The translations under genes were made by a program, and so were the position numbers. DNA of 56,344 nucleotides from a virus (taxonomy: Duplodnaviria > Caudoviricetes), in IMG/VR virus record IMGVR_UViG_3300045996_002189, positions 1 to 56,344 of that record, one strand, 5' to 3'. Shown piece after piece: positions 1 through 56,344 of the stretch. The notes under the pieces were generated by a model. It saw only the letters and a program-made list of their open reading frames with translations, made no database searches and had not been told where the DNA came from. The stretch's first letter is position 1. Each line of letters opens with the position of its first letter.

Positions 1-378
1 AATCGAATCCTTGGCCGACCTCAGGGCTTCCGGGGGAATTGGCACGGGCACCGTGATGAGAACACCCTTGGCTCCGATCTTGTCGGTTGACCCACGCGGA
101 GGCAGATCAATGGGCGGCACGATATATGGATGGTCGGATTCCACCCACCGATGTCCCTTTCCTGGACAGACCCGGTCACGGTCCCCCTTCCACGTGATGA
201 TCGCCGTGTAGGGCTCCACCTCATCCCACCGGTCGAACCGGGCACTGAGATTGCCGAGCGGGTACTGCTGGTCAAAATACCAGTATCCGAGCACAAAGAC
301 CGGCACGAGCGCGGCAATGGACAACACGGAAAGGAAGAATGCGAATAGGGTGGTGAGATAAGGTCGGACTATTTGCAT
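1..378 (-). CDS. Membrane-anchored hypothetical protein, 3'-truncated by window edge; paralog of 392..913
   Basis: Not in ORF track. Hand translation from ATG 378 (GGGAGG RBS): MQIVRPYLTTLFAFFLSVLSIAALVPVFVLGYWYFDQQYP...ITWKGDRDRVCPGKGHRWV, open to base 1. Matches YWLVIDRSKP...VKWFGERKRLCWGTSKRWL of the upstream gene. Confidence 0.75.
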   Translation of the reverse strand, partial: MQIVRPYLTTLFAFFLSVLSIAALVPVFVLGYWYFDQQYPLGNLSARFDRWDEVEPYTAIITWKGDRDRVCPGKGHRWVESDHPYIVPPIDLPPRGSTDKIGAKGVLITVPVPIPPEALRSAKDSI

Positions 379-391
379 GTCGGCCTCCCCA

Positions 392-913
392 TCACCACGG
401 GGGACTATTGAAACTGGACCCGGCGGCCGAATCGACAGGTAGTTCGAACGGGACGGGCGGAGGTTCCACAACAATCGGGTACAGGTATTCCTGGAGCGGA
501 TTGCAGGCGTAGAAGATCCGAATCCGGTAGGCACCCTTGATGTGTCCGGTGCGGGCAAAATAGGCTGGGATGTGGAGCGGAACCTCCCACTCGTAGGGGC
601 CTATCGGCTTGGTCTCGTGGTCGGGCGGATAGGGGATGTCCTCCAGCGGCAACAGGGCGCTGCCGGTCAACCAACGCTTGGACGTGCCCCAGCACAGCCG
701 TTTGCGCTCGCCAAACCACTTGACGAAGACGACCCAGGAACCGTCCGGCATTTGCTCGTATCTCGCAACCTCGCCATGGTCAACGACGACGGGCTTCGAC
801 CGGTCGATAACGAGCCAGTAGAAGATGAGAGCGAAGACCAGGACGAGGATGAATGAAACAATCCTCATCCCCCATACGATGAAGGTGTCTCGGTGCATCC
901 AAAGCATATTCAT
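392..913 (-). CDS. Membrane-anchored hypothetical protein (single N-terminal TM helix)
   Basis: 173 aa; hydrophobic IVSFILVLVFALIFYWLVI; ATGA overlap with the upstream gene. Confidence 0.75.
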   Translation of the reverse strand: MNMLWMHRDTFIVWGMRIVSFILVLVFALIFYWLVIDRSKPVVVDHGEVARYEQMPDGSWVVFVKWFGERKRLCWGTSKRWLTGSALLPLEDIPYPPDHETKPIGPYEWEVPLHIPAYFARTGHIKGAYRIRIFYACNPLQEYLYPIVVEPPPVPFELPVDSAAGSSFNSPPW

Positions 914-1323
914 GGCGTGCCTCCGGGCAACGTTCCGTTCGTGATGGCGAACAAAGCGCCGATGAACAGGGTGGCGACCAAACAGAGACCTCCGAGCAGG
1001 AAAGATTCGATGCGGGCGATGCGCTTGTCAAAGGATGCTTCGACCTCCTTGACCCGCTTCTCCGCATCGTCTGCGACCTCCTTGATCCTCTTCTGGTAGT
1101 CCTCGATGATTTCCTTGAAGCGTCTCTGCGTCTCGTCGCTGAGTTCGCGGAACCGCTTCTGGATCTCGTCGCCGATTTCCTTGAACCGACGCTCCTGCTG
1201 CTGACGAAGGCTTCTCAGGTCACGTTCCAGGTTTTCCATCCGGTACTGGAGCAGGGAAATGGACGATGCGTTCGCCTTGATTCGCGACGGCGGGTCTTCG
1301 TCCTCTTGGTAATTGTCACCCAT
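910..1323 (-). CDS. Coiled-coil protein with C-terminal TM helix (possibly holin-like or lysis-associated)
   Basis: 11-residue periodic coiled coil (QERRFKEIGDE/IQKRFRELSDE/TQRRFKEIIED) followed by a hydrophobic C-terminus; lies after the tail genes. Confidence 0.6.
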   Translation of the reverse strand: MGDNYQEDEDPPSRIKANASSISLLQYRMENLERDLRSLRQQQERRFKEIGDEIQKRFRELSDETQRRFKEIIEDYQKRIKEVADDAEKRVKEVEASFDKRIARIESFLLGGLCLVATLFIGALFAITNGTLPGGTP

Positions 1324-1407
1324 TGGCAGGTCTCCAGTACCGGAGGAGTTGTGTGACTCGACCGGGTGTTGTGCTGATCGATATCTCTTGAAAGCGACAG
1401 CGGAAGG

Positions 1408-3585
1408 TCAGTCGTTACTGACTAGGCTTGTGAGAACGTTGAGCCACTTCTGGACGGATGCCGTATCAGCCGGGTTTGGGACCGGGACCGGGGTCCCATC
1501 CGGCATACGAACGTCTTCCAACTTGCGGGTCGCACCCTTGTAGTTGGAGAACCCACCGACTTGTGACTCGTGATCCACCCAACCGCCTTTCTTGGTCCTG
1601 AGTTTGTTGATGACCCGAACGACGGTCGGATTGCGGGCGGTGGATTTCGGGAAGGGGCCGCAGTTGGCCAGCAGCCGGTCGTAGATTTGCTGTGCCGTCA
1701 GCGGCTTCACTGTGGTTCCGGGCGGCTGGATCGGCGGAGTCGAAGCCAGAACCTTGGTGTTGTTCGCACCTTGGGTTGGCTCGATGCCTGAGTACGTGAC
1801 GGATGTCCCCGGCGTGACGGTCGAGTTCTCGCCCTTCCAACCGTACAGGTTGCTGACGTAGACGGCGGAACCGCTCGGCCACTTCGCCGGGTAGCGATGA
1901 AACCGGAAGCCGGTGTGCTCGCCGCTCTGCGGACCGCTGATGCAGAGAATGCCTTGGGCGTTGACGAGGCATGGCTTGGACGGCGGCGGCGCAACCCCGA
2001 AGTGGATGCAGGCTCCCATCCGGACATTGAGCAGGGCGATGTTGGCGATGACCGTGCTCGTGCCGTGGTCGATGAACGGGGTGCGGAAATACATGTCGCT
2101 GAACAGGCAGTGCTGGATATCGACCTTCTGGGTGTTGTAGCCGATCAGCAAGCCATAATTGTGCTCACCCTGAGCGCCGCTGGCCACCTTCTCGTGAGCC
2201 TTGTACCCCAACTTCTGTGGACGCCAGAGTGGTTCCGAGAACAGGCAGTCGGTAAAACTGACATTGCTCAACGAGCCTCCTGATGGCCAGATTTCCACCG
2301 TCTCATCGGTGCCCCACAGGAAAGCACAGTGATCGAAATGAATGTTGGACCGCCTCCAAACGCTGCTCCCCGACCCCGGCGAGACCTTGACGACGTCGGC
2401 GTTGCCCTGGTCGCCAGGGTCGTAGCCGCGTTCGAACGTCAGGTGCTGGATACGAACGTTTGAAGCCTTGACCTGAAGTTCCTTGTGCTGGACGGTGATG
2501 CCGGGCGGCGGCGCGGTCTGTCCGGCGATAGTGGTGTTGTCCCCGGTAACGATGAGGCTCGACTTCAGTTTGATGCAGCCCGCGACCTCGAAGACGATCA
2601 GCCGGTTCGGTTTGGCGAGCGCGTCCCGCAGCGTTCCGGCACCGCTGTCATCGAGGCTGGTCACTCGGTAGAATGCCTGACCGGTTGCAGCGCGGGCGTC
2701 TGTCGCGAAACCCTTGGCTCTCGGGAATTTTGCCATCAGAGGCTCCGGTATCGGGGGAGGAGGTGGTGGAGGTGGCGGCTCGACAACGACCGGGTCCTCA
2801 ATGACGTCCGGTTCCGGCCCTGGTTCGGGATCTTCCGGTTGCGGTTCCGTCGGCGGTGCCGGTTCCTCAATGGGAGGCGCTGGCGGCGGTTCTGGAATCT
2901 TGGGCTGGACGTCCTGGATGGTAACGGTGCAGGTCGCCTGCTCGACCGTGCAGCCGACCGGTTCCTGAATGCTGATGCGCAGGGTCTCCGGCGGCTCGGC
3001 CAGGGTATCCGCCATGACCTTGAGGCTGGCGACGGCAGTCTTCTGGTCCTTCGCCATCGACATGCCCAGGCGCGGGTCGTACCCGGCATAATCCGCCGTC
3101 GTCTTGGCAGTGTCGCCTGTGGTCTTGAGCTTGAACGAGCAGGCCCCCGTCCCTGTCTTGGTCACGGTCAGGGACAACGCCTCCCCCTCCTTGACCGTCG
3201 CCGTGGCCGGGACGCTGACCTTGGGCAGCGGGGGAGGGGGAGGCGGCGGAGCAGGCGTGGTGTCGGCAATGGTGATGATGCACTTGCCCTGTGAGACGGT
3301 GCAGCCCTGCGGCTCCACCACCCATACCGTCAAGGTCTCGGGTGGCTCGACCGCTCCGTCGGGATAGACTTTCAGCGTCGCGCAGCCGGTGGTCTGAACA
3401 GCATCGAACGCAACGGTGACGGGCTCAGCGTAGCCCAGATAGTCGGTCGCCGCAGAAGCTGTGCCCGCAGCCGTCTTGAGCTTGACCTGACATGGGCCTG
3501 TCCCCGTCTTGGTCACGGGGATCGCGAGGACAGACCCTTCTGAGACAGACAGCGTCGTGGGAACGGCGACTGTTGGGAGCGCCAT
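1408..3585 (-). CDS. 2x Calx-beta + Pro-rich linker + pectate-lyase (PL1-like) beta-helix protein
   Basis: Likely start MALPTV at 3585 (AAGAAAGG RBS). Calx-beta motifs V.EG...V..KT..GTA...DY...D...EPPET; PL1 motifs RVTSLDDSGAGTLRDAL, IVFEVAG, TIAGQTAP, HFDH..F.WGTDE, RTP. Confidence 0.85.
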   Translation of the reverse strand: MALPTVAVPTTLSVSEGSVLAIPVTKTGTGPCQVKLKTAAGTASAATDYLGYAEPVTVAFDAVQTTGCATLKVYPDGAVEPPETLTVWVVEPQGCTVSQGKCIITIADTTPAPPPPPPPLPKVSVPATATVKEGEALSLTVTKTGTGACSFKLKTTGDTAKTTADYAGYDPRLGMSMAKDQKTAVASLKVMADTLAEPPETLRISIQEPVGCTVEQATCTVTIQDVQPKIPEPPPAPPIEEPAPPTEPQPEDPEPGPEPDVIEDPVVVEPPPPPPPPPIPEPLMAKFPRAKGFATDARAATGQAFYRVTSLDDSGAGTLRDALAKPNRLIVFEVAGCIKLKSSLIVTGDNTTIAGQTAPPPGITVQHKELQVKASNVRIQHLTFERGYDPGDQGNADVVKVSPGSGSSVWRRSNIHFDHCAFLWGTDETVEIWPSGGSLSNVSFTDCLFSEPLWRPQKLGYKAHEKVASGAQGEHNYGLLIGYNTQKVDIQHCLFSDMYFRTPFIDHGTSTVIANIALLNVRMGACIHFGVAPPPSKPCLVNAQGILCISGPQSGEHTGFRFHRYPAKWPSGSAVYVSNLYGWKGENSTVTPGTSVTYSGIEPTQGANNTKVLASTPPIQPPGTTVKPLTAQQIYDRLLANCGPFPKSTARNPTVVRVINKLRTKKGGWVDHESQVGGFSNYKGATRKLEDVRMPDGTPVPVPNPADTASVQKWLNVLTSLVSND

Positions 3586-3620
3586 GAGTGGGCCTTTCTT
3601 CTGCGGGAATGGGACTGGGT

Positions 3621-6600
3621 CTAGTCGTACTGGACCTGATCGAGGAACTTCCGGAGCCATGTCTTCATGGCGGCTTTGCTGGTGGTCGTTGCAGGCTGCG
3701 GCTGCGCAGGCGGTGCCGGGATGGCGCTGCCATCAGGGAACGTGGTGTTGCCGTTCAGCGCCCGGTTCACTTGGAGGGGCGCGTAGAACCCGCCGACTTC
3801 GTTCTCGTGGTTGACCCAGGCTCCGGTCTTCCTGCTCAGGCGGTCCACTGTGCGCTTCGGGCCGGGATTGGACTGGAGGGTCGAACTGCGGCGATCCTTC
3901 GGGCGTGGACCGATGTTGACGAGCGCACGGTCATAGATTTCCTGGGCTGACAGGGCAACAGTCGCAGGGTTTGTGTCGATGGGCGGCGAATTGACCATGA
4001 CACCGACCTTGGTCGATCCATTCAGCCAGAACGGCTTTCCAAGGACCCCTTCGAAGGTTTCGACGGGAGGCTGACCATCGACCCACCACTGGTCATAGGT
4101 CGGCGTGGTGCCCGGAGTGTAAGTTGAACCGCCGCCTCTCCAGCCGTAAAGATTGCTGGCATAAACGCGGGAATTGGCGGCCTGGACCTGTGGGTAACTG
4201 TTCCAGCGAAGACCGCTCCTTGGACCGGAGCCAGACTGGGGGCCGCTGATGCACAGGTATCCCTTGATCGTGACGTTGATGGTCTTGACGTTTGCACTCT
4301 GCTGGAGGGATGCGCCGTTACCACAATTGTTGGAGATCACATTGGCCACGACGACTGTGTTGCTGTGGTCGATCCGGGGGCAGCGCCAAGACATTTCGGA
4401 GAACAGGCAATATTGCAAGTCGATGTTGGTGACGCCGTAACCGATGATCATGCCGTAGGTATGGTTGCTCTGCCCCTCCTGGACTTTTTCGTGGTCCAAC
4501 AGATTGGGGTCGTACAGCGACGGCTTGTGCAATGCTTCGGTGAATATGCAATCATGGTAGGAGATATTCTCAAGCCTTCGCGATGCCGACGGCCAGTGCT
4601 CAACGGTTTCATCGATGCTCCAGTAAAATGCGCAGTGAGAGAAATGAATGTTCCTGTGTATGGTTGGCGACCCAGATGTCAGGGGACCCCCCGGTCCAAC
4701 CTTCCCAACGTCGCCGTTATATCGGTAAGCATTGGAATTTTCGTATCCTCTCTCAAACGTGATATGCGATATCCGTATATTGCTGGCCTTTATTTCAAAC
4801 TCTTTCTTCTGGATGGTGATTCCAGGAGGCGGGGCAGTTTCCCCGGCTATCGTAACGTTGCTGCCAAAGGTCAGTGTCGATAGAAGTTGTATTCTCCCCC
4901 CGACCTCGAACACGATCATGCAGTTGCCCGCCTGAACGCCTGAGCGGAGGCTGCCGGTTCCGCTGTCGTTCAGATTCGTCACGCGGTAGATCGGGTAGCC
5001 GGTCCCGCAGTCGGCAGTCGATGCAAAGCCGGTGGCTGCAGGGAACGCAGTTTGGTTCGGCTCGCCAGATCCGCTGGGGTCGAGAATGGAGACAGTGCAG
5101 GTGCCGCTGGTTATGGTGCAGCCGACCGGGTTCTCGATGATCACGCTGAAGGTCTCGGTCGGTTCCACGAGGGCATCCGTTGCCGTCTGGACGGACACCG
5201 TCCTGCTCGTTTCGTTCTCGGTAAAATTCAGGGTGATCGGCCCCATGCCGGTATAGTCGGACGTCAGAGTCGCGGTGCTCTGTTGCGTCCTCCACTGGAC
5301 CGAGCAGGCCCCTGCTCCCAACTTCGTGATGATGACGTTGACGATACCGCCCTCGGTCACGCTTGCGGTCTGCGGAACGCTGAGGCGCGGTTTCTCAAGG
5401 ATGGTGGCCAGCCCCGTGGCCGTGCCGAGTTCACAGCCGCTCGGGGATGCGAGGTTGAGGGAGAATGTCTCTCCTGGGTCCTCTACGGCATCGGTCGCAG
5501 TGACGACATCGACGGTTTTGACGGTGTCGTTTGCCGCGAAACTCACGGTGACCGGCCCGACACCGGTATAGTCCGTGGCGAAAGTCGCCGTTACGGCTTT
5601 GGTGTTGAAGGCCACGCTGCAGGCGCCGCTGCCCGTCTTGGTGATTGGGACGGTCAGGGTGCTGCCTTCCATCACGGTTATGGACTGTGGCACGCTGACG
5701 ATTGGCAGGGGCTGTGCTCCGCTCGGCGGGCTGTAGTTCAGATTGCCACTGACGAGCAGGGAATCCGCTTCGCTGAGCGGCGATGTCCAGCCGTAAATCG
5801 CCTGGATGACGATTGATCCGGGCTGAAGGCCGCTCGGTTCGGTGGCTCCGAAACGGAGCGCGGCCACGGCGACCGGGGACGGTGCGCCCGTGATGCCGAC
5901 AATCTGCTCGCCCATCTTCGCGCCGCCGCTGTAGACGGCGATCTTCGCGTTGGGATTGACCGTCATGAGCACGGTGGAAGCGGTGCCGATGGGTGCCGAT
6001 GGTCCGGTGATGACGGCGTGGCTGACGCCGCCAGTCCGCAGATTGGCGGTAATGAGACCGCCCACGGTGGTTATGCCATTGTCGTCGTTGGTGACGATGT
6101 TGGTGGTGTCTTTGGCGATCCAGAGCCGCTGCGTGTTCGGCACGCCGCGCAGACGAATGAATCGCATCGCGAGGGAGTAGGTGTTCAGTTGCCACCAAGT
6201 GCCAGACGCTTTCAGGACATCTGCGGCACGGGTCGTCTTGGCGCTGGCTCCCTGGACGATGATGGGGCTCGACATGCCCGCGCCGTTTTCCAACTGGATG
6301 TGGCACAGGTCGAAACCGTCCGACGTTACGCCGCCGAAACTGATCGCCTGGGCTGCGTCCTCAACGGCGACGGCGATCTCCGCCGACACACCCGCACTGG
6401 TGACCTGTGGCCTGTCCAAGGATATGCGGTGCCACCCCGAAGCGCCGTAGAACGGGTCCTTTTCAATGGTCAGGATGAGGCCGCTGTCGCCGCTGATTGC
6501 GGGCGGGTCGTTCAGGTCGAGGTGCGCGATTTTAACGACGTTGTCGATGCCCTTGATCGTCATGCGGATATAGGGCCGGAAGATGGGCCGGATCATGATC

Positions 6601-8570
6601 GAGGTGGTGAATTCCCCCGTCGGCATGTCGCAGTTGGCCGACGTGAGCGTCACGGCGACCTTGTGCTCGCCCGTAACCGCAGTTTCCCGGAATCTGATGT
6701 AGCGCAATCCGGTAGGCGTCTGCTCGTTGGTGATCGTGGTGATGGTGCCGTTGGTTGCCGTCCAGCCGGGATTGACGCTGTCGTACAGTCGCTGCTCGGC
6801 CGCCGCAGGCTCAATCAGCATCCCGGAGATGCCTGGGGCGGTGAAATGTTGACGGTAGCCGTCAACAGCCACCTGCGTCCAGTTGCCAGCGCTGTTGCGC
6901 GTCCAGGCAATCGACGACCTTGTGTGAACGACGCCGGTCGGCAGGGTGCTGCCGAAATTGATTTGGGTACTGGACGGGACGCCAGCCGGGATAACGCGGG
7001 GCAGGTGAACGACGCAGGTGCCGCTGGCAATCGTCGCCCGGTTCGGCGCGGACAGTTGAATGGTGAAGGATTTGTCTTCGACGGTCCCGCGCGTATTCAG
7101 GGTGATCGGTATCGTCGCGGACGTTTGTCCAGGGTCGATGGACAGGGTTCCGTTCGTCCCGACGTAATCGACCCCGGCGAGCGCGGTTCCATTCACCGTC
7201 TTGAAGCCGACAGAAGCGCCATCCGTGCCGCCGGTCAGAACGACGAGCAGGTCGAAACTGTTCGTCTCAGGCGGGAGCGTGATCTCGGATTGGATTTCAA
7301 AGACAGGCAGGGACAGGTCGTCGCCGGCCTTCGACAAATCGGCCGAATAGGTCTTGGCTGATTCGAGAGTGAGTGCCTGATTCCAGTACTTGATGCGACG
7401 CACCAGCATCGGTCCGGCGAGAGCGCCGTTGGATTGGGCACCAACCCTCAGTCCAGAGAAGGACGACGGCACGGAACCGTCATTGTCGCTGCCAAGCAGA
7501 ACGCCGTCCTGCACGAGAAGATAGTTGCCGTTCGCCCCCGTCAGAACGACCGTCCGGCGCTTCCCCGGCTTGGGGTCGGTCGCAGCGATGGAAATGGAGG
7601 TGTTTGCCCCGGCGGTCCCATTGTAGGTCACCGACTGTAGTGAATTCGTCAGCGTTAGGGAGTCGGTGCCGGTAAAGTGCAGGATGGCCTGCTGAGCCCG
7701 CGCTATCGGAACATAGTCGATGCCGATGGACTTGCCGCCTGCAGTCACCCAGTCCACGGTGCTCGTCACGATATCCGCCGCCCTGGTCACCGTCGTTACC
7801 CCGGTATTGATGATCGGGGACGTTGCCTCCGTGCCGATCTCGGCGCCGAGGTAGGCGAGATGCATCCCGCTGGTGCCGTTGCCGGCGTAGGTCCTGGTAC
7901 CGGTCTCGTTGTAGATGTTGGCGGTAATGGCTGGGACCGTCGTCCCCGTCCCGAAGTTGTTGACGACCCTGATCGTATAAAAACCGTTGGCATCCGGGAC
8001 AATCTCGGCACTGACGACGCCGCTTTGGGAAACGACCGTTCCGGCGCCATCTAGCGAGAACCGGCACGTGGAATAGGTGTTCGTGCGGTTGAGGATGAAA
8101 AACGCGACTTCCTTGTAGACACCGATGGGCTTCATCACGGCCTGGATCGCCAGCGTCGTATTGTCCGCGATGGCAGCACCGTGGGCCGCATTGCCGAGGT
8201 ATCCCGCCCAGCCGTGTGTCCCGGACACGGTGTTCGGAATGACCGTTGCCGAGCCCGCGCCGAACGGGGTTTCAATCGCGGCGTCGTAGCCGATGGTCGC
8301 CTGCGTGCTGTAAGGCGTCGGCTGCCGGGTGCGATAGAGAACCTGGGTCCGGGACGGCTCCACCATCAGGAACGGGCCGTCCAACGTCGCGGGGTCGAAC
8401 CACGTGCGCGGGGTGTTGACGGCGAACTCCACCCACTGCCCGCTGGCGTCGCGTCCCATGGCTGTCCCGGAACGATCCAAGGACATACCTGTGGGCATGA
8501 CCGAACCGAATTGCAAATCAAGGCTGGCGGTCGGAAGGGTTTCGGTGCTGGAACCGACGTAAAACCACAT
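3621..8570 (-). CDS. Giant receptor-binding/depolymerase: 2x spike-fibre LamG-like modules + 3x Calx-beta + PL1-like lyase
   Basis: 1649 aa. Two R(S)..A..RD/N..G.W......N/D..R...G.L.E...TRAAD modules; three Calx-beta repeats; C-terminal RVTNLNDSGTGSLR/IVFEVGG/TIAGETAP/WSIDE/RCPR. Confidence 0.85.
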   Translation of the reverse strand: MWFYVGSSTETLPTASLDLQFGSVMPTGMSLDRSGTAMGRDASGQWVEFAVNTPRTWFDPATLDGPFLMVEPSRTQVLYRTRQPTPYSTQATIGYDAAIETPFGAGSATVIPNTVSGTHGWAGYLGNAAHGAAIADNTTLAIQAVMKPIGVYKEVAFFILNRTNTYSTCRFSLDGAGTVVSQSGVVSAEIVPDANGFYTIRVVNNFGTGTTVPAITANIYNETGTRTYAGNGTSGMHLAYLGAEIGTEATSPIINTGVTTVTRAADIVTSTVDWVTAGGKSIGIDYVPIARAQQAILHFTGTDSLTLTNSLQSVTYNGTAGANTSISIAATDPKPGKRRTVVLTGANGNYLLVQDGVLLGSDNDGSVPSSFSGLRVGAQSNGALAGPMLVRRIKYWNQALTLESAKTYSADLSKAGDDLSLPVFEIQSEITLPPETNSFDLLVVLTGGTDGASVGFKTVNGTALAGVDYVGTNGTLSIDPGQTSATIPITLNTRGTVEDKSFTIQLSAPNRATIASGTCVVHLPRVIPAGVPSSTQINFGSTLPTGVVHTRSSIAWTRNSAGNWTQVAVDGYRQHFTAPGISGMLIEPAAAEQRLYDSVNPGWTATNGTITTITNEQTPTGLRYIRFRETAVTGEHKVAVTLTSANCDMPTGEFTTSIMIRPIFRPYIRMTIKGIDNVVKIAHLDLNDPPAISGDSGLILTIEKDPFYGASGWHRISLDRPQVTSAGVSAEIAVAVEDAAQAISFGGVTSDGFDLCHIQLENGAGMSSPIIVQGASAKTTRAADVLKASGTWWQLNTYSLAMRFIRLRGVPNTQRLWIAKDTTNIVTNDDNGITTVGGLITANLRTGGVSHAVITGPSAPIGTASTVLMTVNPNAKIAVYSGGAKMGEQIVGITGAPSPVAVAALRFGATEPSGLQPGSIVIQAIYGWTSPLSEADSLLVSGNLNYSPPSGAQPLPIVSVPQSITVMEGSTLTVPITKTGSGACSVAFNTKAVTATFATDYTGVGPVTVSFAANDTVKTVDVVTATDAVEDPGETFSLNLASPSGCELGTATGLATILEKPRLSVPQTASVTEGGIVNVIITKLGAGACSVQWRTQQSTATLTSDYTGMGPITLNFTENETSRTVSVQTATDALVEPTETFSVIIENPVGCTITSGTCTVSILDPSGSGEPNQTAFPAATGFASTADCGTGYPIYRVTNLNDSGTGSLRSGVQAGNCMIVFEVGGRIQLLSTLTFGSNVTIAGETAPPPGITIQKKEFEIKASNIRISHITFERGYENSNAYRYNGDVGKVGPGGPLTSGSPTIHRNIHFSHCAFYWSIDETVEHWPSASRRLENISYHDCIFTEALHKPSLYDPNLLDHEKVQEGQSNHTYGMIIGYGVTNIDLQYCLFSEMSWRCPRIDHSNTVVVANVISNNCGNGASLQQSANVKTINVTIKGYLCISGPQSGSGPRSGLRWNSYPQVQAANSRVYASNLYGWRGGGSTYTPGTTPTYDQWWVDGQPPVETFEGVLGKPFWLNGSTKVGVMVNSPPIDTNPATVALSAQEIYDRALVNIGPRPKDRRSSTLQSNPGPKRTVDRLSRKTGAWVNHENEVGGFYAPLQVNRALNGNTTFPDGSAIPAPPAQPQPATTTSKAAMKTWLRKFLDQVQYD

Positions 8571-8574
8571 ATCG

Positions 8575-10068
8575 TCAGGCCCCGGAGTAGGCGATAGAGA
8601 AGGAGAAGTCGGTTGCCGAGGACTGCGGCACCAGTCGCATCGTCAGGCGCGACCCCGTGGGAACCAGCAAGGAGTCGGTTGGTCCGACCTGGACCATTGT
8701 CGTCCCCGCCGTTCCGCTGATCGGGGGCGTGGCAGGATCTTCGGGCGTGTCCTGAAGATCCTCCCCGAGGAAGAGGCTGAACTGTACGCTGCTACTGGCG
8801 CAGACGGCAGACATGCTCGTAATCGTGATCGGCGAGTTGGAGTTGAGAATCAGTGTGTAGTTTTTTGCCTTCGGCGCTTCGATCATGCCGCTGAGGGTGC
8901 TGGCGATGCCGACGATCCGGTTGCCGCCGAGGGACAGGTTGCCGCCGAGGCGCGGGTTGGGGTCGGCTTGGACGTTCGGGATGCCGGATGCGGGCAGGGT
9001 CTGCGGGCGCCAGATGTTGTCGCTTTCGAGCCGGAGAATCTGTCCGGCAATCGCCCCGGTGAGGGATACGTCCGGACTGTCGGCCAGTTTCTGGCGCCGG
9101 ACCGCAACGGTGTACTGGCCTGTGGTTTCCCCCTGGACCGTAAAGTGGTCGGTATTGAAGAACATGGAGCGGAAGCGCAGGGAGACGCCGAGCTTGTCTG
9201 AGAAAACCCTGACGACGTTCGTCGTGCCGGTGCCGAGGTTCTCTGCTGTGTTGGCTTCGCCGCCCGTGGTTCCGCCACCCGTGCCGCTGCCGGTAATGAC
9301 GACGTCATTCCCTGAACTTGAGACGGTGACGCCGTTGGTGCCGCGCAGGCCGTAAAGATTCAGCGTCGTCCCTGTCTTGGCGGCGACGAGGGATGTCGAT
9401 GTCGATGTCCCGACGCTGGCAAGGGTGTTGGTTTCGCCGACTGCGGGAACTGTAATCGTCAGCCGGTCGCTGTTCTGGACAAGACTGGCCCCGACGACCT
9501 GAATGGCCCTGAACTGGTGCCCCCCCGATGTATTGGTCCCGGCGTACAGTTGCCCGATGTTGGTTCCTGCGTTGACCATGTTGAGCAGGATGACCGAAAG
9601 CGTGGCCGGCGACGTGAAGGCGTAGGAGCCGTCGGACATCTTGGTCATGATCTGACCAGTCAGTGCCGTCGAGCTGTTGAGGTCGAGAATGTCCGCCACC
9701 CGGATGGCGCGGGAGCCTCCCTCCGGGGAGCCCAGCGTTGCCGTCAGGTCGGCGTCGATGTCGTAGATGGCCCTGCGAACGATGATCGTCGCATCGACGT
9801 CGTTCGGCCCCGGAACGGCATAGCCGCGGGGCGTGAAATCCGTGTGGAGCAGATAGTATTCACCGGCTGCCGTGGTGCCCTGATAGGCACCGCTGAGGAC
9901 GATCTGCTCCTCCGAGAGGACGGCGGCAACGGTATAGGTTATTCCCTGCCCGCGAAGGGTGAACCAGTGCCCAGGCTCAATGCCGGCCGTGACCCACTTC
10001 GTTCCCGAGCCCACGATGGTGGACGAGTTGCTGGTGACGGTAACGGTACCGTCGCGATATTGGGCCAA
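8575..10068 (-). CDS. Tail fibre protein
   Basis: N-terminal Y.DGTVTVT.NS.TIVGSGTKW typical of side-fibre attachment domains; repeated GE.NT.(A/E)..G and L.FR motifs; D.NPRLGGNL motif. Confidence 0.75.
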   Translation of the reverse strand: MAQYRDGTVTVTSNSSTIVGSGTKWVTAGIEPGHWFTLRGQGITYTVAAVLSEEQIVLSGAYQGTTAAGEYYLLHTDFTPRGYAVPGPNDVDATIIVRRAIYDIDADLTATLGSPEGGSRAIRVADILDLNSSTALTGQIMTKMSDGSYAFTSPATLSVILLNMVNAGTNIGQLYAGTNTSGGHQFRAIQVVGASLVQNSDRLTITVPAVGETNTLASVGTSTSTSLVAAKTGTTLNLYGLRGTNGVTVSSSGNDVVITGSGTGGGTTGGEANTAENLGTGTTNVVRVFSDKLGVSLRFRSMFFNTDHFTVQGETTGQYTVAVRRQKLADSPDVSLTGAIAGQILRLESDNIWRPQTLPASGIPNVQADPNPRLGGNLSLGGNRIVGIASTLSGMIEAPKAKNYTLILNSNSPITITSMSAVCASSSVQFSLFLGEDLQDTPEDPATPPISGTAGTTMVQVGPTDSLLVPTGSRLTMRLVPQSSATDFSFSIAYSGA

Positions 10069-10085
10069 TGGGAGTCTCCAGGCAG

Positions 10086-10107
10086 AAAAAACCCCGCCTC
10101 AGCGGGT
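10086..10107 (-). terminator. Rho-independent terminator
   Basis: Minus strand ACCCGC-TGAG-GCGGGG followed by TTTTTT, directly after the 10107 stop. Confidence 0.65.
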
Positions 10108-10574
10108 CAGGGACGGCGGGATGACTTGTTCGGTCTCTGTGGCGGAGGATCACCAATGGCGTCCAGCGAAGAGACGGCGGAATTCGTAATGGCGTCTATG
10201 CTGGCTTTGCCGACAGCGGCTCTGGCCTGCGCCTTCGCCACCACCGAGATTTCCTCAATGTTGGCAGAAACGTCTTCCCAGAGCGCATTTTTTTCGACCC
10301 ACAGGTTGGCCAACTCAAGCGCTGTCGCCGCCGTCTTTCCGGGACCGACTTCCCTCTTCATGTACGGGAATTTGGCGAGGTTTTGTGGTGTGTCGCCGGT
10401 CTGGACAAGTGCGAGGTAGCGCGTTGCCTCCTGCACTTTGCGATCATAGACAGTGTGCTTGCCGGGAGTGGCATAGCGGGCGCGGGCACGGGCAGCAGCA
10501 TCTTCGACGATCTGTTCCGCCTCGTAGCGGAGCCACGGCAGGTTCTTGGCGGCGCGGACGACGGTGAGTGTCAT
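10107..10574 (-). CDS. Tail-associated hypothetical protein (fibre-assembly-like)
   Basis: 155 aa, ATGA-coupled; A.ARARYAT.G...VY..K..EA.RY motif common downstream of phage fibre genes. Confidence 0.6.
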   Translation of the reverse strand: MTLTVVRAAKNLPWLRYEAEQIVEDAAARARARYATPGKHTVYDRKVQEATRYLALVQTGDTPQNLAKFPYMKREVGPGKTAATALELANLWVEKNALWEDVSANIEEISVVAKAQARAAVGKASIDAITNSAVSSLDAIGDPPPQRPNKSSRRP

Positions 10575-11053
10575 TCTGCGGTAAACTCTATGCGGAACGG
10601 CATGAAGGGCCAGCGCCTGACTTCGACGGTGTAGACGCCGGGGTCGTCGGCCACGAACACGAAGCCACCGCCTGTTACTTCTGTAACCGTCGTTTCAACT
10701 TCCGGGTCGGGGTCGTCGATGATGATCTCGCACGGGTCGGGCAAGCCGGTCAGGGTGATGGAGTCGATTCCGTCGGCCAGGAGGGTTGTCTTGTCGCCTT
10801 CAATAGAGACGGTCAACCCTGGGCGTGGGATGGATCGTTTTTCTTCGCCGATAATTGCAACGTAATGGGTGTCGGTGGTTCCTCCCGCCTCCATTAGGGC
10901 GTGACCATCGCCCCACGGCGCCAGCATGGCCGCGATCTGCGCGTCCTTGAACTCATCGACGAACCCGACATCGACGCTGGAGACGATTTCGCCAGTCGCG
11001 GCTTTGTAGATGACTACGGATGAAAGTCCCGAGATGTCGAACGGGCCGGTCAT
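10571..11053 (-). CDS. Tail-tip associated hypothetical protein
   Basis: 160 aa, ATGA-coupled to J; IY...TGEI N-terminus and ADG.D...LTGLP motif. Confidence 0.65.
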   Translation of the reverse strand: MTGPFDISGLSSVVIYKAATGEIVSSVDVGFVDEFKDAQIAAMLAPWGDGHALMEAGGTTDTHYVAIIGEEKRSIPRPGLTVSIEGDKTTLLADGIDSITLTGLPDPCEIIIDDPDPEVETTVTEVTGGGFVFVADDPGVYTVEVRRWPFMPFRIEFTAE

Positions 11054-14000
11054 CTCTTGTACTCAACGGCAATGATCTGGCAGCGGAAATTGAACGGCCC
11101 CAAAACCCCCCCCACTCCGCTCCCGAATGATGCCCAACCGTTTGCCCCGAGCGACTGGACCTGCCACGCCAATCCCGTACCCGGTGGTTCCCTGAACACA
11201 TACGACATGGGAAGGCTGGTGGTGGCTCCGCCCGCTCCAGCCATGATGCCGTTATGGACGACGTTCCCATTAAGGAGCATCCGCCACTGGAAGGAATCGC
11301 TGACAGCAATTTGGTTGTTGCCGTTTACAGACGTGGTGTACCCGATATCCGCCATTGCGACAGCCAGAACGTGGATGTCACCACCGGCCAATGATGTCCA
11401 GCCTAGTGTGTGGCCGTTGGCGTCATTCGTTCGCGACATGCCATAGGTCGCTTGCCCCAGAAGATTGTCCGTCCCGATGACCTGAACGCCGAAACCATTG
11501 GCGTGCAGGATGATCCTGCCGTTGATATCGCGGACGATCAGACCGTCTATGTTCGGGTCCGGCAGTGAACGGTTTTGCCCGATCTCAACACGGGTAACGG
11601 AGTTGTTGTCGTGGTAGCGAATGACTTGATAGCCATCACGCCCCTCGATCACGATGGTATTGCGGTCGATACCGAAGGTGCCGCCAACCTGGATGCGCCG
11701 CGAACTCAGGCTGCCGTTGGCAATCCTGTCAGCGCTGAGATTCTGAATGAAAGCATCCAGAACGGAGGCAGAATTGATGTGGGCGGTATTGATGATGCCT
11801 TGGTCGATTTGCGCCGACGCCGTGATGAGTCGCCCCGCACTGACCTCGTTGGCGGTGATCGAGTTGGCCTGGATGCGGTCGGCTCCAATGGTCCGTGCCC
11901 TGATCCCTTGGCCGTCGATGATCGTCCGGCCATAGGTCATGTTGAGACCTGCACCGCCGACATAGGTGCCGAGGACCACGACGTTGGGATTGGCGGTAAT
12001 GTTCGCGTCCGTCGAGCCGCCGATGGCTCCCTGCCCGATATGCCAGTAGAGATAGACGATGTTGCCGGTCCACGGGTAGCCGCCGGCACTAATGGTCTCC
12101 GCCGCGTGCTGCCCATCCGTTCCAGACGGATAGTTGATGACACCAGCGGTCCAGCGGACGATGTTCTCTTCTTTGAACGGGGTGAATTCGCACCCGATGA
12201 TCTCGATCCCGCGCAGACCGACGATCAATTTGTTGGCGCTGACGGTGCCCGTAGCTATCTTGCTTCCGTCTATCGTCGTCCGGTCCGGCCCCCAGAGGAT
12301 GTTCTCAAGGGTCGTGCCGCCATCCAGCAGGATCTTGCCGGGAAGAATGCGGGTGGTTCCTTGGTTGATGACGGCGGCGGGGTCACCGGTTCCTGCCGTG
12401 GCCTGCTGGATCGTCTGGCCGGTGCTGCCAAGGATGACTTCGCCGGACAGGATGCTTCCGGCCGTGATCTTGCTGGCATCCAGGTTGGCTATCTTGGCAT
12501 TGTCAATCGCGCCGTCCTTGATAACGGCGGTTCCAATGCTCAATGCAGCGTAGTCTGCTTCTTCAACCTTCTTGGTCCGGCCGCCGACCCCTGCCGTGGC
12601 CAAGGTTGGAAAGAAAGCACTCTGGTTGCGGGACCGGTCAACGGCGCGTATCCAATACCACCTGTCAACGCCGCCATCCAAGCCTTCCCGGACGAAGCTG
12701 GTACCGGCGGCATTGGCGACATAGGCTGCCTGCGCCCGGTCGTTCACCGATGCTTCCCAGACCTCCATGTGCGAGAAATCACTGTCGGGATGTTGATCCC
12801 ACTCCACCCAAATCGACTTGAATGTAGCAGTAATCGTAAGGCCGGTCGGAGTGGCAGGCGGCACATTGTCGCCACGAACGACATGGGCAACCTCAGCCGA
12901 GAAAATCGAACTGTTGAATTCCTTGTCGTAGGCGGACAGGCGCACGCGGTAGCGCACGCCCGCCTGGACCTGCCACTCGTAGCGGGTGAGATTGGTCTGG
13001 TAGTGCAGGAACTGACCGCCTTCCTGAGCGATCTCGACGCCGTAGTTGAGGAAATCTCCGTCTGCGTTGGCGTTCCATGTCGCGATCAGGATGTAGGTCT
13101 GCGTTCCGTCTTCCTGCTCCCTGACCTCATCGGAGAGAGCCAGCCCAGTAGGCACTCCGGGAGGCGTCAGGTCGGGCGGCACGACGCCAGCGGAGCGGAC
13201 CTTGACCTCGGCAGAGACGTTCAAGCCGGTCTTGCCGAAACTATCGTAGGCGGCAACCCGGATGTAGCGGTCAACCGAAGGCGGCACCTGGAGGAAGATG
13301 TAGCGGTTGGGGCCGTCATAAGCGACGTTTGAGGCTGTGGGTTCCGTCCCACTGGTGTCCGACATCCAGACAAGAGAACCCGCGAAATCAAGGTCGGTCG
13401 GCTGGTCGAACTTGATGAAGATAGACCCGTAGCCACCCAGCACTTCGAGGCTGGTAACCTGCGCCGGAGCCGGGTTGGAAACCTCGATGGCGGCAGGGAG
13501 CGAGTAATTTCCCCAGCGGTCGCGCATCAGGACTTCGAACTTGAAGGACCGGTGCGGGCCACCCTTGGTCTGCGAATTGACGTCGAACGTGAACTCGTAG
13601 CGGTTGAGGGTGGTGTGATCGACGTGGATCAGTTCGTTGCGGACGTCGTAGACCCGGACTTCGTAGTCGCGGAAGATGGCATCGAGATAACCGGCGCCGA
13701 CAGCGGGCTCCTGGCCGATGTCGTAAGACCCGCGGATTGCCGTGCCGCGCCAGACGAAGACTGGGTCCCGGCCCTGGAAGATGTGGTTGTTGCCTTGGTT
13801 TTCGAGTTCCAACCCGGTCGGGCGGATCAGGGTAATGGGCGAGTTGTCCGGGATGTTGATTTCGAGAATGGCCGGACGTGATTCGACGCCGCCGATATTG
13901 ACCGCTTGGACATGGAAAACGAACAGTCCGGTGGACTCGCCGTAGATCGTCTTGGTCGTGCCCTGGACGTCGGTGATGGTGTCGAAGTTGCCATTGTTAC

Positions 14001-16056
14001 GGCGATAGCGGACAGTGTAGCCCTTGACGTAGGGGTCGGGGCTGGGGTCCCACGACAGTTCCAGCGCCGTGGTCCAGCCATTGGGCGTGCTGATGTACTG
14101 GCGGTCCACCCGGACATTCGTCGGGGGCTGGACGATGCCGGGATTGGGCAGTTTGGAGACGGGTGGCTGCTTGATGTTCAAGCCGCGCTCGACCCGCGCA
14201 TAGATCGTGTCGTCGTAGGGGACGGCGGCAACCGTGTACTCAAGGTCGCCGTCGTCGGACACGGCCATGACCCGGAACTTGCGGGGGCGGAGGTCGCTGA
14301 CCTCCAGCACCCAGGTTGCTTCCGGGTACGGCGCTATCGGCAGTTCGCGGTCGTAGGCGAGAGCGTTTGTGGTTCCCGGCTGATTGATGACGGTGCGGGA
14401 GCCGACGGTGCCGTCCGGCAACTGGACGTGCAGGGTGTATCCCTTGCCGCGATCAATCGTGACGGCGCGGTCAAGTTGGATGGTGCCGCGATTGGCAACG
14501 ACGACGCGCCCGCCGAGGTCGGCCCCGACGATGCTCTTTTCCGTCATCACGATGACGTCGCCGGGGTTGGCGTGCAGATGGTCGATGCTGGCCTTGTAGG
14601 TCAGGGCATCGCCCAACTTGCCGGTTTCGATGAACCACTTGCCCAGGCGCTTCGCCTGACCACGCGACTTGCACGCGAACGCCGTGATGCTCTCGGGCTG
14701 CCAGCCGTACTTCTTGATCAGGTCGAAATCTTCGTAGACTTCGAGATCCGGCTTGTCGAGATTGTCGGCATCGAGGAAGGATACGAGAGCCACCGTCTTG
14801 ATGGCACGGACGGCAGGACCGGCCAACTCGAACCCGCCGATGGTCTGTGTCGCGTTGACGGTGAACAGCGGGTCGCGCGGCGCGTCCTGGACGACGGTGA
14901 CCTGACCGGCTGCCCAGTATGCCATGGCACGAAACGTGGACGCCAAAGCGTTGACAATCGCGTAGGCTTCCTGCCGGGTGTTGTGGACGAAATGCGCCTC
15001 GAACCGCGGCTCCATGATGTCGGAGCCGTCCGCGTTCTTCAGTCCGCTTGGCACGTATTCGTCGCAGTAGCGCCCGCAACTGTAGACGGCGGCGGCATCG
15101 ACCGCGCTGTCAGGCAGGTCGCAGCCCGAGCGGTGCGTCAGCAGCGCCATGAACAGATAGGCGGGATTGGCCGTGTAAGCCATTTTCCAGCCGCCGTCCC
15201 ATACGCCTGCATAGTTGCGGCTGACCGGGTCGTAGTTACTTGGCACCCGGACGATCCAGGTGTCCCAGCGGCTGGTGACCGTCGGCATGCTGTTGCCGAA
15301 CCGCTGGGCGTCGAAGGTCAGAGCCAGCAGAGCGGTATTCGGGTATCGCAACTTCCGGTCGATGATCTCCGTGTAGCTCGACCATGACGTGGAGTTCTGG
15401 AGCGTCGCACGGTCGCTGTCGGGCGTCGTGCGCTCGACCATGATGTCCCAAGGGCCATCCCCCGGCATCGGAACCCGGTACTGCTCCTCGTAGGCAGAGG
15501 TGGTCTTGCCGGTGATGGTCTGCCGGTATTCCTGCTCCCATCCGCTGCGGCCCTGCCGACGCACCCGGATGACGAAACTGACGCTAGTGCCTCTCGTGTC
15601 ACCCGTCTTGGTGTCCTGATCCAGCATGCCCTGAACGGCGATGACGATACGGACAGCATTGACGTTGGTATTGGTGATGGACCGGGTCGCCGGGGTCGAA
15701 CGCTTGATCTCGGTCGGCAGGCCGACATCGCCGGAATGGGTGCTCTCGACTGCCGGGAAGCCTTCGATCCACGACTGATCGGGCGTTCCGACGCGGTAGT
15801 CCCAGGTGACACCAGTGAAGTTGAGGCTGCCGTCCTCATTCATCAGCGGCGTGTCGTTAAAGAAGATGTTTTTGGCGCCGCTCTGATATCCTCCAACGAT
15901 CCCTTGAAATGGTCCCTCCCCCAATGCGTAAAGAACCCTGCCAGTTGCTCTACTTTGGAGAGTATTCTTTTCTTCAACTGGCTGTCTAGGTGCAGCACCT
16001 TTCTCGTCGCCGCCCTTAGAACCGTGTATTTTAGATTTGTATTCCGTGTCAGTCAT
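11050..16056 (-). CDS. Central tail fibre / host-specificity protein (lambda gpJ/TipJ-like) with FN3 domains
   Basis: GSKGG N-terminus, LGEGP, LRYPNTAL, NYDP..R.Y.G.WDG, EPRF, GQAKRLGKW; FN3-like PTGL repeats; I.A.KI.AG.I repeats. Confidence 0.95.
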   Translation of the reverse strand: MTDTEYKSKIHGSKGGDEKGAAPRQPVEEKNTLQSRATGRVLYALGEGPFQGIVGGYQSGAKNIFFNDTPLMNEDGSLNFTGVTWDYRVGTPDQSWIEGFPAVESTHSGDVGLPTEIKRSTPATRSITNTNVNAVRIVIAVQGMLDQDTKTGDTRGTSVSFVIRVRRQGRSGWEQEYRQTITGKTTSAYEEQYRVPMPGDGPWDIMVERTTPDSDRATLQNSTSWSSYTEIIDRKLRYPNTALLALTFDAQRFGNSMPTVTSRWDTWIVRVPSNYDPVSRNYAGVWDGGWKMAYTANPAYLFMALLTHRSGCDLPDSAVDAAAVYSCGRYCDEYVPSGLKNADGSDIMEPRFEAHFVHNTRQEAYAIVNALASTFRAMAYWAAGQVTVVQDAPRDPLFTVNATQTIGGFELAGPAVRAIKTVALVSFLDADNLDKPDLEVYEDFDLIKKYGWQPESITAFACKSRGQAKRLGKWFIETGKLGDALTYKASIDHLHANPGDVIVMTEKSIVGADLGGRVVVANRGTIQLDRAVTIDRGKGYTLHVQLPDGTVGSRTVINQPGTTNALAYDRELPIAPYPEATWVLEVSDLRPRKFRVMAVSDDGDLEYTVAAVPYDDTIYARVERGLNIKQPPVSKLPNPGIVQPPTNVRVDRQYISTPNGWTTALELSWDPSPDPYVKGYTVRYRRNNGNFDTITDVQGTTKTIYGESTGLFVFHVQAVNIGGVESRPAILEINIPDNSPITLIRPTGLELENQGNNHIFQGRDPVFVWRGTAIRGSYDIGQEPAVGAGYLDAIFRDYEVRVYDVRNELIHVDHTTLNRYEFTFDVNSQTKGGPHRSFKFEVLMRDRWGNYSLPAAIEVSNPAPAQVTSLEVLGGYGSIFIKFDQPTDLDFAGSLVWMSDTSGTEPTASNVAYDGPNRYIFLQVPPSVDRYIRVAAYDSFGKTGLNVSAEVKVRSAGVVPPDLTPPGVPTGLALSDEVREQEDGTQTYILIATWNANADGDFLNYGVEIAQEGGQFLHYQTNLTRYEWQVQAGVRYRVRLSAYDKEFNSSIFSAEVAHVVRGDNVPPATPTGLTITATFKSIWVEWDQHPDSDFSHMEVWEASVNDRAQAAYVANAAGTSFVREGLDGGVDRWYWIRAVDRSRNQSAFFPTLATAGVGGRTKKVEEADYAALSIGTAVIKDGAIDNAKIANLDASKITAGSILSGEVILGSTGQTIQQATAGTGDPAAVINQGTTRILPGKILLDGGTTLENILWGPDRTTIDGSKIATGTVSANKLIVGLRGIEIIGCEFTPFKEENIVRWTAGVINYPSGTDGQHAAETISAGGYPWTGNIVYLYWHIGQGAIGGSTDANITANPNVVVLGTYVGGAGLNMTYGRTIIDGQGIRARTIGADRIQANSITANEVSAGRLITASAQIDQGIINTAHINSASVLDAFIQNLSADRIANGSLSSRRIQVGGTFGIDRNTIVIEGRDGYQVIRYHDNNSVTRVEIGQNRSLPDPNIDGLIVRDINGRIILHANGFGVQVIGTDNLLGQATYGMSRTNDANGHTLGWTSLAGGDIHVLAVAMADIGYTTSVNGNNQIAVSDSFQWRMLLNGNVVHNGIMAGAGGATTSLPMSYVFREPPGTGLAWQVQSLGANGWASFGSGVGGVLGPFNFRCQIIAVEYKR

Positions 16057-16070
16057 CGACGGCCCCGCAC

Positions 16071-16138
16071 TTCCAATAGGGGTGCGACAGCGTTATAATG
16101 ATCGGGCCGCATCAGCGTTGCTGCGCTGTGTGCGGCCC
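16071..16138 (+). promoter_or_regulatory. Sigma70-type promoter and leader hairpin for the HNH gene
   Basis: TTCCAA(16071-76)-17 bp-TATAAT(16094-99); hairpin GGGCCGCA...TGCGGCCC at 16104-16138. Confidence 0.6.
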
Positions 16139-16167
16139 TAATCACAACACCCTGTGCAGAGGATGAG

Positions 16168-16725
16168 ATGACTAATTCAACGGTAAAGATTTGTGAGACG
16201 TGCGGCAAGGTGATTCCATCAACATCGCAAGGCAAAAGGTTCTGCTCAAGGGCATGCATAATAAACACCACCCCTCTTGCCGAGCGATTCTGGACGTATA
16301 TGGATGTGCGAGGACCTGATGACTGTTGGCTCTGGCAGAGAGCCACAGACCGTGGTGGGTACGGAGTTCTCACTGTCAACTACCAAACTCGGCGCGCTCA
16401 CAGGCAAGCCTACGAATTGGCTGTAGGCCCCATCCCTGAAGGACTTCTTGTTTGCCACAAATGTGATGTTCGGACTTGCTGCAACCCCAACCACCTTTTT
16501 GTGGGAACCCATTACGACAACGCCGTGGACATGTACCAGAAGGGCAGGAGCACTCCGCCTCGTCACAAGGGTGCTTCGCATGGGAATGCGAAAGTCACGG
16601 ACGAAATCGTTCGCTTTATCCGGTCTGATAAACGAACCGCAGCGGCGCTGAGCAAGGAACTCGCTATCTCGGCAAGTCAGATAACGAGAATTCGGCGAGG
16701 AGAGTCTTGGACTCATGTTGAATAG
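16168..16725 (+). CDS. Free-standing HNH homing endonuclease, antisense between I and J
   Basis: CETC/CSRAC Zn motif; RFW...CWLW...GYG; AHR.AYE; VCHKCD...CCNPNHL..GT..DN; GNAKVT DNA-binding tail. Confidence 0.93.
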   Translation: MTNSTVKICETCGKVIPSTSQGKRFCSRACIINTTPLAERFWTYMDVRGPDDCWLWQRATDRGGYGVLTVNYQTRRAHRQAYELAVGPIPEGLLVCHKCDVRTCCNPNHLFVGTHYDNAVDMYQKGRSTPPRHKGASHGNAKVTDEIVRFIRSDKRTAAALSKELAISASQITRIRRGESWTHVE

Positions 16726-16727
16726 GC

Positions 16728-17351
16728 TCATGTCGGCATTCTCTCCACGGTAACGCCGACGCTGATGACAATGCCGCCGAGGATGTTGCGCCCGCCGCAG
16801 ATCGGAATCGGGTGCCCCTGTTCGACAACGTTGACCGCACCGCCCAACATGAAGGATGGCCGATCCTCTGGCCGCTCGTTCTGCCTGATATCGGGAGTTT
16901 TGGGGACTGGCGTCAGCATTTGCGCAATGCCGCTCAGCGTCAGGCTGGCGCCGACCATGGCGATACTGCCCCAAGTGCCAGCCCCCATGCCGAGTGCCGT
17001 GGCGCCGCCAGCCAGAGCGAAGCCGCCTGTCGCAATGGCGGCGATGCCGAGAAGGGCGACTCCGGCAATCATCTTGCCAACGCCGCCGCGCTTGGCTCCA
17101 CTGATGGTTGGGATGATGTGGATGCTATCCTTCTCCGGGAAGCACAGCGGGATCTCGGACTCATCCAGTTGACGCCCCTTCCGCAACGACCCGACGACAA
17201 TCCGGTAGGTGCCCTTCGCGATGATGGGAGCGATTTCCGGAAAGTTGGCGACTAGCAGGCGCACAGCCTCGACCGTGTTCCGGCAGTGGAACTGGTAAGG
17301 ACCACCAAATTTTTGCTTAAGATTGCCATGGAGAAACACGGACCTGGGCAT
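16728..17351 (-). CDS. Tail assembly protein I (lambda gpI-like)
   Basis: Start MPRSVFLHGNL at 17351; IHIIP.ISGAKRGG; hydrophobic Gly/Ala stretch; N...QG.PIPI..G. Confidence 0.9.
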   Translation of the reverse strand: MPRSVFLHGNLKQKFGGPYQFHCRNTVEAVRLLVANFPEIAPIIAKGTYRIVVGSLRKGRQLDESEIPLCFPEKDSIHIIPTISGAKRGGVGKMIAGVALLGIAAIATGGFALAGGATALGMGAGTWGSIAMVGASLTLSGIAQMLTPVPKTPDIRQNERPEDRPSFMLGGAVNVVEQGHPIPICGGRNILGGIVISVGVTVERMPT

Positions 17352-17358
17352 GGCTTCC

Positions 17359-18156
17359 TCAGAAATAGGATGAAAGTTCTTCGGGCGGAGGGGGCGGCGG
17401 ATTTCCCTCGAAACTCTTGTGCCGGATAGCCTGGACCGCGTAGTGACGCCAGCGTCCGAAGGGTTCTCGGACACTCAGCATCTGCTGAGGATGGTGGTAC
17501 ATCAGGCCACGGTCGAGAACGACCACCGCATGGTTGGGAACCGCCGAGCGGAGTTGAGCCAAGACGACATCGCCGGGGGCGACATCGGACATTTCGATGC
17601 GCTCGAACCCGGCCTGCTCGAAACCTTCCTCGTAGAGGTTCCCGCCGTCGCGCCACCAGTTCCAGTCGCGGGGGAATTCGGGAAGTCTAAGACCGTAAAT
17701 CTGCCAGTAGAATGACCGGATGGAATTGTAGCAGTCTGTCACCTGCGGCACGAAGGTGCGGCCAAGCAGCGGCTCGTCCAGCAAGAAGTCGCCCCAGTAC
17801 AGCGGCTTCTCCGCCATCCCGTTGATGCAAGGAACCAGCCCCCACGTGCAGCGCGTCTCAATGCACTGCTCCATGTCGTCCTTGGAGGGACCGATCAGTG
17901 CCGGATTAATTTCGTCCTTGGCGTAGCATTCGGAGTGGAGAACCGCGGCCACCTTCGGATTGCCGTCATCGTCCAGCGAGGCGTACTCGGCATCATCCTC
18001 TTCGGAGATCGAGAACTGCTCGGTCGGATTGCGCGACACGTTTCGGAGCGGGATGTACTCGCCATCAAGCGACACAACGCCGACGCATTCGTTGGGGTAC
18101 TCGGATTCGGCGTGGGCCATCGCTGCCGCAGACGCAGCGGGAAATAGGTCTGGCAT
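17359..18156 (-). CDS. Tail tip protein K (JAB/Mov34 + NlpC/P60)
   Basis: HAESEYPNECVG, HS....PS.DD; LLGR.F....DCY, PGDV, PNHA, YHH. Confidence 0.92.
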   Translation of the reverse strand: MPDLFPAASAAAMAHAESEYPNECVGVVSLDGEYIPLRNVSRNPTEQFSISEEDDAEYASLDDDGNPKVAAVLHSECYAKDEINPALIGPSKDDMEQCIETRCTWGLVPCINGMAEKPLYWGDFLLDEPLLGRTFVPQVTDCYNSIRSFYWQIYGLRLPEFPRDWNWWRDGGNLYEEGFEQAGFERIEMSDVAPGDVVLAQLRSAVPNHAVVVLDRGLMYHHPQQMLSVREPFGRWRHYAVQAIRHKSFEGNPPPPPPEELSSYF

Positions 18157-18249
18157 GGGAGATGGCCTTATCTAGCGAGCGATTTTGCCGCCGGGGGTGA
18201 CGACATTTTCGCTAGGGTGCGATGACATTAAATGGCACGGGCGCGTCCA

Positions 18250-18954
18250 CTACCGAGTCCGTGCCATACCTGGGAAACTCCCCAGCGGCAACGGTGAGTT
18301 GATTCCAAAGCGTAACTCACAATCAGAAAGTGTCTTTCCGCACTTGTCCTGCACTGGGTTCGCCACAGGAACCCCGTCCTCGTTGAACATAGCGGCTCCG
18401 CTATAAGGACAAGTTGCGCGCTCGTACGACCAAGCACCACCGTCCCAGACACGATATCGCCAGAGACAGGTATTCTGGGTTGCGATGCGCCGAGGAACGA
18501 TATCACCCCATAAATCCAGCCCGGTGCTCAACTGCCACTCAATGACGCCAGTCGAGGTGTTGTGCCGTACCTTCTGCTGGATGATGTAGACTTCTGGAGG
18601 AAAGTAACTGTCCGACGGGAAGCTGCCGTTATCAAGGTTGTCCGAGTAGACCTGCCATCGCGTCACCTTGGCGCGGCGCAGGTCGTCCAGGGCGACGACG
18701 CTGGCAATGATGAGTTCGGTCGCAGGCATGGAAAGTGTCGGCGTGGGCTGCTCGCCGCGACCGTTCTTCTCGAAACCGGACGCAGTGATCGGCAGCGGCT
18801 CGTAGGTAACGCCTTTCCAACGCGGCTTCTGGCTTCCAATGGGACCGGGGGTGAAATGGTAAACGATGCCGACGCCTGTCTCCGTCAGATTGATGTCGAA
18901 CAGGTCGATAAGCGTGCCAGGATTAAGTTGCTGTGACCGTCCCGCGGGAATCAT
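18250..18954 (-). CDS. Minor tail protein L
   Basis: IDLFDI, W.G.TY.PLPI.ASGFE, PTL, C.WRY...CPY.G...DKCGK.LSDC.LRF...GSFPG Cys cluster. Confidence 0.93.
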   Translation of the reverse strand: MIPAGRSQQLNPGTLIDLFDINLTETGVGIVYHFTPGPIGSQKPRWKGVTYEPLPITASGFEKNGRGEQPTPTLSMPATELIIASVVALDDLRRAKVTRWQVYSDNLDNGSFPSDSYFPPEVYIIQQKVRHNTSTGVIEWQLSTGLDLWGDIVPRRIATQNTCLWRYRVWDGGAWSYERATCPYSGAAMFNEDGVPVANPVQDKCGKTLSDCELRFGINSPLPLGSFPGMARTR

Positions 18955-18960
18955 AACAAA

Positions 18961-19317
18961 TCACCCAACAAGGTCAAATACCTCCTCGAAAACAAGAGTC
19001 ATTTTGTCGTGCGTACGAGAACCGTTTACCGGCTCTCTAGTCCATCGCTTGCAGATGTATTTCCTGGCCTGTGTGTCTCTTGGCGCCGTCCACCAGAACC
19101 ACTTAACGCCACCATGACCAGCAAGAAAGTTCTCGACGTTGTTGGCTAAAGGAATATCGATAACGTTGATGGGAATATCCCACACCCTTGCATCGGAATT
19201 CAGACCTCGCGCCATGCGAAGACTGTAGCCACCGTTGTCGAACTTTATTTCTGTGATCCGAGGCTCACGCCTTTGGACGGCACCGTAGGAAATGCCAATA
19301 TTGAACGTCTCAGCCAT
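18961..19317 (-). CDS. Minor tail protein M (distal tail)
   Basis: Start MAETF at 19317; F..GY..R...GLN, FL..HGG.K.F.WT.P, FEEVF. Confidence 0.9.
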   Translation of the reverse strand: MAETFNIGISYGAVQRREPRITEIKFDNGGYSLRMARGLNSDARVWDIPINVIDIPLANNVENFLAGHGGVKWFWWTAPRDTQARKYICKRWTREPVNGSRTHDKMTLVFEEVFDLVG

Positions 19318-19395
19318 CAGAGGCTCCGGTTGGGAACTGCCGTCTCCAGGCAGCAACGGAAAGTCGGTCTCCCGAAACGCGAGGAACACACTTGC

Positions 19396-19424
19396 TTGAC
19401 TTCTAACATTAGATGGTGTAATTT
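19396..19424 (+). promoter_or_regulatory. Sigma70-type promoter with internal palindromic operator, probably leaderless
   Basis: TTGACT(19396-401)-17 bp-TAATTT(19419-24); TCTAA-ca-TTAGA palindrome at 19402-13; ATG at 19432 with no Shine-Dalgarno. Confidence 0.6.
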
Positions 19425-19431
19425 TACCCCT

Positions 19432-19587
19432 ATGGCTGAACACCTTGTCACATCCAAGATCACACCGGACTCCTTGCAAATGGTGAGAATGGTCGCCGCG
19501 AAGACGGGCGAAAAACAGTACGAAGTCGTGCGTCGCTTGCTTGAAGCAGAGATGCTGAGGCTTTCTCTGACGGCAGGTAGCCGCTGA
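19432..19587 (+). CDS. Small ribbon-helix-helix-like DNA-binding protein coupled to TnpB
   Basis: 51 aa MAEHLVTSKITPDSLQMVRMVAAKTGEKQYEVVRRLLEAE; strand-helix-G-helix pattern; TGATG overlap with tnpB. Confidence 0.6.
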   Translation: MAEHLVTSKITPDSLQMVRMVAAKTGEKQYEVVRRLLEAEMLRLSLTAGSR

Positions 19588-20735
19588 TGCCGATTCTCAC
19601 CTACAAGTACCGTCTCTTTCCGAACCAAACCCAAGCCTCGGGTTTGACGGACATGCTCGGAAGTTTCTGTGATCTTTACAACGCCTGCCTTCAGCAGCGA
19701 ATCGAAGCCTATCAGCGACAAGGAAAGACGCTGAATTTCTACGATCAGGCCAACGAATTGAAAGCGGTTCGGGTAGTTGATGATCGGTTGGCCAGTTACA
19801 GTTTCAGTGCTGAACAGCAGGTTGTTCGCCGTCTCGACAAGGCGTTCAAGGCGTTCTTCGGCAGGGTCAGGCGAGGCAAGGGCGGCTTCCCCCGCTTCCG
19901 GGCGAAAAGCATGTTCGACAGTGCAGACTTCCGGGTTGGCGATGGGCTGACGATCCGCAAGAGCAAGAAACTCGGCATCGTCGGTATCCCCGGAGAAATC
20001 AAGGTGCGGTGGCACCGTGAGTTTCCTGTCGGGGCGAAGGTCGGAACCGCCGTGCTCTCCAGGTCGTGCGGCAAGTGGTATATCTGCTTCTCTATCGAAA
20101 CCCCCGACGCTTACGGACCCTACCCGCTCCGGGCTGTGGTCGGCATTGATATTGGGCTGACCAGCCTGATCGCAACCTCGGCCGGCGACACCGTTCCGAC
20201 TCCGAAATGGGTTGGTCAGGCATCCAAGAAACAGCGTCGTCTTCAGCGTGCCCTTGCCCGATGCAAGCGGGCGAGCAAAGGCAGGCTCAAGGCGAAGCGA
20301 AACCTTGCCCGACACAGTGCCCACGTTGCCAATCAGCGGCGGGACTTTTCGCGCAAACTGTCGCGGGCGTTGGTCGATCAGTATTCTCACATTGCCTTCG
20401 AGGACCTTAACATTACCGGACTGGCTCGTGGCATGCTCGCCAAGTCCGTTCTCAATGCCGCGTGGGCTCAGTTGATCTCGTTCACCGACTACAAAGCCGC
20501 GAATGCTGGCGGTCTGGTCGCGAAGGTCAATCCGCGCGGGACTTCCCAGGAATGCGACTGCTGCGGACTGGTGACGCCGAAAACGCTGGCCGACCGCATC
20601 CACGACTGCCCAGGTTGCGGGACAGTCGAGGATCGGGACGTTCACGCGGCAAAGGTCATCAAGCATCGGGCTTTTCCCTGGACAAAGAGGCTAGGAGCGA
20701 GCCTTGGAGCGTCAAGCCAGCCGGTTGCGGCATAG
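19587..20735 (+). CDS. tnpB: TnpB RNA-guided endonuclease (IS200/IS605 family), RuvC triad intact
   Basis: TYKYRLFP, LYN, GFPRF, GIDIG (D), FEDL (E), TSQEC.CC...CPGC Zn finger, DRDVHAA (D). Confidence 0.95.
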   Translation: MPILTYKYRLFPNQTQASGLTDMLGSFCDLYNACLQQRIEAYQRQGKTLNFYDQANELKAVRVVDDRLASYSFSAEQQVVRRLDKAFKAFFGRVRRGKGGFPRFRAKSMFDSADFRVGDGLTIRKSKKLGIVGIPGEIKVRWHREFPVGAKVGTAVLSRSCGKWYICFSIETPDAYGPYPLRAVVGIDIGLTSLIATSAGDTVPTPKWVGQASKKQRRLQRALARCKRASKGRLKAKRNLARHSAHVANQRRDFSRKLSRALVDQYSHIAFEDLNITGLARGMLAKSVLNAAWAQLISFTDYKAANAGGLVAKVNPRGTSQECDCCGLVTPKTLADRIHDCPGCGTVEDRDVHAAKVIKHRAFPWTKRLGASLGASSQPVAA

Positions 20736-20798
20736 CTTGCTTCAGAAGCCGTCGGCCTTTAGGCGGCGGATTGTTCACTGCCTGTTATCCCATCCCGG
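20600..20798 (+). ncRNA. Putative omegaRNA/right end of TnpB element 1; guide ~20779-20798
   Basis: GAAGCCGTCGGCCTTTAGGCGGCGGATTGTTCAC (to 20778) resembles the IS605-type right-end hairpin plus TTCAC; 5' boundary is approximate. Confidence 0.55.
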
Positions 20799-23700
20799 AC
20801 TGATTTCTCAATCCCCCCGGTCGAAATGCGCGCTGAATGCGTTCATCGACCATGCCTTGCAGTTCTCGAACGATGCCCTTGCCAAACGCCTGACCCTGCT
20901 GTTCCGTGGCGCCGGGAGGCTGCTGAACATTGATGGTGGGTGAAACCACGACGGTCTGGTTGCCACCGGCCGGACCGAGGGATGCCATCTGCTGGGGGGT
21001 GAAGACGCCCTCGTCCTTCTTAAGAATCGCTGCCATTTCTCCACCACCGAGTCCGGGAAGTTTGCTCTGCATGTTGCCGTTTGCTGGCAATTTTCCGGAG
21101 TGAAACCTCGGAGCGCCGACAAAAGTTGAATGAGGGACGGCTCGACTAGGGGCGTTGTCCCGCCCAACGATACCGCCGGTATGATAGATGCCGCCACCCG
21201 TGAGAGCCATAGGCGCACCCGTGGCGGCTCCCATCGCTGGCCCCATGAACATGGAACTGAGGCCCATCGCCAAGGGGATAGTGATAGCCTGCCTGACTGC
21301 CATGCGAGCCAAGTCCGCCGCAATGGCCTTGGCCATATCAGCGAATGCTTCCTTGACGCTTTTTGTCCCGGTTATGATGTCAACGAGGGCATCTTCGAGC
21401 GAACCGAGACCATCATAGCTGATCTGGCGCATGGACTCATTGAAAGTCATGCCGGAGTTGGCAAGGTCGTCCAGCGCGTCGTTCTGTCGTTCCAGGCGGT
21501 TGGTCAGGACGGCAGACTCACCCGCTTGCCGGATCAGAGCTTCGGTATGCTTGTCGGCCATGTCGGCACCGCGAGACTGAAGCTCGGCGGTCTTCTCAAT
21601 CTCCGCCATTTCCCGGATGCGAGCCTCGCCAAGCAGCGACATGGCGGCACTTTTCTGGTTAATGGTGTCGATCTCGCGGTCGCCCGATTTCAGGTCGCGC
21701 CTGACGCCGCTACCCATCTCAGCCACGGCTGCATCTCCGGCAGCCTTGATCCGCGCCTGCGCTGATCTGGTATTCAGGTCAGCGTTCTCCTGAATGAGGC
21801 GGTTTTCTTCCTCCAGTTCGGCCATGCGGCGAGTCCGGGAAATGCCTTCCAGATCGAGCGCCGCCACCATCTTGCCAATGGCAACCACTTCAGCCTCATA
21901 GGAGTCTTCCGCCGTGACGTTGGCTTTGTCCTGTTTGGCCTGTCCTTGCTCCATATACTTCTTGGTCAAAGCCTCGACAGCACCTGTGACGTTAAGAATA
22001 CCGCGCGCAGTCGCCTCCGCCCGTGCCTGTTCCTCAGCCTCCTGCTTGCGAAGCGCCTCTCCGCTCGCCATCCTCGCTTCCGTCAGTCGCTGAGTCTTCT
22101 GGGTTTCCTCATCGATCTGCGCCGCGCTACCCTTGAACGCAGTATTGTCCTGCGCATCGGCAAGCGCTCGAATGCGCGCCTCAAGTTCGGCAACCTGCTT
22201 CGGGTTGAACTCAAACTTCAGTTTCTGGACCTTGCGCAGGATCTCCAACTCACGGCGTTGCTTCTCGACCGCTTCGGTGCCCTGTCCATAAGCGGCGGTG
22301 ATGGCCTGCTCTGCCTGAATTTGCTGATCCAGTTCGGCTTTCTGCTCCTGGAAGTAACTGTCCGTGGAGCGACCGCCGCCACCACCACCCTTGCCTTTTC
22401 CTCCGCCTGTCTCCAAGCCCATAAGTGGCTTGTTGTTGACTGCGGGCTTCGGCTTCTGCCGACTGGCGATGGCGGCATCATCTTCCAAATGCGCCAGTTT
22501 CTGACGTAATTCCTCGACCTTGCCAGCGACTTCGTTAGCTGCTTCGCCGACGACATTGAACTCCTTGGCAACCTCATTCCCATTGAACTCAGGCTTATCA
22601 AGGTTGAGGGTCATCGTAATCGCTTCGTCCTTCCACTCCTTCGGCTTTTCCGGAGCGAGGATGTCGATCATCTCCTTGCGCTGACCCTGCATGGTGTCGA
22701 GCTTGGCCTGCTCAGCGGCAAGTGCCGTCTTGGTCATCTCAATGGCGAGGTCGCGCTGCGCCTCCGCCATGTCATCGGTGATCGCCTTGCCGCCCTTCAG
22801 TTTCTCGTAGTAGGAGTCGATGGCGTTTTCGGCACCCTGGACTTCCTTGGAAACGTCCTTGGTCTCATCACCGAAATACTCGGCCGCGAGACCGGCGACG
22901 CCGATCGCAGTTCCAGCCATTCCGATAAGTCCGGCGACCCTGCCCATCGGCGTCGCCCACATCGCCGCCGTGAGGATCTTGAATGCGCCAGCCAACTTGA
23001 TAACGGCAGAAGCCATGCCGATAAACCAGCCGAGTGCCTGGACGGCGACAATCGCGATCAGGGCGTTCTTCACCTTGTCAGCGTTATCGGCCAGCCAAAG
23101 CATCGCGTCGGCGGTGGCCCGGACAGCCCGACCCAGCGCCTCACCGATCTCCTGAGCCAGAACGCGACCCTCGATGCTATTCATCTTGGCTGCCAGTCGT
23201 TCGGCGGCGTCTGCCCAAGCATCAAGGAATCCGCTGTCCGCCATCAGCCTCTTGAAATCGTCCCAGGCGTTGGTCAGTCGGTTGACCGAGGCGCGGGCGG
23301 AATCCATCCGGTCAACGGGGAATTTGAGTTGCAGTTCCTGATTGAAGGAAGCGAAGAATTTCTCTGCGGAGATGGTTCCTTTTTCCATCTCCTTGAACAT
23401 GCGCTCCACGGTCATGCCCATAGCCGTGGCGGCGGTGTTGATGGCACCCGGCAACTGGTCGCCCAACTGGCCTTTTAGTTCTTCTGCATAAACCTGCCCC
23501 TTACTGGCGATCTGCTCAATGGCCTTTAAGGCGCGGCTTGTCTGCTCCTCGCTTTTGCCAAGGACCGACATCGCCTGAGACACACCGAAGAAGGCGTCTT
23601 TCGCGAGATTGGCATCAACGGAACTCCCCTTGATGGCAGCCAGGAACTTGATATAGTCGTCGGCGGCAGAGAGCGTGACGACGCCGAGACGATCCGTCTC

Positions 23701-25584
23701 TTCCCGCAGCCGCGCCATCTCCTGCTTGGCAACGGCGGAATCGCCGGTCACGATGTTCATCGCCTTGGTCAGGCTCTCGAACTTCATGCCGGTTTCAGCA
23801 AGTCCCTTGAGCGCAACACCGGCTCCGAGCGCGACCAACGCCGTGCGCAGTCCCATGGCGCGATCTGTGGCGCTGGAAATGCTGTCGTGGATCTTCTCGA
23901 ACGCCTTGCCGATAGTGGCGGCTGATCGGGTTGCCGCAGTTGCCGCAGATTGGGTCTGCCGCGCTATGCCCTGCGCTGCATTGCCTGCACCACCAGCGCC
24001 ACCGCCTACTCCACCAACACCTCCGGCAGTCGGCGGCACGGCGCCCCGTCCACCACCACCACCACCAGCACCGGCACCTCCAGGGCGCGGTGCTGCCGCC
24101 TGTGTCGCGGCAGCCGCTCGCTGTGCCGCTTGAGCGAATGCCGTGGCGGCTGCGCCTGCCGACTGCATAGCCGCTGTCGTGCCTTGGCTGGCAGCAGCGA
24201 CAGCCGCAGTGGATTGAGCCAAAGCGGTGTTGAATGCCTGGAGTGCTGGTATTCCAGCCCCGACTGCGCCACCAGCGGCTCCACCAGTTCCGGCATTCCC
24301 TATCGAGCCAGGAGCACCAACCGACGCCGACCCGCTCCCGACTGCGGGCTTGGCTGACCGCATGGAATTGGCGGCGCGAACTACAGCATCGGCTGCCTGT
24401 GTCGTTGCCTTCCCGAGGATATCGACAGCACGAGCCGCCGATGCGACCGCTCGCTCGAATGCCTGTGTGGCGGCATTTCCGGCGTTGCTCGCGTTACCTG
24501 AAGCAGCAACCGGAGACGAAGAGGGTGGTACGGATGGCGCAATGGTGACGGGGGCTGGCGTCGGTGTTGCCGCAGGCTGCGGAGCGGCAGTCGTCCGGCT
24601 TACCGTCGGAGTCCGGACCGACCGGAGAGCCGCCGCAGCACGCATTGCCGCATCAGCCGCCTGTGACGCGGCACGGGCATACACTTCGGCTGACCGCGAT
24701 GCCCCTGTAAGCGCCTGCGCAAGCCGCTGGGAAGCCCGCATGCTTTCAGTGTCGGCGGCAGCGGGGCGCGGCGACGCCACAGGTGCCGCCGGGGTCGAAA
24801 CGGAGGCAGGACGCGGTTCTACCGGCAATGGGCGCGATACCGGTGCCGACTGCGGAGTTTCCGGGGCTGATGGTGCCGCTTGGGGAACCCGGATCGAGCG
24901 GAACACCGCCTCGGCTCGCATCGCGGCATCCGCCGCAACGGATACGGCGCGAGCAAACCCATCGACAAGCCGGGATGCTCCGGTAAGAGCAGCACCCAAC
25001 CGCTGAGATGCCTGGACACTCTCACCTCCCACATCCCGGACAGAAGCAGGTGCCGGGGTAGGAGCAGGAGCACGCGGAGCGGCAACCGATGGAGATGGAG
25101 CCGAGGGCGCAGGTATGACAGGCGCAGGAGGAGGCTGGACAGGACGACTTGCCGAGACTGCTGGCGCTGGGGACGGCGCCGGAGCGGTTGTAGCAACAGG
25201 CGTTGCCCGGATCGACCGCATTGCCGTCGCCGCACTGGCAGCCGCATCGGCAGCCCGCGCTGCGGCACGAGCAAACGCTTGGGATGAACGGGTTGCTTCG
25301 GTAAGCGCCTGACCAAGACGCTGTGCCGCGCGAAGGCTCTCAGCATCCCCCGTGTTTCTGGCAGGAGATGCCGGAGCCGCGCCCGACCCGCCACCCGTCG
25401 CAGGACGCGCCGCTCCTCCAGCCGGGACCGATGCGCCGCGGAACTTCTCCAGTTGTCGCAGAGCCGCCAGCGCCTTGTCGGCACTGTCCGCAATCCGGTT
25501 GAGGGATTCCTCAATCCGCCTCGCCCCGGAAACCGAATTGCCGGGATCAATGCCGATTTCCAAATGCGCTTCCTGTTCAGCCAT
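20785..25584 (-). CDS. Tape measure protein
   Basis: 1599 aa, Ala-rich; tape-measure core QIASKGQVYAEELKGQLG..LPGA; C-terminal YHTGGIVG..PRFHSG..GEMAAIL..EGV; follows the chaperone genes. Confidence 0.95.
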   Translation of the reverse strand: MAEQEAHLEIGIDPGNSVSGARRIEESLNRIADSADKALAALRQLEKFRGASVPAGGAARPATGGGSGAAPASPARNTGDAESLRAAQRLGQALTEATRSSQAFARAAARAADAAASAATAMRSIRATPVATTAPAPSPAPAVSASRPVQPPPAPVIPAPSAPSPSVAAPRAPAPTPAPASVRDVGGESVQASQRLGAALTGASRLVDGFARAVSVAADAAMRAEAVFRSIRVPQAAPSAPETPQSAPVSRPLPVEPRPASVSTPAAPVASPRPAAADTESMRASQRLAQALTGASRSAEVYARAASQAADAAMRAAAALRSVRTPTVSRTTAAPQPAATPTPAPVTIAPSVPPSSSPVAASGNASNAGNAATQAFERAVASAARAVDILGKATTQAADAVVRAANSMRSAKPAVGSGSASVGAPGSIGNAGTGGAAGGAVGAGIPALQAFNTALAQSTAAVAAASQGTTAAMQSAGAAATAFAQAAQRAAAATQAAAPRPGGAGAGGGGGGRGAVPPTAGGVGGVGGGAGGAGNAAQGIARQTQSAATAATRSAATIGKAFEKIHDSISSATDRAMGLRTALVALGAGVALKGLAETGMKFESLTKAMNIVTGDSAVAKQEMARLREETDRLGVVTLSAADDYIKFLAAIKGSSVDANLAKDAFFGVSQAMSVLGKSEEQTSRALKAIEQIASKGQVYAEELKGQLGDQLPGAINTAATAMGMTVERMFKEMEKGTISAEKFFASFNQELQLKFPVDRMDSARASVNRLTNAWDDFKRLMADSGFLDAWADAAERLAAKMNSIEGRVLAQEIGEALGRAVRATADAMLWLADNADKVKNALIAIVAVQALGWFIGMASAVIKLAGAFKILTAAMWATPMGRVAGLIGMAGTAIGVAGLAAEYFGDETKDVSKEVQGAENAIDSYYEKLKGGKAITDDMAEAQRDLAIEMTKTALAAEQAKLDTMQGQRKEMIDILAPEKPKEWKDEAITMTLNLDKPEFNGNEVAKEFNVVGEAANEVAGKVEELRQKLAHLEDDAAIASRQKPKPAVNNKPLMGLETGGGKGKGGGGGGRSTDSYFQEQKAELDQQIQAEQAITAAYGQGTEAVEKQRRELEILRKVQKLKFEFNPKQVAELEARIRALADAQDNTAFKGSAAQIDEETQKTQRLTEARMASGEALRKQEAEEQARAEATARGILNVTGAVEALTKKYMEQGQAKQDKANVTAEDSYEAEVVAIGKMVAALDLEGISRTRRMAELEEENRLIQENADLNTRSAQARIKAAGDAAVAEMGSGVRRDLKSGDREIDTINQKSAAMSLLGEARIREMAEIEKTAELQSRGADMADKHTEALIRQAGESAVLTNRLERQNDALDDLANSGMTFNESMRQISYDGLGSLEDALVDIITGTKSVKEAFADMAKAIAADLARMAVRQAITIPLAMGLSSMFMGPAMGAATGAPMALTGGGIYHTGGIVGRDNAPSRAVPHSTFVGAPRFHSGKLPANGNMQSKLPGLGGGEMAAILKKDEGVFTPQQMASLGPAGGNQTVVVSPTINVQQPPGATEQQGQAFGKGIVRELQGMVDERIQRAFRPGGLRNQSGMG

Positions 25585-26018
25585 CAGATGGGGTCCTCAA
25601 CAACAGGAGCGGCGGGGGTGACGGAGTCGGCGGCAGATGGTTCAACAGACACCGAACCGACAGGAGGATCTTTGGGTGGCGGAGGTGCCGCAGGCAACTG
25701 AAGCAGCGCGTTCATCAGGTCGCGCCCAACACTCGGCTTCGGCTTGTTCTCAGCCTCGGCCTCCGGAGAATGCTGCAGGATCTTCGGCATCAGTTCGTTC
25801 AGGTGGGGGAACTTGTCCACCCGGCCGAGATATGCCGTGTGCCATGCGTGCCAGAGATCGCGGGCACGGTCGTCAACAAGGTTCTCGTTGCGCGCCTCAA
25901 GGCACAGACGCAACTCGAACGGGGTCATGCGCCAGAATTGCTCCGGCAGAATTCCGATTTTGAAGGCGGTCTTGAGAGCACGCTTTATGCTCGCTTCGCC
26001 GCCTTCTTCTGAGGGTTT
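25584..26018 (-). CDS. Tail assembly chaperone, gpT-like portion (expressed by -1 frameshift)
   Basis: The -1 frame from the slippery site reads SEEGGEASIKRALKTAFKIGILPEQFWRMTPFEL and continues in frame into ORF 25584..25928. Confidence 0.8.
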   Translation of the reverse strand, partial: KPSEEGGEASIKRALKTAFKIGILPEQFWRMTPFELRLCLEARNENLVDDRARDLWHAWHTAYLGRVDKFPHLNELMPKILQHSPEAEAENKPKPSVGRDLMNALLQLPAAPPPPKDPPVGSVSVEPSAADSVTPAAPVVEDPI

Positions 26019-26326
26019 TCGGATTCCTCACCAGAAGCCTCCGGCGCCTTCTGCGTGCCGAAGTAAGCGCAGTTGATGGCCGCGCCGACCGCTTCCATCG
26101 AGGCGATGATCGGCGGCGACATCCTCATGATGTCGGCAGGCGTCATGTCCGGCAGTTCATGCTTCAACCCGACCATCATGATGTCGGCGAGTTGCTTCGG
26201 GTCCATCAAGTTGTAGCCGTCGGGGTAGCGTTGGGACAGTTCCGCAATGGCGTCCCAGTCATAGCGCAGGGTTTGCGTCTTACCGCCAAGTTCGACTTGG
26301 ACGGTTCCAGCGATGTTGTTGGCCAT
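25985..26326 (-). CDS. Tail assembly chaperone (gpG-like)
   Basis: Start MANNIAGTVQVELGGKTQTLRYDWDAIAEL at 26326; ends ENPQKK; lies just before the tape measure gene. Confidence 0.85.
   Translation of the reverse strand: MANNIAGTVQVELGGKTQTLRYDWDAIAELSQRYPDGYNLMDPKQLADIMMVGLKHELPDMTPADIMRMSPPIIASMEAVGAAINCAYFGTQKAPEASGEESENPQKKAAKRA
26012..26018 (-). other. Programmed -1 frameshift slippery heptamer A AAC CCT
   Basis: GAA AAC CCT near the end of the chaperone gene fits X XXY YYZ and joins it to the downstream frame. Confidence 0.75.
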
Positions 26327-26415
26327 GAAATCCGAGGGTGAGAATGGAGTGGAAGGGAGAAGGTGAGGGGAAGGAGAAACGCGGGAACCAGAGAGACCGG
26401 AGAACCCGGAGGGAG

Positions 26416-26676
26416 CTACGGCAACATCATCCGTCGCCGCAGAGCCGCGCGAAGCTGGCCGTGGAGATAGCCGCGCTCGCGCTTCGATAACGCCACCCAT
26501 CTCTGGGCGAGTGGCGAAACTTGGGGAAACTTGGCTGAGCACACCACCAGCGCCTCGTCCACAGCCTCCCAAAGCTCGGGATAGTCCAACTCCATCAGCC
26601 AGCGCCGTGCTGATTTCGGGGGACTGTAGATCCCGGCTTCCAGCACACGTCGGGGAGTGGACCGATCACAGGCCAT
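26416..26676 (-). CDS. Hypothetical protein
   Basis: 86 aa from MACDR, overlapping the upstream stop; no recognisable motif. Confidence 0.4.
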   Translation of the reverse strand: MACDRSTPRRVLEAGIYSPPKSARRWLMELDYPELWEAVDEALVVCSAKFPQVSPLAQRWVALSKRERGYLHGQLRAALRRRMMLP

Positions 26677-27064
26677 AGGCGTAGAGCTTCCACGCGGGCA
26701 TAATGAAGATGTACTCATGCTCAACGCCGCTGAACAACTCGGGTGGGTCGCGGTCGCACAGCACGTAGAGCATATCGCCGCGAGGGTCGGTCGGGTGGCC
26801 GGACGGCTCAACATCGGTGATGATCGCCCCCCGCGCCAGATACGTCACCCGCTGCCCGACGACATACGGGGCAATCGGCTCGGCTGCCTCCATCTGGAAG
26901 TCGTGCGCCAACGCCATCGTGCGCTGACCGTCATCGCCGCGCTGGTCCATCAGCACCCGGTACGAGACGTTGTAGGGACCGCCGTAGAGGTCGTGGACCG
27001 TGCCCAGGCCACGCGGGTCACCTAGCGTTACTCGAACCCGCTGGCCTTGGGCAAAGGCAGCCAT
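26666..27064 (-). CDS. Hypothetical protein, two SH3/KOW-like repeats
   Basis: FAQGQRVRV...G.V and YVVGQRVTY...GAII repeats. Confidence 0.6.
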   Translation of the reverse strand: MAAFAQGQRVRVTLGDPRGLGTVHDLYGGPYNVSYRVLMDQRGDDGQRTMALAHDFQMEAAEPIAPYVVGQRVTYLARGAIITDVEPSGHPTDPRGDMLYVLCDRDPPELFSGVEHEYIFIMPAWKLYAYGL

Positions 27065-27067
27065 GCG

Positions 27068-27190
27068 TCAGTTCACCACAGCGAGAGCGACGACCAGAAC
27101 GACGGCGAGAGCGATCAGGCAGAAAAACGCTTTGCGGGTCAAGCGACGCAGTTCTTCATCAGGGGACATTGGCGATATCCGGTCATGCAT
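27068..27190 (-). CDS. Small single-TM protein
   Basis: 40 aa MHDRISPM...AFFCLIALAVVLVVALAVVN fills the gap between neighbours. Confidence 0.4.
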   Translation of the reverse strand: MHDRISPMSPDEELRRLTRKAFFCLIALAVVLVVALAVVN

Positions 27191-27194
27191 CTCA

Positions 27195-28985
27195 TCAAAA
27201 ATCCCAGAAGTTCGGCATGGCATGAGTCGAGGCTGTCGTGGTGCCGTATCCGACAGTGCCCATGTGTGACCAGTCAAGATCCTGGATGCCAAGAGCCTTG
27301 GCCGGAGAATCGGCGGCGAGAGAATAGTCGCCGGCAGCCGGGTTCTTGAACTTCGGGTCCGCGACAATCGAGTGGGCATCCAGCCCCGGCATCCGCGCCG
27401 CATTGTGCAGCAGGTTGTAGTCAACCGTATTGATGCCGGTGTTGTTCATCCTGTACGGCTGATCGACCGTTGATGTGCCGTAGGCGATATTCTTCTCGAT
27501 CACGTTGCCGGTAGCCTGAGAGCCGGCAGCGATGTTGCCGTTGTTGCTGACGGTGGCGACCTTCTCACCAGATCCCAGGATGAAGAAATTATTCTGGATC
27601 TTGTTGTTGTCGCCGCCATGAACCATCACGTCGGTCCAGGTCGTGCCCTTGACGAAGTTGCCGCGGATCGTCGTGGCATTGGTCAGGTCGTCAAGATAGA
27701 TGCCGGCGGCGCCGATGCCGTTCTCCTTGATGAAGCCGCCAGTGTCGTTGATGTAATTCCCCTCGGCACGGTGACCGTGAGCAAGGTTGCTGCGGCCCAG
27801 GAACTCAATGGCTCCGGTGTCGCCGCCGGAGCGGTTGGTGTGCTCAAGTTTGTTGTGCAGGACTGCATTGTTCAGTCCTGGCTCCGAACCACTGAAGTCC
27901 TTGAACGAGACACCGTAGCGCGCTGTATAGGAGATGTCGTTGAACGCTGCCGTGTTGTTGCTCGACCCATGGGCCGCGATCCCGCCCGCACTCGGATTGG
28001 CTTCCCCGATGTGCTGCATCTTGTTGAAGTAGACCTTGTTGCCGTCGCTGCGGGTTGCCATCTCGACGCCGCCGCCGCCGATGTGGGTCATCTCATTGCG
28101 GGCAATCAGGTTGCTGTCGCTGTCATGCAGCTTGACCGCCGTGCCCACGTTGGTGAACTTGTTGTCCCCGATCCGGTTGCCGTTGGCACCATTCAGTTCG
28201 ATGGCGAAGCCGCCCTTCAGCCCGTTCGTGAAGGTCAGGTCGGTGACAGTGACGTTCCTGGCCCCGGCAAGCTGCATCATCATGTGCATCTGGTTGCCGT
28301 TGAGGATCGGTTCCTCATCGCCGTATGCCTTGATCTTCAGCCCGCTGTCGGCCCCGGTCAGGGTCACCTTGCTCGTCTGATTATAGGTGCCGCCGCGCAT
28401 GACGACGGTATCAATGGTGGCATCGTCGCGTGCCAGTTGGGCTGCCTTGCCGAGCGACGCCACCGGGCCGTCTGTCCCCGCTGCGTTCGGTGCGGCCAAC
28501 TTGCCGGACCACGTATCTTTGCCATTCGGTGCGGTATAGTATGCTTTCACTGTCGTATCAGGCACAGGTGTCGGGGTGGGAGTCGGTGTCGGAACCGGAA
28601 ACAAACTGGCGGGAGCACTGAACTTCAGCGCCCCGTTCCACGGCATCTCGGATCGGCCAGCAATCACATCGACGTTATCCAGCGCGAACCTGTCGTAAGT
28701 CACGCCAGCATCCGTCGGCCGCATCGTCTTGTCGCCAACCTTGACCGACGAGACAGTCAGATTGCGGTCCTGACCAGCAATGACGGCGTCGTTGTCGTAG
28801 TGGACCTGCACCTTGTGTCCGACGCCAGCAGTCACGCTGGGGCTGAACGAATACGTCTTGGCAGTAGATCCGGCCGTCCCTTCCCCCACCTTCACGCCAT
28901 CCACGAGGACGCGAAAATGCGGAAACACGCCGCCCGCCGCTGTCCCCGATGCGGTGACAGCGATCTTCGCCGGAACCAATGCCAT
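27195..28985 (-). CDS. Carbohydrate-binding module (CBM60-like) + PT linker + right-handed beta-helix protein
   Basis: ASGT.AGG..PHF.V.VDG.KVG...V.YDND....GQDRNL.V module; PTPTPTP linker; YYTAPNG.D.WSG...DGP.ASL; Asn-rich beta-helix with DTGAI and GIYLDD; ADPKF.NPAAGDY.L..DSPA. Confidence 0.85.
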   Translation of the reverse strand: MALVPAKIAVTASGTAAGGVFPHFRVLVDGVKVGEGTAGSTAKTYSFSPSVTAGVGHKVQVHYDNDAVIAGQDRNLTVSSVKVGDKTMRPTDAGVTYDRFALDNVDVIAGRSEMPWNGALKFSAPASLFPVPTPTPTPTPVPDTTVKAYYTAPNGKDTWSGKLAAPNAAGTDGPVASLGKAAQLARDDATIDTVVMRGGTYNQTSKVTLTGADSGLKIKAYGDEEPILNGNQMHMMMQLAGARNVTVTDLTFTNGLKGGFAIELNGANGNRIGDNKFTNVGTAVKLHDSDSNLIARNEMTHIGGGGVEMATRSDGNKVYFNKMQHIGEANPSAGGIAAHGSSNNTAAFNDISYTARYGVSFKDFSGSEPGLNNAVLHNKLEHTNRSGGDTGAIEFLGRSNLAHGHRAEGNYINDTGGFIKENGIGAAGIYLDDLTNATTIRGNFVKGTTWTDVMVHGGDNNKIQNNFFILGSGEKVATVSNNGNIAAGSQATGNVIEKNIAYGTSTVDQPYRMNNTGINTVDYNLLHNAARMPGLDAHSIVADPKFKNPAAGDYSLAADSPAKALGIQDLDWSHMGTVGYGTTTASTHAMPNFWDF

Positions 28986-29035
28986 GGCTACCTACTTGAT
29001 TTTGTGGTCACGCGGCGGGACGGTCCGCGTCTGTG

Positions 29036-29242
29036 TCAGGAAGCCGACCCGTTGATATTGGACGACCACTGCCGCACCGGAGCGTAGCCGTCGTCACCAA
29101 CGGCATCGTGCGTGCGGACGAGAGCGGCAGGCTGATGCTTACGACCGGAGTCGCCAGCACAGTGGTAAACCTGCCCCTGCAGGTCGCCGTAGTGATGCTT
29201 TGAGCAGACGGGGCAGGTGTAGATGCCTCGGGTGGATGTCAT
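29036..29242 (-). CDS. Small Cys/His hypothetical protein
   Basis: 68 aa, CPVC..H...C...H; TGATG coupling with the GIY-YIG gene. Confidence 0.5.
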   Translation of the reverse strand: MTSTRGIYTCPVCSKHHYGDLQGQVYHCAGDSGRKHQPAALVRTHDAVGDDGYAPVRQWSSNINGSAS

Positions 29243-30213
29243 CAGAGAAGGCTCAGTTGGTCGGGGTGCGATGGCAGAGGAGCAGGAGCGGGACGGTCGG
29301 GGGAGGTGGGAGTGGGCGGCATGGCTTCAAGACCTTCCTGATATACCTTTAGGACCGTCTGTTTGCCAACACGGCACTTTTCACAGATGTACCGCAGAGA
29401 CTTTCCGGCAGACCGCAGTTTGAATATCTCCTGCCGCAAGGCTTCCGGCATAACCCGGTCGTAGTTCTTGCCGCCGCCTTCCCGCATGCACCAATTGCGG
29501 ATAGTGTCCTTGGTGGTGTTGTAGTCCTTGGCGATATCGACGTAGGTTTCGCCAGCCTTGCGGCGGGCGACGATTTCGGCAACTTGTTCTTTGGTTAGGG
29601 AGCGGTGCAGGTCACTTAGCTTTTGGACATACTCCACAGGCATCTTGCGTCCACGCAACTTCGCGGCCCGCTTTTCGATGGTCTCAGGAGACTGCTTGTG
29701 GCCGCGCTTCGCATCCCCGATCTTGCGGCAAAACTCAGCGGACTTCTTTTTGCCACGCCTCGTTGCTGCTAACTTTTCCTCGTGCTCCGGGGTGCGTTTT
29801 CGCCCACTCATAGTAGCTGACATCTTGGATCGTTGGGCATCCGAGATCACCTTCCCCATCGCAGCAGCAGACATCTTCGCCCTGGATTTTCCGTCTCTCT
29901 TGGTCCCCAGTTGGCTACCAGCAACTCTGCAAATGTTATAGGGACGAAGGGAGTCTTCCAAGAACGCTTTGTCTAAATAGACCTGCTCGCGAGGAATCAG
30001 ATTTTCCGGCACAGGAACGACTTCGATCACTGAGAAATCAAAGGCATCTTCGCCGTATTTATTCCACGCCCTCTGCAGATAACCATTGCCGTGACGGTTT
30101 CCCCGCAAATCCTTCCAGTGATCAATCTTCCGGCGTTCTAGGTTGATGGCACTGCCATAGTAGCAACGCCCATTCACAGTGTTAGTGATTTTATAAATTC
30201 CTGACACACCCAT
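29242..30213 (-). CDS. Free-standing GIY-YIG homing endonuclease with NUMOD3-type repeats and HTH
   Basis: SGIYKITN.VNG.CYYGSA..L..R...H...L, REQ.YLD, YNI; repeated MS....G.K.S.E motifs. Confidence 0.92.
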   Translation of the reverse strand: MGVSGIYKITNTVNGRCYYGSAINLERRKIDHWKDLRGNRHGNGYLQRAWNKYGEDAFDFSVIEVVPVPENLIPREQVYLDKAFLEDSLRPYNICRVAGSQLGTKRDGKSRAKMSAAAMGKVISDAQRSKMSATMSGRKRTPEHEEKLAATRRGKKKSAEFCRKIGDAKRGHKQSPETIEKRAAKLRGRKMPVEYVQKLSDLHRSLTKEQVAEIVARRKAGETYVDIAKDYNTTKDTIRNWCMREGGGKNYDRVMPEALRQEIFKLRSAGKSLRYICEKCRVGKQTVLKVYQEGLEAMPPTPTSPDRPAPAPLPSHPDQLSLL

Positions 30214-30314
30214 CTTGGATTTCCCACCTGATTAGATTTGTCAGGAATTATAACGTGCCCTCGCTTGAAAGTCTCGTCTGGGGTGCGTCTGCAAAACTGC
30301 TATTTGTGGGTATA

Positions 30315-30743
30315 CTACGCTGGGTTGAAGTCCCACACAATTGCCCCGGTCACCTCAAGGGTCACAGTTGCCGTCGTCAACGCATCGACGCCGCCGCCAA
30401 TCGTGAACCCCGTCACGTAGGCAGAGAATGTGGCGGTCGCATTGTTGGCGTCGGAGAAGGTGATCTTGAAATTCTTCTTAAGCTGAGCCGCGCGATCAGC
30501 AAGAAGGGATTGTTGTCCTGTATCTCCAGGAACAAATGAACATTCTAGGGATATAGTCCCTTCATCCTGGAGCCCCATAACCTTCTCCTTCCCTGTACTG
30601 GAAAGAGACGTGGCATCAATAATAGCTGCTGTACCGCCGGGACCGCTGAATGACCGAATTTCAGCAATGGAAACGTACGTGCCGGGCGTGTTTCCTTCAC
30701 GCGCGATGGTTGTGCCCTGGGCATTAAACGCGGCTGTCGCCAT
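30315..30743 (-). CDS. Major tail tube protein
   Basis: AQGT.I...I.EI.SFSGPG.....ID.T.L....KE...GL.D.G; F.AYV; L.VTG. Confidence 0.9.
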   Translation of the reverse strand: MATAAFNAQGTTIAREGNTPGTYVSIAEIRSFSGPGGTAAIIDATSLSSTGKEKVMGLQDEGTISLECSFVPGDTGQQSLLADRAAQLKKNFKITFSDANNATATFSAYVTGFTIGGGVDALTTATVTLEVTGAIVWDFNPA

Positions 30744-30772
30744 TTTGAACTAACTCCTATCTTTCTCAGGGA

Positions 30773-30997
30773 TTACGACGCAGCGACAGCGGTGCCGGGG
30801 ATGATGCGCAGCCACGCGGTCCCATTGGACACGGCGAGGCAGGGTGCGCCTGCGTTACCGTTGCTCACCCAAATCAGGCGACCGTTGTGGGCGGCAGCGC
30901 TGGGCAGTGTGGCGACGGTGTAGGTTGACAGCGTGTGGGACTTGGCGATGGCTTTGGAGCCGATCTGGCCGAAAGCGGGGTCGTTCTTGAGAGCCAT
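30773..30997 (-). CDS. Small virion decoration/fibre-like protein
   Basis: YTVATLPSA....G.LIWVSNG..GAP.LAVSNGTAW motif seen in phage fibre termini. Confidence 0.6.
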   Translation of the reverse strand: MALKNDPAFGQIGSKAIAKSHTLSTYTVATLPSAAAHNGRLIWVSNGNAGAPCLAVSNGTAWLRIIPGTAVAAS

Positions 30998-31020
30998 GAT
31001 ATCCTCGATGGGCGGACGTA

Positions 31021-31045
31021 AAAAAGCCGCCCTTGAGGAGCGGCT
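31021..31045 (-). terminator. Rho-independent terminator
   Basis: Minus strand AGCCGCTC-CTCAA-GGGCGGCT followed by a T-run. Confidence 0.7.
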
Positions 31046-31075
31046 GAGGTGGGCCGGGGTTGGCGGAGGCTGGGG

Positions 31076-31432
31076 TTAGGCGTTGTTGCCGTCGGCGGGC
31101 GGCGCGGGAGGCGCTTCGGCCGGGGGTGCGTCGGGCTGCGGCGCTGCCTGGGGCTCGCCTTCAGGCGGGGTCGTCAGTGCGGCTGCGGACGGCTCGGGTG
31201 CGGGGACGGCGAGGGGACCCGCGAAACTGATGACCTGCCATGCCGTGCCGTCGGAGTAGACGAGGCTGATGAAGTTGCCATCGGCGTCTTCGACTGCGGC
31301 GATGCGGCCTTCGTGCTTATCGGCGGGCGGCATGTCGGTGAGGATGTGGGTCGGCACGGCGTTGCCCTTGGCAGGCTTGGCGGCGTTGTCGGGCTTCTTG
31401 GCCTGACCTGGGGGAGTTGCGGGCTTTGCCAT
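31076..31432 (-). CDS. Pro/Ala-rich protein, distant paralog of 30773..30997
   Basis: MPPADKHEGRIAAVED.....LVYSDGTAW aligns with LPSAAAHNGRLIWVSN.....LAVSNGTAW; start at 31432. Confidence 0.65.
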   Translation of the reverse strand: MAKPATPPGQAKKPDNAAKPAKGNAVPTHILTDMPPADKHEGRIAAVEDADGNFISLVYSDGTAWQVISFAGPLAVPAPEPSAAALTTPPEGEPQAAPQPDAPPAEAPPAPPADGNNA

Positions 31433-31458
31433 GTCGTCCTTTTGGGGTTTGGGGCATG

Positions 31459-31487
31459 AAAAAAGCCGCACCCGGAAGGAGCGGCTT
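31459..31487 (-). terminator. Rho-independent terminator
   Basis: Minus strand AAGCCGC-tccttccgggt-GCGGCTT followed by TTTT. Confidence 0.65.
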
Positions 31488-31540
31488 GGCAGTGCTGACC
31501 TGTCTGTCAGCGACTAGGGAACTATGGGGACTTTAAGTGC

Positions 31541-31948
31541 CTAGATGGTTCGTAGCTCGTCATATACGAATTCAACGCGCACCTGCGTCTGGTCCATGGC
31601 GGTGTCGGCCTGACCGACTTCCGCGAGGCTGGCGGTGCCCATCTCCAGCGCGCCGTACTTCCGTCCCTCAAGGATGGTGACGACCTTGTGGGCGAGTTCG
31701 GTGCCGGTGCGGGTGCCTGTGCCGAGTGGGGTGAAGACCTGGGCGAAGCAGATGCCGGGGCGTTCGTAGTTGTAGGTGTTGCCGCTCCATGAGCGCAATT
31801 TGGCGGGTGCGTGGATGATGGTGAAGCGGACCCATGGGGACGAGTCCGGCATGGGCGGTGTCGTGTTGCCCCAGGCGATGGGCGTTGTGCTGCCCCATCC
31901 AGCCTTGAAGGCTGTTTCGATGGTGATCTTGGCTTCGACGGGAGTCAT
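31541..31948 (-). CDS. Tail terminator-like protein
   Basis: IAW.N....P....WVRF.I; G....QVF.P.GTG; position before the tail tube gene. Confidence 0.85.
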   Translation of the reverse strand: MTPVEAKITIETAFKAGWGSTTPIAWGNTTPPMPDSSPWVRFTIIHAPAKLRSWSGNTYNYERPGICFAQVFTPLGTGTRTGTELAHKVVTILEGRKYGALEMGTASLAEVGQADTAMDQTQVRVEFVYDELRTI

Positions 31949-31957
31949 CGTCTTCGC

Positions 31958-32377
31958 CTATCGCTTCATTTCGCGGACGGCTGCCTGGATGGCGAAGGAC
32001 ATCATGCCGGCCGGGGCCTGCGTCCTGCTATGACCATCTTCCAGCAGTTCAATGTACGGCACGTTGTTCCGGATGATCCACTTGTCGCCGAATCGGTAAG
32101 CGCCGTGAACCTCCTTGATGTTGTTGAGGTTGATGGCGACCGCCTCTCCGAGCGTTGACCCTTGGAAACCTGGGACGTACTTCGGCTCTCCCATGAACGG
32201 GGAGTTGAGTTGGCTAACCCACCCCGACATGGCGCGGCTGGTGTCAATTGGCGTCATCTGAAACGCCGTGGTATGTGCCGCTCTGGCAACGCGCGTGACG
32301 AGGTTGACGTGCTTCTTCTTGACGTGATCGGTGAACGCCATCAATTGCGCGCGGAATTGCTTGGCGTTACCGGCCAT
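31958..32377 (-). CDS. Neck/tail-completion protein (HK97 gp10-like)
   Basis: TPIDTSRA...W, I.NNVPYI..LE.GHS.QAPAGM. Confidence 0.88.
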   Translation of the reverse strand: MAGNAKQFRAQLMAFTDHVKKKHVNLVTRVARAAHTTAFQMTPIDTSRAMSGWVSQLNSPFMGEPKYVPGFQGSTLGEAVAINLNNIKEVHGAYRFGDKWIIRNNVPYIELLEDGHSRTQAPAGMMSFAIQAAVREMKR

Positions 32378-32379
32378 GG

Positions 32380-32583
32380 TCAGTCGTAGTCCCGCTCTTC
32401 GGGCGGCACTTCGTAGGGTGCGTTACCATTCAGCAGTTCGAGCAGCATGATGAGCGGTAAGGCACATAGGCAAACGGTGGTGATCAGGTAAGCGCGCGTT
32501 ATCAGCACCGCGTTCAGGGCCGGTGCCGGAGGTCGTGTCGGCAGGTTTCTCGGCTTGCGCGCGGGGAAATTGAGGACGACCAT
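32380..32583 (-). CDS. Small membrane protein
   Basis: 67 aa from MVVLNF with AAGGAG RBS; one hydrophobic helix. Confidence 0.5.
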   Translation of the reverse strand: MVVLNFPARKPRNLPTRPPAPALNAVLITRAYLITTVCLCALPLIMLLELLNGNAPYEVPPEERDYD

Positions 32584-32857
32584 GCGGCAGCGCTCCTTGG
32601 GGATGGGAGAGAAGGGCGGGCGTGAACCGCCCCTCACTCCTGGGCAGGCACCCCAGCGTTTTGCGGACTTGTGGCTCCTGCCGCAGGGTGCGCGGATGGA
32701 AAATGAACCCATCTGTGCGGCGTTGTATATACCCGAATCTGGAAGCCGCGTCCAGTCGCTAACGCACCCTTCGCCCACACGTCTTCGCACCGCGCCTCCG
32801 CGCCGTGGAAAAGCGACGTTAAGGTGCGGTTTTCCGACGATGCGCCGGGGTTGGCTG

Positions 32858-33133
32858 TCAGGGTGTGTCTGCCATCCTCACAAACTTTGTGAACCACTTG
32901 GCCGCATCACGGCGCGGCAACTGCGCTGTAGCGCCGCCATCGACGGATGCGACTACCCACTGGAGTTTGGTCTTGTCTTCGTCAACGCGATGGATGATCC
33001 AGAGACTGTTTCCAACGCCTTCGTAGACACCCCCCACCAATAGACCCACGTTGGCTTCATCCAACTCCTTCGAATGAGGGTACCCGGAAAACGCAACAAT
33101 CGTTTGTGTCACTCTGAACTTCTGTTTCGTCAC
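32858..33133 (-). CDS. Hypothetical protein coupled to the RHH gene
   Basis: GTG start overlaps the RHH stop (GTGA); 91 aa. Confidence 0.5.
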   Translation of the reverse strand: MTKQKFRVTQTIVAFSGYPHSKELDEANVGLLVGGVYEGVGNSLWIIHRVDEDKTKLQWVVASVDGGATAQLPRRDAAKWFTKFVRMADTP

Positions 33134-33306
33134 CCTGAAATCCTTTCCTGACTTTTCAGGCGCTCGCGGGCAGCCTCCTCCATCCACGCAGTAATACTCT
33201 GCTTCGAGGCAGCAGCAGCATGTTCGATATCTGCTTTTAGCTCAGCCGGAACACGCATACGAAGATCGACACGAAGTTCTCCAGGTTCTTTTTTGGGTCT
33301 CGCCAT
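33130..33306 (-). CDS. Arc/RHH-family DNA-binding protein, divergent from tnpB
   Basis: MARPKK...LRMRVPAELKADIEHAA....QSITAWM..AA.ERL. Confidence 0.8.
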   Translation of the reverse strand: MARPKKEPGELRVDLRMRVPAELKADIEHAAAASKQSITAWMEEAARERLKSQERISG

Positions 33307-33355
33307 GGGATACAAAAACCTTGATTAAGAGAATTTTCTGGGATACATTATCCCC
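33306..33355. promoter_or_regulatory. Divergent promoter region with repeated operator-like motifs
   Basis: TTGATT(33321-26)-17 bp-TACATT(33344-49), ATG 6 nt later; TGGGATACA direct repeat at 33306 and 33339; GGGATA-cat-TATCCC palindrome at 33340-54. Confidence 0.6.
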
Positions 33356-34585
33356 ATGGAAACACCAGTACGCAAGGTCACTTACAAGCTTTACCCGTCG
33401 CGGGCTCAATTGGTTGCGCTGCGGGAGACCATGCAGATGCACCAACAACTCTACAACGCCTGCCTAGAGCAGAGAATTGACGCTTACCGGAAAACTGGAA
33501 AATCAATCGGTTACGTTGAACAATGCCGCGAACTCACCAATCTGCGCCGGGAGTGCCCGGAATTCGCAAAATTCAACAGTTCGTCGCAGCAGGCTACGCT
33601 TCGTCGTCTCGACAAGGCGTTCAAAAATTTTTTCGAAAGGGTGAAGAAAGGAAAACGAGCAGCCGGTTTTCCTCGTTTCAAATCGCTTGCAGGATATCCC
33701 GGATTCGGTTTCAAAACCCATGGTGACGGTTGGCGGTTCATGCCGGGAGCGGACTGGAAACATGGCAAACTCCGTCTCCGGGGCATTGGCGTCATTAAGG
33801 CGCGTGGACAAGCCCGCCAAAGTGGCGAGATCAAGTCATGCGAACTGCTGCATCGCGACGGCGCGTGGCATCTATCGCTCACCCTGGAGTGCCCGGAGAT
33901 CATCAGGTATGGCGGTACGGAGGCTTGCGCCTATGACTGGGGCGTCGAAACGTTCCTGACTTTGGCCATCGCCAACGGTGATGCAGAACCGTCCATGGAG
34001 ACGGTCGAGAATCCGCGCTGGTTCCAGTCCGAAAAAGAGAAGGTTGCCAACCTTCAACGTGCAGTAACAAGGAAGAAGCGGGGTTCAAACCGGCGCAGGA
34101 AGGCCGTCCGAAAATTAGCAAAATCCCGAGCTAAAACAGCACGTTGCCGTTTGGACTGGCAGCACAAACTGTCCGCGGGAATGGTTGGACGGTTCGCCTT
34201 GATCGCATCAGAAAGCCTGTCCATCATGAACATGACCGCTTCTGCAAAGGGAACGGTCGAAGAACCGGGCAAGATGGTTGCCCAGAAGGCAGGGTTAAAC
34301 CGGGAGATCCTGGACACAGCCCCAGGTCAGTTTGAATCCCTTCTCAAGTACAAAGCGATGGAAGCTGGTACATTGAGAATGAAAGCCCCAACGCGCACGT
34401 TGAAGTCGTCACAGACCTGCCCGTGCTGCGGCTCAATCAAAAAGAAAACGCTAAACGAGCGGACGCACAAGTGCGATGACTGCAAACGCGTTATGCCTCG
34501 CGACTTTGCATCCGCCTTGGTTGTTCTGAATTGGGCACTGCATAGTTTGAAGCAAAGTGGTCTGGAACAGGCCGAAGCGGCGTAA
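33356..34585 (+). CDS. tnpB: TnpB RNA-guided endonuclease, RuvC triad intact
   Basis: TYKLYP, LYNACL, GFPRFKS, YDWGV (D), SESL (E), GLNREILD, SQTCPCC..CDDC, PRDFASA (D). Confidence 0.95.
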   Translation: METPVRKVTYKLYPSRAQLVALRETMQMHQQLYNACLEQRIDAYRKTGKSIGYVEQCRELTNLRRECPEFAKFNSSSQQATLRRLDKAFKNFFERVKKGKRAAGFPRFKSLAGYPGFGFKTHGDGWRFMPGADWKHGKLRLRGIGVIKARGQARQSGEIKSCELLHRDGAWHLSLTLECPEIIRYGGTEACAYDWGVETFLTLAIANGDAEPSMETVENPRWFQSEKEKVANLQRAVTRKKRGSNRRRKAVRKLAKSRAKTARCRLDWQHKLSAGMVGRFALIASESLSIMNMTASAKGTVEEPGKMVAQKAGLNREILDTAPGQFESLLKYKAMEAGTLRMKAPTRTLKSSQTCPCCGSIKKKTLNERTHKCDDCKRVMPRDFASALVVLNWALHSLKQSGLEQAEAA

Positions 34586-34651
34586 CAACCGCAAAACCGT
34601 TTTCAAGCAGCGCTTGGAGTCGGTAGTTCATGCCTTCGTATATTCCGCCAA
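34450..34651 (+). ncRNA. Putative omegaRNA/right end of TnpB element 2; guide ~34632-34651
   Basis: ACCGTTTTCAAGC-AGC-GCTTGGAGTCGGT hairpin followed by AGTTCAT; 5' boundary is approximate. Confidence 0.5.
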
Positions 34652-34663
34652 CAATCAGATTTG

Positions 34664-35032
34664 TCATCTTCTCAACGTAAGCTCGTGGTAGATGGGCGGA
34701 TCATACAGGTCACCGGTCGCTCTGATAACACTCCATCGCTGCCCGTTGGGTAAATTTACGGTGTCGCCCTGCTCCGGCCTGAAGGAGATGTCCTTGCCGC
34801 GAAGAACGCAGCGGAGGTCACCGACACGGATATCGCTGCCGTCGATTAATTCGCTTTCGAAGTTGACGAGAATACCAAGAACCGTGGCAGTGAGCACCGT
34901 GTCGCTGGTCGTGCCGGTGGCCGGGTTGTAGGCACCCCGGCTGACGCGGCGGACAGTCACTTGCTGGCGGAGGTCGCCGAGCGCATTCCATCCCTGGTCG
35001 AGCGCGGCGCGGACGGTGTCAAGCATCGTCAT
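34664..35032 (-). CDS. Head-tail joining (head closure-like) protein
   Basis: Start MTML at 35032 (ATGA overlap); VT.RR...G.YNPATG, IDG..I..GD, P..GD.V. Confidence 0.82.
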   Translation of the reverse strand: MTMLDTVRAALDQGWNALGDLRQQVTVRRVSRGAYNPATGTTSDTVLTATVLGILVNFESELIDGSDIRVGDLRCVLRGKDISFRPEQGDTVNLPNGQRWSVIRATGDLYDPPIYHELTLRR

Positions 35033-35304
35033 GATTCGTCTCCGATACGGCGAAGCAGTGTCAATGCGCCAGACTGCATCTGGTGGAAGGTGTCGCAATC
35101 GCCATATGCCCAACCGGTGCCGACTGAACCGTCATCATTGACGGTCACAAAGCCTGCGGAGATAACGGTTCCCTCGCGGACGTCTTTGAGGATGCTCAGT
35201 AGCATAGCGAGCACTTCGGGGTCTCCATAACTCGTTGAATCAAGGAGTCGCATCTCGCCGCCGGACTTGAACTTGACACGACCGATCCTGCAGCCGTGAG
35301 ACAC
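35029..35304 (-). CDS. Hypothetical protein
   Basis: GTG start two bases after the upstream stop (alternative ATG at 35253); stop overlaps the next ATG. Confidence 0.5.
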   Translation of the reverse strand: MSHGCRIGRVKFKSGGEMRLLDSTSYGDPEVLAMLLSILKDVREGTVISAGFVTVNDDGSVGTGWAYGDCDTFHQMQSGALTLLRRIGDES

Positions 35305-35306
35305 GC

Positions 35307-35870
35307 TCAACGGACCAGCCTTGCGGAGCCGTAGCCAAAGCGGGGGATGCCATAGTCCAGCAGCCAGGACGATACGGAGCGGGGAATCAGCGCCACGCTC
35401 GTAGCCGCTGTCGTTGCGCCGGAGGAATCCGTGCTGGAACTGCTGGCCAGCGTCAGGGCGATGGGACCAACCTGGATCTTCTCGACGGCACCGCTGGATG
35501 CTGCGGCGGCTGGAGCGGTGGCGCTGCCGCCCGCATCGGCGCGCTCGCCAAGCACGCGGGCGAGTTCGGCTGTGGCGCACTTGATGAAGCGGGGGAGAGG
35601 TGCTGTGGGGAACATGTAGCCGTCACGGTCGCGCAAACCCCATCGGGGGAATTCGAGTCCCTGAACGCGAGTAAGGCGACGGCCGTGAAAATCAAAGTTT
35701 TGATCAAGTATTAGGCTGGCAGTGACAAGTCTAATCTGCTTGTCTGGCAAATCAATATCGGCCCAATCTTGCCCATCTATTTGCGTTGAATTATATCCAT
35801 CCGCGAACTCGACCGAGCAATAAGTATTTGCCCCTTCGATGCCAACGCCAGTTTCAACGATAAACACCAT
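35307..35870 (-). CDS. Head-tail adaptor (often annotated DnaT-like ssDNA-binding)
   Basis: FIVETG.G..GANTY.SV..AD.Y; Q.LEFPR; IK.A.AELA; K..VGPI. Confidence 0.85.
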   Translation of the reverse strand: MVFIVETGVGIEGANTYCSVEFADGYNSTQIDGQDWADIDLPDKQIRLVTASLILDQNFDFHGRRLTRVQGLEFPRWGLRDRDGYMFPTAPLPRFIKCATAELARVLGERADAGGSATAPAAAASSGAVEKIQVGPIALTLASSSSTDSSGATTAATSVALIPRSVSSWLLDYGIPRFGYGSARLVR

Positions 35871-35910
35871 GAAAGTCGTCCTCAGATGGGTCGATATTAA
35901 GCGCCGTGGG

Positions 35911-37605
35911 TCAGGTTGCCGCGACAGTGGTGGTAATGTTGCTTGCAACCGTGTTGGAGACGCCGAGGTTGTTGATCGGGCTGGCGTGGTCGGAGCGCAC
36001 TCTGTTGCCGATGACCGAAGCGTACTTGGATGTTGCAGTCAGCAGAATGCCGGGCTGGGCGGCACCGGAGCCTTCGCCATAGATGTAGTTTTCCATGATG
36101 CGGACGCCGGATGCATTCGCTACCGTGATGCCTCCCGCCGTTCCGTCAGCGCGGATGTTGTTGCCTCGGATCACGATATCGGCATCCACCAGGGATGAGA
36201 AGCTGATGGCGATGTTGCTGACGCCGCCCTCTGCGTTCTCCATCCGGCAATCCGATATCCGCCCCCCGGCACGGAAGCCCGAGAAGACAACTGCCTGAGC
36301 GCAGTTGTTGAACCAGCAGTTGTTCACATCGATGGCCTTGAGGCCAACGTCTTGGTTTCCGGCCGTGGCGTCCCGCTGCACCAGAATGCCGTAACTGTCC
36401 GCTTCTTCCAGGTCTGTACGGTTGAAGTTGATCCACATTCCGTCAACAATCTTAACGATGGCTGCGGGGCGACCCGCCGAATCCCCAAGATAGATGATGC
36501 GGGAGTCGGCAAACGTTATCGTGTCGCACTTCATCCCACCGGGGCCTCTCTGGATCAGCACGAGTTGATCCATGTCGGCGAAGCCAGAGTAGAGTGTGCA
36601 GTCGTGGAAGGAGTATCCTGAACAGCCAGCCAATATCGCTGCCGCCTTGCCGCCGCCGCCGATAGAGCAAGCATCGAACACGCCATCGTAGGACGACTTG
36701 GTCGTGCCGCTCACTTCATCACTGACCTGAACGCCGGTCCCAAAGCCGAAGATCGAGCATCCGATTACCTGAACGTGATGGGTGGCGACGAGATCGAGAC
36801 CGATGCTGGTCGCCGTCTTACCCTCTGGCGTGCCGCGAAACATGCCGACGTTGACTAACTGGAATCCGTTGACGTAGTTACTGTTGTTCTGCACCCGGAT
36901 GCCGCTGGTGTTGGCTGCGGCCAGACTGAAGTCCAATGAGGTGCTTAACGCAATGCCACCGATTGTGATTGCCGTGCCGTAAACTGGGCCGGCTCCTTCA
37001 AGGCGGATTCTGCCGCTGATGTTCAGGGTGGTCTGGCAAGTGTACCAACCGTTCAAGCAAACCGTACCGCCTGACTGTCCTTGGATGAAGTTGATCGCCG
37101 CTTGGATGAAAGGCGACTGATTCCCCACGTTGCCAGTAGCCCCCCACCACTCGGGATATGCCTTGGTGATCGGCGTCGGCGTGTTGTTGCTGGCCGTAGT
37201 TGCAAAAGAGCCATTCAATGATGTGTCGAAAATCTTGGTGCGCGGAGCAACAATCTCGCCGGAAAACGTGACGGTGACACCCGATGCAGGCTTGAGCACG
37301 GCCCCCGGCGCCATGTAGACAACGCCGGTAATGGTCAGTGCCGAGTTTACCCGGTAGGTTCCTGCGGCGAAGAAGGTTGATCCGGTCGCCATGGCACTGA
37401 CGATGGCGGCGCGGGCATCGGTAGTCCCGTCCCCAGCGGAGGAATTGTATTCCAGAACACTGGCAGCGATCTGTCCCGCCGACCTGTCTATTGCGTCAAG
37501 GATAGCGAGCACGGCACCGCGAACGTCGGCGGGGGTAACGTCGCCCGTTGTGTTGTCGTTGATGTTCGTGGTCGCGAGATTGCGGGCGGTGGTGGTGCTA
37601 ACCAT
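35911..37605 (-). CDS. Beta-helix spike/depolymerase (pectate_lyase_3-like)
   Basis: GDGTTDARAAI..A, FAAGTYRV, PEWWGA.G....IQAAI; parallel beta-helix repeats; N-terminal DNTTGDVTPADVR. Confidence 0.8.
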   Translation of the reverse strand: MVSTTTARNLATTNINDNTTGDVTPADVRGAVLAILDAIDRSAGQIAASVLEYNSSAGDGTTDARAAIVSAMATGSTFFAAGTYRVNSALTITGVVYMAPGAVLKPASGVTVTFSGEIVAPRTKIFDTSLNGSFATTASNNTPTPITKAYPEWWGATGNVGNQSPFIQAAINFIQGQSGGTVCLNGWYTCQTTLNISGRIRLEGAGPVYGTAITIGGIALSTSLDFSLAAANTSGIRVQNNSNYVNGFQLVNVGMFRGTPEGKTATSIGLDLVATHHVQVIGCSIFGFGTGVQVSDEVSGTTKSSYDGVFDACSIGGGGKAAAILAGCSGYSFHDCTLYSGFADMDQLVLIQRGPGGMKCDTITFADSRIIYLGDSAGRPAAIVKIVDGMWINFNRTDLEEADSYGILVQRDATAGNQDVGLKAIDVNNCWFNNCAQAVVFSGFRAGGRISDCRMENAEGGVSNIAISFSSLVDADIVIRGNNIRADGTAGGITVANASGVRIMENYIYGEGSGAAQPGILLTATSKYASVIGNRVRSDHASPINNLGVSNTVASNITTTVAAT

Positions 37606-37628
37606 GGCGGTTCCCTTGGAGCGGCAGT

Positions 37629-38096
37629 TCAGCGGAAGCCAGAGGACATCCCGTTCGAGAACCAGCGGGTGGGTGCTTGGGCTGGGGCGGTGTCCCCAGT
37701 GAGGATCAGAATGGGGAAGTTGCCGGTATTGGAAACGCAGAAGAGGGAGACGGCAGAATACTGGCCTGCTGTCGTGAAGATGTCCCCCTTGGACCTGACT
37801 GTTCCGTTATTGACGGCGACCGTCACAGCCCCAGCACCGAGCTGGGCAACCGTGATTTCCCAGCCTGCCGGGACGTTGCTCGGCACGGTGAGGGATACCG
37901 GCGTCGCGCTGTTGAAGGAAATTTTGCGGCGGTTGTCAGCCACGGCAGCGGTGTAGTCGGCGGTCTTCGCGAGAACATCCTGTGTGGTCAGGTCTTCGAG
38001 GGTATCCACAAGGTCGTGGAGATCCTGAACCGACACGCCCCCGGATGTCGTCCCGGACATGTTGGCTTTGAGTTCAGCGAAGGTGCGAATTGTCAC
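37629..38096 (-). CDS. Small fibre/adaptor protein, paralog of 43015..43437, with C-terminal FSNGMSSGF
   Basis: GTG start at 38096 with AGGAGG RBS; RTFAELKANM...DLHDLVDT; VP....GW...Q.GAG.VT...TAGQYS. Confidence 0.8.
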   Translation of the reverse strand: MTIRTFAELKANMSGTTSGGVSVQDLHDLVDTLEDLTTQDVLAKTADYTAAVADNRRKISFNSATPVSLTVPSNVPAGWEITVAQLGAGAVTVAVNNGTVRSKGDIFTTAGQYSAVSLFCVSNTGNFPILILTGDTAPAQAPTRWFSNGMSSGFR

Positions 38097-38110
38097 TAGA
38101 AAGCCTCCTG

Positions 38111-38290
38111 CTATCTTTGGCGCAAGTGGACCCCGTGCAGGAAGCCGAAGATGATGATGAGCAGGGCCGCGAGTATCATGCCGATCTGGACAGCGGTACG
38201 GTGACTGGGCTTGGACTGCAACAGAACCCCAGCCACCCACACGCTGATGCCGGTGATGACGATGACACAGATCAGCCGGGTTAGGGACAT
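38111..38290 (-). CDS. Small two-TM membrane protein
   Basis: 59 aa, below the ORF-track cutoff: MSLTRLICVIVITGISVWVAGVLLQSKPSHRTAVQIGMILAALLIIIFGFLHGVHLRQR. Confidence 0.6.
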   Translation of the reverse strand: MSLTRLICVIVITGISVWVAGVLLQSKPSHRTAVQIGMILAALLIIIFGFLHGVHLRQR

Positions 38291-38296
38291 GTGCCG

Positions 38297-38485
38297 TTAA
38301 TCAAAACGCACGGAGCCAAGATCCGTGATGCCGAAAACGGATACGACCACCCACAGGATCAGCAGGATGACGACGCCGACGTTAAGCACACGCCGGACTG
38401 TCGGCTCCATCGGCACGTAAGTATTGATCAGCCAGAGGACGACGCCGACAACTAAGCAAATAACAATGAATTCCACGATACCCAT
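38297..38485 (-). CDS. Small two-TM membrane protein (Thivi_2564-like)
   Basis: LVVGVVLWLINTYVPM...VRRVLN..VVI..ILW; AAGGAG RBS. Confidence 0.7.
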   Translation of the reverse strand: MGIVEFIVICLVVGVVLWLINTYVPMEPTVRRVLNVGVVILLILWVVVSVFGITDLGSVRFD

Positions 38486-38508
38486 GGTGATTCTCCTTGT
38501 GTGAGGAA

Positions 38509-38862
38509 TTAAGGCACAGTTGGCTTGATGAGAGCCCGGTTGATGGTGAAGGTGTCCGAGTAGGCAGTGGCAATATCTCCGTCCACGTCTTCAAGCTCCA
38601 ATTCGGCATAGAAAATGCCTGATAAATTTTCGGTGTCTTCCGGCTTGAGATTGACCGTGAGCAATCCGGCGAAGGGGTCCGTCACGTCGATATCGTCCAG
38701 GGACGACTTGGCGATTGACGGCGTGCTGGAGAACTTGTCGCCTTTCCAGCGGGAGCAGCGCCAGCGCACGGTTGCGCCTGTGATGTCGAGTGGCTGGCCG
38801 TCCGCGTTGAACAGGGAGAACCGCAACCTTTTGGTGTCCCCGGCAAACATTTCAAAACTCAT
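38509..38862 (-). CDS. BppU-N-like Ig-fold fibre adaptor
   Basis: GDT..L.F.L...DGQPLDITGATV; G...V.L.PEDT..L.G..Y.ELE; ATGA-coupled to the repeat fibre gene. Confidence 0.7.
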   Translation of the reverse strand: MSFEMFAGDTKRLRFSLFNADGQPLDITGATVRWRCSRWKGDKFSSTPSIAKSSLDDIDVTDPFAGLLTVNLKPEDTENLSGIFYAELELEDVDGDIATAYSDTFTINRALIKPTVP

Positions 38863-41800
38863 GCGACCGCTACCTTACCTTCAAGAGCGATGTCTTTGAC
38901 AACGCTGCCTGTTAATTCAATTTCGTAGACGACAGACCCGGTCAGGTCGATGAATGCACCGAGGTCTGTCGCTCCGAAGGGGATGAACCGCGCTGTCGCA
39001 CCCGTTGACATAAGATGCAGGGTGCTGACGGCGTCCGCCGGGAACTGCGGCCGGATGAAGTCCGCAGAAACTTCGGAAGTTATTCGGCCAAGGACGGAGG
39101 ATGCAGCACCGGGTCTGGCAGGGAAGCCACGTTCCGCGACAGCATTGGAGTTAACCGCCTGGAGCGACAGCACGACGTCGGCCGTAACCGGAAGCGGTTT
39201 GCGCTCGGCAACGGTGACCGTCGTGATGCGGGGAAGAACGGAAGCGGCATCCGCGAAGACGGGCGGGACAACCCGGACAGCCACGCCGCTGGTGGTGAGT
39301 TTCTTTGCAACGGATGCGGCGGCACCGGACCGATCCGGGATGGTCCGTGCTGCGGCAGCGGATGTTCCCAGTTTGGGAAGAATGGAGGAGACAGATCCCG
39401 CTGCACCGGGAAGCGTGTAGTTCGCGTTGGATGCTGTGGACAAACGTCCCAGCGTAGATGCCGACGCGCCGGACCGGTTCGGAATCGTTCGCGCCGAGGT
39501 CGATGCCGACGACAGTTTGCCGAGCGTCGATGTGGCGGATGCTGTTCTTGTCGGGATCGTGCGAGCGGCGGACGAACTCGTGTTGATCTTCGGCAGAACC
39601 GATGTGACCGACGAGGTGTTCTGCGGAATGGTCCGGCTGGCGACCGCAGCAGCGACGGGTGTGCCGAGAGTCGATGCTGCCGCGCCAGACCTGTTTGGAA
39701 TGGTACGCGCTGCCGAAGACGCTGTCTGGAGCTTCTGTGTTACCGAAGCCGCCGCTCCGGAGCGGGCAGGTGGCACCCTTTGCGCGGTGACTGCTGTGGT
39801 CGGGCTTCCTAATGTCGATGCCGCAGCACCGGAGCGGTTGGGAATGGTACGGACCGCCGTGGATGCGGTTGTCGGTTTCTGGAGAGTGGACGCGACACTT
39901 GACGTGTTGGCAGGAATCGTCCGCGCCGCTGCGGCAGTCGTCTGAAGAGCAGAGAGAGAGGATGCGACAGCAGCGGTTCTGGCCGGGATTGTCCTGGCAG
40001 CAGTAGCCGACGACGTCAGTTTCGGCGTAAGGGACGCCGCAGTTCCAGATCGCGCCGGTATCGTCCGTGCGGCTGCTGCGGAAGTCGTCGGCTTGGCGAG
40101 CGTTGAGGTTGCCGCTGCGGTGACGCCTGGAACGGTTCTGGCTGCCGCCGCTGTCGTGACGAGTGCCGGGAAAGTCGATGCGGTTGCTGCTTCCCACGGA
40201 CCGACGCCGCCCTGAAATTCGCGGCTCCACTCCGTGGAGAATTCGTCCCCCGTCGATCCCGGCTCGGTTCGAACAGCAGCGGAGGTGTGGATAAGTTTCT
40301 TGAACGTAGCGGCAGAAGATGCCGTCCGGTTGGGGATGGTTCGTGCCGCTGTCGCTGCTGTCTGGATCGCGGGAAGGGCTGAATCCGCAACCCCTGCCCG
40401 GCTCGGTATCGTCCGCGTCGCAGAGACCGCCGTGGTGGTCTTCGATAGAACAGAGGAAGCGGATGCGGTTCTATCCGGTATCGTCCGCGTAGCGGTCGCG
40501 GAAGTCGTTGTTTTAGGGAATGTGGATGCAGCAGCCCCAAGCCTGCCAGGAATAGCGGCGGCGGTAGTCGTCGCCGCCTGGAGGACAGATGCTGCGGCAC
40601 CGGAGCGGTTGGGAATGGTACGGGACGCAGACGCTGCCGTTGTCGGTTTAGTCAGCGCGGATGCGGCAATGCCCGAGCGGCTTGGAATTGTTCTGGCGGA
40701 TACCGCGCTGGTTTGAAGATTCCCAAATGTGGAAGCAGCCGCCCCCGACCTGTTCGGTATGGTCCTGGTGGCGGTTGCGGCGGTGGTGGCCTTGCCGAGA
40801 GTTGACGCAGCGGTGCCAGAGCGACTGGGGATTCCTGTCGTCGCGGAAGCGGCTGTCGTGGCCTTGCCAAGAACGGACGCCGCAGCACCAGAACGGTTCG
40901 GAATGGTGCGCGCTGCTGTTGCGCTGGATTGAGTTGCCCCAAGCGTTGAAGCCGCCGCACCGGAGCGGTTCGGGATGGTCCGCGCTGAAGTCGCAGCCGT
41001 TGTCGGTTTGCCAAGGGTCGAAGCAGCCGCACCCGAACGCGCCGGGATAGTGCGCGCCGCTGTTGCCGCCGTCGTAAGGCTGCCAATTGCCGAGGCGGCT
41101 GCACCAGAGCGGGCCGGGATAGAGCGCGAAGCCGTGGCGCTTGTCGTGGCGTTGCCAAGAACAGATGCTGCGGCACCGGATCGGTTTGGGATCGTCCGTG
41201 CTGAGGCTGCCGCTGTCGTCGGTTTGCTGAGTGTGGAAGCGGCTGCGCCCGTTCGGTTCGGGATTGTCCGGGTCGCCGATGCCGCCGTCGTCAGCGCGCC
41301 AAGCGTTGATGCTGCTGCGCCGGATCGGGACGGAGCAGCCCGAGACGCCGTAGCGGCAGTGGTGGCCTTGCCAAGAACGGTCGCCGCAGCACCAGACCGG
41401 GCAGGAATTGTCCGCGCCGCCGAAACGCTGGTGACGAGTTTTCCGAAAGTGGATGCTACAGCGCCAGACCGTTCAGAGGCTGGAAGCGTGCTGGCAAACG
41501 AGTTCGTGAATTCAGTCGTAAACTCGCGCTGCGTCGATACGATGTAGGTGGATGCGTGAGCACGTAGCTTGCCGAACGAGGAAGAGACTGCCGCGTTGAA
41601 GGCCGGGATGACCTTGAGCGCAACCATCGGCAGGGCGTATAGGCGGGCAGTGCCGCTGGCGCCGTAGGTGTAGGAGGTGGCCGACGTGACGTACCGATAA
41701 CCGCCGGAAACTGTAATGTTGGTGTTGGCGGTGCCGCCCGTCGTCCCCGAGCGCGTTGCTGCAGTATAGTTGGCGTCGTTGGTGAAGGTGTCGCCACTCG

Positions 41801-42275
41801 GGCCTTCGGTGCCGAGCGCCGCGAAGATCAGCGTCTCGGCGGCAACCGTCGTTATCGAGCCGTTCCAGGTGCCTGACGACGCGCCGTTGGTCGTACTGGT
41901 AGCGTCCACGATTGACGGCGTTGCCGCATTGTACAGGCCGGAGACAGCGACAATTGTTATGGCGCGGGAAGTCAGGGTCGAGTGAGTGACCGTAATAATA
42001 TCGCCAGACGTAAGCGCCTGGGTAACGGGGGCCGTCAGGATGGCAGTGCGAACACCCGATGTCCCTGTACCCTGAACCGCCGTAACTTGCTGGGTGTAGG
42101 TATTCTTGGTGTCGCCGGCAGTTACCGTACCCCCCTGCGTCGCGTCGAACGCGGCCAGGATCACAATGGTTGAATTAACATCAACGGACTGACCCGCCGT
42201 CAGGGTATAGGCAATCGATGTCCCAGATGTTTTACTCTGGTTCGAGCCTAAATTGACGACGGTGGGATCGGCCAT
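38859..42275 (-). CDS. Long Ala/Thr/Ser-rich fibre protein with ~34 tandem 24-aa repeats
   Basis: Start MADPTV at 42275; ~220-aa beta-rich N-domain, then repeats of xRSGAAASTLGKxTTAATAARTIP. Confidence 0.8.
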   Translation of the reverse strand: MADPTVVNLGSNQSKTSGTSIAYTLTAGQSVDVNSTIVILAAFDATQGGTVTAGDTKNTYTQQVTAVQGTGTSGVRTAILTAPVTQALTSGDIITVTHSTLTSRAITIVAVSGLYNAATPSIVDATSTTNGASSGTWNGSITTVAAETLIFAALGTEGPSGDTFTNDANYTAATRSGTTGGTANTNITVSGGYRYVTSATSYTYGASGTARLYALPMVALKVIPAFNAAVSSSFGKLRAHASTYIVSTQREFTTEFTNSFASTLPASERSGAVASTFGKLVTSVSAARTIPARSGAAATVLGKATTAATASRAAPSRSGAAASTLGALTTAASATRTIPNRTGAAASTLSKPTTAAASARTIPNRSGAAASVLGNATTSATASRSIPARSGAAASAIGSLTTAATAARTIPARSGAAASTLGKPTTAATSARTIPNRSGAAASTLGATQSSATAARTIPNRSGAAASVLGKATTAASATTGIPSRSGTAASTLGKATTAATATRTIPNRSGAAASTFGNLQTSAVSARTIPSRSGIAASALTKPTTAASASRTIPNRSGAAASVLQAATTTAAAIPGRLGAAASTFPKTTTSATATRTIPDRTASASSVLSKTTTAVSATRTIPSRAGVADSALPAIQTAATAARTIPNRTASSAATFKKLIHTSAAVRTEPGSTGDEFSTEWSREFQGGVGPWEAATASTFPALVTTAAAARTVPGVTAAATSTLAKPTTSAAAARTIPARSGTAASLTPKLTSSATAARTIPARTAAVASSLSALQTTAAAARTIPANTSSVASTLQKPTTASTAVRTIPNRSGAAASTLGSPTTAVTAQRVPPARSGAAASVTQKLQTASSAARTIPNRSGAAASTLGTPVAAAVASRTIPQNTSSVTSVLPKINTSSSAARTIPTRTASATSTLGKLSSASTSARTIPNRSGASASTLGRLSTASNANYTLPGAAGSVSSILPKLGTSAAAARTIPDRSGAAASVAKKLTTSGVAVRVVPPVFADAASVLPRITTVTVAERKPLPVTADVVLSLQAVNSNAVAERGFPARPGAASSVLGRITSEVSADFIRPQFPADAVSTLHLMSTGATARFIPFGATDLGAFIDLTGSVVYEIELTGSVVKDIALEGKVAVA
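38990..41600 (-). repeat. Degenerate 72-bp coding tandem repeat (~34 units)
   Basis: Counted from the translation; one unit is 21 aa; two inserts carry EF[TS]TE[FW] motifs. Confidence 0.9.
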
Positions 42276-42277
42276 GA

Positions 42278-43018
42278 TCAGGTAACCGTCGTCAGGGTGG
42301 CGATGTCGGTATTGGAAATGCGCACGTTGTAGAGACGAACCCGGCGTATCCAACCACTGAAAGGCTGATCAAGGTTGATACGCTTTCCAAGCCGAACCAG
42401 TGTTGCCGACAGCGGCACAGTTACCGACGCGCTGGTGCCGGTGTAAGCGGTGCCATTCGCGTTGCCGTTGCCGTAGGTAGCGCCATTAGCGGCGGCGTAG
42501 GCCAGGGCCACCCTCTGAACAGCATTTGCCGCCCCACCAGTGGTTCCGACAGAGTAATTGGTTGACCCTGCTGGCCTATACTGGCTGCGCGCGTTTATCG
42601 CGGAGTCCATGTAGAATGCCATGAATCTCTCGGTGCCATCTGAGATACCGTTGTCCACGGAAATAAACCGCTGAAATGTGGCGGTTGAAGCGTTCGTCAT
42701 GAAGTCAACGACGAGGGTGCCCGCCGAGGTCGAGAAGGTTGTTCCGGCCAGGGTTGTAACCGCCATCTCATCCTGTCCACCGAACAACAGGCCGAGCGGC
42801 GCGTGCGTGGTCGGGTGGTAGTCGAAACGCGGCGTGTTGGCCCCTACCGTCTGAGTTGCCCCGGCGACATCGGTATAGCTGCCGCCGGACGTGCCCGTGA
42901 AAGTCCACTCGGCGGGCAGCGAGGACATGGCCGTGAAGTCGTAGTCCATGACGAGTGTCGGATCAGAGACGACCGCAGTCCGCCGCCGTCCGGCAGCCGC
43001 CAGCATGACCGGGATCAT
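42278..43018 (-). CDS. Spike-fibre/LamG-like adhesin
   Basis: Start MIPV at 43018 (ATGA overlap); DYDF....LP....FT......TD..G......NTPRFDY.P.T..PLGLL; G.IRRVR.YN. Confidence 0.75.
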   Translation of the reverse strand: MIPVMLAAAGRRRTAVVSDPTLVMDYDFTAMSSLPAEWTFTGTSGGSYTDVAGATQTVGANTPRFDYHPTTHAPLGLLFGGQDEMAVTTLAGTTFSTSAGTLVVDFMTNASTATFQRFISVDNGISDGTERFMAFYMDSAINARSQYRPAGSTNYSVGTTGGAANAVQRVALAYAAANGATYGNGNANGTAYTGTSASVTVPLSATLVRLGKRINLDQPFSGWIRRVRLYNVRISNTDIATLTTVT

Positions 43019-43437
43019 GCTCCGGTGTCTCCGCCGAGATAGACTTGCGGTGCCGTTCCCGCATTGGACACGACGACCACGTAGCAGATAGCGTACTGGC
43101 CTGCCGTCTTGGTGTGCGCTGCCCGACAGAACAGCGCCCCGGTGCCGCCAACGGCGATGGTGACCTGCCCCGCTCCCATCTGGATAACGCCGCATTCCCA
43201 GCCTGTCGGCGCATCGCTGGGAACCGTGAAGGTCACGCCTGACGCCGCGTTGAAGACGATCTTGCGACGGTTATCGGTGGTGGCGACGGCGGTATAGTTT
43301 GCCGTCTTCGTGGACAAGTCCTGAGTAGTGCGGTCTTCGTAGGTATCGACAATGTCGTGGATATCGAGCACATCGATGGCGTTGATGATCCCCGACGGCA
43401 TGTTGGTCTTGAGTTCCGCAGGCGTTCTAACCGTCAT
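43015..43437 (-). CDS. Small fibre/adaptor protein
   Basis: MTVRTPAELKTNMPSG...DIHDIVDT; KTANYT; VP.DAP.GW...QMGAGQVTI. Confidence 0.8.
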   Translation of the reverse strand: MTVRTPAELKTNMPSGIINAIDVLDIHDIVDTYEDRTTQDLSTKTANYTAVATTDNRRKIVFNAASGVTFTVPSDAPTGWECGVIQMGAGQVTIAVGGTGALFCRAAHTKTAGQYAICYVVVVSNAGTAPQVYLGGDTGA

Positions 43438-43452
43438 CGGGAATGCTCCAAT

Positions 43453-43480
43453 AAGAAAGGGGTCGCCCGAAGACGCCCCC
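43453..43480 (-). terminator. Terminator-like hairpin after phytase 2
   Basis: Minus strand GGGGGCGTC-TTCG-GGCGACCCC followed by TTTCTT. Confidence 0.6.
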
Positions 43481-43495
43481 GTTCAGTCTTAGCCG

Positions 43496-45295
43496 TTAGG
43501 CGACCGTGTAGCCGAGATAGACGTGTGCCTGATTGATTCCGGCATCGACCTGGACGCCGACGATATCAAGCATCTCAACGGCAGCACCGGGACCAGCAGA
43601 ACCGTCCTTGTCCCAGAGCAGGGCGGCTGTGCTGGAATCCTTGTTAACCAGCTTCAGAACCCCGTTCAGCCAAGGGTCGGAGGACGGAGCAAAGCTATTG
43701 GCTCGCAAGTCGGAGGCATCGATCAGGTCGAAACCCCAGGCGAAGTCCAGCACATGAGAATTCCCCGGTGCCGTTGCCTTGATGCGAAAGATGTCGTTGC
43801 CATCCCCGCCCGTCATGGTGATAGAGTGACCGGCGGCTACGATAATATCCTTCCCGGTATCACCATTGACGACCAGCGTGTGCTCACTGGAACCGCTATC
43901 GCGGATGATATTGTCATCGGCGTTACCGATGATGTCGTGGAATCCGGTGTCCTCGATGGTCAGGTGCTCGACATTGGCAGGCATCCTGTAGTCGATGGCG
44001 CTGCTTCTCAGGATGACGGTGTCCTGCCCGCCCTTGTCGGTTACGACATCGCCTGGATTGTCCACGACGTACACGTCGCCGCCGGTCAGACCGGACATGG
44101 CATCCGCGCCTCCGCCACCGTCCAGGCGATCCGATCCGGTGGTGCCTGTCAGGGTGTCGTTGCCGGACGTGCCGGTGAAGGTTCGGGTGGTGGCTGGAGT
44201 ATCAGCGATGGTGAAGAAAGGTGGCGGCGGCGGTGCGTTCGATGGCAGCGGCTCGACCGGCCCGGTGGCCCCAGTCTCGGTCCTCGGGTCGTAGCTGGTG
44301 CTAGTCTGAAGCCCGCCGAGTGAAGCGACAGAGGACCACGGCACCAGCTTGAAGTTGCTGGCATCATCGCCACTGTTTGAGTTGTCGTGAACGATGAACG
44401 CACCGCTGGTGAACTTGCCGCCAAGGTTGACGTTGGTCACATCCAAACCGTCGGTTTGACTCACACCGTCAATGCCGCCAGCAGACACGACCCCAAACTC
44501 GCCCAGATAGGCGTTCGAGTTGCGATCATAGACAGCATATTTGCTTTCGCCCTGGCTAGACGCGATCAGGTAGCCGTTGCCGTCCGCGCCGTAGTAGATT
44601 GTCAGTCCTTCGATATCGGCCACGAGATGCCCGGCGGAGCCAACCTGATCGACTATCGTGTGGGCGGTGCCGCTGGTCGGGTCGGTGCGGTACTTCTCGA
44701 TCTGCCCCGTCTCTTCGGCGGCGTAGAAGTAGCCTTTCTGGTCGTCAACGACCATGCCTTCGATCTGGCCTGAGAAGTTCAGCGTGCGGACGAGGGTGCC
44801 GGTAACGCTACCGCTGGAGCCGTCAAGTTCGAACTGCTTGACCTGGGTGCCGTTATCGGCGCTCACGAATGCGTAGGTCTTGCCGTTCAACTGACCCATC
44901 GTGAATCCGTAAGGCTCGTCCGCATAGCCGGTGTCGATGGTGCCAACTGAAGTCATTTCATCGGCAGTATCGTTGAAGTCATACGTCCAAAAATGGATAT
45001 CCCCGCTCTCCCTGCCCGACGCACCGATGATGGCTGTCGGCGTGGAGCCAAGGCCGAAATTGTAGGACACATCGACGTTATTGAAGGCGCTCCCGATATC
45101 TTCGCTTTCAACGCGGTTACCGGCGAAGTCGTATACGTCGATACGACCGTCCGTATAGCTCTTGTTGGTCCCGACGATCACGCTCTTGGACGTATCGGTC
45201 GGGTGGAGCAGGATGGCCGGATCGTCCATGAAGTCGCCGGTAGCGATGGCGTTCACGGTTTCGACAACGGGAGATACTGAGCCGGGGAAAGCCAT
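43496..45295 (-). CDS. Beta-propeller phytase with C-terminal RTX-like Ca-binding/T1SS-type domain (copy 2)
   Basis: DDPAI, GTNK, NNVD, EPYG, QIEG, AEE, ADIEG, YLIASSQG, TDGLDV, HD, NFK; then GTSGNDTLTG, GGGGADAM, GGDGNDIF, DFAWGFDLID; no signal peptide. Confidence 0.9.
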   Translation of the reverse strand: MAFPGSVSPVVETVNAIATGDFMDDPAILLHPTDTSKSVIVGTNKSYTDGRIDVYDFAGNRVESEDIGSAFNNVDVSYNFGLGSTPTAIIGASGRESGDIHFWTYDFNDTADEMTSVGTIDTGYADEPYGFTMGQLNGKTYAFVSADNGTQVKQFELDGSSGSVTGTLVRTLNFSGQIEGMVVDDQKGYFYAAEETGQIEKYRTDPTSGTAHTIVDQVGSAGHLVADIEGLTIYYGADGNGYLIASSQGESKYAVYDRNSNAYLGEFGVVSAGGIDGVSQTDGLDVTNVNLGGKFTSGAFIVHDNSNSGDDASNFKLVPWSSVASLGGLQTSTSYDPRTETGATGPVEPLPSNAPPPPPFFTIADTPATTRTFTGTSGNDTLTGTTGSDRLDGGGGADAMSGLTGGDVYVVDNPGDVVTDKGGQDTVILRSSAIDYRMPANVEHLTIEDTGFHDIIGNADDNIIRDSGSSEHTLVVNGDTGKDIIVAAGHSITMTGGDGNDIFRIKATAPGNSHVLDFAWGFDLIDASDLRANSFAPSSDPWLNGVLKLVNKDSSTAALLWDKDGSAGPGAAVEMLDIVGVQVDAGINQAHVYLGYTVA

Positions 45296-45331
45296 GTTGC
45301 TCACACGCTAAATGTTTAAAAGATCAGGAAT

Positions 45332-45368
45332 AGAAGAAGGGAGAGCCGCCCGAAGGCAGCCCTCCCCC
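45332..45368 (-). terminator. Terminator-like hairpin after phytase 1
   Basis: Minus strand GGGAGGGCTGCC-TTCG-GGCGGCTCTCCC followed by TTCTTCT. Confidence 0.65.
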
Positions 45369-45386
45369 TGTGTCAGTAATTCAGTC

Positions 45387-47180
45387 TCAGAGGCCGGTGT
45401 AGATATGCGCGTTGTTGATGCCCGCGTCGATCTGGACGCCGAGGATCGTAACCACTTCGACCGCAGCAACCGTGCTGTTGGCCGAGCCGTCCTGGTCCCA
45501 CATCAGTTTGACATCCGAACCGGAGTCCACCAGCGACAGCACGCCGTTGGCGAACGGGTCGGATGTCGGAGCGTAACTGCCTGCCACCAGCGGGGAAGCG
45601 TCGATCAGGTCGTCGCCCCAGGTGAAGTCAGAGATGGTGTTGCCTGCGCCAGTCGCCGCGTTGGTGGAGTAGCGGAAAATATCGTTATCGGCCCCGCCCG
45701 TCGCGGCCACGTCACGGGTACCAACGCGGATATTGTCGTCGCCGGTCATGCCCAAGAAGGTCATCGTGCCGGATGAGGTTCCGCTGGCCGACATGATGTT
45801 GTTGTCAGCATTACCCGTCACCGTGCGGTTGGTGCTGCCCTGGACGACGACATGCTCCATGTTGGACGACATGGTGTAGTTGCCGGTGTACCAGAGTTCG
45901 ACCGTATCCTGCCCGCCCGTATCGCTGGCAATGGTGTCGCCTGCCTCGGAGATGACGTACTGATCGTCGCCGGTCGATCCGTTGTAGGTGTCAGAACCGG
46001 CCAACCCGTTGAAATATTCCGGCGCACTGGTGCCGGTCAGGGTGTCGTTTGCGGACGTGCCAGTGTAGGTGATGGTCGCGGCATCGGTCGTGTTGATCGT
46101 GAAGAACGCAGGTGCGGCCGGGGCCGTGACCGGCAGGGCTGCGCGCGGGTCGTAGCTTGAGGCGTCGAGGGTAAGGCCGCCGAGGTTGGCGATCTCGTCA
46201 AACTCGATTAGCTTGAAGTTGCTGCTGTCGTTGCTGGTGTTCTCACCGTCATGGGCGACGAACAGTCCTTCATCGAACGCAGCCGTGCCCAGGTTGACGT
46301 TGGTTACGTCAAGTCCATCGGTCTTGGTCACGGCATCGATGGTGCTGCCATTCCCGGACAGGCTGAACTTGCCGAGATAGGTATTGGACCCCTGGAGTTC
46401 GTAGACGGCATACTTGCTCTCGAACTGCGACGAGGCGATCAGATAGCCCGTACCGTTATCGCCGTAATAGATCGACATGCCTTCCACGTCGGCGGTGAGA
46501 TTGCCGCCGGAGACGGTATCGACCGTCGTGTAAGTGCTGCCGGACGCGGGATCGGTGCCGTACTTGTAGATACCGTAGTCTTCTTCGGCGATGTAGAGGT
46601 CGCCGTTGACATCGTCAATAACGATGCCTTCAACCTGAGTGCTGTTGGGAACGGTAATGGTGCGGACCAGGGTGCCGGAAACGACGCCGGCAGACTCCGT
46701 CAATTCCCACTGCTTGACCGTGCTGCCGTTGTCTTCCGACGCAAAGGCGTAGAACTTCTCGCCCGTCGAGGTGGCGAGACGGCCCATCGCGAAGCCATAC
46801 GGCTCATTGGTGAAGCCGGTCGAGATCGAGCCGACCGATTCCATCTCGTCGCTCGTGGCGGCAAAATCGTAGGTGAAGAAGTCGATGGTGCCCGCTTCGC
46901 GATTGGTGGCACCAATCACGTTATCCAGCGAGCCGAGGTTGTAGCGCAGATCGACGTTGTTGAATGCGGTGCCGCTGTCCTCGGTATCGGTCAGGGTGGG
47001 GGAGGTGGAGATGTCGTAGGCGTAGAGACCGCCGTTGGTGTAGTCCTTGTTGGAGGTCACGAGCACGCTGCTGGCCGGTGTGGTCGGGTGGATCAGAATG
47101 GCCGGATCGTCGGAAAAGTCTCCGGTACCGGGGACATCGGGGGTCTGAGCGTCAGCGGTAACTGAACCGGGGAAGGCCAT
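45387..47180 (-). CDS. Beta-propeller phytase with C-terminal RTX-like Ca-binding/T1SS-type domain (copy 1)
   Basis: DDPAILIHP, SNK, NNVDLRY, TNRE, EPYG, QVEG, AEED, ADVEG, YLIASSQ, TDGLDV, AHDG.N, NFK; then GTSANDTLTG, GGADNDIF, DFTWGDDLID. Confidence 0.9.
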   Translation of the reverse strand: MAFPGSVTADAQTPDVPGTGDFSDDPAILIHPTTPASSVLVTSNKDYTNGGLYAYDISTSPTLTDTEDSGTAFNNVDLRYNLGSLDNVIGATNREAGTIDFFTYDFAATSDEMESVGSISTGFTNEPYGFAMGRLATSTGEKFYAFASEDNGSTVKQWELTESAGVVSGTLVRTITVPNSTQVEGIVIDDVNGDLYIAEEDYGIYKYGTDPASGSTYTTVDTVSGGNLTADVEGMSIYYGDNGTGYLIASSQFESKYAVYELQGSNTYLGKFSLSGNGSTIDAVTKTDGLDVTNVNLGTAAFDEGLFVAHDGENTSNDSSNFKLIEFDEIANLGGLTLDASSYDPRAALPVTAPAAPAFFTINTTDAATITYTGTSANDTLTGTSAPEYFNGLAGSDTYNGSTGDDQYVISEAGDTIASDTGGQDTVELWYTGNYTMSSNMEHVVVQGSTNRTVTGNADNNIMSASGTSSGTMTFLGMTGDDNIRVGTRDVAATGGADNDIFRYSTNAATGAGNTISDFTWGDDLIDASPLVAGSYAPTSDPFANGVLSLVDSGSDVKLMWDQDGSANSTVAAVEVVTILGVQIDAGINNAHIYTGL

Positions 47181-47329
47181 GAATTACTCTTCTGTTTAGT
47201 CATAGGGATGCCCTCCCGCGCCGAGTTTGGCGCAGGCTAGGGCGTGGACTTCCACCGCGCCGGAAGTGGCGCTGTAGTCGTGGTGGAAAGGGAGATGCCG
47301 CTGTTAGCCGGCTAAGAAGTTACGTCGTG

Positions 47330-48928
47330 TTAGGCTATTCCAGCCTGCGCCACGGTTTTGCCCCTGATGTGGAATTGCGCTGCCGTATTTGTCGAATTAT
47401 TGGAGATGCAGAGCACTTCGACCATCGCGCCCGCCCCCCCAGTCCGACGATGGTCGGTGCCGTTCTCGAACACGAAGGTCGTTGCGGATGCCGCCACCTT
47501 CTGGAAAGTGATGGTGCCGCTGGTCGAAGTTTGAAGCGCCCGGCACGTCCAGCCGGGATGAGCGTTGTCCGGTAGAGTCACGACGACATCAGTGCCGGGA
47601 TCTGTTGTGGTGTTTCTGTACAGGATTCCATCATCAAGCAGGAATGGTCCACGGGCAGCAGTCAGCGACCTTGAGTACGCCCCGCCACCATTTACGGCAG
47701 TGACGTTAAAATTGGTGGGGGTTGACGAGCTGCTTATGCCGCCGATGTGTCCGATCAGCTTTGGCTCACTGCTTGAGTTGATCGACACTACACCGACAAA
47801 CTGGGAGCCCGCCGGCTTGGTCCCAGCCATGAAAATGTTTTCCAGCGTGCTAGACGCGTACGACAGATTTGCTCTAACGACTGACCTGATCGTGTTTGAT
47901 GTTGCGGCAGGACTTCCGACAAAACACCAAACGTTGCGAAGCGAGCAACCGTTATTGACGCGCCAATCAATGATGTCGGTTACGGTTGCGTACCCAGAAT
48001 TAACGTCATTGAGCGCGATGAAGAAGTTATCGAAATGAACGTTGGAAATTGTGATGGCGGGATTGGTGGCGGTGTTGATAAACTTTACCACCGGCCCGGC
48101 AAAGAAGGTTGTTTCGCATTTTGTGTTCGTGAAGAACATTTGGCTTGGATTGTCATTGTTGGCGGCGGTCCCCTGCTCGATCAGGATCGCCCCCGCCTTG
48201 AACGACTCGAAACGGCAGCCGTAGAAGTAATTGGCGTTGACGGAGTCGGCGCTGTACCCGAAAGTTCCTGATGTTTCGGACATACTGTTGCGCAACCGAA
48301 CGCAGTATTCGGTCGTGGTGCTGCACCAGTCGAAAAAGCAGTTCATAACTCGGCTGTCCCACCACTCGACAGCATCGATTCCGTTGCCGGAATTGTTCAT
48401 GAACTTGCAATTGTCGATCAGAACACTGGATGCAAAAACAGTCCGAAGAAGTGAGCCAGTGTTATCCTGGCCGTGAAAGCAAAGGTCGCGAAAGACAGAG
48501 TCGCCGTTGCGTTCTTGTTGACCAGTCGTCCAGTCGCCGAAGCCGGAAAGATCGAGCAGAAAACCTGATCCCTGTTTCCTGATAATCGAGTTCCACCCGT
48601 CACCGAAGATTTTGATCTTCTCGGGAAGTATCAATGTGTTGGCGGTGATGTAGTAGTGTCCGGACGGAACGTAGACGGCCCCACCGCCGCCGGGCGATGC
48701 CGCAGCGGCAGCGATGGCATCAAGAAACGCCTGGGTGTCGATTGTTGCTCGGGCCGGCTTGTCGCCAGATACGGTAACTTCCGTCCCGATTGCGCCGAAC
48801 TCCTTGACGGAAAAGCACGTTCTTCCTGCCACCGTATCGATGAAGTCATGCATATCGCTGATGGTGGTGCCGCCGGTAACCCCCGACGGCATATTGGTCT
48901 TAAGCGTTGCTGGGGTTCTAGCGGTCAT
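47330..48928 (-). CDS. Beta-helix spike/depolymerase (pectate_lyase_3-like) flanked by adaptor-family N- and C-domains
   Basis: SVKEFGA.G...DTQAF.DAI.AA...GG.VYVPSG.Y; N-terminal RTPATLKTNMPSG..DMHDFIDT; C-terminal LP.NA.PGW.C..LQ. Confidence 0.85.
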   Translation of the reverse strand: MTARTPATLKTNMPSGVTGGTTISDMHDFIDTVAGRTCFSVKEFGAIGTEVTVSGDKPARATIDTQAFLDAIAAAAASPGGGGAVYVPSGHYYITANTLILPEKIKIFGDGWNSIIRKQGSGFLLDLSGFGDWTTGQQERNGDSVFRDLCFHGQDNTGSLLRTVFASSVLIDNCKFMNNSGNGIDAVEWWDSRVMNCFFDWCSTTTEYCVRLRNSMSETSGTFGYSADSVNANYFYGCRFESFKAGAILIEQGTAANNDNPSQMFFTNTKCETTFFAGPVVKFINTATNPAITISNVHFDNFFIALNDVNSGYATVTDIIDWRVNNGCSLRNVWCFVGSPAATSNTIRSVVRANLSYASSTLENIFMAGTKPAGSQFVGVVSINSSSEPKLIGHIGGISSSSTPTNFNVTAVNGGGAYSRSLTAARGPFLLDDGILYRNTTTDPGTDVVVTLPDNAHPGWTCRALQTSTSGTITFQKVAASATTFVFENGTDHRRTGGAGAMVEVLCISNNSTNTAAQFHIRGKTVAQAGIA

Positions 48929-48939
48929 AATTCAATTCC

Positions 48940-49356
48940 TCAGACCATCGGGATGGCGACAGTGAGCGACGAGATGCTGAAGTTGCCGCCCGCGATCAGG
49001 TCGGTTGCCGCCATGATCATGTCCGCGCTGCTCGTTCCGACGCTGCCCTGGTAGACGACAATCGTTCCGCCGGATTGGAAGACGCGGAAGAAAGTGGCCG
49101 TGCCGGATGCATCAGCAGACGAATCGGCAGTGATAGCGTTGGCCGTTGCGACACGGTTGTTGCCGGAAGTGGAGTAAGTTCCGCTGAACGCTGTAGCGCC
49201 CATGGTTGCCTCAGCCAGCATGGTATTGTCGGAAAGCGCAGTCGAGGCGTTGGTCGGGGCCGTGCCGCTATAGATGCGCACGGGGCCGGTATTGCACAGC
49301 GCCGCGAAGGCGGCGAGCATCGCATCGGCGGTTTGGGTCGTGATCGTCATTGCCAT
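48940..49356 (-). CDS. Conserved phage fibre-associated structural protein
   Basis: RIYSGTAP..A..A......LA; D.SADASGTATFFR; GSVGT..AD. Confidence 0.75.
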   Translation of the reverse strand: MAMTITTQTADAMLAAFAALCNTGPVRIYSGTAPTNASTALSDNTMLAEATMGATAFSGTYSTSGNNRVATANAITADSSADASGTATFFRVFQSGGTIVVYQGSVGTSSADMIMAATDLIAGGNFSISSLTVAIPMV

Positions 49357-49373
49357 GGCAGGTCTCCAGAATC

Positions 49374-49401
49374 AAAAAAGCCCGCTAAACCAGCGCGCCT
49401 T
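49374..49401 (-). terminator. Rho-independent terminator
   Basis: Minus strand GGCGCGCTGG-TT-TAGCGGGCT followed by a T-run. Confidence 0.55.
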
Positions 49402-49436
49402 GGGGGCAGGGAGGGGTGGAGGTGAGTGGTTGGCGG

Positions 49437-49727
49437 TCAGGCTGGATTGCAGATCAGGCGGTAGTACCGACCGCGCATGTCCGGGTCGTTGGCTCTGGGG
49501 TCCGCGATTTTGACAACGCGGTAAGGCACGCCTTCAAAGTCAATGACCATGCCCGGATTAACGCCGGGAACCTTGGGGATGAAAATCTGGTGGGTGGCAC
49601 CGAACAGTACCTGATCCTCTTCCCTTAGTCCCGACAGCGCGGCGCTGACGTCCCTGTTGCCGATCTTGACGATGCGCTTGCCGCTGTCGGCGTAGCGCTG
49701 ATCCTGGACCGGGATTTGAAATATCAT
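49437..49727 (-). CDS. Hypothetical protein, head-closure-like beta barrel
   Basis: 96 aa with AGGAGG RBS; TH.IFIP...PGMVI...G..YRV..I.D..........LIC. Confidence 0.55.
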   Translation of the reverse strand: MIFQIPVQDQRYADSGKRIVKIGNRDVSAALSGLREEDQVLFGATHQIFIPKVPGVNPGMVIDFEGVPYRVVKIADPRANDPDMRGRYYRLICNPA

Positions 49728-49736
49728 CGCCCCTCC

Positions 49737-50201
49737 TCACTTTTGCCGGATGGTGAGCGAAATGGTCCGCTCGAAGATTTGCCCGGACATCGCCGTGACC
49801 GTCACCGTGACGGTGTGAACCTCACCGGGCGGGTTCCAGTTGGTCTTGACTCTGTCGGCAGGGTCGATGTTGAACCAGATGGTCACGTTGGTATTGTCGT
49901 TGGTCTGGCCGTAGATGCGCAGGCCGGCAACAATCGCCAGTCCGGACAGGGTGACCGTGACCGAAGCGATGGTGCTGTTGACGCCACCAAGTTCCGTGCC
50001 GCAGTTGACCGTGTATTCGAGCAGTTCGCTGGGGTCCAGCGGAGATGTCCATGCGGGGGACGTGGTTCCGTTTCCGAAATCCGCGGTTCTCCAGGACGGG
50101 GCGAGGACGTGGATCACGGCGCCTTGGTCTCCTCTGAACAAGAGTTTGCCGCCGCCCGGTTGCAGCCGCAGGTAATCCCCGGATTGGAGCAGCAGGGCCA
50201 T
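49737..50201 (-). CDS. Fibre-adaptor protein
   Basis: LDPSE.LEYTV...L......I.S......GL......IW....V.V.V....GQ..ERTI.L.I; N-terminal LLLQSGDYLRLQ motif. Confidence 0.65.
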   Translation of the reverse strand: MALLLQSGDYLRLQPGGGKLLFRGDQGAVIHVLAPSWRTADFGNGTTSPAWTSPLDPSELLEYTVNCGTELGGVNSTIASVTVTLSGLAIVAGLRIYGQTNDNTNVTIWFNIDPADRVKTNWNPPGEVHTVTVTVTAMSGQIFERTISLTIRQK

Positions 50202-50216
50202 CTATTACTCCGGGGG

Positions 50217-51374
50217 TCAGACAATTATGATATCGAGTGGCGTCGTCGGTGCCGTCACGGCGGAACTTGCCAAGATCGGCCCTTGGAGGGAGACCGGGGA
50301 TGAATAGGTGCCGTTCGACAGAAAGGTGGCGGTGTCGATGATGCTCGCCTCGTCTCCTGTCGCGGCACCCATCGGCCACTGGTACAGGTTGGCCCCAGTC
50401 GGGGGCGAGAACCCGGCTATTTCTCCCGGCAAGTAGCCAGCAGCCAGCGCATTGATCTGCGTGTCCGTTGGTATCCAGTTCGAACACCAGAGCCAGTTTG
50501 AGTAGCGGCATGGAGCGAAATTGGTGCGCGGACTCGCTGTCCGCGCGCCGAGTTGGAGGACGCGGCAGATTTCCGTCGCCGACACGGGAGGGATGGCTGT
50601 TCCGACATAACTCGCCCCACGCTGCGTCTCCAGGATGACCTGAACGTCGGCGTTGGTCTTGGCAACCATGCCGACGTAGTACCACGTGTTGGGCTGCAGC
50701 GCCGAGATGATGTAGTTCTCTCGGTAGCTCGACCCGCTGGTTTCCGCCGAAGCCATCGCAATCTTGGTCTGGCTGGGGTCCCAAAGCAGACGGACGCGCG
50801 CGGCGCCTCCGGATGCCGATGTCAGGTCAAGACGCCCGAAGTCCGCCAGATAAACCGTGGCGGATGGCATATAGGTGAAGGCGACAAACCCACCGATATA
50901 CCAGTTGGCATTCGACATGCGCAGCAGGTTGGCCTGTGCGTCAAGGGAGAAGAACTGGTCCCGCGCGTTGATCCGGCGCGCTTTCGACGTATTCGACTTG
51001 ACTTCTTCCAGGTTGATACTGGAAACCGAGGGAGCGCCCGCAGTAAGGCGCAGGAAGGTAACCCAGGTCGTCGTGGTCGTCGCGATGAAGTTGAGCTTGT
51101 TATCCCCGGCCGCTGACGCATTGTAGCCGACCAGATCGCCGCCGCCTTGGGAGGTGCCCAGTTGGCGGAACATGATGACGCTGCTGTCGTTGTGCCAACT
51201 TAGCTGGTACTGCTTGTTGACCTCGGTCGCAACGGCACGGGTTGAGATCGCCGCAGACGTCCCGTCTGTATTGATGGTCAGGCGTCCGGTTACCGAATCC
51301 ACCGTGAACGTGGCGGGGCCGGTATTGGTCCAGGTTCCGCCGACTGGGAGAAGATTGCTGTAGGGCTGTGCCAC
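50217..51374 (-). CDS. CBM-like + LamG/concanavalin-like protein
   Basis: N-terminal NLL....W jelly-roll with FIATTTTTWVTF; LQPNTWYYVG, LQLGAR, I.ALA.G. Confidence 0.65.
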   Translation of the reverse strand: MAQPYSNLLPVGGTWTNTGPATFTVDSVTGRLTINTDGTSAAISTRAVATEVNKQYQLSWHNDSSVIMFRQLGTSQGGGDLVGYNASAAGDNKLNFIATTTTTWVTFLRLTAGAPSVSSINLEEVKSNTSKARRINARDQFFSLDAQANLLRMSNANWYIGGFVAFTYMPSATVYLADFGRLDLTSASGGAARVRLLWDPSQTKIAMASAETSGSSYRENYIISALQPNTWYYVGMVAKTNADVQVILETQRGASYVGTAIPPVSATEICRVLQLGARTASPRTNFAPCRYSNWLWCSNWIPTDTQINALAAGYLPGEIAGFSPPTGANLYQWPMGAATGDEASIIDTATFLSNGTYSSPVSLQGPILASSAVTAPTTPLDIIIV

Positions 51375-51376
51375 GC

Positions 51377-54310
51377 TCAGACCCTCGGCACGGTTGTCTT
51401 GCCGCGCTCGTCGTAGCCGGTCGGATTTCCGGAGGTGTTTTTCAAATTGAACAACTTCTGTCTAGCAAGCAAAACGCGGGCGTCAGTCGGCGCGACGTAA
51501 TGCTGGTACATGTCGAGTGCCGCCATGACCTGGATCATGTAGTCATTGGCGTCGGTATCCACGAACGATCCGCCGCGCAGAGGGTGAACGCCACCAACTG
51601 TGCGGCGACCGACTGCTCCGACCATATCGGAGCCACCGGTACTAAATGTCACTGGAGAACCACCAACCGAGAGCGAAAGCTTGCAGGTCAGGCCGGAGGA
51701 TTGAACGGCGTAGTAGGGAATGCCGCGCGTCAAGCCGGTAGGGACCTTGGTGTTATCAGTCACCCAATACGGCTCGCTGGAACTGCGGACGCCGGAGACC
51801 GTCATCACCATGCCATCCAGGATACTGGACAGCGCGGGTGGAGCCGTGGCAAATACCAGGGTCTGGCCGTCGGTCTTGTACGTGACCTGACTGACCGCGC
51901 CGACCCATTGACCGTAATACCAGTACCTGCGGTTTTCCACATTGTCGGTCAGGCCGTTCATGCAGATATTGCCGTAGCTTGCCGCTTCCAGCGGGTCCGG
52001 CTTCATCAGGTAGTATTCTGAACCCGAGTCATTATGGTAACCGCCGCTCATGACGGTCGGACAGTGAGCCCACCACTCGGCACGGGACTTGATTCTCGGA
52101 TACTCGCTAATGCCATAGGCGTATGAGGTGGCGTGCAAACCAAAGGTGTGCATCCAGATTTTATAGGTAGGTTCGTTGTTCGGCCAAAGAAGTTTCAGGT
52201 CCTGGAACCGACGACCGTCCGTCCGGTTCAATCCGCCACGCCACGCATCTTCCTCAAGCGGCAGTTCCTCGGTCATCTCGGCCCAATGATCGACATAGTC
52301 GCGGATCATGACCCAGTGAGGGTCGGTTGGATTGCCGCATCCCAATGCGGCTCCTATCGGGCGGAAAGAATGTCCGACGCCCCTGATCTGTCCCCGCCAG
52401 CAAATGCCGCCATAAGGGATTCCCGCTCGGTCGCTGGTGCCGTAGAACCCGTAGCCATTGGACTCGTGAACGCCGGGCAGGGTAGCCTCGACATACATCA
52501 GGTCAAGCCAGTGCTGGTCCCCCTCGGAAATGTACGGCCAGTGCGCCATCTGCGGAAAGTGCGCGGTATCGATGTGCAGGATTTCCTGCTTGCCATTGGC
52601 ATCGGGAGGGTTGGCGAAACGCAGGGACTCGTCAGTATTGGCGGGCTTTCCCTGCCCGTAGATGCTAGTTCCGAGCACGCTGCTGTTGGTTGATTTGGTT
52701 GGCGGAAGATAGGAGATGACTTTCCGGGTCGTGCGATGGAGTCCGACACCGTCCATCGCCCCCATGCCCCAACCGGCGACACGGGCGTATCGTTGGAAAG
52801 CGGAAAGCTGCGCGGCTGTGGCGCGGGCATTGGCGGCAATGCAGCGCGCCGTGGATTTCGTGGTCGTCCACGGGATCATCTCGTGGTCGGAGACGTCGTC
52901 CTGTTCCTGGCGCAGGGGACCGCGCTTGGCTGGCCGGTACTCCCAGACCGGAGGGGTCATCGAAAAAGCCGGGTTGTTCACATCGAACGGCGGGACAAAA
53001 TTGGTCAGCACACCGTAGGCGACATTGTGACGGTAGATGATCTTCGGCGGCGTCACGACGCTGTTCGTGGCGACGTCGAACCAGTCCATCGTGCCTTCAG
53101 TCCCGGCACTGGCGACGAACCCGCCCTTCCAGGTGTTGACGGCACCCCACCCGGTCGTTCCGAGTGCGGCGCCCCGGATGACCGTGCCGTTGACGCTGAG
53201 GTTCAGGTCAACGCGAAGCCCCTGCTCGTCTGTGGCGGTATCGGTTGACCATCCCTGAATCGACCTGAAAAGAAACTGGATGCGTTTAGGATTCCCGGTC
53301 GTGCCGCCCCAGGCGCGGGCATAGAGTAGGCATCCGAGGTTCTGCGTCGGATCGCGGGTTCCGCTAGAGAGCGTGGCGATGTCGGACGCCCGCCACTCGG
53401 TGCAGACCGGCCCACCGACGACGCGCTCCACCCATGTGCTGTTGCTCGTTCCCAGCATGTCGGCGGACCTGAATCTCTTGGGTCCGCGCTCCGCAGTCAA
53501 GGTTCCCGAAGCATTTCGGCCCTTGAAACTGGTGAATTCGTATTGCAGCGCAACCTTGGAGGTAATGGCGGCGGGATCTGTGTGGAGAGGCGTGTCGGTC
53601 GCGGTCCAACTGCCGCTGGCACGCTGCCACGTTACCGTCTTGGTTCCGCCCACTGCAATGACCGGCATCAGGAAACGAACCTGCGCCAACTTCAGGCTGC
53701 CATCGCTCCAGGTGGTGCGATTGGAAACCTGCTGCGGGATACGGACGCCATCGACGGTAATGACAGCTATGGAACCGGTTGGCACATCGCCCTTCTTGAA
53801 CCACTGGGCAGTGGAGACTTCCTGGTCCGCCCACGATGGGATGGTGTCGAAATTCTCGACCGTCGTGGTGAAGAGAGTCGCTCCGGCAACAACAGCCTCC
53901 ACCGTCATCGCGATGGTGTGGGTCTCGGCGAACCCGCTGACCTGAATGGCTACCGTATAGTTCCCGGCAGCCAAGGCTGTGCTGCCGACCACGAGTTTGT
54001 AGCCGGATGTCCAATCGCCGGTCAGGGCGACCCGTCCCCCGGCATTGTTGGTCAGGGTTACGGTGTAGTTGACACCCTCGAACTCATTGGTGAATTCGGA
54101 CGTGAAGGGGGTCGTCCCGGAATCCGGGAAATTGCTGAAGACAAGCGCCGCGATCTCGGTTCCGGCCGGGGCCGTATCAAGAACCGTGACGGCAGTGGGC
54201 GCGACCGAACGCGCACCGACGATGGGAGCGGCCTGCCCGACGCGGACAATTCTGAGGTTGGGGCCGAGGACGTAACCGCCGCCCGGCCTCCTGATGACGC
54301 CGCCAGCCAC
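51377..54310 (-). CDS. Large glycan-lyase-like protein (exo-rhamnogalacturonan lyase/YetA-like N-terminal motifs)
   Basis: 977 aa; F.KGDVP.G...P.Q...TTWSDGSLK, GGPVCTEWR, DTAHFP...PY...GD..WLD, QIRG. The family call is tentative. Confidence 0.55.
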   Translation of the reverse strand: MAGGVIRRPGGGYVLGPNLRIVRVGQAAPIVGARSVAPTAVTVLDTAPAGTEIAALVFSNFPDSGTTPFTSEFTNEFEGVNYTVTLTNNAGGRVALTGDWTSGYKLVVGSTALAAGNYTVAIQVSGFAETHTIAMTVEAVVAGATLFTTTVENFDTIPSWADQEVSTAQWFKKGDVPTGSIAVITVDGVRIPQQVSNRTTWSDGSLKLAQVRFLMPVIAVGGTKTVTWQRASGSWTATDTPLHTDPAAITSKVALQYEFTSFKGRNASGTLTAERGPKRFRSADMLGTSNSTWVERVVGGPVCTEWRASDIATLSSGTRDPTQNLGCLLYARAWGGTTGNPKRIQFLFRSIQGWSTDTATDEQGLRVDLNLSVNGTVIRGAALGTTGWGAVNTWKGGFVASAGTEGTMDWFDVATNSVVTPPKIIYRHNVAYGVLTNFVPPFDVNNPAFSMTPPVWEYRPAKRGPLRQEQDDVSDHEMIPWTTTKSTARCIAANARATAAQLSAFQRYARVAGWGMGAMDGVGLHRTTRKVISYLPPTKSTNSSVLGTSIYGQGKPANTDESLRFANPPDANGKQEILHIDTAHFPQMAHWPYISEGDQHWLDLMYVEATLPGVHESNGYGFYGTSDRAGIPYGGICWRGQIRGVGHSFRPIGAALGCGNPTDPHWVMIRDYVDHWAEMTEELPLEEDAWRGGLNRTDGRRFQDLKLLWPNNEPTYKIWMHTFGLHATSYAYGISEYPRIKSRAEWWAHCPTVMSGGYHNDSGSEYYLMKPDPLEAASYGNICMNGLTDNVENRRYWYYGQWVGAVSQVTYKTDGQTLVFATAPPALSSILDGMVMTVSGVRSSSEPYWVTDNTKVPTGLTRGIPYYAVQSSGLTCKLSLSVGGSPVTFSTGGSDMVGAVGRRTVGGVHPLRGGSFVDTDANDYMIQVMAALDMYQHYVAPTDARVLLARQKLFNLKNTSGNPTGYDERGKTTVPRV

Positions 54311-54313
54311 AGC

Positions 54314-56344
54314 CTAGACCTCGTTTCCGACGAGGGTCACCTGAACGCCCTTGGCCCCGCTGCCTGCCGCATCGATGTCGAAGTCAAGGACCGTGCCCTG
54401 ACTGACCGTTCCTGTACTGGCCGTGGTGAAGCTGGTGGTACTGGCCGTCTGCGTGTTGGCGGCAACCGTTATCGGCGTATTCAGGATCGAGACCCCGGCG
54501 GCATTGACATCGACCGTCGTCGCCGTTGTTCCTGCCGTTGGAAGGAAGACGCGAATGGCAGTCAATTTCAGGGAGATCGGCATGCTGATGCGGCGGGCGC
54601 TGGCCCCGGTCGTCACCGCCACGCTCTCGGCGACCAGCGGCACCATCATGGTCCTGGTCAACTTGACGACCGAAGCATTGCCGGACGCGTCGAATCCCAG
54701 AACCTGCCCGAGCGTTCCGGTGATCTCGTTGGCGGCGGCGAAGGAGTTGAATGCTTCTTTTGTCCGCGCCGGGTTCATCACGGTGGTCGTCGATGTGCCG
54801 GTGGTCGCGTCGGACGTCGTGGCGTAGGGGATGGTTGCTTCACCCCCGCCGCCCGTGGACAGCGAGCCGGGAACCATCACGAAATTCGAGCCGTCGAAGA
54901 CAAAGATCGCCGATTGGTTCGATGACAGCCCAATGATGCTGGAGCCGGTGTGGTTGGCGACAGTCAGCAGCGGCGTGCCAGTGGAGGCTGCGCTCCGCGT
55001 GATCCGGATCGTGGCGCCGCGCACCGTGCGGGGTGCCGACAGGGACGAACTGACATAGGGCTTGTCGATATTGCGCGACAACGTCAGTGTTCGCTCCGCC
55101 GTCAGCACTGCGGTGCATTGGATGTGCCGGCCATGGACGGCGGGATAGACCGTGAAACTCTCGTCACCGGACGTGTGGAGACTGCCGGTGACTTCACCCA
55201 GAACGCTGTTATAGGACAGCAGCGGTCCCGTCAGGCTGTCGCTTGTCGGATCGACCGTGGCGACACACAGTTCGTCCAACCGGTGCGGCGATGCCGGATT
55301 GGTATCCAGGCGGACCTGCTGGAAGGTGCCGCTGACATTCTTCGCCGCCGCTGCCGATGTATGGCCGAGCAGGCAGAACCGGGGGGAGCCGTTCTTCGTG
55401 GTCCCGGTCAATGTCATGTTGGCGACCAGAAAGGCGCATCCGTCCTCGCCCGCGAAGAGGCTGGCCTCGGTCAGCGTCTGGCCCGTGGCGTCCAGGGTGG
55501 TTGCCCCAACATGGATGCCGGTCAACTGAAGCATCGAACCGGTCGTGCCCTGGATGAGGCTGGCATACCCGCCCGCAGCGCGCGGATTGATCGACAGCAG
55601 GACACCGCCAGTCACCGTCGCGGCACGGACGCCGACGAACGACAGTGGCTTCAAGGCAGTCAGGTACTCGCAAACGAGATTGAGAAAGGTGATCTGATCG
55701 ACGGTCGAGACGAAAGCCCCGCCCGTGACGGTCTGTGCCGAGGTTCCGCCGCTGATTCGCAAATTGATGAAGTTGTTGCCATTGCCGACCTTGTAGACCA
55801 GCCCCCAGGACTGGCCTGTCGCCATGTTGATTCGGCAATTCGTGAAGGTATTGCTGAAAGACCCCGTTCCGCCGGACAGTCCGACATGGACCCAGGCATT
55901 GCGGGTATCGATGTCGGAGAAGCGGCAGTTGACGGCCCCGCCAAGGCGAAGCGCGGCGACATAGGTGTCCGCTGCGATAGGGTCGCTGCCGGTGGTCTGG
56001 TTGGTCTGGTACGCCAACATGAAGCCGGTCATGGTGATCTGTGAGACCGTCGTCATGGAGACGACCGAAACACCGCTCTGGAACTGACGGATGGTGCACC
56101 AGTCCCCGGCGATGCTCAGATTGCTGACCGAGGTCAGCAGCAACGGGCCGTAGATTTCCCACGTGCCGCCGCCCATGTCGATCTTGCCCTTGACGTTGGC
56201 TGCCTGCGTCCAGCACGTGTTGATCGCCGTGGTGTTTGATTCGCGCTGCTGCTGAGTAAGTCCCGTGCCCCGAATGGCCCCATAGTCCTCGGGCTTGAAG
56301 TCGTCGTTGGCTCCACCAGAGTCGGCGGCGGAAATCGTGCCGTC
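54314..56344 (-). CDS. Beta-helix spike/fibre protein, 5'-truncated by window edge
   Basis: Frame is open to the window end (FKPEDYGAIRG...NTTAINTCW..AA...IDMGGGTWEI, pectate_lyase_3-like); C-terminal fibre domain MP....LTAIRV.L.TAG...TVDVN..G.SI...FDIDAAG.GAKG. Confidence 0.8.
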   Translation of the reverse strand, partial: DGTISAADSGGANDDFKPEDYGAIRGTGLTQQQRESNTTAINTCWTQAANVKGKIDMGGGTWEIYGPLLLTSVSNLSIAGDWCTIRQFQSGVSVVSMTTVSQITMTGFMLAYQTNQTTGSDPIAADTYVAALRLGGAVNCRFSDIDTRNAWVHVGLSGGTGSFSNTFTNCRINMATGQSWGLVYKVGNGNNFINLRISGGTSAQTVTGGAFVSTVDQITFLNLVCEYLTALKPLSFVGVRAATVTGGVLLSINPRAAGGYASLIQGTTGSMLQLTGIHVGATTLDATGQTLTEASLFAGEDGCAFLVANMTLTGTTKNGSPRFCLLGHTSAAAAKNVSGTFQQVRLDTNPASPHRLDELCVATVDPTSDSLTGPLLSYNSVLGEVTGSLHTSGDESFTVYPAVHGRHIQCTAVLTAERTLTLSRNIDKPYVSSSLSAPRTVRGATIRITRSAASTGTPLLTVANHTGSSIIGLSSNQSAIFVFDGSNFVMVPGSLSTGGGGEATIPYATTSDATTGTSTTTVMNPARTKEAFNSFAAANEITGTLGQVLGFDASGNASVVKLTRTMMVPLVAESVAVTTGASARRISMPISLKLTAIRVFLPTAGTTATTVDVNAAGVSILNTPITVAANTQTASTTSFTTASTGTVSQGTVLDFDIDAAGSGAKGVQVTLVGNEV

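Follow-up and report, generated by a model that had tools for sequence, protein, structure and literature searches.

Branched receptor-binding protein systems built around an anchor are known from E. coli phage G7C (gp66/gp63.1), CBA120 (TSP1-4) and the Klebsiella KP32, Menlow and PhiK64-1 groups (Latka et al. 2019, PMC6872550). The capsid spike gp52 of Pseudomonas phage Pa223 (PDB 9ny6) is trimeric and carries an N-terminal attachment domain of about 40 residues; the sections of that preprint used here suggest a role in adsorption rather than in capsid reinforcement (10.1101/2025.06.11.659172). In cyanophage A-1(L), fibres are attached to the neck ring via their N-terminal domain and consist of trimeric beads chained head to tail, and the N- and C-terminal tails of a small LysM baseplate protein insert into its neighbours (PMC10966104, in the part considered).

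The window analysed here is a stretch of viral DNA of 56,344 nucleotides. A block of 18.4 kb on its minus strand encodes a cassette with at least two depolymerase- or receptor-binding-like proteins, namely the 532-aa and 564-aa proteins (beta-helix/pectate-lyase-like) and the 977-aa protein, which has a weak fold match to a PL26 rhamnogalacturonan lyase. The following proteins and genes are considered:

51377..54310, minus strand: 977-aa multidomain enzyme-like protein; a loop of the N-terminal beta-sandwich bears F-motif 1
47330..48928, minus strand: 532-aa protein, N-module at 48809-48928 and pectate-lyase-like beta-helix
43015..43437, minus strand: 140-aa protein, N-module at 43318-43437 and adaptor-type beta-sandwich, without F-tail
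38859..42278, minus strand: 1139-aa fibre protein (1164 aa if the upstream TTG is used)
37629..38096, minus strand: 155-aa adaptor with two-helix N-module, beta-sandwich and disordered C-terminal F-tail
35911..37605, minus strand: 564-aa spike, a right-handed beta-helix
31541..32422, minus strand: tail-completion/Neck1 and tail-terminator genes, after the block in the direction of transcription (context)

In the fibre, about 30 repeats of 24 residues come after an N-terminal domain; the 532-aa protein ends in a piece of the adaptor beta-sandwich. Searches of isolated phages returned no match to the 18.4-kb block, to the 977-aa protein or to the 140-aa protein, and in the ESM Atlas the fibre N-terminal domain hit only unnamed viral clusters.

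The original prediction had located four copies of a short aromatic motif, F-x3-[FWM]-x3-F (F-motif), in this block. Translations and a six-frame scan of the window recovered all four at the predicted places and in no coding frame outside the block; the scan gave eight matches in all, the other four (33249-34113, minus strand) being antisense to a transposase gene and in noncoding frames. The four motifs are:

54080..54106, minus strand: F-motif 1, FTSEFTNEF, residues 69-77 of the 977-aa protein (scan, model, orthologue comparison)
41496..41522, minus strand: F-motif 2, FTTEFTNSF, at the junction of N-terminal domain and repeat array of the fibre (scan, repeat analysis)
40215..40241, minus strand: F-motif 3, FSTEWSREF, within a 20-residue insertion in one repeat unit
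37632..37682, minus strand: C-terminal extension of the 155-aa adaptor, 17 residues, ending FSNGMSSGFR

In the adaptor, FSNGMSSGF (37635-37661) is followed by the stop codon one residue later. Both motifs of the fibre ORF (38859-42278/42353) had been thought to break the 24-aa repeat. This is true of FSTEWSREF, whose unit has 44 residues instead of 24, and not of FTTEFTNSF, which lies 36 residues ahead of the first repeat. Per-protein shuffles (n=2000) were used to set the chance level. Within the 15 ORFs of the block (6516 aa) four motifs were observed against 0.59 expected (P=0.006), and within the 22 ORFs of the remaining window (9968 aa) none against 0.60. A stricter pattern, F[ST]x[EDGS][FWM][ST]x[EDGS]F, which was picked post hoc, is present four times in the block against 0.0015 expected (0/2000 shuffles).

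AlphaFold models place the motifs of the 977-aa and 155-aa proteins in flexible exposed segments and not in buried folded cores, in line with the loop or terminal positions that had been predicted. Residues 65-79 of the 977-aa protein lack secondary structure and fall below a pLDDT of 50 in a model whose mean is 90.6, and the adaptor tail (residues 141-155) is at 41-44 next to a domain above 90. Among orthologues the F-motif behaves as a mobile short linear motif, which is gained, lost and moved. In the family of the 977-aa protein it is present in 36 of the 45 members and absent in nine; it is found in the N-terminal loop only (18), at the C-terminus only (8), at both (4), internally (5) or at the C-terminus and internally (1). 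The 17-residue F-tail extension is carried by 4/17 members of the adaptor family, with tails ending FSNGMSSGFR, FSNGMSPGFG or FSSGFSSGFS, and the other 13 members end at ..GDTAx. Relaxed variants among relatives are FSxGFSxGF, FSxEF.. and F..W..F.

Scanning IMG/VR with the pattern F-T-x-E-F-T-x-E-F yielded 59 distinct ORFs of at least 80 aa. In 28 of these the motif ends exactly one residue before the stop codon (0.33 expected), and in five additional ORFs it lies 0-5 residues from the stop. The 28 terminal tails are encoded by 27 different DNA 27-mers with mixed synonymous codons, and the phages carrying them span 31-69% GC. Alignment of 27 tails gave seven invariant positions (F T x E F T x E F), columns that are fixed by the search pattern itself. 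A second scan with F-S-x-E-F-S-x-E-F found the same location in 7/34 ORFs against 0.21 expected.

Short ORFs made up of simple tandem repeats account for many pattern matches, several of which come from giant-virus bins. A scan for G-type tails was almost all noise: a single one of 24 stretches was judged a true pair of tail and module (locus L179, see below), nearly all others being short or low-complexity frames. These matches would fit a motif that has no function at the protein level and arises as a by-product of a 12-nt tandem repeat, from the ribosome-binding site of the next gene or by chance. We regard this as very improbable, given the excess in the block, the fixed distance from the stop codon, the diversity of the underlying DNA words, the internal-loop motifs located far from any start codon and the gaps to the next gene, which vary and are not consistently in frame. 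The variable gaps and the presence of the motif in internal loops led us to reject an origin as ribosome-binding site or by readthrough. In the PDB, a profile of the F-tail matched no chain at E values up to 10, and two single-sequence searches gave spurious ubiquitin, PPR or ribosomal matches only. Among the papers listed by literature searches with motif strings none was relevant, judged by title, the matches being old scanned texts and ecology acronyms; searches with module strings returned no paper.

Four proteins of the block had also been predicted to share an N-terminal module (N-module), with that of the spike more divergent. Translations, pairwise identities and an HMM confirmed the four modules at their predicted places, and an HMM search of the whole window detected no further one. 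Two of these are given with their proteins above; the others are:

37977..38096, minus strand: N-module of the 155-aa adaptor (pairwise identity and HMM)
37471..37605, minus strand: divergent N-module of the 564-aa spike (..NINDNTTGDVTPADVRGAV..)

The modules of the 140-, 532- and 155-aa proteins are 43-57% identical across 40 residues (140-aa versus 532-aa module: 21/37 identical, E 8e-12). The spike module has 20% identity to that of the 155-aa protein and can be aligned readily to intermediates such as that of L179; it is of the same type as the modules found 3' of F-tails elsewhere, L179 included. As predicted, the 155-aa gene directly precedes the spike gene, with 23 nt between its end and the ATG of the latter, and these two genes form the window's own pair of tail and module. 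The tail-tip fibre genes of the window (1-16 kb) contain neither module nor motif according to the motif scan and the HMM.

A profile search of 1.84 billion representatives with the N-module found 50 proteins, three of which are repeat artefacts. Elsewhere the module nearly always occupies residues 1-40, in front of cargo of 139-963 aa, and three of the matched proteins have a terminal F-tail as well. Metagenome scans with the spike and adaptor alignments found no confirmed relative, a scan of genome collections with the N-module found no relative, and isolated phages gave no match to a marine-type downstream protein or to the tail protein of locus L148.

A check of whether motif and module co-occur across phages had been proposed together with the original prediction. 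We scored the N-termini encoded next to terminal F-tails with an HMM trained on the four modules of the window alone; further long same-strand ORFs from these loci served as controls, and their 95th percentile as threshold. Above this threshold were 14 of 34 distinct downstream genes and 11 of 211 controls (Mann-Whitney p=3e-9), and with a looser control 16/34 downstream genes (p=1e-11); since many of the loci are mutually related, these p-values overstate independence. After related loci were collapsed, five of about 12 lineages passed (binomial p=2e-4). In the replication set, 2-3 of seven downstream N-termini exceeded the threshold. Manual sorting of the 34 downstream N-termini resulted in 23 module-like ones, seven of a 'MARTI..' class and four unrelated ones, two of which are small terminase subunits. 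A weak PHROG match suggested a baseplate J-like protein for the 'MARTI..' class, but this assignment was not adopted, since relatives in cultured Flavobacterium phages carry the annotation nucleotidyltransferase or hypothetical. The protein upstream of the 'MARTI..' gene in phage fF4 ends ..GIGFMVIENDFTVR, without a clear F-tail.

The gaps between tail gene and next gene range from -3 to +35 nt. When loci were fetched by the marine-type N-module, the upstream gene ended in an F-tail in 7/7; for the main N-module, 7/7 IMG/VR loci lie on contigs that the motif pattern had also found. In several phage lineages the co-occurrence stood as a coupling in gene order and not as matching counts: the 4:4 ratio of motifs to modules in the window did not hold in relatives, whose 20-kb loci have two modules with one to three motifs.

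Three loci illustrate the arrangement. In L204, which belongs to the window's own clade, a small protein encoded after capsid and Big_2 genes has the C-terminus ..FSSEFSTEFI; a gene of the 140-aa type with N-module (42 bits) starts in overlap with its stop codon. In L179, a head-closure protein (phrog_82, E 2e-12) has an 18-residue tail, ..GFSTGFSSGFA, and a fibre gene starting ..LLADNTTGDISPQDLRDYV follows 10 nt later. In the cultured Roseobacter phage CRP-406, a relative of L179, tail and fibre gene are both absent, and comparison of the two indicates that L179 gained both jointly. The pair of tail and fibre gene recurs in L222, where the head-closure protein (phrog_25, E 8e-22) is unrelated to that of L179.

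Because a gene with an F-motif is usually followed by a gene with an N-module, the two probably form a reusable joint. We give slightly better than even chances to the reading that the F-motif is a docking peptide, whose partner is most likely a two-helix N-module, usually that of the next gene's product, so that both make a portable tail-to-head joint. The peptide would have the consensus (hydrophobic)-F-[ST]-x-[EDG]-F-[ST]-x-[EDG]-F and would be presented in a disordered C-terminal tail, one residue before the stop codon, or in a flexible virion-protein loop, and it would be received by the module of about 40 residues that opens another virion protein. In the window, the N-module of the 155-aa adaptor would bind an F-motif, probably one of the pair in the 1139-aa fibre encoded upstream, and the F-tail of the adaptor would hold the 564-aa spike. 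Three of the four modules in the window have no C-terminal tail directly upstream and would need to pair in trans with loop motifs; those of the 140-aa and 532-aa proteins would then occupy the remaining ones on the fibre and the 977-aa enzyme. Enzymes and small knob domains would in this way be displayed on a branched array whose anchor lies close to the head-tail junction or on the capsid. That motif and module bind each other, with which stoichiometry and in which pairs, we infer from sequence and gene order; a complex prediction of adaptor residues 38-155 (three copies) with spike residues 1-60 (three copies) had a score of 0.01 (mark 0.32; controls not folded), an outcome that speaks neither for binding nor against it.

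The carriers of the motif are very different proteins (neck proteins, a LysM-like protein, long fibres and enzymes), and the motif sometimes occurs without an adjoining module gene: a 102-aa F-tail protein is followed by a small terminase subunit, and where relatives have a 977-aa homologue with a C-terminal tail, the next gene belongs to a 385-aa family that lacks the helical N-module. Both would be expected if the F-motif bound a common third partner, such as a groove on capsid, portal or neck, a host surface polymer or a membrane, and adjacency to the N-module merely reflected that both occur in fibre cassettes; the tails of the A-1(L) LysM baseplate protein, which insert into the hub/tube initiator (PMC10966104, part considered), offer a parallel. 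This explanation is rather unlikely in our view, as it is at odds with the enrichment of modules over other long same-strand ORFs of the same loci, with the very short gaps and with the joint gain of tail and fibre gene.

A stronger challenge to the docking of motif and module comes from the structure of the adaptor. In Foldseek searches its body had the Pa223 capsid spike as best match (E 2.5e-8, 104 columns), followed by T4 gp9 (E 7e-4), the N-terminus of CBA120 TSP4 (E 3e-3) and T4 gp10 (E 0.026), the latter three with TM values of 0.39-0.45. Since this beta-sandwich resembles platforms of the T4 gp10 type, the N-module could dock there instead, on the 140- and 155-aa protein bodies or at the C-terminal end of the 532-aa protein, or it could bind capsid or neck proteins directly. 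Branching would then be of the known type, and the F-motif would have a separate job as trimer clasp, folding nucleus or assembly-chaperone tag. Precedents are G7C, CBA120, the Klebsiella phages and the Pa223 capsid spike: conserved N-terminal peptides dock on T4gp10-like domains (Latka et al. 2019, PMC6872550, in the part considered), and gp52 is bound to the capsid through its first 41 residues (10.1101/2025.06.11.659172, likewise). However, most upstream tail carriers, which are neck or LysM-like proteins of 91-107 aa and fibres of 600-850 aa, lack a gp10-like domain, and yet the module gene comes next. Docking on known platforms also leaves the joint gain in L179 relative to CRP-406 and the position of the motif one residue from the C-terminus unexplained. 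We consider it unlikely, with perhaps a modest chance of being right.

The cassette is located between capsid genes, as seen in relatives, and neck genes, and a 443-aa protein of a relative has a 'head decoration' PHROG match (E 2e-8). CheckV estimates that about 38% of the genome of this phage is missing from the record; relatives have capsid, Big_2 and small F-tail anchor genes upstream of the block. Judged by gene position only, attachment at the tail tip or baseplate is not indicated. The gene order thus agrees with the original prediction of a block on the head side; the conclusion drawn from it, capsid fibres, has a serious rival in the neck, because the motif is found on the head-closure protein of the neck in two other lineages. 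The assembly would be expected on the capsid or the neck.

Extended beyond the window, F-tail and N-module may constitute a general, portable two-part connector of tailed phages from very different lineages with 31-72% GC, a tentative proposal to which we assign somewhat less than an even chance. Siphophage, myophage and marine fibre-cassette types would share the joint, and fibres, spikes and enzymes would be hung on necks, capsids, baseplates and one another. Which hosts a phage can infect is determined by its displayed fibres and enzymes, and for most metagenomic cassettes the wiring cannot be derived from sequence. If the joint is real, virion wiring could be read from a tail ending gene A and a module starting gene B, and a peptide and module that predict protein partners would provide a rule for reading the architecture of uncultured phages. 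Such a rule would also account for the exchange of depolymerase genes without breakage of assembly. New receptor-binding genes would be pluggable just by carrying the module, and phages could be re-armed by swapping the cargo behind about 40 residues, a compact handle for engineering. The window phage would then display a second, polysaccharide-directed enzyme set of about 20 kb near head or neck, besides its ordinary tail-tip fibres.

The portable joint that we favour resembles the cellulosome cohesin-dockerin system in logic only, in that a scaffold shows polysaccharide-degrading enzymes via a repeated, portable two-part joint. There the plug is a calcium-binding domain of 70 residues, whereas here it would be a peptide of 9-12 residues; a Pfam search of ten block proteins (E up to 0.01) found neither cohesin nor dockerin, which reduces the 'cellulosome-like' scaffold of the original prediction to an analogy. 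The Pa223 spike, to which the adaptor body has its best structural match, attaches by its N-terminus straight to the capsid lattice, while capsid attachment of the window proteins is putative; an F-motif is not reported in the part of the preprint considered, and no sequence similarity was found between the gp52 N-terminus and the N-module. The tail-inserting connectors of A-1(L) are comparable with the F-tailed head-closure proteins of L179 and L222, although proteins and motifs are different and a portable peptide conserved across phage families is not described in the part of that article used here (PMC10966104). With the anchor-branched systems, as far as the portion of their description considered here goes, the cassette shares several enzymes or spikes per cassette and the logic of branching, a conserved N-terminal module on interchangeable cargo (here common to four proteins) and a small adaptor with a beta-sandwich like those of T4 gp9/gp10 and CBA120 TSP4 (Foldseek). 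It differs in lying between capsid and neck genes and not at the tail tip, and in that neck proteins and fibres of unrelated phages bear the F-tail joint as well. In those systems the gp10-like domain is the socket and an N-terminal peptide the plug, and that portion describes no C-terminal phenylalanine tail. We read the connector as a new variant among the known modular, branched receptor-binding protein systems.

A six-frame scan of the window for the aromatic motif F-x3-[FWM]-x3-F (F-motif) gave eight matches, four in the frames of long ORFs and four antisense to a transposase gene. Translation showed that the former four, together with four copies of a two-helix N-terminus of about 40 residues (N-module), lie where the original prediction had located them, in a cassette of fibre and enzyme genes at 35911-54310:

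51377-54310, minus strand, 977-aa protein, one motif
47330-48928, minus strand, 532-aa protein, module
45387-47180, minus strand, 600-aa phytase-domain protein
43496-45304, minus strand, 600-aa phytase-domain protein
43015-43437, minus strand, 140-aa adaptor, module
42278-43195, minus strand, 305-aa ORF
38859-42278, minus strand, 1139-aa fibre, two motifs
37629-38096, minus strand, 155-aa adaptor, module and motif
35911-37605, minus strand, 564-aa spike, module

Each protein was shuffled 2000 times to obtain the expected motif number. Four motifs were seen in the 15 ORFs of the block where 0.59 were expected (P=0.006) and none in the other 22 ORFs of the window (0.60 expected); a composition-restricted pattern, chosen post hoc, gave four against 0.0015 expected. 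Plainly homologous modules, 43-57% identical over 40 residues, begin the 140-, 532- and 155-aa proteins (140- against 532-aa module: 21/37 identical, E 8e-12); the spike module is distant from them, and every other ORF of the window lacks the module. In the 532-aa protein the module (residues 1-37) is 57% identical to the 140-aa adaptor, and residues 448-525 correspond to the end of the 140-aa-type beta-sandwich (32% identical, E 6e-6); the whole resembles a 140-aa adaptor carrying a beta-helix insertion.

IMG/VR was scanned with a degenerate DNA pattern for F-T-x-E-F-T-x-E-F, yielding at least 115 stretches (a narrower pattern gave 11), and removal of short frames, open ends, repeats within ORFs and duplicates left at least 59 distinct ORFs of at least 80 aa. 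Among the matches listed, 28 of 59 ORFs have exactly one residue between motif end and stop, where uniform placement predicts 0.33, and in five further ORFs this distance is 0-5 residues; the carriers listed have 48 to 1137 aa, and their loci 31 to 69% GC. A replication scan for F-S-x-E-F-S-x-E-F found 34 distinct ORFs; in seven of them a single residue separates motif and stop (0.21 expected), and in one the distance is two residues. Since the 28 tails are encoded by 27 distinct DNA words, using both Phe, all four Thr and both Glu codons, selection acts on the peptide. The first Phe is usually preceded by a hydrophobic residue (..G-I-F-T-E-E-F-T-x-E-F-x). A tail profile matched zero PDB chains at E up to 10, and neither Pfam nor PHROGs contains a family covering the motif. 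The element FT[VL]EFTVEFDV[DE][VL].. recurs as the opening stretch of stop-to-stop frames on low-GC contigs (loci L059, L074, L076, L085, L086, L094, L115, L122, L126, L133, L141 and L154) and resembles a strand-like element of another kind rather than the C-terminal tail.

Among the matches listed, the first scan gave 34 distinct C-terminal tails, and the gene following each of them lies -3 to +35 nt from the tail gene. Alignment of the downstream N-termini, sorted by eye, showed that 23/34 are module-like, with a helix, a turn (..N-S-I-D-P-x-D-V.. or ..G-x-x-I-S-x-Q-D-L-R-D..) and a second helix, 7/34 belong to a 'MARTIQQIK..' class and 4/34 are unrelated, two of the latter being small terminase subunits. 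To keep sorting by eye out of the comparison, an HMM based on nothing but the four window modules was used to score residues 1-60 of downstream genes and of controls from the same loci. The 95th percentile of 530 control ORFs was exceeded by 16/34 downstream genes (p=1e-11); with a stricter control (same strand, at least 150 aa) 14/34 passed compared to 11/211 controls (p=3e-9). These loci are related to each other and not independent; when kin were grouped by eye into about 12 lineages, five passed (binomial p=2e-4). A limit to the docking reading is the replication set, in which only loci L204 and L222 are clear passes of the HMM and L207 is marginal; L210 and L303 are module-like by eye only, L319 has another N-terminus, L265 is low-complexity and L272 is ambiguous. 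For a high-GC class (L116, L148, L155) with the N-terminus MADTIRTEAEALALLVT.GSREISAQDLRDCVYS the alignment with the 155-aa module is gap-free and agrees at 16/33 positions by our own count or 39% otherwise compared.

The reverse comparison gave the same pairing: upstream of the marine-type module the gene ends in a tail at 7/7 loci, all close kin, and one marine-type variant tail (..FTEQFTEEFK) lies outside the reach of the DNA pattern. The window's main module occurs at seven IMG/VR loci, all on contigs found independently by the motif pattern, six of them being the window's clade. One 77-kb marine phage contig (L167 and L169) has two separate tail-module gene pairs, each an approximately 630-aa tail-bearing ORF directly followed by a module protein. 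A module profile search of 1.84 billion proteins returned 50 representatives, three of them repeat artefacts, with the module nearly always at residues 1-40 before a cargo of 139-963 aa. Module proteins that also end in an F-tail are P0047, P0076 (..FSSDFSNDFF) and P0078 (..FSTEFSSEFG). Among homologues of the 564-aa spike 11 carry the module and others a short MALTKSRNRM.. start instead, showing that the module is exchangeable.

In the window the 155-aa adaptor gene directly precedes the divergent spike gene, as had been noted: 23 nt separate it from the start encoding the module ..NINDNTTGDVTPADVRGAV.., and this pair is one instance of the tail-then-module rule. Its nearest parallel is L179, where a 107-aa protein ending in ..GGGFSTGFSSGFA is followed after 10 nt by a 181-aa fibre protein (phrog_24754) beginning ..LLADNTTGDISPQDLRDYV... 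Its match to phrog_82 (E 2e-12) makes this carrier a head-closure (Hc1) protein of the neck, and its relatives in cultured Roseobacter phages are annotated as 'head-tail joining proteins'. In one such phage, CRP-406, the homologue lacks the last 18 residues (ending ..LQLEKP), and the tail terminator comes immediately after it; in this genome pair tail and fibre gene are both there or both missing. A second, unrelated Hc1 protein (L222; phrog_25, E 8e-22) ends ..FSDEFSPEFQ, and 4 nt after its gene a 747-aa protein follows that contains ..TNLPSTTGAITAAVLR.. in its N-terminal region (7.4 bits). The same Hc1 protein also matches the first 100 residues of phrog_10356 ('virion structural protein', 852 aa; E 4e-11), suggesting that head-closure domains also occur in nature fused to long fibre-like proteins. 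In L204, from the window's clade, a small protein past the capsid and Big_2 genes ends ..FSSEFSTEFI, with an overlap between its stop and the beginning of the next gene, a module gene of the 140-aa type (42 bits). Its homologue in L003 ends ..DFSPEFSGEFF and precedes a 443-aa protein, the first 36 residues of which match a different fibre-connector N-terminus (phrog_677) and the body of which matches 'head decoration' (phrog_9703).

The motif is present in 36/45 members of the 977-aa family (the window copy and 44 relatives), at different positions.

Position of the F-motif in the 977-aa family
Same N-terminal loop only: 18
Extreme C-terminus only: 8
Both: 4
Elsewhere: 5
C-terminus and internal: 1
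None: 9

In the nine motif-less members the loop is short or missing and the flanking strands are retained. In the AlphaFold model of the 977-aa protein (42-row alignment, mean pLDDT 90.6) residues 65-79, including the motif (69-77), have a pLDDT <50 and no secondary structure within the N-terminal beta-sandwich. The body matches PL26 rhamnogalacturonan lyase weakly (E 5e-6, TM about 0.15-0.2), so that 'lyase-like' is a lead and not a finding. In an alignment of the 155-aa adaptor with 16 relatives, a 17-residue extension past the conserved ..GDTA end is present in 4/17 rows, each 155 aa, finishing FSNGMSSGFR, FSNGMSPGFG or FSSGFSSGFS; the relatives' endings show that Met in the window's copy stands for the middle Phe. 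The adaptor model comprises a module of two helices (residues 6-12 and 23-37, pLDDT 72-78), a beta-sandwich body (residues 41-134, pLDDT above 90) and a disordered tail (residues 141-155, pLDDT 41-44). Thus, neither of the two modelled motifs is buried in a folded core, a condition under which the original prediction would have been refuted, and alignments and models describe the motif as a flexible peptide that changes place among homologues.

The fibre ORF is open across 1164 codons, though its codon-position GC pattern is unusual because of the Ala/Ser/Thr/Pro/Arg-rich repeat. This repeat, about 30 units of 24 residues in tandem (consensus near RTIPNRSGAAASTLGKPTTAATSA), belongs to no Pfam or PHROG family, and Atlas matches of the N-terminal domain are unnamed viral clusters only. 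Both fibre motifs had been described as breaking the repeat, which is correct for the second, located in a unit lengthened to 44 residues; the first lies 36 residues ahead of the array and therefore breaks no repeat. The 305-aa ORF between the 140-aa and fibre genes overlaps the former with its 5' end and the fibre ATG with its stop; its C-terminal ~240 residues read, by eye, like a real jelly-roll or lectin-type protein, and relatives have a 291-380-aa ORF at this place. Each of the two tandem 600-aa proteins combines a phytase domain of the beta-propeller type (PF02333, E 3e-69 and 1e-68) with an RTX calcium-binding repeat and has neither N-module nor F-motif. To our knowledge, a phytase within a phage structural block is unusual.

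Taken together, a functional link between motif and module is well supported by the comparative data, and the original interpretation holds in part. The 4:4 match does not represent a conserved stoichiometry, since relatives have two modules with one to three motifs per 20-kb locus (partial genomes). The module could also dock on the beta-sandwich or on the particle, with the F-motif having another job. The Pa223 capsid spike (E 2.5e-8) comes closest to the adaptor beta-sandwich, ahead of T4 gp9, a Klebsiella phage baseplate protein, the CBA120 TSP4 N-terminus and T4 gp10. Such domains are the socket and an N-terminal peptide the plug in known branched systems (PMC6872550), and the first 41 residues of Pa223 gp52 bind the capsid directly (preprint 10.1101/2025.06.11.659172), which makes such docking of the module conceivable. 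It would be compatible with direct docking of motif and module, which we slightly favor as the best explanation, a trimeric socket being a candidate detail of it. Three of the four window modules have no C-terminal tail upstream and are preceded by a 138-aa protein, a phytase and a 117-aa ORF, so that direct docking would require in-trans pairing with the three loop motifs. Counting against it, a C-terminal tail on the relatives' 977-aa homologue is followed by a 385-aa family without the helical module.

The window is an entire linear IMG/VR virus record (estimated completeness 62%) with 57-66% GC and nearly all genes on the minus strand. PHROG matches identified a lambda-like siphophage tail module, including minor tail proteins, and further genes:

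1.4-10 kb, tail fibre or pectate-lyase proteins
11050-16056, J-like central fibre
20785-25584, tape measure
31541-31957, tail terminator (phrog_179, E 1e-20)
31958-32422, tail-completion/Neck1 (phrog_169, E 1e-21)
33356-34585, plus strand, 409-aa transposase (phrog_506, E 7e-77)

A homing-endonuclease-like gene lies among the tail genes (29242-30213, minus strand; phrog_314, E 3e-34), adjoined by a 596-aa ORF (27195-28985) with no family match. In the order of transcription the block (56.3 to 35.9 kb) is followed by the opposite-strand transposase, which is likely an insertion sequence between cassette and neck genes, then by tail-completion/Neck1 and the tail terminator. Head-tail adaptor and head-closure genes, expected in 32.4-35.9 kb, were not recognised there. 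The cassette is shared by the closest relatives (L003, L004, L161-L165, L204), where it begins a few genes past the major capsid protein (L003: phrog_247, E 3e-97). With capsid genes before the cassette in relatives and neck genes after the block in the window, the original prediction was right to put the block at the head side of the head-tail genes. The INPHARED copy contains no isolated phage similar to the block or its proteins.

The proposed capsid fibres fit the gene position between capsid and neck genes, the capsid-spike fold match and the relative's 'head decoration' match. The nameable tail carriers are two, both neck head-closure proteins (L179, L222), and in cyanophage A-1(L) neck fibres sit on the neck ring via an N-terminal domain, chained head to tail (PMC10966104). 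Weighing these indications, neck or collar fibres and capsid fibres seem about equally likely in this phage. Motif and module are both absent from the tail-tip fibres at 1-16 kb, so that the cassette is a separate display system.

A concept search of the literature led to Klebsiella RBP papers. Literal-string searches covered 8.1 million papers in PMC and 0.36 million preprints, a scope outside which subscription journals and the supplementary 'conserved peptides' logos of Latka et al., which could bear on this point, fall. Among the matches listed, judged by title, no description was found of a joint in which a Phe tail or loop is the counterpart of the module, or of such use on neck proteins, fibres and enzymes of distant phages. 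Although the system had been called cellulosome-like, it belongs to cellulosomes in no sense of membership. Exchangeable receptor-binding proteins held by conserved N-terminal pieces and small adaptors are already known; judged by gene position only, the system lacks the tail-tip attachment of the G7C/CBA120 type.

Follow-up and report, generated by a model that had tools for sequence, protein, structure and literature searches.

Two tandem genes of a soil phage, here called phyA and phyB, encode true beta-propeller phytases, as confirmed by sequence comparison and structural modelling, and they occupy a hypervariable slot within a conserved block of fibre and enzyme genes (Table 1). On balance, we think that their products are probably accessory soluble extracellular phytases, which leave the cell through the type I system of the host or on lysis. 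This would be a rare route, not described so far, by which a phage could affect phosphorus cycling in soil. The window analyzed is the whole of the 56,344-nucleotide IMG/VR virus record IMGVR_UViG_3300045996_002189.

Table 1. Coordinates of features in and around the phytase locus of the window
Feature	Position	Strand	Description
phyA	45387..47180	(-)	ORF, 597 aa, ATG start
phyB	43496..45295	(-)	ORF, 599 aa counted from ATG; same architecture as phyA
phyA propeller domain	46146..47180	(-)	~residues 1-345; residues 6-347 align to Bacillus phytase chains
phyA RTX-type beta-roll	45651..46076	(-)	~residues 369-510; PF00353 at 373-407
phyA C-terminal tail	45390..45650	(-)	~residues 511-597; candidate secretion or docking module
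Intrinsic terminator after phyA	45337..45368	(-)	14-bp stem, cUUCGg loop, T-rich tail
Hairpin after phyB	43455..43484	(-)	imperfect stem, cUUCGg loop, T-rich tail
Structured leader upstream of phyA	47181..47329	(-)	149 nt; z -3.4, 1/200 shuffles as good
140-aa ORF	43015..43437	(-)	shared N-terminal ~37 aa + C-terminal 'virion structural' module
532-aa pectate-lyase-like beta-helix protein	47330..48928	(-)	PF12708 E 3.8e-8; phrog_2234 E 4.7e-4
385-aa lectin-like ORF	50217..51374	(-)	C-terminal fusion partner of same propeller in P0008, P0244

A first-pass annotation made from the sequence had claimed two ORFs of about 600 residues with the phytase motif series. Both ORFs are real and lie on the minus strand, and the series (DDPAI, NNVD, PYG, EG, AEE, DxEG, SSQ, TDG, HD and NFK) is complete. 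The products are paralogs with 53% identity, and phyB has an ortholog, P0007, with 82.7% identity. An upstream GTG at 45304 would add MSN to phyB, but the ATG is preferred since MAFPGSV or MAFTGTV begins seven of seven family members. Two of the checks proposed at that stage, a profile search and a comparison with Bacillus phytase, both gave clear results. Against Pfam PF02333, phyA scores 232.1 bits (E 1.4e-68) and phyB 233.8 bits (E 4.2e-69) at a cut-off of 21, and the alignments begin at profile position 32 or 33, indicating that the signal-peptide portion of the profile is absent from both proteins. The Bacillus phytase structures 3AMR, 1POO and 1QLG/1H6L align with E-values from 1.8e-54 (3AMR against phyA) to 7.5e-53, and proven Bacillus phytases are 35-40% identical to phyA and phyB over the whole propeller. 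Likewise, a Foldseek search with the AF2 model of phyA matched 3AMR, 1POO and 1QLG with TM scores of 0.76-0.78 on target; the pLDDT of the modelled propeller is mostly 70-94 across residues 30-270.

Among 30 diverse aligned phytases, all 16 columns that are invariant in 30 of 30 are retained in both phyA and phyB. Of the 36 conserved polar columns, defined as present in at least 27 of the 30, phyA retains 34 and phyB all 36. The Ca and phosphate ligands of the Bacillus enzymes have conserved counterparts in the alignment as well. Judged in this way, the Ca and catalytic residues are intact in both proteins, and phytate would be the expected substrate. It is quite improbable, in our view, that the same fold serves a Ca-dependent phosphatase with another target (a phosphorylated host-surface or matrix polymer, polyphosphate or nucleotides) and a role in host recognition or matrix penetration. 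Such a role would suit the remaining slot content, which consists of polysaccharide-active modules, and the joining of the propellers to a lectin-like module in two metagenome relatives (P0008 and P0244). It would also suit Q12 and L262 of phyA, where at least 27 of the 30 phytases carry E and R, and an Asp in the phage phytase family at the position of the Bacillus lysine K179. However, the K179 position is variable among the 30 aligned phytases too, and the retained columns and the identity with proven phytases along the entire propeller argue for phytate.

The phytase genes reside in a phage. The record has lambda-like tail genes, and its gpJ-like protein is nearest to those of Rhizobium siphophages (33% identity); the contig is that of a soil virus resembling Rhizobium siphophages. 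Near-identical pieces occur in four runs from two studies, all of them soil metagenomes. That host DNA was misjoined to a phage contig, or a cellular region miscalled viral, is very improbable. The record is a metagenome assembly of low depth (word depth of about 1-7 in the four soil runs) and the cellular proteins nearest to the phytase domain are from Rhizobiales (e.g. Microvirga, 46%), both of which would fit such an artefact. Soil-run contigs, however, span both junction sides (X1 record 1, 42610-43898; X1 record 7, 47265-47525; and, from the second study, X3 record 23, 47082-47329), tail genes lie on either side in one strand-consistent block, and the signal-less propellers group in a clade of their own (SH-aLRT 100 in a quick tree). 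The codon usage of the phytases correlates with that of the phage and structural genes at r 0.84-0.87; the values for transposase and homing endonuclease are 0.50-0.51. Thus, the claim that the genes are phage-encoded stands. An integrase was found in none of the five related viral records, so lysogeny is unproven despite one relative that bears a provirus label.

The pair is accessory. PF02333 occurs in one of the five related records, and the otherwise syntenic block varies in a single stretch, which the two genes occupy; the 532-aa beta-helix gene is the first in this slot. The placement inside a virion gene block that had been described earlier is borne out by the flanking genes, which match phrog_3758 (virion structural protein, E 6.6e-30), phrog_5939 (tail protein, E 3e-18), phrog_2234 (tail spike, weakly) and the Pfam Gp77 fibre-tail adaptor; the phytase genes are on the same strand as this surrounding late block. 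The 532-aa protein has N- and C-terminal modules in common with two small ORFs, and the 140-aa ORF has homologs in six of six related loci. The corresponding slot of relatives, together with its surroundings, contains LamG + beta-helix + Gp77-adaptor fusions, and an SASA esterase fusion lies upstream. The 385-aa ORF keeps a fixed place between a 977-aa ORF and a Gp77-like adaptor in six of six loci. Its model is poor, with LamG/jelly-roll pairs as the best fold matches.

This setting brings in the main rival, a virion-borne enzyme, which we consider possible but rather unlikely. Here, the propeller would be one of several swappable enzymatic heads in a multi-enzyme fibre system, docked via the RTX and C-terminal module or via small neighbouring adaptor-like proteins, and would act on the cell surface or soil matrix at adsorption. 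The neighbours have virion annotations and share strand and codon usage with the pair, the fusions in the relatives' slot are typical virion-attached depolymerase architectures, and other fibre-like proteins of the window contain Ca-binding modules (Calx-beta, CBM60). The absence of a signal peptide is as expected for virion proteins. In addition, the same propeller is joined in P0008 and P0244 to a homolog of the positionally fixed 385-aa ORF (residues 366-746 of P0008 are 54% identical to residues 5-385 of the ORF; P0244 is a second fusion of this kind), and in locus L006 a signal-less 1142-aa phytase fusion adjoins a phrog_10356 'virion structural' gene. Against this, no PHROG family matches phyA or phyB, and in a self-comparison of the window the phytases match only each other, sharing no N-terminal anchor or module with other proteins. 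The 385-aa ORF itself has no PHROG match or cultured-phage relative, a strong terminator follows phyA within the block, and relatives have their RTX genes in non-structural regions. Known virion-attached depolymerase systems with several tailspikes include G7C gp63.1/gp66 and CBA120 TSP1-4, which also came up as weak fold matches. The block resembles these in its many enzyme-bearing fibre-like genes, small shared N-terminal modules and module swapping among relatives, but the phytases lack the shared module and a PHROG structural family, and we found no described precedent for a phosphatase head on such a system. RTX repeats are also reported, in an RTX review (PMC3034196), to be unfolded at cytoplasmic Ca, where virions are assembled.

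The architecture of the proteins themselves points to export. As the first-pass annotation held, there is no signal peptide: 12-residue Kyte-Doolittle windows reveal no hydrophobic N-terminal core in phyA or phyB (maximum means of 0.78 and 1.23, compared with 2.17 for a Bacillus precursor), whereas Bacillus enzymes and another phage phytase (L007-L009) have one. After the propeller, each protein continues with a Pro-rich linker, then a short RTX beta-roll and finally a C-terminal tail. For PF00353, phyB scores 27.7 bits, above the 23-bit cut-off, with four nonapeptides in register at 375-410, and phyA scores 17.5 bits, below it, with three strict nonapeptides. The modelled phyA roll has short strands about every 9 residues (pLDDT 75-85) and matches hemolysin and adenylate cyclase RTX blocks. 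The proteins run about 75 residues past the DF.WG.DLID motif at which they had been said to end. Partial NCBIfam matches in the tail region are all to RTX-repeat families (EglC glycanase, serralysin, PueAB esterase and RTX hemolysin), which are type I secreted. The tail is as conserved as the propeller (62-64% and 62% mean pairwise identity), and in phyA its pLDDT is below 50 from residue 532 on.

Of the earlier interpretation, which holds in part, the RTX-type tail is supported. The phyA tail aligns with residues 561-633 of P0192 and about 962-1015 of P0128, bacterial segments that are positive for TIGR03661, the NCBIfam type I secretion C-terminal target domain, but phyA and phyB themselves have no TIGR03661 match at E <= 0.1. 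The C-terminal 243 residues match at least 113 bacterial RTX proteins besides the family's own 5 (118 listed), some of them named type I secretion target domain protein. For the last 108 residues, 13 of 31 local matches lie within 40 residues of the subject C-terminus. The other 18 are internal or farther from the end, and P0031 has its RTX block N-terminal to the propeller; thus, the presence of the module need not indicate a C-terminal signal.

Between a T1SS-exported cassette and a virion-displayed enzyme, the two options raised at the outset, we tentatively prefer export. Moron-like phyA and phyB would be carried by a soil siphophage lineage in the enzyme slot of its fibre/spike block, each product being a predicted competent Ca-dependent phytase that is soluble outside the cell and not a fixed virion part. 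Exit would follow a C-terminal route because there is no Sec signal. At the low Ca of the cytoplasm, the short beta-roll would prevent the chain from folding, and a type I system of the host (ABC transporter, membrane fusion protein and TolC-like channel) would recognise the conserved 85-residue tail. Extracellular Ca would then fold roll and propeller; enzyme that is not exported would be set free by lysis. Outside, the pair may hydrolyse Ca-phytate, the chief store of organic phosphorus in soils, and thereby supply phosphate to the infected cell, a lysogen or kin. This reading draws on the accessory status of the pair (one record in five, the variable slot and a hairpin terminator for each gene), and its export step on the non-hydrophobic N-terminus, the RTX nonapeptides and the aligned tail. 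Counting against T1SS export are the missing TIGR03661 match, the low PF00353 score of phyA, an ABC transporter gene in none of the five related records, and P0008 and P0244, which have the same signal-less N-terminus and a lectin-like C-terminus but neither RTX nor signal peptide, so that T1SS cannot be the common route of the clade. According to the RTX review (PMC3034196), the C-terminal signal is uncleaved and about 60 residues long, substrate genes usually adjoin those of the exporter, and four bacterial RTX phytases are predicted (Linhartova et al. 2010); the word 'phage' has no occurrence in it.

Of the TTCG-loop hairpins ascribed to each gene, that of phyA is solid (-27.7 kcal/mol, z -4.7, 0/200 shuffles as good) and the strongest within the window, where no other terminator-like site has as long a stem, while that of phyB has the same loop but is imperfect (-15.6 kcal/mol, z -1.2, 24/200 shuffles as good). 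The leader upstream of phyA has no sigma-70-like promoter or Pho box, and the coding strand near both genes has neither a promoter-like site nor a Pho box; this, the structural-like codon usage and the late-block strand count against accessory export.

Compared with the Bacillus phytases (PhyC/TS-Phy; 3AMR, 1POO, 1H6L), whose Pfam family, modelled six-bladed fold and ligand positions they share, the phage pair lacks a Sec signal, adds 250 residues of Pro linker, RTX roll and tail, and is encoded by a phage, as a tandem set in a block of fibre genes. Like bacterial RTX exoenzymes (serralysins, PueAB-type esterases and rhizobial glycanases), they combine an enzyme with Gly/Asp nonapeptides and a C-terminal tail that is not processed, and they lack an N-terminal signal; unlike them, they have only 3-5 clear repeats and no exporter genes nearby. 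Phage phosphorus AMGs include pstS, phoH, phoA/phoD and others. Like these, phyA and phyB could raise phosphate supply and are patchy among relatives, but they would act extracellularly on an insoluble soil pool, and they are duplicated, RTX-tailed and set in a fibre/spike block.

That no phage phytase pair had been described is only roughly true. One virome survey, of activated sludge, has 'phytase (phy)' in a bulk listing of viral AMGs (PMC10589946), and the main text of a terrestrial phage P-gene survey (PMC10987575) has no mention of phytase. IMG/VR holds seven other contigs with such phytases, four of them away from provirus edges. Structurally flanked examples, for which a database search had been suggested, are L006 and L007-L009. 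In the latter, a 368-aa phytase gene lies between DNA methyltransferase and portal genes, a precedent for placing a secreted phytase in structural and packaging surroundings; it differs in its classical signal peptide, single copy, lack of RTX, host G+C of about 41-44% and identity of about 36% to phyA. Beyond the first-pass annotation, we observed the signal-less propeller clade, lectin-like fusions in place of RTX, and RTX-only genes in non-structural regions. Members of this phage group use RTX outside their virion modules: PF00353 occurs in three of the five related records, and the surroundings of the four RTX-only ORFs (in G001 and G004) are invertase, dCTP deaminase, RNase H and ATPase genes.

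The first-pass annotation had read two tandem genes as beta-propeller phytase paralogs, and a profile search confirmed this observation. The two proteins, phyA and phyB, are 53% identical to one another and match PF02333 (Phytase; EC 3.1.3.8/3.1.3.26) with 232.1 bits (phyA) and 233.8 bits (phyB) against a cut-off of 21 bits (for the pair, E 1.8e-72 and 5.1e-71 in a scan of the whole record). Their best matches in the PDB are the Bacillus phytases 3AMR, 1POO, 1QLG and 1CVM/1H6L (E 1.8e-54 to 7.5e-53, residues 6-347); enzymes of this family adopt a six-bladed propeller fold and, in the general picture given in PMC9414882, have six Ca sites and two phosphate sites. We built an AlphaFold2 model of phyA from a 7-sequence alignment (mean pLDDT 67, propeller mostly 70-94); a structural comparison with Bacillus phytase had been proposed in the same annotation. 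The three top Foldseek matches to this model are Bacillus phytases (E 1.4e-22 to 1.1e-21, TM 0.76-0.78 on target); the next matches have E ~3e-8, and generic WD40 propellers lie far behind. In an alignment of 30 diverse phytases, two Bacillus enzymes included, 16 charged or polar columns are invariant in 30/30 and phyA keeps all 16; at a threshold of 27 of the 30 sequences, 36 polar columns are conserved, of which phyA retains 34 (Q12 and L262 differ) and phyB 36. Invariant in 30/30 are D21, D24, D25, K45, D77, E184, E200, E233, Q252, D282, D288, D311 and N314, and these 13 residues correspond to D51, D54, D55, K75, D101, E210, E226, E259, Q278, D307, D313, D335 and N338 of the Bacillus phytase P0093; R121, Y158 and D257 (Bacillus numbering) are also among the conserved polar columns. 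We take the series from D51 to N338 of the Bacillus enzyme to be Ca and phosphate ligands of the cleavage and affinity sites. Judging from sequence, phyA and phyB are predicted to hydrolyze phytate in a Ca-dependent manner at neutral pH; that the phytase fold here serves a different substrate is improbable, and less likely than the leading readings. The pair might mimic tandem-domain bacterial phytases; a literature search for "dual-domain" phytases found nothing.

Coordinates of the phytase genes and of other features discussed in the text
Feature	Record or locus	Coordinates	Strand	Remarks
phyA	window	45387..47180	-	597 aa, PF02333
phyB	window	43496..45295	-	599 aa, PF02333
phyA leader	window	47190..47329	-	140 nt
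385-aa ORF	window	50217..51374	-	
532-aa ORF	window	47330..48928	-	shared N- and C-terminal modules
Second ORF with these modules	window	43015..43437	-	
Third ORF with these modules	window	37629..38240	-	
1164-aa ORF	window	38859..42353	-	
IS-type transposase	window	33356..34585	+	phrog_506, E 6.8e-77
Homing endonuclease	window	29242..30213	-	phrog_314, E 3.3e-34
596-aa ORF	window	27195..28985	-	
ORFs upstream of the 1599-aa ORF	window	25584..27064		
1599-aa ORF	window	20785..25584		tape-measure position; size and position only, no profile match
1649-aa ORF	window	3621..8570	-	
750-aa ORF	window	1408..3660	-	
Phytase fusion	L006	9944..13372	+	1142 aa
Phytase	L009	6167..7273	+	368 aa
RTX-only ORF (G001/G004)	L109	6825..8072	+	
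RTX-only ORFs (G001/G004)	L110	5549..6904, 9319..10419	-	
RTX-only ORF (G001/G004)	L111	5436..6623	+	

The window is an IMG/VR virus record of 56,344 bases, linear with an estimated completeness of 62%, and nearly every long ORF of the window lies on the minus strand. We observed a lambda-like tail set (tail tube protein and gpL-, gpK- and gpJ-like proteins), and the nearest relatives of the gpJ-like protein are in Rhizobium siphophages of 100-122 kb (33% identity). Virion annotations on genes at both flanks of the phytase pair bear out its placement within a virion gene block. The phytases have GC3 values of 0.74-0.80 and a codon-usage r of 0.84-0.87 against other large phage genes, within the range of the tail genes, suggesting long residence rather than recent capture. 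Near-identical pieces of the window are present in soil metagenomes of two studies, one run of which may be the source sample; one contig joins phyB with its downstream genes (42610-43898), and contigs at 47082-47329 and 47265-47525 bridge the start of phyA, its leader and the gene upstream. Misassembled host DNA had been named as a finding that would overturn the phytase reading, and the tail set, the flanking virion genes, the phage-like codon usage and the bridging contigs of two studies together make such an artefact extremely improbable. Of the related viral records, 0/5 contained the HK97 capsid family and 0/5 the tyrosine integrase family, and the window has 0 Rfam matches and 0 tRNA genes. 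The head-tail/tail-tube region is interrupted by a homing endonuclease gene and, on the opposite strand, by an IS-type transposase gene, both with deviant codon usage (r ~0.5).

As had been seen earlier, the phytases have no signal peptide: the hydrophobic N-terminal core of a Sec signal is absent in phyA and phyB, and the PF02333 alignment begins at profile position 32/33, equivalent to residue 6/7 of the phytases, indicating that the signal-peptide part of the profile is missing from them. The propeller is followed by a Pro-rich linker, a short RTX block, a degenerate roll and a tail of ~85 residues whose conservation within the family equals that of the propeller. Against the PF00353 cut-off of 23, phyB scores over (27.7 bits, and 33.5 bits in a six-frame scan) and phyA under (17.5 and 22.2 bits, respectively). 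By count, phyB has five strict RTX nonapeptides and four in register, and phyA has three by either measure. Residues 370-504 of the phyA model have a regular, short-strand, beta-roll-like period (pLDDT ~80), and residues 532-597 are of low confidence. Among 118 matches listed for the last 243 residues, 113 are bacterial RTX proteins and 5 are the family's own; the final 108 residues have a local match in 31 of these, at most 40 residues from the subject C-terminus in 13 and elsewhere in 18. Residues 516-582 of phyA align with parts of the bacterial RTX proteins P0192 and P0128 that are positive for NCBIfam TIGR03661 (type I secretion C-terminal target domain), but phyA and phyB do not match TIGR03661 at E <= 0.1. 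Thus, the earlier description of an RTX/T1SS-type tail is fair as to architecture; the tail's membership in the family of secretion signals is indirect.

On balance, we favor the reading that phyA and phyB are soluble extracellular enzymes. The host type I secretion system would export them, and lysis would serve as the fallback route. The RTX roll, reportedly unfolded at cytoplasmic Ca, would suit type I export of a Ca-dependent propeller, and the missing Sec signal together with a conserved tail related to secretion-target domains would fit C-terminal export. The hairpin terminators of phyA and phyB and the RTX cargo in non-structural regions of related phages would likewise fit such export, and a phytase secreted by the Sec route that lies among structural genes at the viral loci L007-L009 is a precedent. 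According to an RTX review, RTX proteins carry an uncleaved secretion signal in their ~60 last residues (PMC3034196); the phytases resemble the proteins described there in their C-terminal nonapeptides and in having no Sec signal, and differ by having no linked exporter genes. The ABC transporter family PF00005 was found in 0/5 related viral records including the window, which holds ~62% of its genome, and a host type I system could serve in place of a phage-borne exporter. The weak points of the export reading are the missing direct match to the target-domain family, the absence of exporter genes in the five records, the undetected promoter and Pho box, and two relatives, P0008 and P0244, that have neither RTX repeats nor a signal peptide.

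Six IMG/VR loci (L091-L096) share gene order with the window at identities of 45-74%. The shared order consists of ORFs of 620, 977 and 385 aa, a 154-aa Gp77-like ORF and ORFs of 96 and 138 aa (the latter phrog_3758), followed farther along by a 24-residue-repeat protein and then by small ORFs and head-tail genes. A variable stretch, with its own content in each record, separates the 138-aa gene from the repeat protein. In the window it consists of the 532-aa beta-helix protein, phyA, phyB, a 140-aa ORF and a LamG protein; in relatives it can hold, for instance, a 1100-aa fusion of LamG, beta-helix and Gp77-like parts and a fiber-like 324-aa ORF. A SASA esterase fusion occurs in relatives upstream of the conserved block. 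Since slot content differs in this way and PF02333 is present in 1/5 related records searched, the phytase pair is accessory cargo in a hypervariable enzyme slot. Like a moron or auxiliary gene, the pair is dispensable in that close relatives lack it in this slot; unlike one, it has the composition of the surrounding genes. Of the transcription signals expected of such a gene, terminators are present and no promoter was found. The character of the slot also speaks for the main rival reading, in which the phytases are enzyme heads borne on the virion; we consider this possible but doubtful. The phytases share no anchor with, and match, no other ORF of the window, whereas three of their neighbors share a 37-aa N-terminal module. 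They match 0 PHROG families at E <= 0.001, and phyB has no tblastn match in the 50,697 phage records of INPHARED. They are thus unlike phage tail fibers and tailspikes, having neither an N-terminal anchoring module nor a known structural family, and the reported unfolding of RTX at cytoplasmic Ca argues against a virion head as well. The earlier interpretation therefore stands as to phytase identity and RTX-tail architecture, but the route it proposed remains divided between type I export, which we favor, and virion display, which we think unlikely.

The full architecture was found in five metagenome proteins, of which P0002-P0005 are 58-73% identical to phyA and P0007 is 83% identical to phyB, indicating that both paralog types exist elsewhere. 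A further relative, P0008 (746 aa), begins MAFPGSV and has a propeller 58% identical to that of phyA and no RTX repeat; its C-terminal 380 residues are instead 54% identical to the whole 385-aa ORF of the window. P0244, which is 5'-truncated and 62% identical to P0008, is a second fusion of a propeller to a homolog of this ORF. The 385-aa ORF stands alone in the window and in 13 relatives. Its model is poor (pLDDT 57); the best fold matches, LamG/jelly-roll lectin pairs, reach TM 0.2-0.3 when scored over the whole model, which makes "lectin-like" a lead only. The eight signal-less propellers group into a single clade (SH-aLRT 100) in a quick maximum-likelihood tree, next to cellular phytases whose fusion partners are cadherin-like or N-terminal RTX modules; among the matches listed, the nearest named genome is Microvirga (46% identity). 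The propeller-plus-tail form was found neither in GTDB representatives, where the best 80 of 220 confirmed loci stop at query residue 454 or before, nor in plasmids, where 0/41 records reach 80% coverage of the query. Two scans of metagenome contigs, a single-protein scan of viral contigs and a viral scan with the phytase C-terminal alignment found no relative, and a viral scan with P0008 returned its lectin part alone, in contigs already known. The distinct clade and its module swapping were not visible in the first-pass annotation. Fusion of the propeller to a homolog of the 385-aa ORF, a member of the conserved block, is a second point for a virion head. It also suggests a more specific and more tentative idea, which we think rather unlikely: the signal-less propeller might be a phosphatase head mounted on particles through interchangeable C-terminal docking modules, the module being the RTX roll in the window and the conserved 385-aa lectin-like virion protein in P0008 and P0244. 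If so, this would be the first virion-borne phytase-type enzyme, and adsorbing particles could use it to strip Ca-bridged phosphate groups off the host envelope or phytate-coated soil surfaces.

A search of viral databases for phytase genes flanked by structural genes had been suggested, and such genes were found. IMG/VR holds 7 phytase loci, three of them at record ends with similar scores; the one inspected, L003, has 34% G+C and a 382-aa ORF with a signal peptide. In the HK97-type phages of L007-L009, the portal gene and a C5 DNA methyltransferase gene flank the gene of a 368-aa phytase that has a classical signal peptide (PF02333 E 5e-136). At L006, on a 124-kb contig of 35% G+C, a signal-less phytase fusion (PF02333 E 7e-96, with weak galactose-binding-like matches) has as neighbors a transposase gene and a "virion structural" gene (phrog_10356), and this fusion is a third point for a virion head. 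With regard to RTX, PF00353 was found in 3/5 related records, and RTX-only ORFs in two of them, three in G001 (366, 451 and 395 aa) and one in G004 (415 aa). Their neighbors are genes for DNA invertase, dCTP deaminase, RNase H and an ATPase and a queuine-tRNA-ribosyltransferase-like gene; this location outside structural modules suggests that RTX proteins are recurrent non-structural cargo of these phages. The RTX-only proteins have 5-12 strict nonapeptides and no N-terminal signal, and end in an acidic residue followed by hydrophobic ones.

Both phytase genes end in a cUUCGg-loop hairpin with a T-rich tail, as the earlier claim of a hairpin after each gene had it; that of phyA is the strongest terminator-like site of the window (14 pairs, -27.7 kcal/mol, z -4.7), but that of phyB is imperfect (z -1.2). 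Window-wide counts of terminator-like sites (9, 23 and 12 vs 15.4, 17.7 and 12.1 expected) are not above chance, so it is the strength of the phyA hairpin that counts as evidence. No sigma-70-like promoter was found on the minus strand in 42000-50000. The Pho-box pattern has 6 matches in the window vs 3.6 expected and 0 within 43000-47400, and Pho regulation of the phytases was dropped. The phyA leader folds with -52 kcal/mol (z -3.4, 1/200 shuffles as good) and has no Rfam match.

The phosphorus genes described in phages mostly serve uptake or act on cytoplasmic or periplasmic pools. Phytate is described as the largest organic phosphorus pool of many soils, and beta-propeller phytases as its main natural degraders (PMC9414882). 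That no phage phytase had been described is only roughly correct for print, where a one-line listing of "phytase (phy)" appears among viral AMGs of activated sludge (PMC10589946), but not for IMG/VR with its 7 loci. Phytase goes unmentioned in the main text of a survey of phosphorus genes in terrestrial phages, whose supplements may list it (PMC10987575), and the RTX review, which gives four predicted RTX phytases from bacteria, does not mention phages (PMC3034196). Beta-propeller phytases, RTX exoenzymes and phage auxiliary genes are known kinds, and their combination has not been described before. If the soluble-enzyme reading is right, viral auxiliary metabolism would reach an extracellular, mineral-bound nutrient pool, and the phytases would be a candidate case of a phage using type I secretion of its host for a protein of its own. 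The signal-less clade, with its RTX or lectin-like modules, offers a testable system for enzyme-head shuffling by phages, and predicted neutral-pH, Ca-dependent enzymes with an RTX tail may interest feed and soil biotechnology.

Several other proteins of the window are of unusual construction. The 1164-aa ORF consists of ~30 units of a 24-residue repeat, with R-[TS]-I-P occurring 25 times, mostly at exact 24-residue spacing within residues 314-1027; at the DNA level the 72-nt period is still detectable in just 2.6 copies. It has no Pfam or PHROG family, and its homologs come after the variable slot in related phages. Two modules recur in three ORFs: ~37 aa at the N-terminus (MTxRTPAxLKTNMPSG...) and, at the C-terminus, ~70 aa with matches to the PHROG families "virion structural" and "minor tail". 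In one of the three, the 532-aa ORF, a pectate-lyase-like beta-helix separates these modules; the small two-module form has homologs in 6/6 related loci. No cultured-phage relatives were found for the 385-aa, 977-aa and 532-aa ORFs. The 596-aa ORF combines an N-terminal Ca-dependent CBM60 with a right-handed beta-helix. It has the tail tube gene on one side and, on the other, the ORFs that immediately precede the 1599-aa ORF, an unusual site for a depolymerase-like protein. Two ORFs lie downstream of the gpJ-like gene, one of 1649 aa that contains three Calx-beta domains and one of 750 aa. They have a common C-terminal part (40-44% identity), which in the 750-aa ORF matches the pectate lyase family phrog_27797, bringing the beta-helix or lyase-type proteins of this phage to at least five.
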